DNA of 64,000 nt from Protoeuglena noctilucae (taxonomy: Eukaryota), in the NCBI GenBank assembly GCA_958009085.1, contig OY253685.1, forward strand, positions 62,001 to 126,000, in the 5' to 3' direction. Made by a program: the position numbers and the translations under genes. The notes under the pieces were generated by a model. The model saw only the letters and a list, made by a program, of their open reading frames with translations. It had not been told where the DNA came from and searched no databases. Positions 1 through 64,000 of the stretch are shown piece after piece. Position 1 is the first letter of the stretch; every line of letters starts with the position of its first letter.

Positions 1-3000
1 CCACATCCGCTCCCCCCGCCCACTCCCCGCTCTCCCCGCTGCTCTCCGGCCGCATGATAATGCCGTGCACGTGATCCAACTCCTCGCATTCCAGCACCTC
101 AATGCGAGACATGACGGGTGCCCATTCGGGGACAGGTGATGGCGATGATGGTGATGGTGGGGGTGATAGGCGGGATAGGACGTCGCGGAGGAAGCCGGAG
201 ACTAAGAGTACCTCCTCATTCGTGATCTGAGGGGGAGGTGGGAGGTGGAGGTGGGGGTTGACGAGAGGTGGTGATGCGGGTACAACGGGGTGCAGTGACG
301 AGTGGCAGAGGCAACAAGAACATCGAGTGGTGAGTAGACGGCAAAGTGGCTCATTTAATTCAAAACTGTGTTACTTGACAGTGTCTGAGTCACAGACATT
401 TCTCACCAGTGGCGGCTCCAGGGAGGGCGACGCCTTTTGGATCTCCCGGGCGCACCGCACCAGCTGCCACACGTTGACGGCCATCACGGTGCCGGGGTGG
501 GCAGTGGACCTGAAGGGAAGGCAGGGACAGCTGGTTAGTTAGCAAACAGTCGAGTGAATGAGCCATGAGGGATGGGCTCATGCGGGTGAGGTTCAATGCA
601 AGCGCAAGCCAACCGGTACACACGTCAGCATTGCGATGGACGCATGCCAGCATAATCGACACCCATCAACCACCAATATCTCACCAGTGCCACGTCTCTC
701 CCAATCCCCCCAACCCCGCGCCCCCCCTCTCTTGCACCACCCCGGCACCGCCCCCACCCTCGCCCCTCACCCCCCCCTCCTCCCTCTTAACACCCCTAGC
801 CCCGTTCGCGACACCCCCACCTCCACCCCACCCCTCGTCGTCTGTCGTTCCCAATGATGTGCTCGTGGACGCAGTTTCTGACGCTGATATCGCCTCGCCA
901 GTACGCGCGCGTGCGTGATGAGAGGGCGATGGGTCGGTGGAGGGGCGCGGGCGCTTGCGAGAGGGACGGCGAGACTGTGTGTGGGAAGGAGAGGGAGCGT
1001 TGGTGTGTTGTGATTGGGTGGGGTTGTCGTGCGGGAATGGATGAGAGTATGAGGGATGAATGACCCACAACACACCAACAGGGTTGCCATGTGCGTGTTG
1101 TTTGGCAAGTCATCATGTTGAATTGTCATGTACTATCTGCACACCCCCCATCTCCTCCTCACCCTCTCCGCCCTCTCCGCTGCCGCCCGCACCACCTCTG
1201 CCACCCTGGCTGCAAAGTACCCCTTCAGTTCCCACGGCACCGTCTCCTCGTACCACGACTGCAATCACAGATAGAGAGTAATGGTGATTGATATGAGTGC
1301 CCCTTCAGTTCCCACGGCACCGTCTCCTCATACCAAGACTGCGATTACAGATAGACACAGCAATGGTGATGAGTAGATGTGAGGAGATATGGGTAAATAT
1401 GAGTTGACATGAATGCTGAGTTGGACAGCAGCGAGGCATGAGGGATGGGAGGGGCAGGGATGTGCAAGAGTGGCCACTGTTCATGGTGGGCATGCCCTTT
1501 AACGTCATCAATGGCCACTCTTGTGTCGCAGCGGAGAGGCAAGGGGTGGGGCGCAGCTGGGTGCAACTTGGCAAGCGGGGTTGCGGGACTCACACGTGCA
1601 TGTTGGGGGAACAGATGTAGATAGCACAGCATGCACGCCACTCACGTGCATGTCGATAACACAGCAGTCATGCATGCCACTCATGCCACTCACGTGCAGG
1701 TTCCCTGGCAGCTTGAACAGCAGGCATGCGCGCTCGACGGCCGATGGCACCGCCACTGCCATCTCCCGGCATCGGGGGGCGCCCAGCAGGGTGCGTCCAG
1801 CAACCGTGAGCTCGGCCCATATGCGGTGCATGGTGTAGGTGGGGGACATGACGGGCTCTGAGAGTGGGGTGAAGGGTAAGGGTAAGATAGAGCAATGGGG
1901 TTTGCGGGTGTTGTGTTGATGACGCGGACCGTCACACATGCGACGACATGCATACGCGACGACGGCTGCCACACGTGATGTCCTTTGGCACCCGTCCCTT
2001 CTATCTGCTTGTTGTCTATTTGCAGACATCGACAATATCAATCCACTTGATTTATATTTAATCCCCCGCTCCACAATCCCTCATCCCCATCCATGGAGTT
2101 CACTCTCACTTGCACACACCCACCACCCATCCACACCAACCCACCCCATCCACCACTCATCCACCGCAATCACTTCTCACCCCCATCCATAGAGTGCAGG
2201 TCCAGCTTCTCATATCAGATACCAAACCACCTTATCCATCATCAGCCCCAACCCCCCCTCACCCCCATCTATGGAGTGCAGGTCCAGTGCCTCCTTCCCG
2301 CAGCACGCCTTGCTCCTCAGCAGAAAGGGACACCCGCACAGCCACGCCGCTATCGGCCCCGCCAGCTCCTCCATCCCCTGCTTGCGCCAGTTGCCGTCGT
2401 TGCCCAGCATCTCCGCCACTCGCAGCACATTCAAGTCGAACTGACCGGTGCCGGGGACCCAGAGGGGCCAGGCGCGGGGGTCACTCTGGAGGGAGAGGGG
2501 GGGTGGTGGGGTGGTGAGTGGTAGATGGTATTAAGGGGTTGTGAAGGGGTCACAATAGGGAAAAGGGGTGAGGATACGATTGGTCAGTGGTAGTTTTATT
2601 AACGTTCAGCATCATGCCCTCATTAACACGCACCCTCCACCACCCCTCCCTATCGCCCCCTCTTCCACCCCCCTCACCAGCGCCCCCCTGAGCATCACCC
2701 CCCCCGCACACCGCCACACGTCCGCGAACGCCCCCTCGGCCTGCCCCCTGCACCGCTCAAACACGTGGTCGCAGAAGTTGGCGTGGGGGCTGTCGTATCC
2801 GCCCAGCGTGAGCACCAAAGCCATGACCTCAGCAGCGCACAGCTCGCACTCCCCGCGGTCCCTGGGGGGATGGGGGTGGGGTGGGGTAGGGGGGTCGGCG
2901 GATGTGAGGTGCACGCGCGGGTGGGATTCATACACACATTGAGTTCCTAATCGTAACCATACTGCCATGACCAGCAGCCACGTTCATTCGAATGAAACCC

Positions 3001-5046
3001 TATCGTCCATGACCTGGCTGCCTCACCTGGGCACGGGTGGCTTGTCGGCGCGTGCGGGCGCGCAGTCCACCTGCTCTTGTCGAGAGGCGGCCTCGTGCAG
3101 GCGGACAGCGCGGGAGAGAAGGGACAGGACGTGGCTGCGAGGGAGACAGGGGGTGGATAGTGTATGGCTGCAGCACAGAAACACAGCATCGCAGTTGCCT
3201 TACTGTAGTGGCAGCAAAGGGCGTGTTGGCTTGGTCAGCACAAGCATCGGGGCGACCCCACCTTTTGTCACATACACATGACAACCATCTCCATGCACCC
3301 ATCCCAGGATCTCTCTCATGCATCTGCCACAGTCTTGTCTCGCCTGGGTGCGTCGGGGCAGTCGAGCAGCGTGTTGTAGAAGCGAGGGACGGCACAAAGG
3401 GCATCTAACAGAGCGATGGAGGAGCGGGCGTGGCGGGCAAGGGCGCGGGTCCAGTGGCCGGCGAGACTCTCCTCCGCTGTGGGGGTGAGGGTGGCAGTGG
3501 GGGTGGCAGTGAGGGTGAGGGTGGCAGTGAGGATGCGTGTCACAGCGTCACCACCACTGCGGCTGAGGTGCAGACGTGACTAGACAGCGCTGGTGCCCGT
3601 CCCATCCCACCCCATCTAATACACTCACCCATGGCGCGCGTGCACGCCCCCACCGCATCGGCGCAGGCAGCCAACGCGACCCCGACCATCGGCGCCCCCT
3701 CCTCCCCCTCCCCATCCCCCTCGCCCGCCGCCAGCCCATCTGCGACTACGCGCCACTGCTTGTGTGCCTCTTTGTCTGATGCACCCGCCGGCTGACCCTC
3801 GCGTGTCCAACCCAGCGACCACCGCAGGGCGTGAAGGGCCTGCGTGGGAGAAGGGCAAGGGCGTCATTCCTCACATATCCAAAAGCAGACGCACGACTCG
3901 GCACGACCACGCAACCCTAAGCATGCACCCACTCACTGCTAGTGAGTACAACCTACGCCACCCATTGCTCCATTCATCACAAAAGTAACAATCAGGGACC
4001 CCCACTCACGTGTGCTAGCAATGCCGCTGCGTCCACCGCGCATCTCAGGTCCCTTCGCGTGGCCTGGCTGTCGGGGTGGTTGAGGCGGGAGAGGGTGGGG
4101 AAGGAGGCAGCGGCGGTGATGCACTCGCGGGCCTGCGTGGAAAGAGAGCGGGTGATGGTGGGTGTGGGTGTCACGCAGTGATGCAGTCGCGCGCCTGCAT
4201 AGAGAGAGGGGCGGGTGATGGTGGGTGTGGGTGTCATGCGGCGATGGATGCAGGGGTCTGGGGCGGACGTGTGCGAGGGGCACTGGGAAGCTGTTGTTTC
4301 TGGATTGTCGACAATCGTGACCACCCCACCGTCTCACCAGTCGCACCAGCCGCGTCTGCAGGGCCCATCCCTTGGCCTTGAGTGCTCTCCCGACCGGGCC
4401 AGCCGCAGCCGACATGCTGCAGAGGGGGGGGGCATGCAAGCATGAAGGCCAGCACAGCGTTTGAGCCAGTGCAGTGCATCAGCCATCATCCAATTGCCTC
4501 AGCCTCCACCACGCCGCGCCGCCAGTCGCACCGGAAGGGGAGGTGCAGCAGCATCGCCAGGGCCTGGGCGCACTGGCGCGGGTGGCCCAGGTCCGGCTCG
4601 CTCAACACGCGCGTATGCCTTCCGCGACCTCCACGCCGCGGCTTCCCCGGTCTCCCGCGCAGGGCGAGCGCCAACTCGTGAGCCACGTCCTGGGGGCAGG
4701 GGCGCAGGGACTCGCGACGCGCGCGGAGGCAGAGGGGAGGGCGCGGAGGGTGCCCTGCAGGTTACCTGTATGAGATCGATAAGGTTCTTGTCCGGCAGGG
4801 CGCCGTGCGACGAGTTGGCGCGGTGGCCGCGAGACGGTTTGCCCATGCACACCTGCAGCGGAGGGCGGGCACGTCGGCGAACCTCGCTCGCGACACAGCG
4901 ATGCAGAGAAACTATTGACGGACACGCATGAGGCGCGAGACCCGAAACGGGGCCCTGCTCACCACGACGTCCCCCTCGCGGCACTCGCAGCGGGCACGGA
5001 ACGACTCCTGCGTCATCCCGCAGAGGGCCTCTACGATGTCCTGCAT
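1..5046 (-). CDS. Multi-exon hypothetical protein (>600 aa), 3' end runs off the window
   Basis: Phase-consistent exon chain 5046-4963, 4852-4766, 4689-4532, 4416-4338, 4132-4010, 3839-3629, 3476-3344 (GC donor), 3134-3027, 2861-2678, 2485-2263, 1857-1694, 1258-1163, 974-685, 509-407, 226-<1 reads without stops (MQDIVEALCG...SWYEETVPWELKGYF...ITNEEVLLVSGFL). No family recognised; start codon uncertain. Confidence 0.65.
1220..1370. repeat. 80-nt-period duplication of an acceptor plus exon start in the orphan gene
   Basis: 1220-1288 versus 1300-1370 are near-identical. Confidence 0.9.
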
Positions 5047-5615
5047 TCTCTGTGTCTAGATTACGCGCAGTAAGCCATCGGCAAGACCATCGGTGCGAAG
5101 GGCGGCGCGAGACCCGGGAGTGGAGGTCGTCAGAGCGTCCTGGAGGTCCTACGCGGCAACGGGCCGGCCGCCGGCGCGACCCGACGCCGCGCGAGATCCC
5201 GATGATATCTCACGGCGTTCTGCAAGCTGCTCGCGATCACCTGCTCGCGGACACACGCTGGCAGCGGCGCAGCCAGAGAGACAGGGAAGTTTTGTGCTCG
5301 ATGACGCGCGGGGCGAGCCCAGGGCCACGACCTTGCTGGTCTGCTTGGCGGGTGGGTGCGGCGTTGCGGAGTGAGCTGTGGGCAGTGGGCAGAAGTGCGA
5401 GGTGCTATCTGTGCTATCTGGGCGATTATGAGACGATGCACTGGCCCATGTTGTCTAGACCCTCCCATGCAGACTTCAACCGAAGCAAACGCGGCGCCAT
5501 AGCCCCGCCTGCCATGGCCCCTCGCTTGCCCCGCATCGGCTGCCCAGCGGCTACGCGGGTCAGGTCACACGACGACGCTCTGCGTTTTCAAATCTCTCCG
5601 TTTTTCAAATCTCGC

Positions 5616-8600
5616 TCAGTCCCCGTACTTGTCCCTCCAGGGCATCCCCTGCGCACGGCTGATGGCGCCCAGCTTGGTGATCTGCTCCAGGTAGGGGAGC
5701 TTGGACAGCGCGTTGCGGGCCTGCGGGCGAGCAACAAGTGAGCCGAGGTGACTTGGCAAACTGGCACACTCGCGTGTCCCCATGCGCATGGGCCAATGGT
5801 GAATCCGCCACCGACAAGCACACTCCAAGTGTGCTATCGACAAACGCACACTCCCATCCGCCACCACCGACTCGTCACATCCGATCCACCACCCACAAAC
5901 GCACCCCCATCAGCCAACCACCCACTCCTATCGCATCCCACTCTCCCAACTCCCCAAACACCACTCCCATAGCATCCCATCCCCCCCCCAAAAGACTCGC
6001 CTCCACCGCGTCATCGAACCACCCCCTCACGACCCCCCCCTTGCCGTCCCCATACTCGATGTAGTCCCCGTGCCCCTTGCCGGCGATGACCACCACGTCC
6101 TTGTCGACCGCCGTGCCTATGGCCAGGCGTATGGCCGTGAACCGGTCCTCCACCACGTACCGCTTCACCTCGAACTGATACTCGAGCAGGAACTCCTCGA
6201 ACCAGGCCTGGGTGGATAAGAGATATGGGAATATGTATATGTAAATGTAAAAGTATATGTGACTAGTAAGGGATGGGTGGTACGCGAGCAGGAACTCCTC
6301 GAACCAGGCCTGGGGGAGTGAGTGGGGACAGACGGGAATGCGAGGGAGGTGGTAATGAGCCAAAACAGGCAACAGGAGTGGTGTAATCAACAGAGAGGCA
6401 AACATTGCAAGACAGCTAGCTATGCGTCTGTCATTCCTTCCCCCCCCAGCCCCTCTCCTCAGGCAATAAGCGGATATCAGGAGAAGCCCCCATGGACACC
6501 CGCAGAGGGGTCCGATCGGGAAGCATGACTCGTCACGGGAGAGGGGGGGGGAGACACAGGGAGGGGCTATGATAGATAGCATACACCGTCCACGCACACA
6601 CACACACACACACCGGCACGCGTATGCGGTCGACCAGCCATGAGTGCACGGACCCCGCGTGGCGGTTGCGGATCTCCGGGGGCAGCCCCGCCACCATGTC
6701 GGCGATGATCCGGTCGGGCTCCTCGGTGCGGGGGTTGTCGTTGGTGAATATCACAATGTCACTCTGGGGGTGGCAAGGGATATAGTGGGCGAATGTCACA
6801 ATGCAACACCACTGTGGGCGGAGATAAGACACCACCCCCCGCTCCTCACCTCATATCCACACCCCCCCCCCCCCCCCCCCCCCCCCCCGCTACACCCTAT
6901 CTCACCTTGTAATGCCCCATCTCCCTCACCCACACACCCCCCCGCCCCACACCCACTCCTCATCTTGCAATGCCCCCTCTCCCTCACCCACAAACCACAT
7001 TCCCCCCCACCATCTCTCACCTTGTAGTGCGCGACTTCCGCCATCAGCGGCCTCTTCCCCCGGTCCCGGTCCCCCCCGCACCCGACCACCGTGATGATGC
7101 GCTTGGCGCCCTGGCAGTCCTTTACGGCGTCCAGCAGCCGAGAGAGGGCGTCGGGGGTGTGGGCGTAGTCGACAATCACGGGGAAGCCCTGCCCCTCGTC
7201 GATGATCTCCATGCGGCCGGGGACCAGCGCCAGCTGCTCGATGCCGCCCACTGGGGATTTTGGGGGGGGGGGGGGGGGGGGGGGGGTGTAGGATCAAGCA
7301 GATGAGGGTGGTTGTGTTCAGTGACGCATGCGCGCACGCACGCTCGCACGCATGCACGGATGACACTGGCTGCACACAGACGGCTACGTTACCTCCGCCA
7401 CCCTTAGCCAAGCTCCCAATCAACCAAAATACCACCCCTCCCCCCCCCTCCCCCTCTCACCGATGGTGGGCAGCGGCACCCGCACACCCAACCATGCAGC
7501 ATAGCCATGAAACACACATCCAATTACACAAACAAAATCATGCAACACACCACACCCCCCATCTCCGCTCACCGATGGTGGGCAGCGGCACCCCCACCGC
7601 CAGCCCCGTGGCGACCGCCGCCAGCACGTTCAGGACGTTGTGCTCGCCGATGAGCGGCGTCACGATGCGCAGACGCAACACGCCGTCGTCCTCCTCTTCC
7701 CCAGTCCCCTCATCGTTATCAACACCACCACCGCCACCCCCCCTCCTCGCCCCCTCCACCTCCCCATCCCCCTCCCCCTCCCCCTCTGCTGCCTCAGCTC
7801 CCTTCTTGGCCCTGCCCCTGGCCCTGGATCGTGCTTTGCGCTTCCGCTTCGACTCGTCAAGCACGATCTCCACCTCGATCGTGCTCTCCCAGATCGTGCT
7901 CTCGACCTTGGCGGCGTACAGGTTCGCCTGCTTGTCTGTGAGGGAGAGGGGGGGAGAGGATGCAGATGAGTGGCATGCGGGGTGGACAGAGAGCAATCTG
8001 GATCATGAGAGCAATAAATCATTTGACAAGACAGCAACAGCAACGGCAACGATTGGCGTGTTAAACATGGCAGCCGGCGATGTGCCGACCAACAACAACA
8101 ACTGCACTGCACTGCCATCCATACCGCTACCCCCATCCTAACTCCTCACTGTGTCTGGCGTAGGTGACGCACGTGACGGGCCCCGCGGCGGCCAGGAACT
8201 CATCGGCATACGGGTCATCCAGATTGACCACGCATCGCTTGCGTCTGAGGTAGGCGTCCAACCGCGTCTGCTCCGCGTCCCTCTCCGATCGCAGGGACTC
8301 GGCGGCGTCCAGGTCGGCGCGGGTGCCCTGGATTTAAGGGGGAGGGGGGGGGGGGGGGGGGAGGGTTGAAGAAAGGGCTGGGGTGGGGCACGAGGGGCGG
8401 GGTGGGTAGCGGGGGGGCAAGGGGTGGGGTGGGGTGGGTAGCAGAGAGAGGGAGTGAAGTGCGAGCAGCAAAGCTTTGTCGAAACTATCCATATACTTTC
8501 CCATGTACACAGCCACCCACTCACCCTCCCCCCCCCCCCCCCCCCCCCTCGAGCCCCGCACATAATGTACACCACCACCCACCCATCCCCACCCACCGCA

Positions 8601-11338
8601 CTCCCCCCCCCCCTCCTCGCACATCACCACCGCCCACCCCCCCACTCTGTCATCCTTCATTCCATTCAGCCACTCACCCCCCCCTCGAGCCTGGCAATCT
8701 CCGCGTCCATCTCGGCCAGCCTCTCCTCGGCCTCATACACGGGCGCAGCCATGGCCTCGAACAGCATCAGCTTCGACCGCTTGTACTCATCCATGCTGCC
8801 GTGGTAGTCCAAGTGATCCTGGGTCAGGTTGGTGAACACCGCCACGTCTGGGGTTTGAGGGGGGGGGGATAAGGGTAGTGGTGGGGGCACGGACAGATGT
8901 GGAGGGCGTGCTGGGGATTGAGCAACAATCAATGGTGCGGCAAGCCGGTGGAACAAAGAAAGCATGACTATCTGACCCGCACTGCCACCAACTCCGCTTG
9001 CCCTCCGCCACCCACACACACAGTGCTTCACTCCAGCGCTCCACTCCCTTCACCCACGTCGGTGCCCGCCAGCCTCCCCTGCCGCAGCCCCACTGCTCAT
9101 CACCCATACATGCACACACACACACACCACACACACACACACACACAGCCCCCCATCTCAGACACTCACCCACGTCCGTCCCCGCCAGCCTCCCCTGCCG
9201 CAGCCCGTGCGATGACGCCTCCAGAACCGCCCAGGTTGCCCCCCTGTCCCGCATCCCCGCGAGCAGCTTGGCCATCGACACGGGCCCGGGGGTGGTGTTG
9301 GGAACCGAGTACTTGCCCCGGTAGGGCGAGATGTGGTAGGGCGCGGAGCAGGTGCGCTGTCGGGTCGGGTCGGGTTCGGTCGGCAGCCACAGCTCGCCCT
9401 CTTCGTCCAGTCGGTCTTCAGCCACCGCATACTCAATCGTCCCGATCATCCCCACGATCACGTCCGCGCTCAGCCGCGCTTCTTCATCCGAAGATCGACC
9501 GATCTCCTCCAGCACGCTCCGGATGAGCCAGGAGGTGGTGGTCTTGCCGTTCGTGCCCGTCACGGCTGGGGGGAGTGGTTGGGGGGGTGTGGTAAGTGGT
9601 GAGTGGTTATGGTGGGTGGTGACTGGCGAGGGGTGGGTGGGTGGAGGAGCAGAGCGATAGCAAATGACAACTCAGTCACAGACACCCACCCCTCATCCCC
9701 ACCCACGCTTGGTCTCACCGATGACTTGCAGGTCCCGGCTGGGCCAGTCGTAGAAGGCATTGGCCAGGTCCAGCGCCGCCTGCAGCGTGTCGGGCACCAC
9801 TAGCACGGGACACTCGCTGGGGACCTCGGGGAGAGGGCGAGACGCCACGATGGCGCACGCGCCCGCGTAGTACGCCTCGAGGGCGTAGTCGTGCCCGTCG
9901 CCCTTCTCCCCGGTCAGGCAGATGAACAGGTCCTCCGGCTGCACCTTGCGGGAGTCCGTGTGCAGGCCCAGCACCTGCCGGAGGGGGGGTTGATGCGCGA
10001 GGGAGGTGGGCGGGGGCAAGGGAGCAAGCGCAGAGCTCACAGGTTTTGGCGGATGAGTGGGATAAGTAGGATGAGTGGAAGAGCCCCCATGGAAGGAGAA
10101 TAATACGGCGTTGATGGTCATGTCTGCATCCGCACATGCGTCGAAAGCCAAGCCAGCGCCCGGCATGTACAAGTGCGTCGCATGCCACCCCATGCATCGC
10201 TCGCACCTCCACGTCCACCAGGCTCTCCGGGGCCGCCCCGCTGATGACCTCGACGCCGGCCTTGCGCAGCAGAGCCGCGAGGCGCTCCTGCCGTTGCGGC
10301 ACCGGCGGCCAGTCGCGCATCAGCACGTCGGTCGGGTTAAACCCCTCCGCCTCGGCTGCCACCTCCGCCTCCGCCCTTGCCGCCTGCTGCTCCTCGTAGA
10401 TGGACTGGAGCTGGGACTCCAATGACTCAAAAGCACCCTCGCGGGGATCGCCGGGCGCGGGAGTGGCGCCCCCGGACTGCGGGGAGGGCACGCGCGGGCG
10501 AGCGACGTCGGTGGTCGCTGCGACCGGCACCGCCAGGGCCGCAGAGACGATCGCAACAACTCCTCTCACCTCCTCTTCGGTGCTCTCGTCGGGGAAACCG
10601 GCAAATCGCTCCGCATACTGCGTCCGCGGGCGGTCGTCCTCGCCAAAAAGGTCCTCCTATGAAGAGGAAAGGGCAGGGGCTGGCTTGGACTAAAAGAGGA
10701 CGCGCGGTGAGCGCCACGGTGCAGAGCTTATGTCAAATGATGCGACAAGTGCCCCGCGGGGAGCGGCGGCGGTCGCCCAGGGCGGCGCGCAGGGCTAAGG
10801 CGACGCTGGGGCAGCCACGCTCCCCCGCGCGCGCGCAGCGGGGCCCCCGGGCCGCGCGGTCACCTGGTCAGCAATCTCATCCAGCTCGTCCTCGAAGTTG
10901 CCCTCCGCCGCCGGCATCCAGCCCGCTGCGGGCGAGGGGCGCGGGGCAGCCGCAATGGGCGTGGGCGTGGGCCTCAGCCGCGTCGCATGGCCGACACCGA
11001 TAGGGTCCCGGCGCGTGATTCGGCGCTCTGACATGTCACCATACCCGTGCGGTGTGGCACCCGCGGAAAGGCCCACGCCCGCGCTCACCTCGGGCTCTGA
11101 CTGCGAGCGAAGACCGTCCCGCACAGGCGGCGCGAGGGCGCTCTGACCCGCGGTCCCTGGCCAGCCCGGGAACCCATTTCGATGCGTACGACGTGCTGGG
11201 GGCCACCAGGTCGCCCCTGGGTCGCGAGAACGGGCCGCCAGGGGCGGGGAGAGCACCAGCTGCTGGGTGGGCCGACGCGCTGTGCGCCGCGGGGGCCGCC
11301 GATGGGGCGCGGAGGACCCCCCCTCCACCAATCGTCAT
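5616..11338 (-). CDS. murE: MurE-family Mur ligase (UDP-MurNAc-tripeptide synthetase-like), probably plastid-targeted
   Basis: Motifs [15 protein letters not shown] (P-loop), [71 protein letters not shown]. Exons 11338-11089, 10925-10864, 10656-10570, 10476-10207, 9974-9719, 9565-9170, 8847-8678, 8327-8150, 7935-7573, 7250-7021, 6763-6614, 6207-6001, 5720-5616. The Ala/Pro/Arg/Ser-rich N-terminus ending LAVRAR resembles a transit peptide; the start is inferred. Confidence 0.93.
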
Positions 11339-11908
11339 TTCGGGCGCTCTATATACCGCCTCTTTTCTACCCGACGACAAGGACTCCCCGCACTCCGGGC
11401 CCTTCACGTCAAAAGCGCTCCCTTGTCCGTTACTCGGGAACACGCGAATCGAGTGGATCGGCGCCGCGCTAGCAGCTCTCAAAGGCGCCGACGGTGCCAG
11501 CGAAACCAGCCCCGTCAGGGCCTCCGAGGGCGGCGATGAATACACCTTCGCTCGCATAATTTCAAGCAGTTGCGGATGTGCACATCGCGAGCGCGGGCCC
11601 CGAGATTCGCAGCCTGTGCGCTCTTCCCCGCGTGTCTTTTCAGAGCGCACTGATTGATTGGGCCCGGGGTACAGTTCCACGCGTCGTGGGGGCCGCGCGC
11701 GGCTGGGAGTCGCGACTGGTGGCCTCTAGGCCCAGGCACACACAAGGTACGCGAGCTTGTTGGGCTGACATGGCGCGGAGGACCGAGTTGTCCGCTCGAC
11801 ACGGTGCAATCCGCTCATTCCCTGACGTCGCGCGGCTGCAGAGCGGCGGCCCCGCGCGGAGGTCGTGGAGGAGCTCGGCGTCGCCGCCCGGGGCCGTCCG
11901 TCGCGGGG

Positions 11909-14301
11909 ATGGACCCGCTCCAGCTGCTGCGCGAGTTCGCGTGCAGCGGGCGCCTGGAGGAGGTTTCGCTCGAAGCCGAGGATGTCAAGTTCGGGTCTTC
12001 GTATAGTTTTCCAAGGTGCGCAGCTCGCAGCCACGTCCCGGCAGGCGATCGGGCCGCGCCGGGCATCCACGCGAGCCTGCGCACGCTCTCCGCGCCGCGG
12101 CCACAGCCGTCCCCGCGGCCCGGCGCAGGTCGACGCTGGTGTCGTACAAGCAGAACAAAGGCCGCGGAGACCACTACCCTCTCGAGGCCGTGGTTTATTT
12201 CATCCGGAACGTGGACCAGGCCGTCAAGGAGTATGCCGTGTACCGCAAGAACGCGTCGGGGGCGCGCGTGGCCGCCGTGCAAGTGCTGGACCGAGGAGAT
12301 CTCGCGGACTACCTGCAGGCGAGCGCGCAGAGGGGCCGCAGGATCGAGTTGCAAGGGCGCACGGCATTGCTGTGGGCTCTCCCCTGCATGCTGCAGGCTG
12401 CCGGCGCGCCGGAACCTCATTTGCGATCTCAGCATCTACCTATCTTCCCCGCGGATCTCGTTTCGTCGTCGCCCGCCCCGCGCAGGGCCGCAAGGAGACA
12501 TCCGAATGCATCCAGCCCCTCCCGCTGGCAGCCGTGCTGGTCCCCGCCCCCGAGGCCCCTGCGGCCGCGGAGGGCGACGCGGCGCGCGGGGCGGCGGACG
12601 AAGGGGAGCGGCGGCTGCTGGGGGAGGTTAGGGCGCACGAGCGTGTCCTGGTGGACCGGCTGTCGGTGCTGCGTTGCCCCAGGAAACACCTGGGGAGGGT
12701 TCTGGACATGGCCAAGCGCGTGGGGCTGCTGAGCGCGGAGGAGAGGCGAGGGGCACCAAGCGCCGCGCGTGGCGGGGTGCATACGAGGGGTGCAGTGCGC
12801 TGCTTGGGTGGCGGTGGCGGTGGATGCAAGCAAGCCAACCTTTGTTTGTGTGTGTGTTGTGTGACGCAGGAAGCGATACTTGCGGGGCCAGGCGGAGGGG
12901 CCTAAAGGCGTTCCCCCCCCCGCCCCCCGTGCCATCCCGACTGTCCCCAGCAACCGCGACAGGCGGCCCCCGGACGCGGCCTCTTACTTTGTACAGAGGG
13001 GCGTCCCGGACCCAGCCGCCCTGGGCATTGTCACGGGGGAGTCGCGGCAGGCGGGGTCCAGCAAAGTGGCCAAGGCGAGCGGCCGAGGGGGGGGGGCAGG
13101 GACATGCGAGCGAGGGCGTCCGCATGTGTACCACCCTCAGTTCGCATCGGCACTTGCTACCCATGACCCCATCTCTGCTGCTCTCCCCTGTGTATGTCAA
13201 CTCACAATCCACTGTGCCCTTGTCTCCCGCAGCGTTCGGCAGATGCCGCGCCCGCCCAGCGACCGGCAGACAAGCGGCCCCGGAAGCGCGGCTCCTCGAT
13301 CCCCATCATCGGTGCGTGGCTAAATACTAGAATCGTGCTGGCAACTGCGCAACATGTCTTGTTATGTCTAATGGATGGGAAATTGTCACCAGCATGATAA
13401 TTAGACCCACAGCATCCCTACATGTCACCCCGCCACACCCACCACCCCACGCCCCTCTCGCTGCCCCCATACCTCCTCACTCCCCCTCCCTCCCCTCTCA
13501 CCCCCCCAGTGGTCCCCAAGGGCGCCCAGGCCAAGCTGACGATGCACAACGCCCCGGAGTTCCTGGAGCAGAGTCGGTACGTGCCTGCCCTGGAGGCGAG
13601 GCAGGCCAAGGGGATCCGCAAGGACAAGATGCTCGTGGTGCGCAGGACAGTGAACAGGTGCGTCACCTGTGGTCGGCAGGCATGCGTGTCCATACGCAAG
13701 GACAAGATGCTGCTGATGCACAACCCCACCGCCCACATGCATCACGCGTCATGTGAGTTCATCACGAGTCCCGACGCCATTTCCTCCCATCCCTCGCCTC
13801 TCATCTTCGCAGGGAGGAGCCCGTTCTCTATCACGTGGTGGAGGACTTCCCCTCCGACCCCGACGAGGCCTCGCGCGTGGCGGCGTGTTTTGTGCAGGGC
13901 GCACGGTGGCAGTTCAAGGGCTGGCCCTTCAAGGGGGTCGATCGCGGGGACATGGTGGACTGCTTCGAGCACGTGAGGGGGTTCTACCTGCGATTCCAGG
14001 ACGAGGCGGTGCCAAAGGCGAGGAGAGATGGGTGGGGTGGGGTGGTGAGGAGTGGAGATGGGTGGGGTGGGCGGGAAGTGTTGTTCAAAGTGAGACGTAA
14101 GATGTCATTTCACGATGCTTCTCTCACCCTCCTTCTCTCTCCCCCCTCTCCCCCCAGGACGTGGCTTCCTGGAACGTGCGTGTCCTGACGCTCAACCGCG
14201 ACAACCGCTACGAGGACGCGGCCGTGGCTCTGCAGTTCTGGGACGCGCTGGACGAGTTCGTGTCTAGGGCAGAGCACCTGAGGGACGCGCTCACGTACTG
14301 A
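11909..14301 (+). CDS. CDC73: CDC73/parafibromin (PAF1 complex subunit)
   Basis: N-terminal MDPLQLLREF and DRGDLADYLQG; C-terminal Ras-like domain motifs IPIIVVP, TMHNAPEFLE, RVAACFVQGARWQFKGWPF, FWDALDEF. Exons 11909-12015, 12129-12318, 12486-12745, 12870-13074, 13233-13311, 13510-13657, 13813-14017, 14158-14301. Confidence 0.92.
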
Positions 14302-14778
14302 GGCATGGATGGGGCGTGCTGTGGCATTTGCGTGAAGTACTGAGGCTTGAATGGGGCGGGCTGTGGTACCGATGGGGCAGAGTTGGGGGTTAGGCAAGCC
14401 TGGGGGAGGTGTGGTTTGAATGAGCTGTGGGATTGCCGTTGCAGAGGGTCATGGCTGCCGTGTGATTCAAAAGTCCATCAAGGTTTGAGATCGGAAATGT
14501 TATTGCAAAGCATGTAAGCGCCGGCTGGATGCAGCACAAGCAACAGGGATCACAACACAAATGAGGGCAGCTGTGGATGCATGTCAAGGTTACAATGGTT
14601 GATATGTGACACCGGCACAAGCATGGCATCGGCGACATGGCTCTTGCAGCTAATGTACATATGCAACAGCCAGCAATGGAAGCGGCCGTTACGATCTACC
14701 CGGGACCCATGTCGCCGTCTCCAGCAGCTACGTCGTGCACTCATCATGCAACGACCACCATCATAACGCAACCATCAA

Positions 14779-17700
14779 TCACTGACGCGTATCTGCGCCC
14801 CTGCACAGCAACAGCCGCTGCAGGCGAGACGTGAAGGCCCCCGCGCCGCGCCCGCCCTTGCGGAGGGACGCGCCGCCCGATTTGAACAGCGCCGGCCGCT
14901 GGCAGCCCCGGGCCTCGACCCCCGACACCGTTGCCACGCTCCATGCCCCCTCCGCCCACACCGCGTGACCCTTACAGGCCTCGATCCGCATCCCACGCAC
15001 GCTTACAGCCCCACCGTCCCCGCACCGCACCCCGTGCCCCTCCTTGCACCCCGCGACGCTGCCACCCCCGATCTCTGCCTTGCTCCCCGCACCGCGCACC
15101 ACCACCCCGTCCGTCGCCACGCCCCGCACCTCCACGCCCTCCATCTCCACCGCTCCGCCCAGCAGAGCCGCCACGCCCGTCTGCCCCGCCACCACCGACC
15201 CTCCTCGCATGGCCAGGCGGCTGCCGATGCCGGAGCACTGCGCCCCCGCTCCACCGCTGCTGGCCACGTCGACTGATTGAGTCTTGACTGTGCCGCCCCC
15301 CTCGCACCCGACCCCGCACGCCCCCCGCGCTCTCTCGATGCGGCCCGAGTCGACGGTTGCCTTGCTGCCCTGCCCTGAGCTCCACACGCCGCAGTCTCTG
15401 GCGTCCAGCACATCCACGCGGCTGCAGGGGCAACGACGACACAACCGGGGTCAAGGGAAGCGAGCTAGCTGGGGAAGTTGAGAGTAAGACATACAAGACT
15501 CGGCAGATGGGGTTGTTGGTGGTGTCAATCATATGGACATCCCCCCAATCGCAGCGTCTCACGTGAGTGTCAGGCACCCGCCCTCTTCCGCCATGGCCCC
15601 GTGGGACTCCCTCGTGCCCTCCACGCAGCCGCCGACGGCCGACAACTCGCTGCCCTTGCCGCGGCACACCATCCCGCACTCCGTGCTGTCGCGAATGACT
15701 GCGTCACGCAAAGCCGCGCGCCCGCCTCCCTCGCAGCACACCCCCATGCGCGCCCCCACGATCCGGCCACCCTCCACCTCGGCTCTCCCGCCCTCGCAGC
15801 GCACCCCGCACCCCGGCGCGTGCATCACCGCCACCCCGTCCAGCTTGACCGACCCCCCCGCCGACACGCACACGCCGCCCCCCTCCACCGTCACGGCCTG
15901 CAGACGCACCGTGGCGCCCGCCCCGATCCGCAGCACTACGCCCTCGCGTGCAGCCGCGTCCCCCGCACGCAGCGTCCCGTTCGCCACCGTCAGGTCCGCT
16001 GCTGTTACCGGAATGGGGGCGTCCACCACCTCCGTCCTCCCACCCAGGTCGATGTACTGCACAACCGCAGTGCCCAATGCTGCTAGATCCCCCAGCGCCC
16101 GCACCGTGCGCCTCCCCACCTCCGCAATCTCACTCGCTGCCAATGACTCAATAGGCCCAGCTATCTTGTATGCGGGGTCTGTGGATGGCTGCACCACAGT
16201 CAGCACCGCATCACCACCCGGGCACTCAACCTTCACATCCCCGGTGTCCAGATCGCCCTCTGGCGCATCCACCGGGTCCGCGTCGTCGCTCTTGACGCTC
16301 ATGCGGACGGTCGTGTCGACGGAAGTCGTGCGTGGCGTGTCGGTGCCCACGCTCCCCGACACAGCCGCGCGATCCCCAGGGCTGACGGGACTGTCGGCGG
16401 CTCCCAAGCCCCTGCGTGTGCGAGAGTCACCATGCGCCGTCATCACGTGCCGCATATAACTGCTGTCATGTGCATCTGGCCGTGGCTGTGCCACAGCCCA
16501 GCATCCCACGCACGCACCTGGGCTGTGACGCCCACTCCCGGATCATGCGCAGCATCTCCGTCGAGTTGGGGCGCTTGGACTCGTCGCGGTCGAGACACTT
16601 GCGCAGGATGTCCCTGCAGGGGCGGCCGCGGGATTGGCGCCGTGAGGATGGCGCTGCAGCACGTGGACTGGGCAAGGCAGGCGACCAGCGCGCATGCGTG
16701 CAGGCACCTGAGGGGTGCAGACACCTCGGGCAAATGCAATTTCTCCAACAGCTTTTTCTCATCATCGTGCTCGGAAGCTATAAAAAAATGTTCACGTCTT
16801 GGAGTGGGCGCTTCCCGCTGGCCAGATGTGTGATGGTCGCGGCTGCGGAATAAACATCCCAGGCAGGGTCTGCGTGGACGGAAGGACAATACTGTTTGTC
16901 TTGTTTGTCCTGTTTATTCGTCGTTGTTAAGGGATTAGTTAGTAACACAAGCTGTCTTTGCTTACTCACGAGGTTTGCTAGTTTTTAGAGCGCAGAGCTG
17001 TCCATACGAAGCGTAAATGGGCGTGTACTTAATTGTGTTGGCTGTGAAATTCTTTTCCTGCAAAAAGGGGGAGGGATGGCGCGTGGGTTCTAGGGACTTG
17101 CCCAACGGCGAGGTCACTCAGGACACCATGCGGCACTCACCTTGGACACGCCGAAGTCACAAAGCACGACCCCCTTCCCGTTCTTGCGAATCAGGCAGTT
17201 TGCCGGCTTGATGTCGCAGTGCACGATGCCGAGCGCGTGCAGGTTGCACATGCCCTCGCATATCTGCACTGCTGTGCGCGCCAGCTCCTCGTGCGGCATG
17301 CCCTGCTTGTAGCGCTCGACCACGTCGAGGAGGGAAGACTCGCACTCCTCCATCACCATGAGCACAGAGTCCACGTCAAATGCATTGGCCAGCGACTTGG
17401 CCTTCCACGTGCAGCCGTACACGCGAAGCACACGTGAGGTGTCTTCGTAGGATGCCAGCATCGACCTCGCCACCTCGCGCATCGCGCGCTTGGTGCGATC
17501 CAGCACGGTGCGTTCCGTGTCGCTCTGCAACCTCATCATCTTGAGTTTCTTGGCAATGACGCGCCGAGGGGTGTCCCCCATCGTCGGCCACCTGAGAGTT
17601 GCGCGGAACACTTCGGCGCTCCCTTGGTCGTGGGTTATGCTGTCCCCCACCTCGACAGCCTTTGGAATGATGAACGCCCTCTTCCAAAAAGCGTCCGTGG

Positions 17701-18025
17701 CCTCCTCGCACGACACGGTGGCCAGGCCGTCGACGAAGAGCTGCACCTTCTCCAAAGAGTCGACCTTCTCCATGACCCTCTTCGCCTCCTCGTTAGGGCA
17801 CCGAAACCAGCAGTAACGCCGGATCCCTTGGTTCCCGGGGTCCACGGACGACGCTCCAGTCATCCACCGCGCGACGCAGGCCTTCCCCGCGACGCAGCCG
17901 CAGGGAAGCTCCACTGGGAGGTGCGCGGGTCCCCCATACGGCCTCTGGCACAGCGGGCAGTCCGTCTCCAAGCTCTCCCACGCAGCCGGGGGGCCTTGCC
18001 CCTCCTCCGGGACGGGGGCGGCCAT
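14779..18025 (-). CDS. RING-like + protein kinase + right-handed beta-helix fusion protein, with an apparent frameshift at 16782-16788
   Basis: CPLC...LPCGC..GKAC RING-like N-terminus; kinase motifs VHCDIKPANCL, CDFGVSK, WDVYS, LRKCLDRDESKRP; Gly/Val/Cys-rich ~23-aa repeats (GVRCEGGRAEVEGGRIVG) typical of parallel beta-helices. Exons 18025-17141, 17057-16970, 16869-16708, 16613-16518, 16459-15563, 15421-14779. Confidence 0.72.
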
Positions 18026-18660
18026 CGGTTGCCTGCGGGGAGCCCGTGAAGGACCCTGGTGCCGTCGCGGCCTCACAGTAGTTACACAAGTCGGCTCGTG
18101 CGTGGAAGAGCCACCGTCAGAGCGCAGGGCGGCTGACCTTGCCACAAATGTGCGCTGCCTGGCCGGCTTCTCCGAGCGCTAAAAACCTCGCGCCTCAAGC
18201 TCAGCAGTTTTCTTTTCTGAATATATGCGGCTCGGTTGGGTGGCGAGGAGACTTTGACGGCGCGATATTGAAGGGGAGTGAGCCAAGTCGCGGAAACGAT
18301 GCAGCGTGTCGGCGCAGCAACGGATTGCCACGATGGTCGCAGATTTGCATGGGGCAGGCTGAGGCGGAGCCGGAAGACGAGCTGCAGCCGCGGTTTGACC
18401 CCTGCCATGCGCATGAGACACAATCCCAGGGAAAAAAAGAGTGGGTGCTAAACAAAGCAAAGCATCTATCTATGTGAGAAACCAATTGCACAGGGACCAG
18501 GCATCAGGCCGTCCCCGAAAGCCTGCCACTTGCCGCGACGTACGGTGGGAACTCAAGCGGAGTGCTGCAAGCATGCTTACGTGAACGAAGGCAGGGCGAC
18601 TCAGAGGCAGGATGTGTACAGGCAGGAACAGGCGGAGAGCTGGCAACGCAGGGGCGTGGG

Positions 18661-20766
18661 TTAGGAGCTAGGGGCTAACAAATCCAACAGGATAGGGGGT
18701 GTTGTGTGGTACAGGGACGCCCGGTTTATGACTAATGCGCGCACTGCATGCGACGGCGGAAGAGCGACGCGAAGGCTTTGCGGAAGCGGTTCTTCTGCGG
18801 GGAGGGCCGGGGAGTCCACGGTCGCAGCGCCGGCGAGAGGGGCGACAGGCAACACGCTCCCAGCCCCAGCCAGGTCGGAGCTCACCGGCTTGGCGAGGGA
18901 GGGCTCCGAGGCAGACGCGGTCTTGCCGTCACCGTTCTCCGTCGATCCCCGCCGCGTGTCCTCCGCCGCGTCCAGGTCCTGGGTCTTGCCCTCGCCCTCC
19001 GTGTGGCGCACGGGCCCCACGCCCGCGGCCGCGCCTGGAGAGATCCCTTCCGGCGCCGGGGCCACGCGCGAGGACGGAATACCGGGAGCAGACTGCCGCT
19101 GCTCGGCCGCGCCGCCCGACGCGTCCATGCTCTCGCGCGCCGTCGTCCCCACTGGCCGCGTCCGCGCCCCGCCGTCCATGTCCCGCGAGGGCGCGGCGCC
19201 CGGCGCCACCTGCACCTTGGACTGCGCGCGGTTGCTCCGGCCCAGGTTGGACGGCCGGCGGTGGCCGCTGCTCGTGCCCCGCGCAGGGCCGTGCGTGCTG
19301 GCGGCCGCCACCATCTCCGAGTCCGCCGTGCCCCGGCGCTGCAGCGGGCGGCCCGGGCCCCCCAGCCCGGACCCGGAGCGGAAGTCGCTGGGGAGCCCCG
19401 CGACCCGGGGCTTGGAGGTCGCCGTGGCCTGGGCCACGCCGTGGCCCGAGGAGAGCGAGGGCGACGAGTCCGCCGCGTGGTGCGACGCGGCCGCCTGCTG
19501 CAGAGCCCAGGACAGGGCCGGGACGCTGCCCCCGGACTTCTCGACGGCGTAGTTGGACGCGGGCGCCGCCGCGTTGCCCCGCCGCTGGGCGTGCGCCGAC
19601 GCCGACGCCGTGGCAGGGTCGAGCGCGTCCGCGTCCCCCCAGCCCCGGGCCCCGGCGCCCATGTGCGGGCGCTCGCCCGTGACGGACCCCGTCCGCATGC
19701 TGACCGCCACCGCCACGCCCGCCCCCGCCGCATGCGGCACGGCCCCCGCAAACTGCGAGTGCGTGGCCTTGGCACGCCGGCGCGCCACAGGGTTGGGTTC
19801 CCGGCTGCCGTCGTCCGACCCCGCCGCGATAGAGCCCGCGGGCCGGCGGCGCTGCGCCACGGGTGGTATCTCCCCCGGCCCCTTCTGCCCCGCCCGCAGC
19901 GCCGCGATGACCGGGCCCATGATCTCCATGCTTGACAGCGCGCTCTCCACGGTGGCGAAATTGTTGGGGTGCAGCTGCTCCCACTTGTCGCGCGGCATGT
20001 TGTCCTTCACCTGGAGGGGGCGATGAGAGGGCAGAGGGGTGGGGGCTGACGCCTCGTGGGGTGGTGTACTGGCGACCCAGGGTCAGGTCGTGGGTCATCA
20101 TGTAGCAGCCAACTCAAGTCCACATATGCATCGCTGCATGGCCACTGAGCCAGCCACCGTGTCCCCGGCTCCCTCACCCACGCGTGTTCGTAGAGGCTGA
20201 CGGTGGAGGGCCGGTCCCCGCTGTTGTAGGCGAGGCAGAGGGAGAGGAAGTCGATGGCCCGCGCGGACAGGACTGATGCGTCGAGCTCAGGCTTGTCGTC
20301 GAGGATGGCGTCGATCGCCGCGGCCTCGGAGGGGCCGTCGAAAGGGGGCTCGCGCAGCAGGCACTCGTACACGATCACGCCCAGCGCCCATACGTCCACG
20401 GCGGCCGAGTAGGCGGCGCGGCGGGGGCGCGGGACCTTCTCGCGGATGGATGTGCGGTTGCGGACGTCGTTGAGGAGCACCTCGGGCGCCATGAAGTGCA
20501 GGGTGCCTGGGGGCGGGGCCGGGGAGCGAGGGGTTGCGGCATGTGAGAAGGGAGCAACAGAGGTCCGGTGAATACGAGGGTGGTGCCGTGCGAGCAGCGA
20601 GAGGGGCGCTGCGGATCACAAGGGATTGCGGCGTGTGAGTAATTACAAAGAACGCAGGGCGGCCAAGCGCCTCCTCACGCACGCACCGAGGCGCGTGACG
20701 GGTCGGTGCCGGCTGGTGCACACGGCGAAGCCGAAGTCGGCGAGGAAGACGTGGGACCCTTGCAGA

Positions 20767-20797
<31 letters not shown>

Positions 20798-21588
20798 GCA
20801 CGCCCATGAGGTGCATGGACCCGAGGGCCGAGAGGAGGGGGCCAACGATGTGCTTGACGACGGTGCGCTCATCACGACGGATGTCGGGCAGGCGGCGGTA
20901 GAGATCCGAGTCCTCGGCGAGGCTGCGGGGGAGGAGCGGAAGGGATGTAAGGATGACGCGAGCGGGTCGAGCAAGCTGCATGCCTTGATTGCATTTGTCG
21001 GACGACATGTTGCACGGCGCGACGTGCCTGAGGACGATGCAGATGAGGTCCGCGTCCTCGAAAGTGGCGTGGAGACCGAGGATGTGGGGGTGCACGAGGC
21101 GACCGTGGATCGAGACCTCCATGCGGATCGTCTCGAGCAGGGAGGCCGTCAACTGCGACTTACGGTAGACCTGCGGGAGCGCGCGAGATCCGGGGACGTC
21201 GTGGAGGGCTGTCCAAAGTGGAGATTGTGACGAAAGACAGCGCTGCACAGCGATCCGCGGGAAACCCCGGCGGCATCGGAAGCCGGGATTGCGCAGGGTC
21301 GCGCACCTTTAGCGCGACCTTGGTGTTGGACAGCGTGTCCAGAGCCAGGTAGACGGTGCTCGCGAAGCCGGACCCGATGTTCTGAAGCCTCAGGAAGCGC
21401 GCGCAGTCCCAGCGGCTGCACTTGGCCATCGCGGGGGGACAGCCAGAGCTGATGAAGGGGAACTTGATGGGGTCCCCGATCGCCCCCGCTGCATCTGCGT
21501 CGCACGGTGGCGAGCTCGCATGTTGAGGTCCAGCAAGCGCTGGCGACGGACGGCAGGCGACCATGCGGCCCGGCACGGCGTTCCACAT
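18661..21588 (-). CDS. Aurora-like Ser/Thr protein kinase with long low-complexity C-terminal tail
   Basis: IGSGFASTVY, VALK, EVSIHGRLVHPHIL, HRDLKPEN, ADFG, GTLHFMAPE, DVWALG. Exons ~21588-21307, 21170-21028, 20922-20687, 20506-20178, 20010-18661. Both ends uncertain. Confidence 0.82.
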
Positions 21589-22228
21589 GGTGGTCAGCAA
21601 AGTCGCTTTGACGGCGCGGAGTGAGGGCGCGCGAGCCGCAAAACTCTGTCCAAAACCCAAGAAAAGTGGCAGTATGGGCTAGATGAACGGCAACGGCGGC
21701 CGATGAGTCCGCCGCCCGCGGCAGAGGCCCATCACAGGCCAGTGTCCGCGGCTGCCCGGGGACCGGGCCCCGCGTCCACCTCCCCCTCTACCCCTCGGCC
21801 TCGCGCCTCCGTAGCCGTCAATTGTTGCGGCACCGCAATCGGACACGCCAGACAGCGCGCAACCGGGCCCCCAGCGTTGGGTCCAAACGCACCTGGTCCC
21901 GGCATCTCCTGGTCAGCGCAAACTCCGCCCGACAGGGACGTCCAAAACGATCGCGATGAAACAAAGTAATGAAGCTAGATGTCGTACGCTGCCGCGCAAA
22001 GGTTGAGCGGTGGGCTGGTCCCGTCGTTTGACGCGCCCCTTGCTGAAGCGCGGGACTGTCCGTGATAGGTGAGACACGTCACAAAAAGCTTAAGCAACTT
22101 GGACGGGGATGGCTGGCCGCAGGGCTCCGGGGCCGGGGAAAGCGGCCCGCAGAGTCAGAAAACATCCATTTGTCAACGCCGAAGAGCTGGAGATTTGCTG
22201 GTGTGACCGAACTGGAGCTTTAAACGTT

Positions 22229-23288
22229 CTATGGGCCATTATTGGCGGCATGCCCCGCCGGCCTGGTCTGCCCCCCCGCGCTCAGAGCTGTCAGCGCCCC
22301 CTGGAACATCCCCAGCACGGCATTGGCATGCGCAGCGCCCGCAGGCACGCCCTGCGCCACGCCGGGAGCGGTCCCAGGCACGGCACCCGGCGCGCCCTGG
22401 GGAAGCTCGTTGAATTGCACCACGGGCTGTCGGAATGCCCCGTGGACCCCGATGAGCACCATTCCGACCATCAGCGCGTACATCATGATCGAGAAGACCT
22501 TTGAGAAGAAGAAGACGACCACAAAGCTGACGATGCCCACGAAGACGATCTGCTCGCGGGGTGAGTATTCGCGCTGCGGACAGGGGAGCATGGGGGCTTG
22601 TCGTGCTTGGTGGATGCGGGAGTCGCAAGCGGCTGGCAGACGGTCCCTGCCGCACCTGCATGCCGGGCAGGCGCAGGGGGGCGTCCCGGAGGAAGACGAA
22701 CATCCACATGGTGCCCAGGACAATGAGGGTGATGATGGACCCGGGGTTGCTGAACATGCACGCTGCGAGCGTCGCCACCATCACGATGCTGTAGTTGAGG
22801 TAGAAGTACTGGACGTTCTGGCGGATGCGGGACATGGCATCATAGAACCCCTGGGGCTTGGAGAACTCCCGGAACATCTCCGACCACGGCCTGGGGGCAG
22901 GGGGACGCAGGTGACGGGTGACACGACGCACTACGGGCACAAGCGCAGCGCCGAGGTCGCGCTGCCGCGACCGCCCTTGCCTCGCGCCCTGGTAGGTCGT
23001 CACAGCCGCAGTGCGCAGGCGCGTGAAGCCGGATTGCAGCGCCTGCAAGCGGCTCTGACGCGTACCGCCCTCGGCAGCCGGCCCCGGTGTGCCATTCTGC
23101 GCGGAGAACGCATGGTTGTCCGGGGCTGGAGGCGCCAGGACGCCCACGCAGGCTGGGCAGCACGGACTGCCTGCCCGGCGCCGGGATCCTGCACACCGCC
23201 GCACCTGGAGGGGCCCACTCCCATTAGAAAGCGGACCACCCAGGATGGGCTGGCCCTCGACCCCGCGGTCGCCTTTCCCCGCCTGCAT
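22229..23288 (-). CDS. PRA1 (prenylated Rab acceptor) family protein
   Basis: RPWSEMF...FSKP...RIRQNVQYFYLNY, hydrophobic pairs and HGAFR are the PRA1 signature; three introns. Confidence 0.9.
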
Positions 23289-23800
23289 TTGCGCAACGTT
23301 TCGCGGCGCTCGACGTGCCCACTCTCGCGCGACCGCGTGGATCTCCCTCGCCCCTGCGCACAGTCTGCGTCCGCAACGGCTATACTCTTCGATTTGCGGA
23401 CACTATCTTCGCCACCGGCGACGAAACGCGCAGGTCCGGGGCCGCGGAGGGCGAGAGCGGGAATTGCGCGGTTATCCGGTGCCGGGAGCCTACTGAGCGA
23501 CATATGAGTTGCGAATTAGACGAGCGGTGACACCCGCTGCGCGTTTGCTGGCCAGCTGCGAAATGTCAGAAAAGGCCTGCAAGGTGCACGTTGGCCGCAG
23601 GGGCCCTAAGCGATCTCTGCACGATCTCTGTATCAGTGTCATCCCGGCGCTGGTCCCAATTTCGTCTCCACACGCTCAGACTGATTGTCCAAGGCCACTC
23701 TGGATTTCGAGCATTGGCAGCGCGCCGGGGCCGCGCAGTCGCCGGTGGGCACCCTTCCCATAGGTGGCGGCACGGTTGTTGTGCCGGGAAGGAGGAAAGG

Positions 23801-25772
23801 ATGACGGGAGCCGGAGATGTCGCCGAGGTGAGCGCCCCGAGCTGTGTTTCGCGCGCGCTGCCCTGGCCGGCGCTCCCGTGCTCGACCCGGCCTGCCCTAC
23901 GCTGCGCGCAGGTCATGGCGACGCTGGGGTACGCCTCCATCTGGATCGCCATGTCGGGGGCGGTGATCATGTACAACAAGTTCATCCTGAGCCACCTGAA
24001 GTTCCCCTTCCCCCTTGCCCTCACGATGGTGGGCCGCGCGCCCCTCCCGCCGGCGTCTGATGCATCCGACGGTTCCAAATGACGTCTTGCGCGCCCCCTC
24101 CGCCCCGCAGACCCACATGGCGTTCGGCTCGGTGGCCTCAACGGTCCTCATCAAGCTGGGCTATGCGAAACCGGAGGAGAAGATGACGCGCGAGGTGTAC
24201 CTCACCTCCGTGCTGCCCATCGCGGCCCTCTTCTCCCTCGTTCTCTGGCTCGGAAACGCCGCCTACATCTACCTCAGCGTCTCCTTCATCCAAATGACCA
24301 AGGCGGGTGGCGCTGCCTTTGCCAGCCAGGGGATCAGATACCACGCCGCAGCGGCCTGCTTGACGCTGTCGAGGATTGGTTGCTGCGATCTCCGCTTGCC
24401 GGGAGTCTTAGTCACACTTGCGCGACCCGCCCCAGCACAAGCGGCTAGCACGCCCCACACCCGCCGCCTGTGATGCGCCCTCCCCTCTCAGGCCCTGATG
24501 CCCGCCATCGTGTTCGCCGTGTCCATCTTCTTCGGCCTGGCCACCATGACCCTCGACAAGGCCCTCAACATCGCCTTCATATGCTTCGGCGTGATGGTCG
24601 CCGCCTACGGGGAACTGCGGTTCGACCTCACGGGGTTCATGCTGCAGGTGTGGGTGTCTTTGTGTGTGTGTCTGTGTGTGTGTGTGATTGAGATGCCATG
24701 CGACCTCACGGGGTTCCTCCTGCAGGTGCGGGGCATTGGGAATTGTGCTTTAGCTGAGGTTGATATAACGTGTGGGCTTTGCTTCACACGTGGGCTGCCC
24801 TTGACTGTATGCCTCGTCTCTCCTCTCAGTTTGCCCATTTATGCTCACATCACCCCCGCCCCTTCCTCCCCCCCAGCTCGCCTCGTGTTTCCTGGAGGGC
24901 CTCCGCCTGGCCCTCATTCAAATCCTCCTGCAGAAGAAGGGCCTCAAGATGAACCCCATTACCACGCTGTACTACATCGCCCCCGCCTGCTTCCTATGCC
25001 TCCTCGTCCCCTTCCTCATCTTTGACTACCCCGCCATGTGGCCAGCGGGGGTGCCCATGGTGAGCCAAGTTATCAGTAGTGAGCTGTGCTGGATGATGGA
25101 GCTTGGAGGCGTGTTCATGGTAAGGGAATCGACTCAATGCAGTACTGGCGTATCAGTAGCCCATAGTCTCTCCATCATTTGATACCAATCACTCCCTTCA
25201 CACCCCCTCGCAGGATGAGCTCGACTGGACCTGGTCCATCATTTGATACTTAATTCTTCTACTCCCGTAACCCCTCCCCAGGACGAGCTCGACTGGACGT
25301 GGTCGACGACCCACATGGTCGCCAACAGCGTGACGGCCTTCGGCCTCAACCTCTGCGTCTTCCTCTTCGTGGGCAAGACCAGCGCCCTCACCATGAACCT
25401 CGCCGGGGTCGTCAAGGACTGGGTGCTCATCGTGCTGTCCTACCTCATCTTCCGGGACCCCATCACAGGCGAGCGCATGGCGCAATGCACGCGCATCCAC
25501 ACGAGATGACTTTGCATGGTACACTTTGGCCACATTAAGGCCGAGTGTCTCACTTGGTATTGTTCGCTCAAATTAGCTCCCCCCATGCATCGTGCTGCTC
25601 ACCAACACCCTGCCCATAGTAGTCACCGCACCCTCCTCGCCACTGCTGCGACCGACAGCCCCGCAACTCACCCTCACCCATCCCCATCATCCCCCCCCCA
25701 GGCATCAACCTCTTCGGCTACTTCCTGGCCTTCCTGGGCCTGCTGTACTGGAACCGGGAGAAGCTGGGATAG
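23801..25772 (+). CDS. TPT/nucleotide-sugar transporter family (DMT) membrane protein; may extend to 25931 through an in-frame TAG
   Basis: [69 protein letters not shown]. Exons 23801-23827, 23912-24028, 24111-24302, 24492-24647, 24877-25059, 25282-25468, 25702-25772. Confidence 0.92.
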
Positions 25773-26486
25773 GGCCCAGCGACGCCCACGCCCTCCAAGA
25801 GTGGCGCATCGGGGGCCATCAGCCTCAGCGCTTCGGCCAATGGGGCGTCGCACAAGGGCAACGGGGGCCAGGGGGACGGCGAGGGGGTGACGCGGGGGGA
25901 CGTGGAGGCGCAGCCGCTCGTGCGGAAATAACACAGCGTGGCATGGGGTGGGTGTCATGTGCGCGGGGCATGGGGTGTGGGGTGGCAGGGAGTGAGGGCG
26001 TGTGGTAACTGCCGTGGATGTGGTGGGGGGTGTTGGGAAGCATGCAACATCCATGCATACGCTGTGGCAGGTGGGGAGGGTGGGCGGGTGCATGTGCGGG
26101 TGTTTGGTGTGGTGGACAGTGGAGGAGAGTGAAGGGAGGGCAGGAGTGCCGCCTTTCTGCGTGCGAGCGGTGCCGCGGTTGCCCTGCCCCCCCTCCTGTG
26201 CCTGGGCCTGGCAGATTGCAGCCGGGCGGTCGTGTTAGTCTGGCAGTCGGCGCAGCTTGAACCGTCTCACGACAGCTGTATGGGTGGTTAGAAGCCATGT
26301 GAGCGAAGAGAAAATCAGGGATGGGGGCAGGCACACGAAGCACACACATTCGCACCGCCGGTCCCCTGCCTGCTTTCGAGTCTCACAACAGCGTTCTTCA
26401 CACGCAACAGTGCTCTTTCAAAGCGAAACACAGAAAGGTGCACGCTTCACTTGCGTGCCTCACAACAACAAAAACCAAAGCGCGTT

Positions 26487-26585
26487 TCACGACAGGAACG
26501 TGCTGAAAAGCATCATAGGCCCTGCTGCGTCACGACAGGAACGTGCTGAACACCCCCCGTCGCGTCACGACAGGAACGTGCTGAA
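26487..26585. repeat. Three copies of a 21-nt unit (TCACGACAGGAACGTGCTGAA) covering the ilvA last codons and stop
   Basis: Identical at 26487-26507, 26530-26550 and 26565-26585. Confidence 0.9.
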
Positions 26586-29500
26586 CACGTCGTATGCCCT
26601 GTCGCTGAGTTCCCGGAACACGAAGCTCCCATCCAGGTCCGCCACCTTGCCTCGGAACGCCTCCCCCTCCCCGGGCACCACCTGCATCCCCAGCAGAACC
26701 GACGACGTGTCGCCACCCGCGTACCTGCGGTGAGAGCACAAGCAGGTGGGTTGTGCGACGGTGCGGTTGGTGATTGATGGCACCACTCGCTCCAACAAGC
26801 ATGCATGGACAGGGCAGCCCAGCTGTGTTTGACGGGAAACACGCCTGCACAGCCACCCACACATGGCCCCCCCCACACCCAACCCTCACCTGTAGTGGAA
26901 CAGCGTGATGTTGTACCCCCCCATGGCTGCCAGGAACTTCCCCAGCGCCCCGGCCTTCTCGGGAAACTCCACCCGGAAGATTCGCTCGTGGGGCATTGCG
27001 CCCGTGAACGACCTCGCCCGGCCCCCCACCAAGTGACGCAGGTGCACGGCCGCCTCCTCTACACCGCTGATGTCCTCCGTGGGCATGCCGGCTGCGTCTA
27101 GCCTCGCCTTCAGCTGGGACACCTGGGGGGAAAGGGGGGGGGTTGGCTTTACATGGGACACGGTCAGGGTAGGGAGAACGAGGCTGTGAAATGGAGCATC
27201 AGAGCAAGGGAGGTTGGCCAACAGGCTTCCTAAGAGAAAGGCAAGGCGTGACACGGACATCTTCTCTGGCACTAACCCCTGCCAGTCTCCCCGTGTCGCG
27301 CCCCCTCGCCTGCCCGGGGTCCGAGATGCCCACCGAGTAGAGGATGTGCGCCTTGCCCTCCGGGTTGCTGCTGAATCGATACCGGAACTCCGTGACCATG
27401 AGGTCGGCACCGGGGGCGTAGAAGCCAGCTTCGACAAAGCGGCGGAAGGAGCCGGGGGACTGGGGAGGGGGTGGAAGGCAGTGGGTGATAAACGCGGGTG
27501 ATGTGTAAATAACGCTTTATGTATGAGTGTTACTATGACTGTTCCTATAAATGCTACTATAAGTGCTGATGGCACTGAGAGACTCGGATGTGCGGCCGGT
27601 TGTGATGGTCGCTGTGACACCCTCGGCAGGCACACAGCGGTGTGACTTCTACAAAGCCCATCTCCCATGCCTTTTCCTCGCTCACCTCCGGTATGACGGT
27701 CATGAGCATGGCCTCAGCACGCGCCCCCACGTCCGCCAGCTCGCTGACTAGGCGCAGACGATCAAAGTTCATGTTAGCGCCCGACGTGACGCAGACGAGG
27801 GTCTGGCCCTTGCAGCCCTGCCGCTTGGCGTAGGCCTTTGCGCCCGCCACCGCCACGGCGCCGGCGGGCTGCGAGGGGGGGGGGGGGGGTGGGAGGGTAG
27901 CAGAGTGGATGGTGGCAGTGACGGTGACCGGTTGTTAAGGCAGGCAGTGCCCATCAGAACCTGATGTGCAGAATGGTGTGCAACAATGACGCCGCGCTAA
28001 CTAAGATGATTGCTGCAATCAGATCGCCTCCCTGCTGAGGCAGCTGCAGCTGTCGTGAGCCACACCACCACGCACGCCCGACTATTACTACAAGCCTCTT
28101 CCCACGCCTCCCCTCACCTCCAGGATGTACCGTGTGTCATTCTTCATCACGCCCTCCCCTCTGTCCCCATCTGATGCCATCCCTCACCTCCACAATGTAT
28201 TACAATGTACCCCATGTCATTCTGCCATCACGCCGCCCCCCTGTCCCCATCTGATACCATCCCTTACCTCTAGGATGGACCTGGTGTCGTTGAACACGTC
28301 CTTGATGGCCGCGGATATCTCCGAGTTGGACACGAGCACCACCCCGTCGAGTAACTCCCGGCACAGGCGCATCGTCTCCGCTCCCACGTACTTTACCGCC
28401 ACCCCGTCCGCGAACCCATCCACACGGTCCAATCGCACACGCTTGCCCTGGGCGAGGCTCATGGCCATGGCGTTCGACCCCGTGGGCTCCACGCCGATGA
28501 TCTTGATGTCGGGGCGGAGACTCTTGATGTACGCCGCCACGCCCGCGGCCAGGCCCCCACCGCCTATCGCCACTGGGTGTGTGGGGGTGGGTGGGGTGGT
28601 GGGTGTGAGGGCGGTAGGGTGAGTGGAGAGGTTGATGAGAAAAACAGGTGTTGAAGATGGGGCAAGCAGAAGGGTGCGTGCACTGGGATGGAGTGGATGT
28701 ACTATGGTGTGCAAGACTGGCAGGCAGCTGGAAGAGTGCAAGACATGTCGCCACGTGCTTTGCCGCATCACATGGCAGCTCTCACCGAACACGGCGTGCA
28801 GGCCGCCGGTCCCCGGGCACTGCCTCAGGATCTCCATGCCGATGGTGCCCTGTCCGGCAATGACATACGGGTCGTCGTAGGGAGCGACAAAGACAAGGTT
28901 GTCGCGCTTGGCACGCTCAATCGCGTACTGCTGCGTGTCTGCGAGAGTCGCGAAAGGGTAGGACAAGCGCGTTTGCATCATTGCTACATATGTTGTTGCA
29001 TCTGTGCGAAGGACTCTGCCAATGGTACAGTGTACTGCTCATCACGAAACGTGCTCTGCACCCTCTCTTCGACTCCGTCTCACCCGAGTAAGTCTCCCCG
29101 TGTAACACGACCTCCCCCCCTAGCCTCCTCACGGCGCTGATTTTGATCTCCGGCGTGGTCGTGGGCATGCAGATGAGGGCACGCCCACCACGCTTGGATG
29201 CCGCAAGCGCAACCCCCTGCGCGTGGTTGCCCGCCGAGCTGCAGATGACGCCGCGCGCCAGCTCCTCCTGGGGGAATGAAGCGACTGTTTGACATCTCCA
29301 TCAAGCTTTGTAACAATCACACCCTTCCGATGACGACAAACAGAGAGCCGGCAGGGTCGACAGGAGCGTGCAGCAAGCGACCGTGCTCTCATTCCGCACA
29401 TGTAAGTCCTTCGCCTATCCTGCCACGGATTGCTGACCGCACGGCACGCGCACAGCGACCCCATGCTGGCCATGAGTGCTGCCCTTCCATCGCCCCCTGC

Positions 29501-30434
29501 CCCAGTACCCCATCGCCCGCTCGCCTGGGTGAGGGATGCGATCTTGTTGTACGCCCCGCGGAGCTTGAAGGAGAACACGGGCTGCATGTCCTCGCGCTTG
29601 AGCAGGACGCGGTTGCCGGTCGCCTCGGAAAGACGCGGGGCGGGGTCCAAGGGTGTCTCGACCGCCACGTCATACACCGCAGAAGTGAGGATCTGGCGCA
29701 GGTATCCCATCTCCTGATGACGGAAGGGCAGCGCGCAGCCCTGCGCGGCGGGCGAAAGGGTCCGGGTCGCGCAGAGATGGCACGGCACGCGGCGGCGGCA
29801 TGCTGCATCGGCCCTGCACCCCGCTCGCGCACGCCCCGCCCCGCCGCGTCACCTGCGGGCCCTGGCACTCGGCCTTGGTGCATCCGACGCATCGGAAGAC
29901 GTCCTCGGGCAGCGTGGGGGCGTCGCGCTGGATGGCCGACACCTCGCCCTGCGCCAACTGGTAGTCCTCCGGAAGCCAGCGCTCCTCCTTCTCCACGACG
30001 GAGCAGGACGATGCATCAACGAGGAGAGGCTCCTTCGCCGCCTCCGCGGCGGGCGCTGCGGGGGCGCGGGGCCAAACAAAGCGTCGTTCAGAAAGCGCCG
30101 GCTCTACGCGACAGGGCTGGGCTCGTGACATTCGGACGGATGCTGGAATGGGCGGATGCAGACTCCATGAAAACGTGCATGAAGCGTGGGGGCGCGTGTC
30201 CTGGCGCAGGGCAAATCCACGCCGGGACGCACGTCCTCGGCCCTCGTCCCATTCGATGGGGGCAAGCAGCTCGCCTGGAGTCTTGCCATTGCCCGATACG
30301 GCTCCCTCCCTTCCCACCGTCGTCGCGCGCGCGACGCCGCATGCCCCCCGCTCGGCCCTGGGGCCCAAGATCCTCAGCCGCCCGCGGCAAGGTGCCCTCC
30401 ACGGGCCGGCCGCGCAGGGAGACGCGGCCGCCAT
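26565..30434 (-). CDS. ilvA: Biosynthetic threonine deaminase (threonine dehydratase), plastid type
   Basis: [19 protein letters not shown] (PLP lysine), [44 protein letters not shown], and two C-terminal regulatory repeats (FPEKAGAL..., NITLFHYR). Start codon and first exon inferred. Confidence 0.93.
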
Positions 30435-31442
30435 GTCCCTCTCGCCCAACCCAGCACCCCACGCGATGCGCTTCTTGTCCAGATGCACCGTAATTCCACG
30501 CCCGGATCGCGCACACGGCCGCCGAAGTTTCGCCCGCTGAAGCAGACAACGTGGGAAGAACGGCGGGCTGGCGAGGCGGCGGCAGTGGTTTGATGACTTC
30601 AACGCCGGCATGCGCATCAAGCCGGGCCGGATGAGCATTCTAAGTTCCATGACTCAGGAAAAAACGTCAGAAGGCTTCCTCACCGCGACCCTCACCGGCG
30701 CGCACGGTGCAGAGAACGTGTCTATGCTGGCATGTCCCGATGACGACCGCTCATAGCTCTCCCCCGGATCGCTCAGCTCGGCGACCCGGGACCTGACGCC
30801 TTCCTCGGCCGTCCACGCCGCTGGACATCGCAACCGTTCGATAGATCTCTAAAGCTTTTGTTTGCTGTCTGCTCCGTTGTGCCGGGAGTCGCCGACGGCG
30901 CGCCGGGAGCGCCGGGAACCCTAACATGTCCGGAACAGCGCGAGGTGAGGCTCAGAGGAGACGCAAGCACCCCCAACTGCATCTATGACACGTGCTCATT
31001 GCGCGCTTATCCTGAGCGGTCTCTGTCCGTGGCCTATCGTCGCGCATGGCTGGAGGATTGCCGCGCACGCTTGTGGCGGATTCGCCGCCATGTAGCCTGC
31101 CACATGGCGAGAGCGGCCTTCCGCATGCTGTGATAGCGAGAATCTAGCCGCCGGGTGGCCAGGTAGGCCTCGTCAGGCTCTCAAACAGCTTTGCGCTCTC
31201 AAAGCACAGGGCAGCCCTGTGCTTGCGCCGCCAGCCACAGAGCATCTCCCGCGCTGCGTTCTTGCTTTGCCGAGGTCGGTGCGAATGCAGGACGACTGCT
31301 TCGCGTCCGGGACGGGACTCCGACGCACGCGTGCGGCCTAACAGAGCAAAGCCACCCCGCGCTTCACCCATGCACGAGGCGATGCAACGGTCGACCTCTC
31401 CATCCCCGCGCAGTTTCTGGTTTAGCGGACCCTCCCGCGTCC

Positions 31443-33674
31443 ATGTCCGCCGCCGCCGCGGCCGCGCTCGCGGCCCTGGCGGTCTTTGCGGCCCGGTATG
31501 TCGTGGACGCATGGGCAGCGCTCCTGGCCGGAGCCCTCCTCGCCCTCCTACTGCTCGCGGGAAGCGGCGGCGACTCTATTTAGAATGAGATCGACGCCTG
31601 CCCGGACGCACCGGCTGTTGGCAAGGCAGAGGTCGGCAACGCGGGTCTCATTGTGCCGGACGACGATGGCTCCGTGTCTGGGCTGGATGGGGACAAGGCC
31701 TCATCAGGCGAGCAGCTATGATGTGTAATACCAACAACAGCAGTCGTCGATGCCTTGCTTCGCCACTTCTCCACCCATCACCGTCCATCGCCTCGCCTCG
31801 CTCTCAGGCACCGCCACCCCCGAGCGCCGCCCCTCCCTCCCTCTGAGCATCGACCTCCCCAGCAGCGTCTTCCTCACCGCCAGGGGCTTTGACACCAACC
31901 CCGCCTCCCCCACACCACCTGCACCCGTCACTCCCACACCGGTCCACGCGCTGTCGGTGTCGAGCGGCGGAGAGGATGCCGGGCCCCGCAGCGACAGCGA
32001 TGGGGAGGATGACCTGGGTGGTTTCGTGGTCGTCGGGGGTCTGCCCTCCCCCGTGGTGGCGCGGCTGCATGTGCCTGTCACGGAGCGCGACCTCGCGTGC
32101 ACAGCACCGGGGGAGTGGCTCAGGTGCGTGAGACGTGATTTGGGCGATGCAGGGTTGTGGGTGTGACTGAGACCGGAGAGCAGTTCATGGATGAGGCGAG
32201 CAGGTCCAAACTGGTGCAGGGAGCGAGTCGCGCAGTTGCGGTGTCATCCACAACATGTGCCAACATGTGCCATCAATTCAATCGTCCACTCATGTCTCCT
32301 TCGCAGCGACGTGGTCGTCAACGCCTTCATGTTCCGACTCCAGCAGCGCGACGCCCACCGCCACGCCCCGTCCTTAGAGTCCTCCCTCAGCGGCGCATCC
32401 TCCACATTTGCACGCACCGGCACGCGAGATGACGTCCCCAGCGCCCTGGCGTCCGCCGGCAGGGCACTCGCGGGGTCCGTGTCGCGGCTGCTGTCGCGGT
32501 CGGGGTCCTGGGGCTCCCCTGGGGGGCGAGGGGCGGGGCGGCGGCCGTGGGTCGAGGGACGGTCGCAGGGCGTTACGCCGTCTGTGCATGTCTGGAACTC
32601 TTTCTTCCTGACGCAGGCGAGGGTTGGTTTGAGTGGATGGTGTGCTGCTGTTAATGTTGCTTCACGGTGGTTCGTAAATGCGACGTTTGGGATCGCGGTC
32701 GCAGCTGCTGTCAGTCATGGAATGTGGTGTGGGAGCTGCCATGTTCACGGTCACATCGTGTAATCCACGTCATCCGTCTCTCTTCTCGCAGCTTGCCCCA
32801 CCCGGTCGCCCCTATGACTATCCAGCAGTGCGGCAGTGGACGGGCAATCGTGCCCTCCGCGCCTGGGGGCAGCCCAGGGCATCCCCGCTTGCTTGCGATG
32901 TCATCATTGCACCCAGCCACCACGACGCGCATTGGGCGCTGGCGATGGTCGATTTAGCTGGTAAGAGGCTGCTGTTTCTGGACTCGGCGGGGAGGAGGGG
33001 CGATGCGGTGATGGCGGCCCTGGCGCAGTGGGTGGACGACGAGTGGGCAGCGCAGGGGGGGAGTGCCGGTGAGGCGTGGGGTGGGGTGGGGTGGGGTGGG
33101 TGATGTGGGGGTGGCAGTGGGGGGTGAGAAGTGCTGTCGAGGGCCAGGCGTGCTGGCAATGCTTCGCGGATGGCGACGGTGATGGCATGCCCCGTGTGGC
33201 GTGCTGTCCATATCTTGCCTTCATCTTGCTTACATCGATCACAGACTGCAATGATGTTTCTGACATCTCCCTCCCCCCAGGGTCTTCCCCACGTGCCTCC
33301 GAGTGGCCGCGGCTGCACCCCGAGGGCGTGCCCCGCCAGACCGATTCAGGGGACTGCGGGGTATTTGCCCTCGCGTTCGCGGGTGAGCGAGCATGGGGGG
33401 ATTGCCAGAGTGGGCGGCGTGGCTTGCGAGGCGTGACCGCACATGGCCGGTGACTGAATGGCACCCCGCAACTAGCTACCGTGTCCGATTCAATCCCCTT
33501 ATGCGACTCGCAGACATGCTGTGCCAGGGAATGGAGCCATGGAACCCCACGCCATCCAACGGCCACGTCATCAACAACACAGACGCCCCCTGGCATGGTT
33601 GCGACTGGAGCGGGCCAGCCATGCGCCGGGCACGGGAGTGGGTGCGAGAGGTCATCGTGCAGGGGTTTATTTGA
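31443..33674 (+). CDS. Ulp1/SENP-family SUMO protease (peptidase C48); N-terminal part interrupted by TAG at 31581
   Basis: PGEWLSDVVVNAF, WNSFF, HWALA (His), FLDS (Asp), PRQTDSGDCGVF (Gln/Cys). Exons 31443-31707, 31808-32122, 32307-32616, 32792-33068, 33281-33382, 33514-33674. Confidence 0.85.
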
Positions 33675-33985
33675 ACAACGCCCTTACTGTATAACGGCTA
33701 AAGGGTAGCCCTACAAGCGTTCCTTTCCTACTTCTTTTGGCGCGCCATGGCATGTCGGTTATGACGCCTACCAACGCGACTGCTTTATGAGCAGCGCGTG
33801 CATTCCCATCGCTGCATGCCGCTTGGTAGCTTGCGACGTTGCCCAGCGTGCGATTCAAACCAGCCCTCGTTGCCTCGTTGCGATGTCAAGACATGCGGGG
33901 CATCCCCAAGTCCCCATGACAGCCCACGTCTGATACACCTCACAGTGCTCGCAGCAACCACAACCACACCCGTGCTTATCCCCCT

Positions 33986-36651
33986 TCACTCTGCCCCGTC
34001 CTCCGACCCATCTTCGTCATCACTCCCATCCAATGCCGCCGCCTCATACTCGAAACTGACGTCCCAACGACTGCCGGGAGCATAGGCACTGCACAGAGAG
34101 CCGATTGAGGGGTGGTTAGTAATGAACTGTGTCACAAAGTTTATAAGTGTCAGCACCTGGTTCGCAAAAAAAGCAATGGGCAAGGGCACATGGCATGGAT
34201 CGATCAATGATCATGTGTGATGCATATGGCGAGTATCCAACCCCTCGCCTGAGGTACTTGACGAACCGCAGCACGCCCGGCCCCCGCAGCACCATGTTGA
34301 GTGCATTGGACGCGGCTGACACGGACAGCAGGGGCGCGTCGTCCTCATCCTCGCCCTTCTCAGCACCACCGTCGCCACCAGCACCCGCACTGCTCCCCTC
34401 TGTGTTACGATGGGAGGGCTCACTGTTACGCACACGCTCACAAACTGGCCCAGTCAAGCAAACGACTTTGCCACAACAATAGTGAGCGTCTCACTGCCAC
34501 ACTGCTACCCTTGCTAGTCACTTCCGCCCATCTTCTTCACCACAAACCCGCTCCCACTCTTCCAATCCCCACCCACCTGCCCCCTCGCTGCCCTTGCCCC
34601 CCTTGGCACCCCCCGGTCTCCGATACACCTCCGCTGCCTGTGCCCCGTTGTCATCCTCCGCCTCCATGTACGACTCGAAACCACCGAAGTTGTCACTCTC
34701 CCACGCCTCGCTCTTGATGGGGCCTGAGGGGCAGGAAGCATGCATCTCAAACGGACACATCTCGAATGGACACATCAATTGGTTGGTTGGGTGATGGAGA
34801 GACGGGTATGCATAGGGTTTGATGGACGCACATGTGCAACAATGGCGCCCCCAACAGCCCATGCAACAGCCCACGCGCTCACCCGTGTCGTCGACGAAGC
34901 ACAGCGTGCAGTCGAGTCGGTGCCCGCGGTGCCCCAGCTGCCCGAAGTGGGCAATGGTGTAGTCGAGGCCTGGCCGGAATCGCCGCACCTCTCCCCGACA
35001 AGACGACACCTCAGCACTGGCAACAAATCCCAACAGGCGCGCAAAGGCTGGATGAGAGAAGAGACCCTCCCGCAGGTCCCACAGCAGCCGCCCCGCCTCG
35101 TCTGCCGGCCCGTCGCCCGCCGCGCTGACACCCCCCTCTGGCGCCTCGAAACGCAAGTATCGGTGCTTGTGGGGGGGTCCCACGGGCCGCCAGCGCGCCG
35201 TGTGACCCGCGTCGTAGGTAGGCACCTCCCCATCGCCCAGGCCGTCTGCAAGGGGGGCGGCATGGGTGGCAAGCTGCTTGCGACGGCTATGTGTGCGCCA
35301 ACCCAACTGACATGCACCGCACTGGGTATGAACAACTGGGTATCACCCACGCAAAGAGTCAAAGCTGCACTGCACCCCTCGTACTCTCCACTTCGCTCTC
35401 ACCTCGCCGGTCGGCCTTGCGTGCCGCTGCGAGGATGGCCCTGGCAACATCAGCGCGCAGGAAACCGGCCATCTGCATGCTGTCATCGTTAGCCCGGAAG
35501 CTGACCCTCGCACGGCCGAGGACCTCCGCGGTCAGGTACTCCGCGTCGACGAATCGCGAGAGGTGCTGGAGGTCTGAAGGCGACAGCCCCGCGGGTCCGT
35601 CCGGGGTGGGTGCCAGCCGCGCCAGCGCCGTGAACGCCCCGTCGCCCTCCGCCGCCGAGCGCGAGTGGAGCTGCGCGAGGGTCGCCTGCTCCGCGCCCTC
35701 GGGCGGCGCGGGGCCGTGGAACCACCCGGATATGGACAGGCGTGGCTTGTCAGAAAACACCTCTTGGACGGCGTGGAAGGACCGGCCGGGGAGGACCGCG
35801 AAGAAAGCCATGCGGTTCCAAATTGGGGTGACGGACGCGGAGGGGTACGCGGCGGGTACGCCCGGCTTCTCGAGGGGATAGAGCTCCAGGGCACCACCGT
35901 CCTCAGGTCCAAAGGCGTCGTCAGGGTCGGTCAGGTAGATGATGAAGGACACCGCGCGCGTGCCTATGACGTCGTCGTGGCAGAGGAGATGGCACCCGCG
36001 CGCGTAGCAGTTGCAGCTGAGGTCGGTGCGGTCCGTCAGCTCGCCGCAGCGGGTCACAGTGCGGACGAGGGAGCGGAAGGCGGGGCCATAGATGGCGCGG
36101 CGCAGCGCGTCGAGCCGGGGGAGACGGGCCAGCGACGCCTCGTCCAGTCGCGCCATGTTGGCCAGGTCGCCGGTCTGGAACAGCTTGTAGATGTCTGCGG
36201 GGGCCGGAGGGATGTTGTCTTGCACTGAAGATGCAAATGCTTCCTCCCGCAAAACTCCCGCGCGCTCGCACGCACGCACCGGTCTCCTTGAACGTCACGT
36301 CGAGGTTCCCAATGATCTCGTCCCGCACCTCGCGCAAGAGCGCGGGGTCGCACAGGCCGTCAATCACGGCGTAGGGAAAGGGCTCGGCGGTGGCGAACGC
36401 GTCCCGATATCCGCTCACGCGATCCTCCGCTAACACATCCGGGCTCAGAGGAGAGCAGTCCGCCGTGTACGGCGCTGCGGGAGGTGGCCAGGCAACGCGG
36501 GCTGGGCCTGCAAAGCGGAGGCGCAATGCTGGCAGTGGCGGCGGCGGGAAGCGGCGACTGCCGCACGCTCACCGGTCTTCAGTCGCTTGGCGGCATGCAA
36601 CGAAGACCCCGCATCGACCTCGGCCCCCTCCTCCGCGGCGCTGTTGGTCAT
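33986..36651 (-). CDS. OGFOD1/Tpa1-type prolyl 3,4-dihydroxylase (2OG-Fe(II) oxygenase)
   Basis: AEPFPY, KETDIYKLFQTGDLAN, HLLCHDDVIGTRAVSFIIYL, SFHAVQEV, RLSISGWFH, RRFRPGLDYT, FVKYLSAYAPGSRWDV; six introns. Confidence 0.9.
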
Positions 36652-37012
36652 GGCGTCTTTGGTTCCCTGTCCCGCGCGAAGGGAGGGGGTCTAGAGACGT
36701 CACTGCCTTGTGGGCTGGACTAGACGAGTCCCAGGAGTGGAATGGTTGAAGGAAGGCGCACTGCAAGATGCGAAATGTGGGAAACAAGGCCCTCTGGCGC
36801 AACTGCGGCACGTGGTGGCTAAGCAAACAAGAAGATCTCCTCAAAACGGCCCAGACGAAATCTGCCACGCATCTTGTGACCGACTGCTCTTTCCTGGCGT
36901 CGTGTGGGCAAGCGATCCCGGACCTATCAGCTGCACGGTGATTGGAGCCCTCTTGCCTGTCTCCTCGCATCCTGCAGCGCGACTTGTAGCATCTGCTCTC
37001 TTCCTCAGCTCC

Positions 37013-38310
37013 ATGGCGAACCCGACGGGCCTGGGCGGCCTCCTCGGGGCTTACGCGAGCGAGGACGAGGGGTCGTCGCCGTCGGGGGCCGAACGGGAGC
37101 CGCGCAGCGCGTCCCCGAGCGCCGATCTCGGGGGAGCTCCCGCGTCCAAAGAGAATGGTGTCTCTCACGCGCCGGGGTGAGCACGGCACGCGGAGCAAAG
37201 CCGCTGCCGGGGCGCATGGTGAGACAAAACCTTTGCAAGCCGTGAGCGACCTGTACGCTCGCTCCTTTCGCAGTGCGGGCGCACCGATGGAGGTGGACGC
37301 AGAAAGAGGGGCCGCACACATGGACTCGGGGCCTGCGGCAGACCAGGGCGGCAGGTGCGATGCCTTCACGGCCCACTTCCGCGACGTGCCCTCCCTCTCC
37401 CGCACCGCGCGCTCATTCCGCCCTATCTCGCTCGTGCAACATGCAGGAGTTCCGAGCTACCAAGAGAGGGCGGCCTCCGCGGCGACGGTGACGCGGGGCC
37501 CCCGCCCGCGGCCCCCGACGCTTCCCAACAAGAGTCCGGCCCCTTTGCGTTCCTCCCCGCCGCTCTCCGCGCCGCGCCGCCCGGGGAGCCCAGCGAACAA
37601 GCGCAGGAGCTCGTTTCGCGTGTGCTGGCGGAGCGCGCGCAGGGCTTGCCAGCTCTCAACGAGCGGCTGCGCCAGCGAAGGGAGGTCCGGGACCCAGGGC
37701 TGCTCACACAGCTGGCGAAGGAGTTTGCGGTGGAGCAGTATCAGTACCGTCACGGGGTACCTGGGGACGTGTGGGACCCGGAGGGGTTCGATCCCCGGCT
37801 CTCCCTCGCCGGGCTGATCGAGGTTAGGGGCAGGGCGGTGGTTGGATTGTGCTTGGTTGGGCTGGGGAGCGCGGCAGGTTGAGACGTACATACAACATGC
37901 GGCAGAGTCCGAGATGCCGATAGTAACCCACTTAACTTAGCTGTCGCTCTCTGTGTGTTACTCAGGAGGAGCGTGAGTGGCGTGCGGCCGAGGAGCGTAA
38001 GCGGGCGGAGGCGGTGGAAAAGAAGAAAGAGGCAGCGAAGGCAGCGACGGTCGCGGCGACACCGGGGCTCGCACTGAACGCGCACAACCTGCGGGCCATC
38101 GAGGAGGCCAAGGTGGGGCACATGGGGGGGGATGGGGTATGTGGGCATGGCATAGAACATGGGGCGACAGGTGGGCAGGTGGTCCAAGGACCCTGCATCT
38201 GTGTGCATATGTGACTGATTCCATGATTTGACCTCTTATCACTGCAGGAGAAGGCCCGGCAGATCGCCAAGGAGCAGGCCCAGGTGGCGCAGCGATTAAA
38301 GGCGCAGTGA
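37013..38310 (+). CDS. SAP30-binding protein / HCNGP-like protein
   Basis: N-terminal LLGAYASEDE and central LNERLRQRREVRDPGLLTQL...VEQY...DVWDP match the HCNGP pattern; coiled-coil C-terminus; four GT-AG introns. Confidence 0.72.
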
Positions 38311-38547
38311 CCGAGGGGGTGCTCGAGTGCAACATGCCGTCATCATGGGGTGCTGATACCACCAGCCTTTCTGGTCAACTCAACACACCATTTGAATCGC
38401 AAATGTACGACTTGAGGGTGCCGCAACTTTCGTCTGCCTTCTCTGTTCAACGCTAGCAGCATGACTGCCGCACGGCGCCAGTCATCTGCCTACCTACACA
38501 AACACACACACACGCGCACACACACACGCACAAACGCTCTCGTTCCC

Positions 38548-40582
38548 TCACATGCGCGGCGCCGGCGCGGCCCTCCCCCCCGGGAACGCCCTGGCCAGCA
38601 CCTCCCCCACAGTGTGCACCCCCACGATTTCCACCTCCTCACGCACCTCCCGCGGCACGTCGTTCTCCACGTCCACCAGGTTGCGGTGCGGCACAAGCAC
38701 CTGCCGCATGCCCGCCCGATGCGCCGCGAGCAGTTTCTCCTTGATCCCACCCACCGGCAGCACCAGGCCCCGCAGCGTGACCTCGCCCGTCATGGCCGTA
38801 TCCGCTCGCACCGTGCGGCCCGTGAACAGAGACACCAGCGCCGTCACCAGCGTCACCCCCGCGCTCGGACCGTCCTTGGGCACCGCGCCCGCAGGCAAGT
38901 GCACGTGCACGTCCCAGCAGTGAGCCGCCGAACGCTCCATCACCTCCCCCGCCCCCACCGCCCCCACCGCCACATTAGATGGCTCCCCCAGACCCCGGGG
39001 CGCGGGGAGGGCGGGACTCGAAGCGTCGCCCGGCAGCGGGGCGCTTGCCGTGGCTATCGCAGCCCCATCGCCACGCCCCTCTGCCACCGCCGCTGCACCG
39101 CCACCCGGCGCCACCCCCGGTGTCGTTATCCCGGGCGCAAAGGTGAACCCCAGGTCTCCGTAAGTCTCCGGGGCAGGCGCGCGACCCCCCGGCCGCCCCC
39201 CCGCCCCCGCCGCTCCCCCGGCGGGGATGCCCAGCTCAGCGGCCCGCGACCGCACCCACGACAGCGCAATCTGCGCACTCTCTCCCAGCACCTCTCCGAC
39301 CTGCCCCGTGACCTTAAGCATGCCCGGCCTGCCTGGAGGAGCAATAGCCACTCTCGCGCACTCCACGTACTGCACGGCGCCTCCCGTGGACGTCCACACC
39401 AGCCCCGCCACCGCTCCGGGGCCCGTCACGCGCTCGCGGGCCTGCACAGGCAGGACAGGTGTGATTGAACTGGATATTGTGACTGAATGTTACAACTGAT
39501 CAAACCATGCGATGCCAGATCAGTTAACTTGCGCTGCACACCACTGCCACTAGCAACCCACATCATCCCCGCTCATCTCACCTCTGGCCCCGTGAACCGC
39601 CTCGGCCCCAGCACTTGTGCCACCACCTCCTCCGTCACCACAAACGGACCCTCCTCCGCCCCCATCCCCTTCCCCTTCCCCTCCCTCTCGCCCCCCTCCC
39701 CCTTCCCCTCTCCCTCCCCCTCCCCCTCGCCCGCCCCCACCAATGGGCTCCCCCCACCACCCAGCACCTCCCTCAGCCTGTCCCTTGTATGCCTCACCAC
39801 CTCGGCTGTTCCCTCCCCTTTACCCTTCACACCCTTACCCCCCTCCCCCGCCCCCTCCCGCGCATCCATTGCCGTCGCCCTCGCCACCGCCACATGCCGG
39901 CACAGCGCCGCCAGGCACCTCCCCAGCCCCCGCACCCCCGCCTCGCGCGTGTACCCCTCCACCACCGCCCCGATCAACGCATCCGTCACATCCACCGACC
40001 CCTCCGCCAGCCCGTGCTCCTGCACCACTTTCGGCAGCACGTGCGTACGTGCAATCGCCACCTTCTCGTGCAGGGTATACCCAGACACGGGTATGACCTC
40101 CAGTCGGTCCAGGAGGGGAGCGGGCACCTCCTCCAGTCGGTTGGCGGTGCACAGGAACACGACGGCGTCCAGTGGGAAGGGCAGGGCGAGGTAGGTGTCG
40201 GTGAAGGCGGCGTTCTGCTCGGGGTCCAGGACCTCCAGGAGGGCACTGGCGGGGTCGCCGCTGGGGGGGGAGATGGGGGGGTTTGATAAGGGGTGGGGGT
40301 GTGGAGGGGGCGGGGGTGAGGGTGGTGGTGGGAGCAGGGAGCAGTGGGGGGTGGGAGGGTGATGGGGGGTTAGAGGGTGGGGGTGAGGGTGGTGGTGGTC
40401 GCATGCTGCTGTCCCATGTTCCCATCTTCTCTCCTTCATGTCCCTTCCCATCGCACCCCTCACTTATCACTCATCCAATCTCACCGTATGTCCCTCCCCA
40501 CCTTGTCCACCTCGTCCAGCAGCAGCACCGGGTCCCTGCACCGCGCCTTCCGCATCGCCTGCAATACGCGCCCGGGCATGGC

Positions 40583-40615
<33 letters not shown>

Positions 40616-43600
40616 CGCCTCGTCACGCACGCCACCCAGGGCGATGCGCTGCAGGGGGCGGCCCAGCACGTGGGCGACTGCGAACGGGAGGGGGGGGGAG
40701 AAATAAGGATCAAGATAGTGTGTTGGTGATGTATTGGTTATGATCAGAGCGTGGGTGAGGTGCTGCAGGGGGCGGCCCAGCACGTGGGCGACTGCAGTGG
40801 GGAGATGGGATATGGGGTGAGAGATGGAGTGAGGGAGTGAGATCATGCAGAGTGCTCTCCCTCTCTCCCTCCCCCCTCACCTGACCGCGCCAGGCTCGTC
40901 TTCTCCTCACCCAGCTACCCCCACTCTACCCATGCTTTCTCTCTCTCCCTCACCTGACCGCGCCAGGCTCGTCTTCCCCACCCCAGGCGGCCCCGCGAAG
41001 CACAGAATGGCACCCTTGGTGTCACTGCCACGGAGACGACTGCGGGATGGGAGAACGATACGGCTATTTACAGTAATAATCTCTATGTCTAGTAAATATC
41101 CCTATAACTATAATCACTTGACTGTGTGTTGTCCTCTCCATGCCTCAACACACTGCCATATCACCCCATCTCCACTCCCTCACCGCACTGCCAGGTACTG
41201 AATGATGCGGTCCTTGACCTTCCCCAGGCCGTAGTGCTCCCGGTCCAGCAGTGCACGGGCATCAGACAGCGTGCGGCAGGCGACGAGTGTGGAGGGGTCC
41301 TGGAGGGGCCTGAACGGGAATGGGGAACAAGTGGGGTGTTGAGAGATGTGCATTGAAGATGTGAGGGAAGCTGGGAGCGAAGAAAGTTGAGTCGAGTCGC
41401 ATCCAGCTTTGGTGACCCCACCCGCACCCGACATACCCGCACCCTCCCCCCCCCCCCACCACCCCTCACCTCGGCACCCCCGTCTGCTCCCCCTCCTTCC
41501 CCGCACCCCCCTCCGCCCCATTCGCAGCATTTGCAGCCTCAGTCGCCAAATCGGCCGCCCACCGCCTCCAGGGCAGCTCCGCAATCAGTTCCACGTATTG
41601 CATGGCCGCCGCGTGCCCCGGCTGCTGCTCGCCCATCTTGCGGGCGCGGCGGAGCTCACTGGGGGGGGAGGGGAAGACAGGAGGGGTTTGGTGATGGTGA
41701 TGGGTGCTTGTGGGGGAGCTGACACTATGCGAGTTGACGCATCCATGCTCGCACCGGGACCCCCACTTCACCCACCCCCACACCCACACCCACACCCACA
41801 CCCACACCCACACCCACACCCACACCCACACCCACACCCACACCCACACCCACAACCACACCCACACCCACACCCACACCCCCACCTACACCCACACCCA
41901 CACCCACACTGCTACCCCCACCCCCACCCACGCCCCCCCCATCTCACCGCATGGCCACCCTCATGACTTCCTCCGGAGGGGCCGCGGCCTGCAGTCGGTC
42001 CTGCAGCTGCTGGTACCCATCGTCGCCACCGTCACCCAGTGCATATGGGATGCCGCCGGGTGAGACGCCCCCGCTGCCCAGCCCAGCGCCGGGCGTCAGC
42101 AGGCGGGCGCGCTGGGAGGGGGCGGGGCCGGGGCGAGGGAGGCTGCGGGGGGTGGGAGATGGGTTGGGATGAACGTGGCGATGGTGGGTGAGACGGGCGG
42201 TGGTAAGTGCACAATCAAGTGTGGGTGCACAATGAAGTTGTGACTGGGTGCGGGGTGGGCGCCATGGCATGGTATGCGTGTGCAAGTGACACAGAGAGGT
42301 CGTCAGCGTGTCGACCATCGCGTGTGTCCCCCTCACCGTGCTGCCGCCCCCCCCCTCCTCCCCCCCCCCTGGATCCCCGCGAGCGTGGACCTGACCAGCG
42401 CCAGTGCCTTCTCTGCCGCCTCGATGGCCAGCTTCACGCGGCTGGTGGGGTTTGCCGTGGCGAGGGCCTCCAGGCGGTCGTCCAATGACACTGGGGGGGG
42501 TGGTGGTGAGAGAGAAGATGGATGGATAGATGGCTTAAAGAAAAGACAGAGTTGGTTGCAACACAGATGGTGAGATGCGACGCTCTCTATCGCTACCCCG
42601 CGCACCGCCACCCCGACTCACCGCACAGGACGGACAGGATGAGGTCGGCCCCCACGTGCGCCGGCACCCGCTCCAGCGCCCCGGCCAGCTCATCCGTCGG
42701 TGCCCCCGTCGCCTGCCCCACCAGCGCAAGCAGCTCTGCAACCGACCCACGCAGCGACTCCGCCAGAGAGGCGCGCACTGGGCCCTCTCCCGCTGCATTG
42801 TCGCTGTTACTGCTCCCGTTCGCTCCTCGGCCCTGCCCCTCCTCTGCTTGCTCCCCCGGCGGGGTCGGGACCAGGCCCATGGGGCTCACGCGGGCTGCGG
42901 GGGGGTGGCGAGTGCGGCGCAGGTGGTGGGTGGGGCTACTTGTCGGCAGCTGCATGCGGAGTGTTTTGCTGACCGCTGCAGAGACGACCCGTTGCCCCTC
43001 GTCTCACCCGTTGGCTACCCATAGCGTTGTCAACACTACCCCACTTACCACCCCACCCACACCTTTCACCCTAGTCTTGCCCGTCAGGTACTTCTCAGCG
43101 TTGTTTGTTCACAGCACCACCACTCCACCCCTCATCTCTCACCCGTCAGGTACCCATCAACGTCCTCAATGGCCCCCGCGCTGACCCTCCCCACCCCCTC
43201 CAGCACCACCAGATACTCCCCCGTCTCTGGCAGAAGCGTGACCTGGGACGCCCTCGCGAGCGCCGCCATCGAGTAGAGGCCGTCGGCCACGTCGCCCACC
43301 ACCGCCTCCTCCACCACCTGTGGTCGCGTTAATGGTGATACTATGTAAGTGAGTGACCAGCTTGACAAAAGAAAAGATATTGCAGAGAGATGGCGACACA
43401 GGCAGCAAGCTACCTTCAGCAAGCTACCTTCTGCTTCGCCCAGCATCACTACCGACCGACCCTCACGCTGGCCCCAGCGCGACTACCCGGGCCCGCTTAC
43501 CTGCTGGGCGGAGGCGGCGTCCATGAGGCCCCGGGTGAGAAAGGGCGCGACGGCCACGAAGCGGGGCAGGCCGCGCTCCTCCCCGGATGCGGCCAGGTGC

Positions 43601-43854
43601 ATCGCCAGGCGCTTGGTGCGCCGACCGCGGCCCCCGACCCTGCAGGCGACGCGGAGGGCCCCGCGGTCGATGCTTCCCGCAGTAATGGACGCGCACGAGT
43701 GCACAGAACGCTCCAGAACGCACCGGACGGTCATGAGGCTCGTCGGGAGGAGGACGCGGTCCACAATGGGGAGCAGTGGCACGCGCAGGTTGTGGAGGGC
43801 CTGCACGCCCGCGTCGCGGGGCTCGGCCCCCGACCGGGCGCGCGAATTGGACAT
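38548..43854 (-). CDS. LON2: Lon protease, peroxisomal (LON2-type)
   Basis: Lon N-domain ([10 protein letters not shown]), AAA+ motifs [57 protein letters not shown]; protease PKDGPSAG and PVGGIKEK; C-terminal PRM* resembles a PTS1. Eleven GT-AG introns. Confidence 0.93.
41778..41909. repeat. (CACACC)n hexamer microsatellite in a Lon intron
   Basis: About 20 near-perfect CCACAC units. Confidence 0.9.
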
Positions 43855-44376
43855 GGACTCCCTCTCGCACCGGCGGACTGCGAGCGCGTGCGGACAGGCG
43901 GGCTATTCACGCCGCGTCGGGGGCGGGAAGGGGGAGGGTGCTGGGCGTCCTTTCTGCGATCCGTGCAAAGTCGACAGGGCCCGGGACGGGCGGACATGCA
44001 GTCGAGTCGATGCCATGGCGCAGGAATTGCCATCCTTCCGCGCTTCCGCCGCCCCAATTGGCGCAACAGCCCTCCCGCCCTAGCAAACCCTTTCCACGCG
44101 CGGCGGAGGCGCGAGGGACGAGTGCGTGGCACGATTCGGGATGTGCCGATCGTAATTATGGAATTGCGATCAACGCGGCACGCCCGGACCGATCCAGCGC
44201 GCGCGACCGAGCCAATTCACACCTGGGACGACTCCCTCGGAATTGAATGATCGGAAGCGGCTGCCCGTGACCACAGAAGGCGCACGTTCAACCGGCGAAC
44301 ATGCATCTCGCAGCCTAGGCCCGCCAGGGATGAGAAACCGCCGTGCCAGGCAGCGGTGTCGTGCCGACAGCTCAGC

Positions 44377-45473
44377 TCAGCCGACCACGCTCGACTCCTC
44401 CCCCGCGACCTCCAGGTCCCCCGCGTGCGCGACGCCCGCCTGGGCCAGGCGCTGCGCGACGGCCTCCTTGGCGCGCGAGTAGACGTCCCGCCCATCCGCC
44501 AGTTCCAGCACGGGCAGCGCGGACGCGGACCCGGGCCCCGTGTCCTGGATCTCCGAGTACTGGCCGCACCTCGGCCGGTCCTGCATCCACACGCCGTCGT
44601 AGCGCTTGTTCTCCCCGATGAAGTAGTACGTCCCCTCGCCCTGCTTGGCGTCTGCGAACCACGACCCCTCGTACACGTCCCCGTTGCCCCGGCTCAGCGT
44701 CCCGTGCCCGTGCCGCTTGTCGTTCACCCAGTCCCCCTCGTACACGTCCCCAGAGTCCCCGCCGTACACCTGCTTGCCTCGCCCGTGGCGCATCCCGCTC
44801 ATAAACTCCCCCTGCGGCGACAGGAAACCGCATTTTGAGCCTCGCTGCGTGCGCATTCGCGATATTGGAAGCGATAGAAGAGAAAATGGCGATTCCCCGC
44901 GTCGCCCACCTGGTACATGTCGCCGTTGTCTGCGAAGAGCACCCCCTCCCCGTGCGGGAGGTCGTTCAGCCACGATCCATTGTAGCGCACGCGATACCTT
45001 CCCGCATCATAGACCCAGTAGACGCCCAGTCCGCTCCTGCGGCACGGCGGACGGGGAGCGGCGTTCGACACAGTGTGCGACATGCCGGGTCCCGCGCGCC
45101 CCCGCCGGCGCTGCCGCCCACCTGACGTTCTCCTCCCACTCGCCCTCGTACTTGTCGCCGTTCTTGTAGACCATGGTCCCCTTTCCGTGCTTCTTGTTGT
45201 CCAGCCATTCGCCCGCATATTGCTCCCCCGACGCCCAATACACCGTCTTGTGGACCCCGTTCTTGTTCGCCTGCTTGCAGAACGAGCGACTTGGGCCAAT
45301 GTCCTGCCTTCAGTGCGACTGCACGTGCCGCGCCGGGTCATGGCGGGCGAGGGGAGGCATCCGGCGCGCACCTTGTGGTCCCACGTCTTCCACAGCTGCG
45401 TCGAGCTCGCCGTCGCGCCCCGAGCGCCGCGGCTTAGCCGCGCACTGTCCGCGGGGCTCGTGTCCCAGTCCAT
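44377..45473 (-). CDS. MORN3: MORN repeat protein, MORN3-like
   Basis: Repeated Y.GEW.....HG.G MORN units; N-terminal WKTWDHKANKNG...TVY and C-terminal LPVLEL resemble MORN3. Confidence 0.8.
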
Positions 45474-45927
45474 GTTCGGCTGCAATCCCACGCATGCCAC
45501 GTGAAATGTGGAGGCAGGGCCTTTTGTCGCACGGCGCGGACGCGCTTCCAGCTCTCACGGCACCCTCCGTCTGCACACGCTCTACGAAACACTAGCACGA
45601 CTCTGCGAGACGCTCGCCGGCGTGCGCGCAGGCCTTGATGGGCCGTCGCCTGCGAGTCTGCTGAAGCAACGCAGCTGGGCAGCGTTCGCTGGGCGGGAAG
45701 CGGTCCTCGCAGCGTTGAGGCACCACGTGCTGGCGCGCTACCCACGGGAGGCAAAGAGCGGGGCTGCGCTCTTGCCAGATCCCAGGTTCGTGCCGCGAGT
45801 AAGACGAGGGACTGCGATCAAATTAGCAACGCCAAAAGCACTGCATACTCATGCTTGTTTCTCTGCTTACTTGACACTCTCCCTGCAAGCCCAAGACCGC
45901 TTCCTCACTGCGCGTCACACGCGGACC

Positions 45928-48185
45928 ATGGCTGCCTCCCATGGCTCGCCGCTGCAGCCATGGACGCCGGGCTCGCAGGCACATGTCAGAAGCATTGATG
46001 ACGTGCATGCGATCTGTTCGTTCCGCGACCCTCGCGAGGACTTGGACAGGTCGCTGCAGTACTCCCCGGGCTTCGGGCCTCGGGCCGGTGGCCTCCCGAA
46101 GCACGCGCCGGGATCGGGACCCGTGCCCGACATCTTTGACATGGCCCTGCGCCAGCGGGAGGACCTGTCCGCCACGGCGGCCCGCGTGTACGAGGAGCAG
46201 CTCCGCGAACGCCGCACTCTCAAGGCCGAGGCGAGTGCGCCGCGCGATGACTTTCGCGTGCCGCGTTACCGTGCAATGGAATGCAAATACCACGCGCAGG
46301 CGTGGGGACCCGCTCGTTCGCCTGGACCCGCGCGATCACCGAGCCTGTGGGCGCACCCCGTGGGTCGATGCTGCTGCGCCCGCAGAACGAGCGGCTGCAC
46401 CGGGACCTCGACGTCCTCACTATCCGAGCTCGCATCGCGGAGAACGGGCGCGACGATGCGCTCGGGTCCCTCGCGCGGGCCGAGCGGCGGGCGGAGGAGC
46501 TGCACAAGCAGGGCGTGGGACTGCAGAGGGAGCTGCGGGAGGCCGCAGCCGCCGCGCAGCAGCGGGACGAGGTGGCGCGGGTGCAGGAGAATCGGATACG
46601 TGTGCTGAGCGAGCACCTGGCGCGCGAGAGGCGCGCGGGGGCGGACGCGCGGTCAGCGCTAGCGCAGGCGCAGGAGCGGAGCTCCGAGGCCCGCGCGGAG
46701 GCGCGCGAGTCGGCGCGCAAGCTGCAGGCGAGGGTCTTAGTGAGTAGCATCTATGCATGGTCGCCCGGAGCGTGGAGATGAGGGTTTGGGTCGCGTTTTA
46801 CTCTCGCAGGACTCTCAGGAGCGAGAGCGTGTGTTGCGAGGGGAGGTGGAGTCCGAGCGACGGGGCCGGTCGATGCTGGAAGAGCGCATCAGCTGCATGC
46901 GGGGCCAGCTGGAGGAGTACAAGGAGGCGGGCGAGTGCTGCTGATCTGATCGCGGATGCCTTGGGCATTGCGTGTTTGCTGAGACACCCAGACCATCTCT
47001 CGCCCCGCCCGCGCAGTCGAATCGCTGTCAAGGGCGCTGACGAAGAAGCAGGAGGAGGCTCGGACCCTGTCAGCCTCTCTTCGGACTCGCGAGGAGCAGG
47101 CGGCAGCACTGGGGCGGGTCACCGAGGAACGAGACCGACTGCGGGACCTCCTCAGAGAGCAGGCGAGGGCTGAAGGGACTTTAACAGACGCTTTCGCATG
47201 TTGTTATGACTAATACATAGGTAAGATGAGATTCAGATGACGGTCACTGCTGCTGTTTGTTGTGACCAGGAGGCAGAGGCGGGGGCGCTGAGGGAGCGAC
47301 TAGGAGAGGCGGCACGGAGCCTGGACCGTGCGCGAGCGGAGCTCGAGGTGTCCTCCGGGCTGCTGCGGAGTCGGTTGCGGGAGCTGGAGGACGCGCGGCG
47401 CGCGCTGAGTGTTGCGGAGGAGCGGGCGCGTGGCCTGGAGCGTCAGCATGGGGCAGCGGCAAGGGAGGTGCTGCAGCTGTCGGGGGAGCTGGTGCGCGCG
47501 GAGAGGGAGAGGGACCAGGCGGTGGTGCAGCTGGGGAGGATGCAGGGGCAGGAAGACGTGCTGCGGTGAGGGCACGCGCGGTGCGGGGGTGGGTACAGCG
47601 CTGGGTGCTGCTCGGGTCCGCCCCATTGTCACCCTGCTGAGTCGCAATCCTACGCTTCCATGACTTGACTGATCGACTCATGCCACGACAAGCACATACA
47701 CAACCCCTCATGTTTTCTTTCACTCGTCCCCCTCCCAGTCCCTGCTCTCTGTTGGAGCTCCAGGCATTGGTGGCTCTGTCCGAGCAGGCGGCGCCCAAGC
47801 TGAGGGAGGCCATGGTGCAGGCGGCGCTAAGGGAGAAGGACGCAGAGGTGAGGCGCTGGCTGGGATGCCAGAGGAGGGTAGTGTCATGGCCGATCGTGCT
47901 ATCGCATCCAGTTACCCTCATAGCATCTCCTCTGTACTATCAGCAGCAGCTGGTATCTCTGCATAGCAGCTAGCCACAACGAGTGTGCTGTCTCATATGC
48001 TCTCATCCCTCCCTCCCTTCCCTTCACAGACAGCAGAGGCGACGCGATGTTCGGTGTGCTGGCACTCCCGCAAGGACACGGCCCTCAACTGCGGCCACGT
48101 CTTCTGCGAGCCATGCGCGGGCCGCGTCGACACCTGCCCCGTGTGCCGCGCGACCATTTGCGCACGCACACGGGTGTTTATGTAG
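45928..48185 (+). CDS. Coiled-coil protein with C-terminal RING-HC finger (putative E3 ligase)
   Basis: E/R/A/L heptad-rich exons followed by CSVC...NCGHVFCEPC...CPVCR. Exons 45928-46230, 46386-46727, 46810-46930, 47017-47162, 47270-47565, 47739-47847, 48030-48185. Confidence 0.8.
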
Positions 48186-48432
48186 AAGACTGGGTGTGCA
48201 TACCAGCCATGCAGGCCAGGCATCGTGACGTAGTATACATTGTGCAGAAGCGACGTCAACAGCTTTGAACAGGCGTTGGTTAAGTTTCGAGAGGGACTGT
48301 CACAACAAGCGGTGGGGATTAACACATTCAGTTGCTGCTAAGGAGCGCACAATGCTGCACACAGTCGCACAACACAGTCGGTCAATGCAGCTGTGATGAC
48401 ACGTCAACAGAGACCTTTGACAGCGGCTCTCT

Positions 48433-50979
48433 TCACATGCCATCGAGGTACCGCTGCAGCTCTGTGATGCCTACCCCCCTTGCCACCCTCTCCACAAAGT
48501 CACGGTCAGCGTGGCACGTGTACTTGGCCCTGTGGGCACAGCGAGTATACACGGGGTGGTTATCCAAGTGTTATCCAAGTAACGGACGCATTTCTGAATT
48601 GGTGGAGATAAACAAAGCGGCAACTTGATCGACAACGTGCACCCAGGCTGCACCCTATGCGCATGCATGCGCCTGAGTCACTCACCTCTCCGGGTGCCGG
48701 TCGAAGCTGTGGAAGTGCAGCAGCCTCCACTCCACCAGCTCCCGCACCGCGAGCAGGATGTCCGCGTGGAGCTCCCGACCAGTGACGTAGTCGGGGATCT
48801 GGAAAGGGCCCTCGCCCGTGTCAGCGTGCATCTTGTCGGCCTGCGAGAGAGGCATGGGTGAAGACGAGATGCCGAGACATGCCAGTGGCTTGACATGGCA
48901 CTTACAGTGCACACTGATTGGGTCATGGTTGACGGCAGCTCACCTGCACGCAGGGGCGCTCTCACTGTGCCTCACTGGCCCACACCGCAACTCACCGCAG
49001 CCTTGAGCAGGCCCTTGTGCACCGTCAGCAGGCGGTCGAGCGTGAAGGGTCGGGGTCCGTTCAGTCGCTCCTCCCTCACGAGATCGTCCCGCTGCAGAGG
49101 ACATGTGAGGCGCATGCATGGCGATGGGCGATGGGCGACGTGGGGTGAGCGGCAGCGCATGCGTGGATGGATCGATGGTTGCTGTCCGGGACGCTATAGA
49201 TGTACAAGAACAACCAACCAGTGATTTGCACACAACTTTCCCCTCAGGTCCCACCTGGTCTGTCCCCGCCGCCCCCATCTTCCGCTTGCGCCCCCGCCCC
49301 TGCACCCCCGTCGTGAAGACGAGCTCATTGTTCGACGCCACGAACGCCGCCACCAGCAAATGCCGGGCCGTCTCGGCGAGCTCGTTCTCCCCGGACCCCG
49401 CGTGCACCCCCATGCGCATCACTGCTGTCCGGATAGCGTCCTTTGCTAGCCCCAGCAGCACTGGGGTGTTGGACGGGCCTGCCTTGCCCGCCACCACGGG
49501 CCTGCGATAGGCCAGGTACAGCGGCACGGCCTCGTGCACCAGAGACGCGACGTCCGTGGCGGCCTTGAGTAAGGGGGGCAACCCTCGGCGCACAAAACCC
49601 GACAGAGTGTTGCGTTCGGTCGAGGCGTCCAGCCGCTCCTCGTCCCCCAGCCGCGCCTCGACTTCGCGAGCCAAGTGGCCCTCCGCCACGTCGCACAGCT
49701 GAGCGGGGGAGTAGCGGGGGAACGCCACGGGACTGGGGGGCCAATGGGCGAGGGAGCGGGGTTAACGTTGACACTTGGTTTCAGCGTGCGTGTGGTGACT
49801 TGCTGTGGCTGTGGAGGCCATGCATTGGTCAAGAGTGCAACACGGGCGCAATGCACATGGGTCAAGGGATGACTGTGGTCCAACCATGTCTGCTCCCCAT
49901 CTCCTCTCACCGCACCGCCCCCAGACCCGCCCGGCTCGCTCGGACCAGGCAGGCATCCATCGCCGTCTCTGCGAGTCTGCTGATCAGCACCACCGTGATA
50001 TCCACGCCCGACAGCTCCCGCAATCGCGCGAGGGCCACCAAAGTCTCGGGCCGTACGCCTACGCTCCCTATAGGCCCACCGCCCACGAAACGCTCTGCTC
50101 TGTCGACCACGAGGATTAAGGGAGGGCTGGGGTCCGGGAGCAGTCGCGCAAGAGCGGAGCAGAACTCGTCGATGCGACTGAGGGCGCAAGGGGGGTGGTC
50201 ACAGGTGGTCATGGAGAGTGCGAGTGTGGGGGTGGCTGTGGTTGGGTGGCGTTGACAGGAACAAGGAGAGACAGGCCAGAAAAGGATTGACTGCTGTCTT
50301 ATAACAACAGCTTGTGCCTGCATCCGATCCATGAAAATGCCGTGTCTCCCTGCTCACCGGCAGGGTCGTCGTTTGTCGCTTTGTGGTTCCATGCCCAGCG
50401 CCTCCCGCACGCCTGAGAGCGTCCGTCGCAGAAAGTTCTCCTCGGATTGCATGTAATAGGGCTGCGTCCAGCAGAACACGGCGCCCAGGGCCAGCAGCAC
50501 TGCGCGCGTCACGGTGCTCTTGCCGCTGTGGGGCGGTCCGCTGACGAACACCGGGGCACTGCTGGGCGACAAGAGGTGCTGGGCCAGCATAGCAATCTGT
50601 TCCTGGCGGTGAGGGAATGCGCGCTCGACGCTCGCCAGCCTCGCATGGCACGCCCTGAGATGCAGGGACAAGGGCGGACGAGTCGGGCGAAGCGTGCAAG
50701 GCAGCCTGGGAAAGCACACACAGCCTGGGCAGCGAGGGCGCGCAGGCATCGAGAGTTGGTGCAAACAATGATTTGAATGCATCGCTCGCGCGCTCGCCTC
50801 TCGAAGTCTTCGCAGGTGGCGGGCATGGCGACGTTTGCAGTGTCGGGGCGCGGCCCGGCCTCTGCGCCCCGGTCGCGCGCCGCGTCGTCGGCCGGTTCAG
50901 CGACTTCTGGGTCCGAGGTGTGCTTGGCACGTTTCGATGGCTTGGGACGGCCACCCGCTTTGACCGTGGCGCGTGCCAT
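48433..50979 (-). CDS. ORC5: Origin recognition complex subunit 5 (divergent)
   Basis: FPHRQEQI, Walker A GPPHSGKS, LVVDRAE, FPRYS, LLVAAFVASNN, GPRPFTLDRLL, C-terminal KYTC...VARGVG...RYL. Confidence 0.82.
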
Positions 50980-51463
50980 CCTCCGCAGCTGTCGTCAAGG
51001 ACTCCGGACCGAGGGGTGCGTTTTATGCCTCCGCAGTGCCTCCCTTCGCATGTACATGCGCAGTGCGTTCAGCCTGTTGATTTCCGGAGAGTGCAGAGCA
51101 TGCTTGCGAGAAAAACGGAGAGAGTGTTTGGCGTCAGGCGGGAAGCCGCGCCACGCTCCTCTCACGGCTAGTATCTGCCACCGAGGCGGTTGGCGATCAA
51201 CTTCGACTGCGAAAAAGCAAACGGGCGGATCCACGGGCGCAGGTGCGCCGAGAGCGCGGAATTGGTCGCCCCGGTGAGCGTTGCATCGACACGGCTGACA
51301 TGATCAGGCTGAGGAGCCCATCTGACGCGTGTCATGGATGCGCGGCTCGCGCGGTTGTTCTCCAGATTCGGACGGCCTGCGTCGGGCACGCGAAAGGAGG
51401 CGCGCAGACGCTAGGACGCTTGCGGACTGTCGATCGGTTGGCCCCGAGGGCGCGGTGGGCCCG

Positions 51464-54145
51464 ATGGGTTTGAGACGCATCTCCGCCACGCATGCGTCGC
51501 TTCGTGGGATAGGCGCGGCGCTGGTCCTCGTGTCCCTCGCGTATCTGGGGACGCGAGCGGCCCTTCCTTTCATGCGCGGTGAGATTCTCCCCGCGCGCGT
51601 CCCTGGCCCGGCGATCTCGCATCTGCGTCGGCTTTTGGTGTCTCCTTGACTTTATCTCATGGTCGGCCCGGACGCGACGGGCTCCGGCCGCGTCCAGGCG
51701 CTCCGGGGTCGCCTACAGCACAGGGCCGCGCATTCTGCGTCGCGCCGCGCCTTGGATCGACTTTTTTGGGATCGTCCAGAGCGTCCACGCGTCTCTTTTG
51801 CAACATGTTGTTTGCGAATGCGCTGCGCTTGCGCAGACGTGCCCCTCGACGCCGCGAGACAGGTTTTGATGTCCCCGTAAAGCACCTGGCGTCCCCGGCC
51901 CTTTCCGCAGGGGGTGTTTTGACGGATCAATGGGGCAGCATCGCGCGTGAGAATGCCGTCGTGGACGTGGACCAGGGCGCCTTCTTCGGGACGCACGGAG
52001 ACGCAACAGAGGCCCTCCCAGCGGGCGTGGACACTTGCGGTCTCCGCGGCCCCATCGGGGGCCCCTGCGGCTGTGACTACGCCTCCGTGAATCGTCTCAA
52101 TCGCGATCACGTCCACCCGATCGTGTCCTCGCTCGTCCGCACCCCGTTCTTCCGCTACTTTAAGGTCGACCTCCACTGCGACTGCCCCCTGTGGCCCGAC
52201 GACAGCATGTGGTGAGCATGCGTGGTGGTGGGCGATAGCTGGCAGCGTGGTGAGCATTGGTTGGGTAGGCCGCTGCCTCTCCCCGCCCTCTTCTCGCACC
52301 CCATGCCTGCACACATCCCCTTCCCCAACCCCCCTCATCTCCCTCCCCCCCCACACAGCGCCATGCCCACGTGTTCCGTGGACGAGTGCTGTGCCCAGGA
52401 CCCGGTTCCAGAGGCCCTCCTCCTCTTAGACAAGCAGCAGTGCGGGAGCCGAGGGGTGGCAATGGGAGAGGGTGCTGTGGACCGAGCGGTCGAGGCCGGG
52501 ATGCGCGGGGAGCGTGGCACGACGGGCGCAGCTGGGCTGTACTGGCGGGGCACGGTCAATCCCTGGCACCAGGACCCGAAGGATGAGTCCGAATGCACGT
52601 ATGTGAACCTGATCCGGAACCCTGAGAGGTACACGGGGTACCGGGGCGAGCACGCGCACCGGGTGTGGCGCACCGTCTACGCGCTGGGGTGCCTGGGGGA
52701 GGGGGGCGGGACGGCGGAGGCAGCGGCGGCGGCGGTGGGGGCGCGGGCGGCGGTGGGGATGGAGGATTGGGGGTCGCGGTGCGGGGAGGACGGGGTGGTG
52801 CTGATGCGGCTGCTGTCGGGGATGCACGCGTCGATCGCCGCCCACATCGCCAAGGGGTACCCCGTGGATGGGGGCGCGGGGGATGCGTGGGGGGAGAACG
52901 TGGGGCTGTTCCTGGACAGGTGAGGAGTGGGGTGGGGGTAGTAGTAGGAGTGGGGCAGTCATTGAAAAAGCAGGGCTGTGGAGTTGCCTGTCCCACCATG
53001 CAAGCACCGACCCACTCGCCTGCATGCATCACAACTGCCCTTCTTACGTCGCCTCACCGCAACACCCCATGACTCCTTAACCCGTCTGTCATATCCTCCT
53101 CCCCACCTCCAGGCTGGGCCGCCCCGAGCACCGCGGTCGGTTGGAGAACCTCTACTTCACCTACCTCTTCACTTTGCGTGCGGTGGTCAAGGCGGGCCCC
53201 GTGCTGCGATCGGCGGAGATCCAATCGGGTTTTACAGAGGACGATGAGAGGGCCATGGAGATGCTGGGGCGGCTGCTGGGGGACCCGGGGGCGATGGGTG
53301 CCTGCCCGGTGCCCTTTGACGAGACGCTGGTGTTTGGGGGAGAAGGAGCGGGGGAGGTGAGAGTGGATGAGACGTTGGTGTTTGGGGGAGAAGGAGCGGG
53401 GGAGGTGAGAGGGTGTGGGGGGGAGGTGACAGTGGGAGGACTGTAGGTTGCGAGGGGTGCCATCCCATGACTTGCTCTAGTTTTTTATCTTTCGTTCACA
53501 GCATGCACAAGTCTTACCCCAACCCTGTGTAACACACATTCCCTCACGTCCCTCCCCCCCCCAGCGCAAGTCCCGCGTGCAGTCTGCCTTCCGCGCCATC
53601 ACGCGCGCGATGGACTGCGTGGGGTGCGAGAAGTGCAAGCTGTGGGGCAAGCTGCAGGTGCTGGGCATGGCCACGGCACTCAAGGTCAATTTCCATGAGT
53701 CGGAGGGAGGGGAGCTGTCCCTGGACCGGAACGAGATGGTGGCACTGGTCAACTTCCTGGGAAGGCTGTCGAGCTCGCTGGAGGCGGTCAGGCATTTCAG
53801 GTGAGGACTGAGATTGGGCTAGTGAGATGATGTGATGGTGATGGAGGAGTGGGATGGTGCGATCTTGTGACAATGTGATGATATGGTCGGCAGTTTATCA
53901 ACTGTCAGTGACAGGAAGTCGCTGCCAATCCTACCTCACTCAGCCCACCTCACTCTCCCCTTCGCAGTCCCCACGTGTTGGATGTGGAGGCGCGGGGCGG
54001 CTGGGCCCATGTCCCGAGCACGGGCACATGGGACCCTGTGCTGGGGGAAGTGGCACTGCCGAAGCCGACGCTCACGACAATCAACCCATCCGCGGCCAAG
54101 GCGGACGCGTGGGGGGCGGGGGCGGGCAGGACGAGCGTGTTTTGA
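51464..54145 (+). CDS. ERO1: Endoplasmic reticulum oxidoreductin 1
   Basis: N-terminal hydrophobic signal/anchor; FFRYFKVDLHCDCPLWPDDSMC, YVNLIRNPERYTGY, RLLSGMHASI, ENLYFTY, MDCVGCEKCKLWGKLQ (CxxCxxC). Confidence 0.95.
53318..53411 (+). repeat. 48-nt tandem duplication of an ERO1 exon end plus donor
   Basis: GACGAGACGCTGGTG...GAG|GTGAGAG versus GATGAGACGTTGGTG...GAG|GTGAGAG. Confidence 0.92.
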
Positions 54146-54381
54146 ATATGTGGGTGGGTTGCATGGGAATGTGCGATGGAGGCGAGGGGTGGTGGTGGGA
54201 GGAATAGAGGGGCACAGTGGGTGCGGTTGGCAGCAGGGGGCACTTTGCGAGTCGATAGCCGTCTCGCAGTGATTCAAAACAATGCACTGATGAGGCATGC
54301 GTGCACATATCTCGCGTCACGCTTGTCCACTTCGCAAGTCACGATAAGAATAAGCGAGTCATGACCACGGGTGTGCGTCTG

Positions 54382-57080
54382 TCACCAGTAGATGCCCATT
54401 CCCAGCCACTGAGGGTCCTGCTCGACCATCCAAGGGGCCTTGTTCAGCAGAACCCTGCGAGGGTGTGAGTGCAATAGAGACGCTCTGTGCATGGCCTCCA
54501 TCGGCTGTGCTGTGCTGTGCAACCCACCACTCCCTCACCCTCTGCCATTCCCCTCACCTCTTGCACCCCTTGGCCGCCTCCCTCAGCACCGCCCGCCGCC
54601 TGTCCGGCCGCACCGCCCCCGCCTCCTCTGGGAACCACACCCCAGGCTCTGAGACGTAGAGAGAACTCAAGACTCGGTAATTATGACTCAACAACACTTG
54701 ATGGGTCAGGTGACAGAGTTTCTTGACATGCTGGCCCTGTGCTGGTACCCTGGTATGGTACGACGGACCATCGTGAAGCAAGCATAGTACTACACAACCA
54801 ATCAAACAACCAACAGCTTGCCATCCTCAGGGGCCCAATCACTTTGACCATTCCTCGTGCTGCCCCTCACCCGTCTGCCCCCTTGCCACCTCCAGTGCCA
54901 CGGCTGCCGTGCACGCCCCCACAGACTCGCTCAGCTTGTCGTGCACCCACAGACCCACGGCCGCCTTGCCGTCCTCGAACTGCGACAAAGGGACATGAAA
55001 AAAGGCTCTCTTTGATCCCAGAGAGGGTGTGACTATGTCCGTTGTCGATTGCTGAGCGTAGAGAGGTCCCTGCCATTGCGGGCCCCATCCCGCACCCCCT
55101 CACCTCCACATCCACCCGCATTGCCACCTGCCCCTCACCTCCACATCCACCCGCATGGCTACTTGCTCCCCCGCGATCGGATCCAGCGCCCGCACCAGCG
55201 GCCCCAGGACCTTTGTTAGCCCCCGGACCGCATCGGGACTCTGCAGCACGTTCCTTGGCAGCAAACGTGCTGCCAGCACCATGCCCCAGTTCCACACCTC
55301 CGGGGCCGTACCGAACCGCGCCGACAAGCTCGGGACGCCCAGGTTCCTGAGAGGGGCGGGAGCAGGGCATGCAGGAGTGAGTTGACAAAGAAAAGCAGCC
55401 CATGATTTGTTTCAGCTGGGTGGACGATGGGTGGAAGACAATGGGTGGAAGGGGTATATTATGTGGGGTGTCGGGACATGCTATGCTTACTACTGCATCG
55501 GTTCTCATGGGTGGATTCTCACGAGTGGCGCTACCGCACATGCCCTCTGTGAAATCATTGTTTCACCGGTCCAACCACCCTGTGCCTCGCCTGTGGCAGG
55601 AGATGACCTCTGGCAGGTTGTAGAGGTATACGGTCTTGCGCCCCACCCCGGGGCCAAAGTCCACGACGCGAGGGGAGCTCACGGGGGGGAGGGTCTTCTC
55701 CTCACCGTCCAGGAACACTGCGAGTGTGATGCGAGGGGGGTGTTTGTTGTTCAAGGGTGCTCCAGGGTGCCCAGGGTGGTCACAGTGGGGTGAGGGTAGG
55801 GGTCAGCGTCACACGACATGGTGAAGCGACAGAAGGCGAGGATGGCAATGGACACTGGTTGAGTGCAACAGTCGGTGTTTCCCACCCCACCCTCGCTCCC
55901 CACCTGTCACGTCTTCCCCCGCCAGGAGCAGACTCGTGTCGAGGATGGTGGGCCCTGCGCCGCCCGTGCCTGCCGTGAAGTAGGAGAACAGGAGACGCTG
56001 CGAGGGGAGACAGAGAGGGCATTGGACACTGCAACGGTACACGTGCCTGACACTGCATGGCGCCCTCTCTGCCACCCCGCGTGCCCCTCACTGTCCCTGC
56101 CACTGCCCCCGCCCATCTCCCCCGCTCTCACCTCACCATCTGCACCACATGCATCCACCTCCGCCCATCCGCTCACCTTGGCGCGGGCAGTGGCAACCGG
56201 TGTCCCGTCGCTGCCCACGCGCGCCGACGCAAGCATCTCCGCGGCCATGATGTTGGACACGCCCGGGTAGATACCCGCGGTGGTCACGCAGGGGACGCCT
56301 TTGGCTTTCGCCTCTTTGTGAAGGGCCTTGCAGGCCATGGCGGTTGACGCGTCGTCACAAACGTCCACGTAGGCCCTGCCGGCCGCGATGCACGCGCGGA
56401 GGACTGCGTCAGAGCGAGCGACACGGATACGGGTCATAGGGAGCGTGGCATTGTGAGGGAGGGCGCCTGGCCGGCGTGAGAGTCAGCCTCACCGGAGGTT
56501 GGGTCACGGCTCCGCTGGAAAGGACCCGCGCAATGCACCACGACGTCGCAGTTGCTGATCGCGGCGAGCAGGGAGCGCTCGTCCGTCGCGTCGCACTGCA
56601 CAAAGTCGCAGGGTCCCAGCGATGGGCGCAGCTGCACCGCGGCCTGCTGGCTCGCACGAGAGCGCCCCGCCAACACGACCTTCACCCCGTCCTCCGCCTG
56701 GAGAAGGCTCTGCAGGAACGATCCAAGGACACGGCACCGAGATCGGCTTTCGGAGGGCCCCGTGCGGTGCCCGGCCAACGGATCGCCACGCACACTCGGC
56801 AGGGGCTGCCGATGGCGCGACTGGCCTGCGCGGTGGAAGCCCCGACGCGCCCGCATCCTCCCAAAACAAGAACCGTCTTCCCCGCCGCGGAGGCGCCTCC
56901 AGCAGATCCCTCCGCGCCCCGCGACGCCGTTGATGGCTCGGCACCAACGCGCACGCGATGCGCGGCTACGCGTGCGCGAGCTGGCCCCCACACGATGGGT
57001 CCCGACGGACTTAAGTGAGGGCATCCAAGCGCACATCTGCGGGTCTGACCGCCCGCACACGCCGTCAGGGGCCCCGCCAT
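54382..57080 (-). CDS. Saccharopine-dehydrogenase-like NAD(P)-binding oxidoreductase, probably plastid-targeted
   Basis: Rossmann VLVLGGCGRVG, VVHCAGPFQ, YVDVCDD, GIYPGVSN, YFTAGTGGAGPTIL, PGVWFPEE, NKAPWMVE; nine exons. Confidence 0.88.
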
Positions 57081-57659
57081 GATTGGCCCTCAACACGGCC
57101 GCTGATTCGTCACGATCAAACGCAGCCGAGTCGAGACTGGAGTGAGCTCGTACTGCGGCATGCACCCGCCTGGCCCACGCGGACATCGACGCCGGCGCCT
57201 GCTGCAAGTCATGTCGGCACGCCAGGCGGGGTCTCCCCTGGCTTGCCCGGCTACGACCGCGGGGCCCGGGACGGGCGCAGCTGCATGTGGTGCAGCCACG
57301 CGAGCGTCATCCTCATGCTCTGACCCGCGAGCGCTGAAACGCTCTCGAGCGGGGCCCTAGGCAGTTAAAGGTCGTGGCACGTCTTCTGGGCGTGCGCGGC
57401 GCTAGGAAGGCCGGGAGGGGCGCTGGAGCGACGCGTGAGTGGGCCACGGGGCTGTGGGGCAGGATGCGGCGGTTGTCGGGGCCTCGGACGCCGCGGCTGC
57501 GGCTGCTGATGTGACGCGTGTTTGGGCAGGCGCCCACGGTGCGCGGGGGCCGTGTCCGCAGGTCGGCGTGCAGCGCAAGGCGGAGGTCAGGCTCATCAGC
57601 GTCGCAGATCACCATGGAAGGGGGTCCGCGCGTGGGTGAGGCGCGCAGAGGGAGGGCTT

Positions 57660-59093
57660 ATGGATGCGTCAGCGCAGCGGTGGCCTCGTGGCGACTTTCG
57701 TGTTCCGCTGGCCGGCGCAGGGTGGGGCGACCTGCCCGGGGAGCTGCATCGCGAGATCCTGCGGCTGGTGCCGCTGTGCGACGCGACGGCGGCGCGGGGC
57801 GCGTCGCGGGAGATGCGCGACGAGGTGGACGAGGTGTGGAGGGCGTGGGGCATCCGGGCCGCGGCGGAGAATAGGCGGGACGTCATCCGCTGGCGCGTGG
57901 AAGACCAATGCTTGCGGATGGCGCTTGACTTCGGTCCGCTGGTGGTGTGGGCGTTCGAGGCGTTCCATGCACACCACCTGGCGAGCATGGGCCTGTGGCG
58001 GCTGGCGGTGCTGGTGGCGAAGGCGCCAGACCTTAACGACATTTCCTGGGCCGTGCCTTACTCGGGATTCGAGCAATCCCCGCTGATGGTGGCGGTGCAG
58101 GCGCGGTGGCCGGCCGGGCGCGGGGCGGACGGCAAGGTGGAGTGGGCGCACGCGCTGGGGGACGAGGAGGTGGCGCGGATGGTGCGGGCGGCGGTTGGCA
58201 TGGGGGTGGACGTCAACCGGCAGCATCGGGGGGCTTGGCCGCTGATGACGTACTGCGCAGCGCGGGGCTGCTTGGAGGCAGTCAAGGCGTGCCTGGCAGC
58301 GGGGGCGGAGGTGGACGCTATCGTTCCCGGCACGCGGGCTGGGTGCAGTAGGCCTAGTTCATGGTGGACGGCGCTGCTGCATGCGGCACGGGTCGGTCAC
58401 GAGGCGGTGGTGGCAGAGATGCTGGAGGCGGGGGCGTCGGTGAAGATCGGGCCTGAGGGCAAGGAGGACGCCTTGCTGGTGGTGTGCGACGGTGACACGA
58501 CGCCCGGCATCGTGAGGCGGCTGGTGGAGGCGGGAGCGAACATCCACTATCGCAAGTATAACAGGTCGGCCCTCACTAATGCGGCACGTCGCGGCAATCT
58601 GGCCGTGATGGATACTCTGGCGGAGCTGGGGGCCCGAGTTGCGCGGACGAAAATTGGACGGAAAGCGATGGAAGGCGCGGCGAACGGGGAGGTGGTGCGG
58701 TGGCTGGCGGCGCGTGGGGTGAGCGTGCAGGGCCATCGAGGCGAGGACTCCCCCCTCCATTATGCCTGTGAGGGTGGCCGCGTCGATGTTGTCCGTGCGC
58801 TGATCGAGCTGGGTGCGGATGTCAACCGCGAGAATGACATGGGGCAGACGCCTCTCACTATCGCGGTGCAATGCTCGGGAGAGCAAGGGGCCGTGGAGAT
58901 GACGCGGCTGCTGCTTGAGGCGGGGGCGGATGCCAATGCTATGGATGAAGATGGGTGCGCGCCCCTGGACTGCGCCAGGCACGAGGCGTGCAAGGCCCTG
59001 CTGCGTGGCGCCGGGGCGTACCCAGGCGAGTGGTGCGACTACTCGGAGAGCGAATTTGAGGACTTCGATTCCGAGGGCGATTTCTCCTTTTGA
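57660..59093 (+). CDS. F-box-like + ankyrin repeat protein, intronless
   Basis: WGDLPGELHREILRLV F-box-like N-terminus; multiple ankyrin repeats (SPLHYACEGGRVDVVRALIELGADVN, GQTPLTIA, LLLEAGADAN). Confidence 0.85.
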   Translation: MDASAQRWPRGDFRVPLAGAGWGDLPGELHREILRLVPLCDATAARGASREMRDEVDEVWRAWGIRAAAENRRDVIRWRVEDQCLRMALDFGPLVVWAFEAFHAHHLASMGLWRLAVLVAKAPDLNDISWAVPYSGFEQSPLMVAVQARWPAGRGADGKVEWAHALGDEEVARMVRAAVGMGVDVNRQHRGAWPLMTYCAARGCLEAVKACLAAGAEVDAIVPGTRAGCSRPSSWWTALLHAARVGHEAVVAEMLEAGASVKIGPEGKEDALLVVCDGDTTPGIVRRLVEAGANIHYRKYNRSALTNAARRGNLAVMDTLAELGARVARTKIGRKAMEGAANGEVVRWLAARGVSVQGHRGEDSPLHYACEGGRVDVVRALIELGADVNRENDMGQTPLTIAVQCSGEQGAVEMTRLLLEAGADANAMDEDGCAPLDCARHEACKALLRGAGAYPGEWCDYSESEFEDFDSEGDFSF

Positions 59094-59914
59094 GCCAAAT
59101 CGTGGACGTGGTCGAGGTGGTGGTGCGCAATGGCCCAGCGGGCTGTGGCTGTTGCCGAGGGTAGTGCAGTTGTGGGGCGGCTGCTTGGCGGCTGTTTGGC
59201 GGGGTGGTACCGGGGAGTGGCGCGCAAGCGAGCAGCGCGTATGGTTGCATGGTTGCCTTGCGGATGTCATGCAGCCTCGATGGCCGAGAGCATGAGCGTA
59301 TGCTGGCTGAGCCGTAGCAATCGTTGGAGGCCATACTCCCAGGCAGCAGGCTGGGGCAGCTTGAATACGTGCACAGCTGTGCAAGTGGGCGCACGGATGC
59401 AAGGCCCGACAGGTGTCTGGACATGCGACTTGCTCGTCACGCTGACACAGCGAAGGGGTGCGCATGTCCCGCGCGCAGCCAAAGTACAGCAAGGGCCATG
59501 CAGTGGTCGCAGACAGCTGTCAGTCCTGCTTTCCATGCAGCGCCACGGGCAGCCCAGCGCCCTGCCAGCCAAGACACCTGCGCGACGCCCCAATCATATG
59601 CGAGGCCATTACTGATTTTGTGGCTCAGCTGTTCGGGACTCGACTTGTCCAGAGTGTCTCGAGTCAAGTCACAGGCCACAGCTTGGCATCGGAATGCGCG
59701 AGTGCTGGTGGCTGGTGCCACAAACGCCGCAGCCCAGCTGTCCCGTTGCACAGCAGTAAGTTCGCTTCAAAACTGAACAGCGTAGAACGCAGCACGCATC
59801 TCGCCAAGTCCGATTGCACGACCAACCCAGTGGCTGCCCGCTGCGGGGGCCCTCGACGCTGCGAGGCGGGCAGCCCACCCATGCACCCCGCTCGACCCCA
59901 GCGCCATAGCGCGC

Positions 59915-60843
59915 TTAGGCGGTGGCGGCGGCGGTCTTGGCGATGGGCACGTCGTACCGCAGCTTGTGGCCCTTGGCCTCCATCGTGTAGCCCACCACCT
60001 TGGTCGTGGGGGTCGCGCAGCACTTGGTGGGCTCCTTCTCCTCCGTGGCCTTCACCTCGGCCTTGGTCACGAGCTCCACCTTCGAGCCGTTCTTGATGAA
60101 CTTCTCGCGGTCCTCCTCGAAGATGAGGGGGAGCGTCGTCTTCTCCTTCTTGTTCGCGTCCACGGGGGCGCTAAGGATCTTGACGGCCTGGTCCTTGTTC
60201 TTGAACTTGTCAATGTTGATCTCCTTGCCCGAGTTCTTGGGCACGAAGAAGCCCTGGATCTTGACCTTCTTGCCGTTGATCACCACCTCGTCGTCGACGT
60301 ACTCGCCGAGCTCGTCCGCCTTGGCGATGCTCACGCCTGCGCGGGCGGGGAGGGGTGGCGGGGGCTCGCGCCTCGATGCGCCCCGGGACCGGCCGCATGC
60401 CCGCGCACTGATCGCCGGCCGCATCAAAAGTGCCAAACAGGCTGCACAGACGGTGCATCGCCCGCATCCCCTGCCGGGCGGGGCGCGACGGGCCCCGGGG
60501 AGCAGCCGGCCGCGCGCGCCCCTCACTCATGGTCATGTAGTAGTAGACCGCGGCGGCCACGGAGATGACCACGCCCAGGGCGAGGGCGATCTTGTAGATG
60601 GTCGGCATGCCCTTGAGGGCGGCCTGCAACGGTAGGGGGACGGGGGGCCGATTGGCGGAAGCGAGAGCGGGAGCCGGACGCCGAGCGGCCCGTTCTCCGC
60701 GTGACAAGGCGCTGAGACCGGGCTGACCGCCCCCGGGGCGCCCCGGCGTGCCCCGGGGCCCTTGGCAGGGCCCGAGATGTGAGGGGCCCGCTCGGCGGCT
60801 CGCCACGCCGACTCACCCCGACGGAAGCGATAGCGGCCTTCAT
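59915..60843 (-). CDS. Small hypothetical single-pass membrane protein, Lys-rich
   Basis: Three exons (60843-60817, 60623-60533, 60336-59915) with strongly G/C-ending codons; hydrophobic segment IALALGVVISVAAAVYYYM. Confidence 0.7.
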
Positions 60844-61855
60844 TTTATCACGCGAGACAGCAGAGACTCTGCGGGGAGCACGGGGAGGCCCAGGATCGCG
60901 GACTCGACGGCCGCCCTTCGTGGCCCAAGCTGCGTTGGGCAGGCCGATGCGGCGCTGGGGAGGGGGCAAGGACGCGTGCTCCAAGACCCGCGCATTAAAC
61001 GCGGACGAAAACGCTTCCCCGCAGCCCCGGGGATCGGGGGCGCACGTTCCCGCGCGGGCGCGCGTCCGTCGCGCCAACAATGGCGAGGAGGCCCGCGCGG
61101 GGGCGGGGAAACGGGCACCGCGGGGGCGTGCGAGTGGAATTCGCTCCAATGCGAGCCGTGGGCGCGGCGAGGACCGCGGGGGAGCGGGGACGCGCCCGCT
61201 TCCGGCCGACCAAACTGCTCCCTTGCGAGCCGGCGAAAGTGGCCGAGCGGGGACGTGGAACGGGAACAGGAGGCTCCACGCGTCGCAACAGGAGGCAAAT
61301 TCCCCGGGCAAGACGGCGACGCGCTGCCGGAGGCCCGGCGCGCGGCGGCAGACCCCCGGGGAGCCCCTGGCCTCCCGGGGCGCCCGGCAGCCCGCCGACG
61401 CGCGAGGCAGCGCAGCGTTATGCGAGCAACGCATCCTCGTCTCGGCGGCGACGCGGTCAGCGGCCGCGTCACGGCGGATGGCCGGGCCCGGCGTTGAGCA
61501 GCGGGGACCGGCGCGCGAACCCCTTGCTCACCTGTGTGGAGTTGAGGCGAATGAGGGCTCGAGAACTTCTGCCCGGCAAGGCGCCTCCGCGCGCGGTCAA
61601 GTGCCCGACAGATCCAGACGCGGCCCCTGACGTCAGGCAGGCGTCAAGTTGAAGTTGGTCTGGGGTCTGGGGTCAGCGTCGCGCCTATGGATGCGCACTT
61701 CACCACTGGCAGCCAGGCGCCGCCGCCCGCGTGACCTCCTGCCGCGCCTCTGCGGTCGTCAGCCCCCCGTCGTTGCAGGCCGCAGCGTGGCCCGGACGCG
61801 TGGCAAAGGAGTGTATCGATCGGGCCGTGCGGCGGGACAAGCGTGTTCTGTGCAC

Positions 61856-64000
61856 ATGAGCACCGGCGAGCTCATCCGGGACGCGGCGCGGCGCGCGCAA
61901 GCCCGTGAGTGCACCTGCATGTCGCCGTTTTTGAGCGTCGCCCCGCGCGTCCCGGAGGACCTCTCGCGCTGCCATCGCCTTCCAGGAGATGCCATCTGTT
62001 CTGCGAAGCCTGTATTGGGCTCATAATCATCTCACCCTCTCCGCCATCGCGGGTGTCGACAGGGCGCGCCGTTGTTGCCTATTCCTGCCCAAGCGCTGCG
62101 GCCTCCGCAGATGCCTACCTCGCCGTCGCGGAGGAGACGGTCAAGGCGGCCCACGATGCGGTCCGGACGTACCTGGTGGAGACCTTCCGGGCCAGGAAGG
62201 GCGCTACGCTCCGGGGGCTCGTGACCGTGTCCTGGGTCCAGGACGGCGCGTCGAGGGCGCTGCGGCCCGCGCTCGAAGTGGACCCCGCCTTCCTCCGGCA
62301 GCATGGCCTCACGCAGCTCAACCCTCAGTCGAGAGGTGCGCTGCGCCCCTGGCAGGCATGTTGCCCACTACGCAGCTGTGAGCCCGGCCTGCCCATGCTT
62401 CGCGCCCTTATGCGATGCGCCCGCAGGGGCCGTCGGCAGGGAGAAGCGGCAGGTGGAGGAGAACCCGACGGCCAAGATCGCCCTCAAGTTCGCACGGGGC
62501 CTGAGCCGTGACGACATCGCGACCATCCTCAAGTTCCTCGCAGCAGCCTTTGGCGCAGCCGCCGCACGGGGGGCTGCGGAACTGGACCTGGGGATCGGGA
62601 AGCTGGTCGCACGGTCGCGGGCGCTGGACATGCACTTCGGCCCCGAGTTTGCGCGGGGGGGCGGTGCGCCCGTGCGGGCGCCCGACCAGGCGCACGCTGG
62701 TGCGAGGGGCGTCGGCGCCGAGTCCCCGGCGCCACGTGGACCGGGCGCGGGGGACATGAGGCGCGGGGAGGCGGGGCCAGGGGCGTCTGCCACGGCTAGG
62801 AACGGCGAGGACGCCTCGCACAAGCGGGTCGCCAGGACGGCGATGGTGATGGGCGGCGCGGTGCAGAACGGGCGCCGGGCGCAGGCGGCTGGGGCGGTTG
62901 CGGTAGGGGCGCGCGCGGTGGCCGCCCCGGCCGAGCTGCACCTCCAGGGCAGAGCGGCGCGCGCGGCCCGGAGTGGTCTGCGGTCAGACGACTGGGCCGC
63001 TGAGCTGGCGGAGGCGCGGCCGAGGTGACTTAAGGGCACAGCCGGGTCTTAGCATATCTCGATTGGCACCGGCGCATGCGCACGCACTCAGCATGAGACC
63101 CCCATGGCGCCGCTGCCATACAGGGACGCGGAGGTGGCCGAGGCACCTCTGCCCGCAAAGGGGGCGATGGACTCGGTTGGGAAGTTGATGGAGAGGCTGG
63201 GAGACCCTTTCGCGGACGACCGGCCAGCGCGGCGCGTGGCGCCCGAGCCGGACGGCCGAGTTACATCCCTGCCCGGGCTTGCTGACGACAACAACCAGGG
63301 CGAGGTGTACGCCTTCTACCGGCGAGGAATGGGGGCTGACTTGCTCCAGGTGACGACGCCGGGGTCAGCTTAATACGCCATGGTGACCTGCGATGGTCTC
63401 TTGATGGAACGGTGACTTCTGCCTTGTCCGCAGAAGCGAGGGAAGAAGCAGTTCGGGATCTCCACGCACTCAGGGGACCAGGCAGCGAAGGGGATGCGGA
63501 TGGACCAGGGAGAGGCCACGGTCCTGTACTACCAAGGTGCAGTCTCGTCTCGCTCTGTTGGGCCCACGCGCTCGGATCAGGCCGCGCAAGCACGGGGATG
63601 CATGACAGTCCTGGGCTCGAAAGCAGCCTTCATTGACATCTTCCGTAGGCAAGAAGCCCCTCATGGTCGCGAACCGGAGCTTCCAGCGCAAGGTCAATGG
63701 GTTCGGCCAGGGCAACATTGTGTTGGACGACGCGGCGCGCAGGATCCAGGAGGAGAGGTGAGGGGCGAGAGGCGCGGGAAGGGCGGTAAGGATAAGCGAG
63801 GAGTTGACTGACCGCGGCCCGGCGCGCTTCTTGCGCAGGGATGCGGTGCTGCGTGAGGAGAAGGCCAAGGAGGAGGAGATGGAGCGCAGGCGGCTGATGC
63901 TGAACGCGGACGCGCAGGACTTGGTGGCGAAGAAGAAGGACCAGGAGCGTCGCGTGCTGCAGGAGCTCAAGGGGCTGGCGGAGGCCCGGACCAACCAGAC
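61856..64000 (+). CDS. CCDC81-like protein (HU-like N-terminal domains plus coiled coil), runs off the window
   Basis: DPAFLRQHGL, NPTAKIA and LDLGIGKL...F.PEF resemble the CCDC81 HU-like domains; downstream E/R/K coiled coil; phase-consistent exons. Confidence 0.55.

Follow-up and report, generated by a model that had tools for sequence, protein, structure and literature searches.

Recent-looking copies of exon edges inside adjacent introns suggest local DNA copying at exon–intron borders in Protoeuglena noctilucae

Results

Exon edges and their splice signals recur inside the neighbouring introns

The window analysed here is a single 64-kb stretch of green-alga DNA (Protoeuglena noctilucae, GCA_958009085.1, contig OY253685.1, positions 62,001–126,000, forward strand), which constitutes the whole evidence base. 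Within it, about one-tenth of the introns contain a recent-looking copy of the adjacent exon edge together with its splice signal. Specifically, 14 of approximately 136 modelled introns, 112 of which are at least 70 nt long, bear such copies, a rate of roughly 1 in 8–10 that agrees with the one in eight introns claimed in a sequence-only reading of this DNA. Upon ungapped re-measurement, 15 of the 16 pairs listed in that reading are genuine direct repeats of 17–60 nt with 82–100% identity, located 35–150 nt apart (Table 1); its coordinates mostly mark repeat starts or the plus-strand start of the splice motif, rather than junctions. Eight genes are affected, as had been stated, and they could be assigned to an unnamed protein, MurE, a Cdc73-like protein, a TPT transporter, threonine dehydratase, Lon, ERO1 and a saccharopine-dehydrogenase-like protein. 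The remaining pair, 8673/8520, is weak because it consists of 14 matches in 15 nt of low-complexity sequence, and its edge query score of 15 was reached by 1 of 60 null draws; it was excluded from the confirmed pairs. Summed over the 15 ungapped pairs, with 8673/8520 omitted, the pooled identity of the copies is 478/513 (93%).

Table 1. Exon-edge copies in the window. Junctions are written as the two flanking positions separated by a slash.
Position	Strand	Feature	Match	Real junction or exon edge	Copy and host intron
1216..1370	-	Acceptor copy, near-tandem, offset 80	55/60 ungapped; 88% over 75 nt (BLAST)	1258/1259, in real copy 1216-1288	1296-1370, AG intact; intron 1259-1693
2176..2287	-	Donor copy, offset 82	28/30	Exon start 2263; real copy 2258-2287	2176-2205; intron 1858-2262
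4082..4246	-	Acceptor copy, tandem, period 63, ~2-2.6 units	33/36 (pair 4113/4175)	4132/4133 (gene model)	
6176..6317	-	Acceptor copy in MurE, offset 102	33/34	6207/6208, in real copy 6179-6212	6281-6314; intron 6208-6613
6880..7030	-	Donor copies in MurE, tandem, TRF period 58 x 2.5	20/23 at offset 115	7020/7021, crossed by last unit	Pair 7016/6901, middle copy present
7433..7597	-	Donor copy in MurE, offset 112	Core 26/26, overall 38/43	Exon start 7573; real copy 7555-7597	7443-7485; intron 7251-7572
8517..8684	-	Doubtful donor copy 8673/8520	14/15; ~15 nt, G/C-rich, low complexity		
9050..9206	-	Donor copy in MurE, offset 116	39/41	Exon start 9170; real copy 9166-9206	9050-9090; intron 8848-9169
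13614..13722	+	Partial copy without donor, offset 78	Core 17/17, 26/31	Exon stretch 13614-13644 stops 13 nt short of donor	13692-13722; intron 13658-13812
24623..24732	+	Donor copy in TPT transporter gene, offset 78	29/32	24647/24648	24701-24732; intron 24648-24876
25202..25304	+	Acceptor copy, tandem-like, offset 68	24/26	25281/25282	25211-25236; intron 25060-25281
26477..26588	-	Donor copies in threonine dehydratase gene, three tandem units, periods 35 and 43	27/27 between two units	26588/26589 (gene model), where array begins	
28095..28288	-	Donor copies in threonine dehydratase, three tandem units, spacings 70 and 80	23/28	28267/28268, spanned by first unit	
40639..40795	-	Acceptor copy in Lon, offset 114	34/34	40677/40678	40762-40795; intron 40678-40953
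40861..40983	-	Donor copy in same Lon intron, offset 73	30/30; 88% over 52 nt gapped	40953/40954	40874-40903; intron 40678-40953
53318..53413	+	Donor copy in ERO1, exact in-frame 48-nt tandem	42/43	53356/53357 (likely)	
55096..55166	-	Donor copy, exact 35-nt tandem	33/36	55138/55139 (gene model)	Copy's donor 55103/55104

The outer splice sites are in use

For 11 border-touching repeats and for the partial copy at 13614, RNA contigs, the residue numbering of homologues and a spliced protein of 100% identity show that the outer sites are used and the copies are intronic; the RNA evidence comes from the joints listed (15 of 41), and RNA contigs can mask rare isoforms. RNA junctions or exon pieces back edges 2263 (joint 1857 to 2263 in 3/3 RNA runs), 7021 (exon piece 7021–7249), 9170 (exon piece 9170–9565) and 13657 (joint 13654 to 13810, cut +3), and contig arithmetic backs edge 1258, exon 1163–1258 being deduced from the piece lengths of RNA contig X9 record 18 and the joint 974 to 1163. 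MurE homologues back edges 6207, 7021, 7573 and 9170: P0002 is continuous from residue 539 to 540 between 6614 and 6207 and from 413 to 414 between 7574 and 7251, P0001 runs from 349 to 350 between 9171 and 8848, and the homologues continue from 7021 to 6775. In the TPT transporter gene, protein P0196, identical over the exons, joins 24647 straight to 24877. Edge 25282 comes from the gene model together with the alignment of homologue P0197 (57–71% identity). The only source for edges 4132, 26589 and 55139 is the gene model of this analysis.

Edges 40677 and 40954 of Lon are backed by homologues and Pfam, with homologue P0075 running from 740 to 738 over the intron and the AAA profile reaching position 17 in one exon and resuming near 19 in the next. 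Between the acceptor copy and the donor copy of this intron lies an inner segment of approximately 90 nt that resembles a complete small intron. Edge 28268 is backed by solved threonine-deaminase chains, the 8y1j numbering being continuous from an exon that ends near residue 275 to one that begins at 276. A gene-model call that treated one of the copies at 28095..28288 as a mini-exon was rejected. In ERO1, the match to the Pfam profile extends to position 276 (residue 82 of the exon) and the next exon begins at 277; therefore, the second 48-nt unit holds no profile positions, and the upstream donor is likely the real one. Since the outer donors and acceptors are still used, splicing removes the inner copy and spacer as intron and leaves the mRNA unchanged.

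For six pairs, both copies lie on one contig of an independent metagenome assembly from a different study with 0 differences, so that an assembly artefact, considered in the sequence-only reading, is unlikely for them. Metagenome contig 1–2660 holds both copies of 1216..1370, contig 3503–6582 covers 4082..4246, contig 7297–7711 has both 7568/7456 copies and shows a 1-nt gap at 7440, and contig 9671–20000 carries both copies of 13614..13722; the two copies of 2176/2258 lie together on one contig, as do those of 6179/6281. The 9166 and 9050 copies lie on separate contigs that are unbridged in that assembly. This check covers pairs up to position 20000.

Local repeats are concentrated at exon–intron borders

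A uniform scan of the window yielded 14 complex local repeats, all of which touch an exon–intron border, at a null probability of contact of approximately 0.35 per repeat (0.28–0.49; product over the 14, 3.7e-7). With spacings of 12–300 nt and a score of at least 16, a repeat scan returned 17 complex clusters, while none of 20 block shuffles yielded any, and every counted pair passed the complexity filter. Self-BLAST of the whole window gave 8 matches, all of them listed exon-edge pairs. When 20-nt exon-edge queries were compared with the introns of the same gene (score at least 10), matches were obtained for 9/112 donors and 6/109 acceptors, versus 0.4 and 0.3 expected, whereas control queries taken from exon interiors matched in 0/96 and 0/88 cases; weak, decayed copies show almost no excess over expectation. 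Each duplicate contains exon sequence of 10 nt or more, with no intron-only case. No intron-only or intergenic duplicate of at least 30 nt was found in the window, although the complexity of 92% of intron 32-mers suffices for detection. Comparable inverted repeats numbered 0 in the window scan, and a dedicated search gave just homopolymer arms or arms at most 89% complementary. The border-crossing local duplication asserted in the sequence-only reading is thus borne out against shuffled sequence and against repeats elsewhere, as no complex repeat of the scan lies away from a border.

Copies resemble real sites and reside in long introns

The copied splice sites equal the real ones in position-weight score, in line with their earlier description as decoys. 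Introns with copies, which span 159–435 nt, are longer than the others (medians of 266.5 and 144 nt; p = 3e-7), and the proposed intron lengthening agrees with this difference. About half of the copies are true tandems in which the whole unit is repeated, and about half consist of a repeat, a unique spacer and a second repeat. Among the tandems, TRF reports period 63 x 1.9 with 88% matches at 4116–4236 (BLAST, 80% over 105 nt), and in the array at 26477..26588 the exon-end part of the third unit is discernible by eye alone. Of the 10 spaced pairs, 9 have a spacer unlike either flank, which argues that these pairs are not simple decayed tandems; for example, the 52-nt spacer of 2176..2287 is unique and unlike its flanks, and the 68-nt spacer of MurE 6176..6317 is unique and AT-richer. 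At 25202..25304 the spacer is likewise duplicated (z = 5.3). By alignment, the repeat in 7 spaced pairs comprises 21–37 nt of exon and merely 3–7 nt of splice motif.

G-runs gather at the donor ends of introns and C-runs at the acceptor ends. A G-run of at least 6 within 40 nt of the donor occurs in 6/10 donor-copy introns versus 8/125 others (p = 7e-5), whereas acceptor copies show no association with C-runs (1/5 versus 27/130).

Discussion

With moderate confidence, we propose that the repeats are scars of recurrent, recent, tandem or near-tandem local DNA duplication straddling splice junctions, and the best reading is that the copies persist as spliced-out passengers. The repeats are in direct orientation only, all 14 contact a border, and the outer sites are in use. 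The 15 primary offsets split 5/4/6 modulo 3, and the copies look like passengers because multiples of three are not preferred. During replication or break repair, 10–43 nt of exon edge with its splice motif would be laid down again 35–116 nt away on the intron side, taking along 3 to ~60 nt of adjoining intron. Strand slippage, staggered-break fill-in, or microhomology-primed copying from a splice-like motif into the exon may provide the route, and the outcome would be either a clean tandem unit of 35–80 nt in up to three copies or a repeat–unique spacer–repeat arrangement. The G-run just downstream of the donor is one correlate, and would fit fragile or slippery G/C tracts beside splice sites. 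The sequence-only reading spoke of an active process; local duplication stands, while the word active is suggested indirectly, by the pooled identity and the few decayed copies. Three observations speak against this account: a generic copying error with a selective filter leaves the absence of intron-only and intergenic duplicates unexplained, a border-specific factor being missing; acceptor copies show no association with C-runs; and most spaced pairs are not decayed tandems and have a short intron part that is rarely expected from a randomly placed duplication.

A precedent for such scars comes from the marine green picoalga Ostreococcus tauri, in which break repair is described as leaving long direct target duplications with 55–83-bp inserts of unknown origin, the same repeat–spacer–repeat layout (PMC8002553). 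Those transformants, however, had foreign DNA integrated experimentally; one line has a 518-bp duplication, that account makes no link to splice junctions (PMC8002553), and O. tauri is only a distant relative of the alga studied here.

It is possible, although unlikely, that the mechanism is instead specific to borders and tied to transcription or splicing. R-loops, polymerase pausing at the G-rich intron 5' end or repair primed on splice-motif microhomology, for example, would then trigger breaks or template switches at splice sites, and copying would systematically proceed from the motif into the exon. The exclusive border association, the exon content of every duplicate, the composition of the 7 spaced pairs and the link of donor copies to G-runs speak for such a mechanism. 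The acceptor copies, which lack the C-run counterpart, and the tandem cases, whose long intron parts are like those of ordinary duplications, argue against it; the sample is also small (15–16 events in one window).

That selection keeps the copies, as recursive or stepwise splice points, splicing-tuning decoys or alternative sites for protein isoforms, appears improbable. Decoy exons are the subject of a preprint (10.1101/258897). In the very long introns of animals, recursive (ratchet) sites and decoy exons are conserved and functional, and they likewise place within an intron an AG/GT-like site or pseudo-exon that the spliceosome can engage. At many exon ends here AG precedes GT, which makes a donor copy similar to a ratchet site. 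The real-like scores of the copied sites, the length of their introns and the five in-frame cases whose extra segment lacks a stop codon point the same way. Unlike recursive sites, however, these are young-looking duplicates of a neighbouring exon edge, their introns measure 159–435 nt, and the copied sites are putative. Additionally, the offsets show no multiple-of-three bias, the eight genes are unrelated and of housekeeping type, the RNA contigs (joints listed) and P0196 show outer sites only, predicted RNA accessibility is alike for real sites and copies (0.42 versus 0.39, p = 0.75), and the identity pattern resembles that of young neutral copies.

Footprints of intron birth are less probable still. 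Both underlying models, tandem duplication of an AGGT-containing exon piece and break-repair insertion with flanking direct repeats, are presented as established (PMC3443670, PMC3265369, PMC2891723), and direct repeats near splice sites are widely reported (PMC11782384). As outlined in these sources, the AGGT model creates or moves introns (Hellsten et al. 2011, PMC3265369; Lehmann et al. 2010, PMC2891723; PMC3443670) and shares with our observations a short local direct duplication that doubles splice signals, with the extra sequence removed by splicing and the coding sequence kept. In that model, an exonic piece is duplicated and the new intron starts at the GT of copy 1 and ends at the AG of copy 2, whereas the duplications in this window double a junction that already exists, splicing keeps to the old outer site and the intron merely becomes longer. 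The non-tandem half, the confinement to borders and the density (about 1 in 10 introns) also fall outside the model as outlined there. Intron-flanking short direct repeats (Daphnia, PMC3443670; Rogers and Bendich 2025, PMC11782384) are likewise read as repair scars, and are given as 4–30 bp (mean 11.4) with one at each intron end; unlike these, the repeats here measure 17–75 nt, both copies lie at one end, and the inner copy has its own splice site. The geometry does not fit: the copy lies 35–116 nt inside the intron, more intron follows, the other exon is not abutted, and intron length never equals the repeat offset.

Target-site duplications of introners, mobile intron-making elements, or of another transposon are highly improbable. 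Introners are reported as common in marine algae, where they lengthen or create introns and their target duplications can supply a splice site (PMC9860276), and the spaced pairs look like an insert with a flanking duplication. Introners are, however, characterised there as multi-copy families with short, fixed target duplications (PMC9860276), whereas the duplications here vary from 17 to 75 nt and lack terminal inverted repeats. All-against-all BLAST of 136 introns gave no families (3 marginal rows, representing 2 distinct matches of 21–27 nt), which argues that the copies are not introners; the spacers are mutually unrelated, and a motif common to two of them was not recovered again. Haplotype merging, mis-assembly or chance low-complexity matching is hardly credible, since the metagenome contigs hold both copies of six pairs and the shuffles and complexity filter speak against chance matches among the counted pairs, even though that assembly check covers pairs up to position 20000 and 8673/8520 is of low complexity.

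A full-text literature search returned the related mechanisms above and no description of exon-edge copies at such density. Through recurrent local duplication across junctions, introns would grow from their edges and gain full-strength look-alike splice sites. Taken together, these findings suggest that DNA copied locally at exon–intron borders makes introns longer in this alga and seeds them with look-alike splice sites.

Exon-edge copies are genuine local direct repeats

In the window, exon edges carrying their splice motifs recur as direct repeats inside the adjoining introns, and 15 of the 16 pairs listed in the sequence-only reading are reconfirmed as ungapped alignments of 82–100% identity over 17–60 nt. 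The putative donor copy 8673/8520 (pairs are named by one position in each copy) is doubtful, with 14/15 nt of low-complexity sequence. The measured offsets between copies are 35–116 nt, reaching 150 nt for third copies, and agree with the 35–150 nt originally claimed. The density had been put at one in eight introns; copies are indeed frequent, at the somewhat lower figure of about one in ten introns in the window.

A uniform scan (spacings of 12–300 nt, mismatch penalty of −3, complexity filter) reveals 17 clusters in the 64-kb window at a score of at least 16, compared with 0 in each of 20 block-shuffled windows, in line with the expectation that the repeats exceed those of shuffled sequence. 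At a score of at least 20, 16 clusters are found, including 14 complex and 2 low-complexity ones. Additionally, self-BLAST of the window at any distance returns eight matches, all eight of which are listed pairs. Complex inverted repeats are absent from the window at the same scan threshold, and the inverted arms reported by a repeat tool are either poly-G/poly-C or at most 89% complementary.

An assembly artefact is unlikely for at least six pairs, because metagenome contigs from an independent study hold both copies on one contig (Table). These contigs show zero differences from the six pairs; the one deviation, a gap of 1 nt at position 7440, precedes the pair 7443/7555. Many contigs of metagenome run X5 are 90–95% identical and would represent a sister population. 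The comparison covers the pairs within the first 20 kb, where 9050/9166 is split over two metagenome contigs and 6880–7024 is uncovered by the listed pieces.

Complex repeats are confined to splice borders

Border repeats are commoner than chance placement would produce. All 14 complex repeats touch a junction, versus a mean of 35% expected from a null in which the geometry of each repeat is slid along the window and placements with the spacer and one copy non-coding are kept. Specifically, null placements touching a coding edge range from 28 to 49% per repeat, and their product for 14/14 is 3.7e-7. Among the clusters scoring at least 16, 14/17 touch a splice border, and the three off the border are 13614, which lies 13 nt away, the repeat at 14295–14366 and a MORN protein repeat.

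In an edge test, the terminal 20 nt at either end of each exon were queried against the gene's own intron, and matches scoring at least 10 occur at 9/112 donors against 0.4 expected and at 6/109 acceptors against 0.3 expected, the expectation being taken from other introns. Queries from exon interiors, 50–78 nt from the edge, give 0/96 and 0/88 at a score of at least 12. Intron-only duplicates of at least 30 nt are likewise absent from the window; short-period tandem repeats of 12–33 nt do exist within introns. Low-complexity masking is rejected as the reason for the missing intron-only duplicates, as the complexity filter lets through 92% of the 32-mers from introns. The only measured clue to the absence of intron-only duplicates of comparable size is the association of donor copies with G-runs.

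The repeat at 14295–14366, a 30-nt direct repeat with an offset of 42, overlaps the end of the modelled Cdc73-like reading frame, including its stop codon, and the first part of the 3′ UTR. No other local duplicate of its class lies away from a splice junction.

Tandem and spaced copies retain the splice motif

The copies occur in two forms, tandem and spaced, between which the copy at 40861 is intermediate (Table). About eight arrays repeat the whole unit head to tail, and six pairs have spacers that match neither flank. The spacers are 20–80 nt long, resemble neither flank in 9 of the 10 pairs tested, and yield one match only when compared for a common motif. The idea that spaced pairs are decayed tandems is unsupported, as spacer–flank alignment beats shuffles in 1/10 pairs, a comparison in which low-complexity slippage could conceal old homology. 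In alignments read by eye, the high-identity core of the spaced pairs comprises 21–37 nt of exon and 3–7 nt of intron, the latter corresponding to the splice motif alone. The junction lies within one unit and the splice motif is present in both units, with the exception of the partial copy 13614/13692, whose donor is indeed missing as first described. The Lon intron contains copies of both its donor and its acceptor, and the roughly 90 nt enclosed between them resemble a complete small intron.

Coordinates of exon-edge copies and related features in the window
Feature	Positions	Details
Tandem copies (array starts)	1216, 4082, 6880, 25202, 26477, 28095, 53318, 55096	units 35–80 nt, two or three copies
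Spaced copies	2176, 6179, 7443, 9050, 24623, 40648	
Intermediate copy	40861	52/73 nt align
Pairs joined on one metagenome contig	1216/1296, 2176/2258, 4116/4179, 6179/6281, 7443/7555, 13614/13692	
Stop-free in-frame segments	24648–24725, 53357–53404, 6208–6309, 40678–40791, 4133–4195	
GC–AG introns, Cdc73-like gene	12319–12485, 12746–12869, 13075–13232, 14018–14157	RNA
Long homopolymer runs in introns	8328–8677, 6862–6888, 7262–7286	up to 27 nt; G after donor, C before acceptor
MurE gene	5616–11427	complete, about 10 introns
Intron sequence read by P0196	25060–25179	acceptor-copy intron of TPT transporter

In keeping with the proposed decoy splice sites, GT or AG is kept and the copied sites score comparably to the real ones. 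Examples of donor scores (real/copied) are 6.3/6.0, 5.4/5.7, 8.1/8.1 and 7.9/7.9, and the acceptor scores are 8.7/7.1, 5.6/6.8 and 8.1/6.3. The offsets divide 5/4/6 modulo 3, and in 5/5 in-frame cases the segment that use of the copied site would add has no stop codon when read in the frame of the gene (Table). Chance is estimated to produce this in a few per cent, and a sample of five makes it no more than a hint.

At the 5′ end of intron 1259–1693, the stretch 1597–1693 contains two more short decayed repeats, located at about 48 and about 98 nt, which consist of the last 5–6 exon bases plus the donor motif and fall below the scan thresholds. These repeats suggest older rounds of the same process.

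The outer splice sites are used

The outer sites are used and the inner copies are intronic, the outer pair being chosen in every case where this is checkable. RNA contigs, from which rare forms are lost, show outer sites only, and stretches without RNA cover are uninformative. Specifically, the RNA joint 1857→2263, found in 3/3 RNA runs, uses the outer donor of the pair 2258/2176; RNA exon pieces 7021–7249 and 9170–9565 fix the donors of 7016/6901 and 9166/9050, respectively; and for 13614/13692 the end of the exon is set by an RNA joint at 13654 (cut +3). The acceptor of 1220/1300 also appears to be fixed, as the piece lengths of one 590-nt RNA contig imply an exon at 1163–1258. The RNA joint 482→17216, one side of which has just 23 nt, was set aside as a repeat match.

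Protein homology agrees with this choice. MurE homologues are uninterrupted over 9171→8848, 7574→7251, 7021→6775 and 6614→6207 with no residues missing, and the intervening copies are therefore non-coding. P0196, a spliced public protein 100% identical to the TPT transporter exons, joins 24647 straight to 24877, while Lon homologues and the Pfam AAA profile are continuous over 40954→40677. For the threonine dehydratase pair 28263/28113, the residue numbering of solved chains ends the exon at 28268, so that the gene model is wrong there and the sequence-only reading right. In ERO1, the first 48-nt unit closes at position 276 of the Pfam profile, which resumes at 277 with the following exon; this favours the upstream donor as the probable real site. 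Junction 25282 derives from the gene model together with a homologue alignment of 57–71% identity, and junctions 4132, 26589 and 55139 are predicted by the gene model alone.

The possibility that RNA structure hides the copies finds no support, as real sites and copies have similar predicted probabilities of being unpaired (0.42 versus 0.39, Wilcoxon p = 0.75). P0196 runs past the exon end at 25059 into the acceptor-copy intron (Table), of which the underlying transcript contig must have kept the first 120 nt or more.

Gene models and sequence context

The 64-kb window has a G+C content of about 65% and contains dense genes with many short introns; in the curated model, 19 genes are interrupted by 136 introns, whose median length is about 150 nt. 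The gene models are partly self-made, and the gene finder used has a minimum exon of 30 nt. Because it mis-models GC–AG introns and recovers only 6/14 known introns exactly, the models of three genes were replaced by hand, using RNA and homology. At least 13 introns in the first 20 kb are confirmed by RNA contigs from three marine metatranscriptome runs, among the joints listed. In ab initio models, the copies give rise to false in-frame mini-exons at 9054–9092, 28118–28170 and 6286–6309 (first version) with duplicated peptide stretches, an error that automatic annotation of the Protoeuglena noctilucae genome is likely to make as well.

GC–AG ends are found in 4/8 RNA-confirmed introns of the Cdc73-like gene (Table), and GC donors account for 34/136 introns of the model, an unusually high share that misleads gene finders. 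The window also carries a complete gene for MurE, a peptidoglycan precursor ligase, in a green alga (Table). This gene is transcribed, being present in three marine metatranscriptome runs. Its closest relatives are environmental proteins with 64–70% identity, followed by those of green algae (Pedinophyceae, 61%). The window's own MurE is absent from the protein collection searched, in which the best match is 70% identical, and a MurE exon compared with metagenome contigs matches 80 loci, all at most 67% identical and apparently bacterial MurE, with no close alga among them.

Copy-bearing introns are longer and often G-rich at the donor

Copies go with longer introns, as had been claimed: copy-bearing introns (159–435 nt) have a median length of 266.5 nt, whereas the median of the 121 introns lacking a copy is 144 nt (p = 3e-7). 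Introns in the window begin G-rich and finish C-rich, with 64% of G-runs of at least 6 nt lying within 40 nt of the donor and 87% of C-runs of at least 6 nt within 40 nt of the acceptor. A donor-proximal G-run is present in 6/10 donor-copy introns versus 8/125 others (p = 7e-5). C-runs as drivers of acceptor copies find no support, as no association is seen (1/5 versus 27/130).

Several introns contain much longer homopolymer runs (Table). In intron 8328–8677, complementary stretches of some 20 G and some 22 C occupy opposite ends and could zip the intron ends together in RNA. Separately, a G-rich 12/18-nt minisatellite at 3476–3535, which is a pyrimidine tract on the sense strand, lies at the 3′ end of intron 3477–3628. 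Metagenome contigs show many alternative joins and extra letters here, and its copy number therefore varies in nature.

Relation to known routes of intron gain

The closest known kinds of event are intron gain by tandem duplication (PMC3265369, PMC2891723, PMC3443670) and direct repeats at intron borders (PMC11782384). These systems share with the present copies the principle that splicing can remove the additional DNA because the splice signals have been duplicated; they differ in geometry, in repeat size and in the occurrence of both tandem and spaced forms, and mainly in density and exclusive border location. AGGT intron birth entails an intron as long as the duplication unit, with its GT donor in the first copy and its AG acceptor in the second. 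Here, introns of 159–435 nt stand against offsets of 35–116 nt, and RNA and homologues place the acceptor far past the copy. Break-repair intron gain would leave repeats bracketing the intron; both copies lie at one end in every pair. An introner or transposon family is dismissed, as all-versus-all BLAST of the 136 window introns gives three marginal rows representing two distinct matches and no family, and the repeats vary in length (17–75 nt) and lack complex inverted repeats at their termini, where such insertions would show brief target duplications of constant length and terminal inverted repeats. A recursive splice site or a decoy exon would be conserved and used by the spliceosome, and the RNA contigs show the outer sites only. 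In line with the claim that copies at such density are undescribed, no such account was found in the full-text literature searched, which comprised the main texts of freely available papers.

Proposed origin and implications

The copies are DNA-level direct duplicates. They would be created when DNA is locally duplicated as it is replicated or as breaks are repaired, and candidate routes are slippage, staggered-break fill-in that may or may not capture filler, and copying that is primed by microhomology at a splice-like motif and extends into the exon. Once formed, the copies may persist because splicing still removes them. Templated insertion by polymerase theta uses a template within about 100 nt and junction microhomology, and yields direct and inverted copies. 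The template distance of 35–116 nt fits these features, whereas 0 inverted copies were found; the splice motif of 3–7 nt could represent microhomology of the polymerase theta type. In Ostreococcus tauri transformants, as described in the cited passage, break repair leaves long target duplications and 55–83-bp inserts of unknown origin (PMC8002553), so that a comparable layout is on record for a marine green alga.

The pooled identity is 478/513 over 15 pairs, with 8673/8520 excluded, and weak matches show almost no excess in the edge test. The combination points to young copies that disappear through deletion instead of decaying gradually. The notion of an active process of local duplication across boundaries is upheld in part: the local direct duplicates at borders and the longer introns speak for it, and we infer recency from the high identity. 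A more specific scenario, in our view rather unlikely but a serious candidate, is that the duplication process is physically tied to splice junctions. Breaks or template switches would then arise where introns start G-rich and end C-rich, perhaps in connection with transcription or splicing, such that copying proceeds from the splice motif into the exon and introns grow outward from their edges by repeatedly re-copying the exon edge. If this were true, alternative splice sites of full strength, along with segments able to extend exons in frame, would be seeded continuously genome-wide.

For one window, with partly self-made gene models and RNA from contigs only, the observation is confirmed and its interpretation partly supported. 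Intron lengthening and the origin of new alternative splice sites are open questions usually argued from rare, old events, and here about one in ten introns in one window appears to record a young, readable event of one geometric kind, at junctions only. The interest lies mainly in the unexplained border specificity and in the natural competition between splice sites. If the pattern is genome-wide, Protoeuglena noctilucae would provide dated natural experiments, numbering in the hundreds to thousands, on a DNA-level mechanism of junction copying and on how the spliceosome chooses between locally identical sites 35–116 nt apart.
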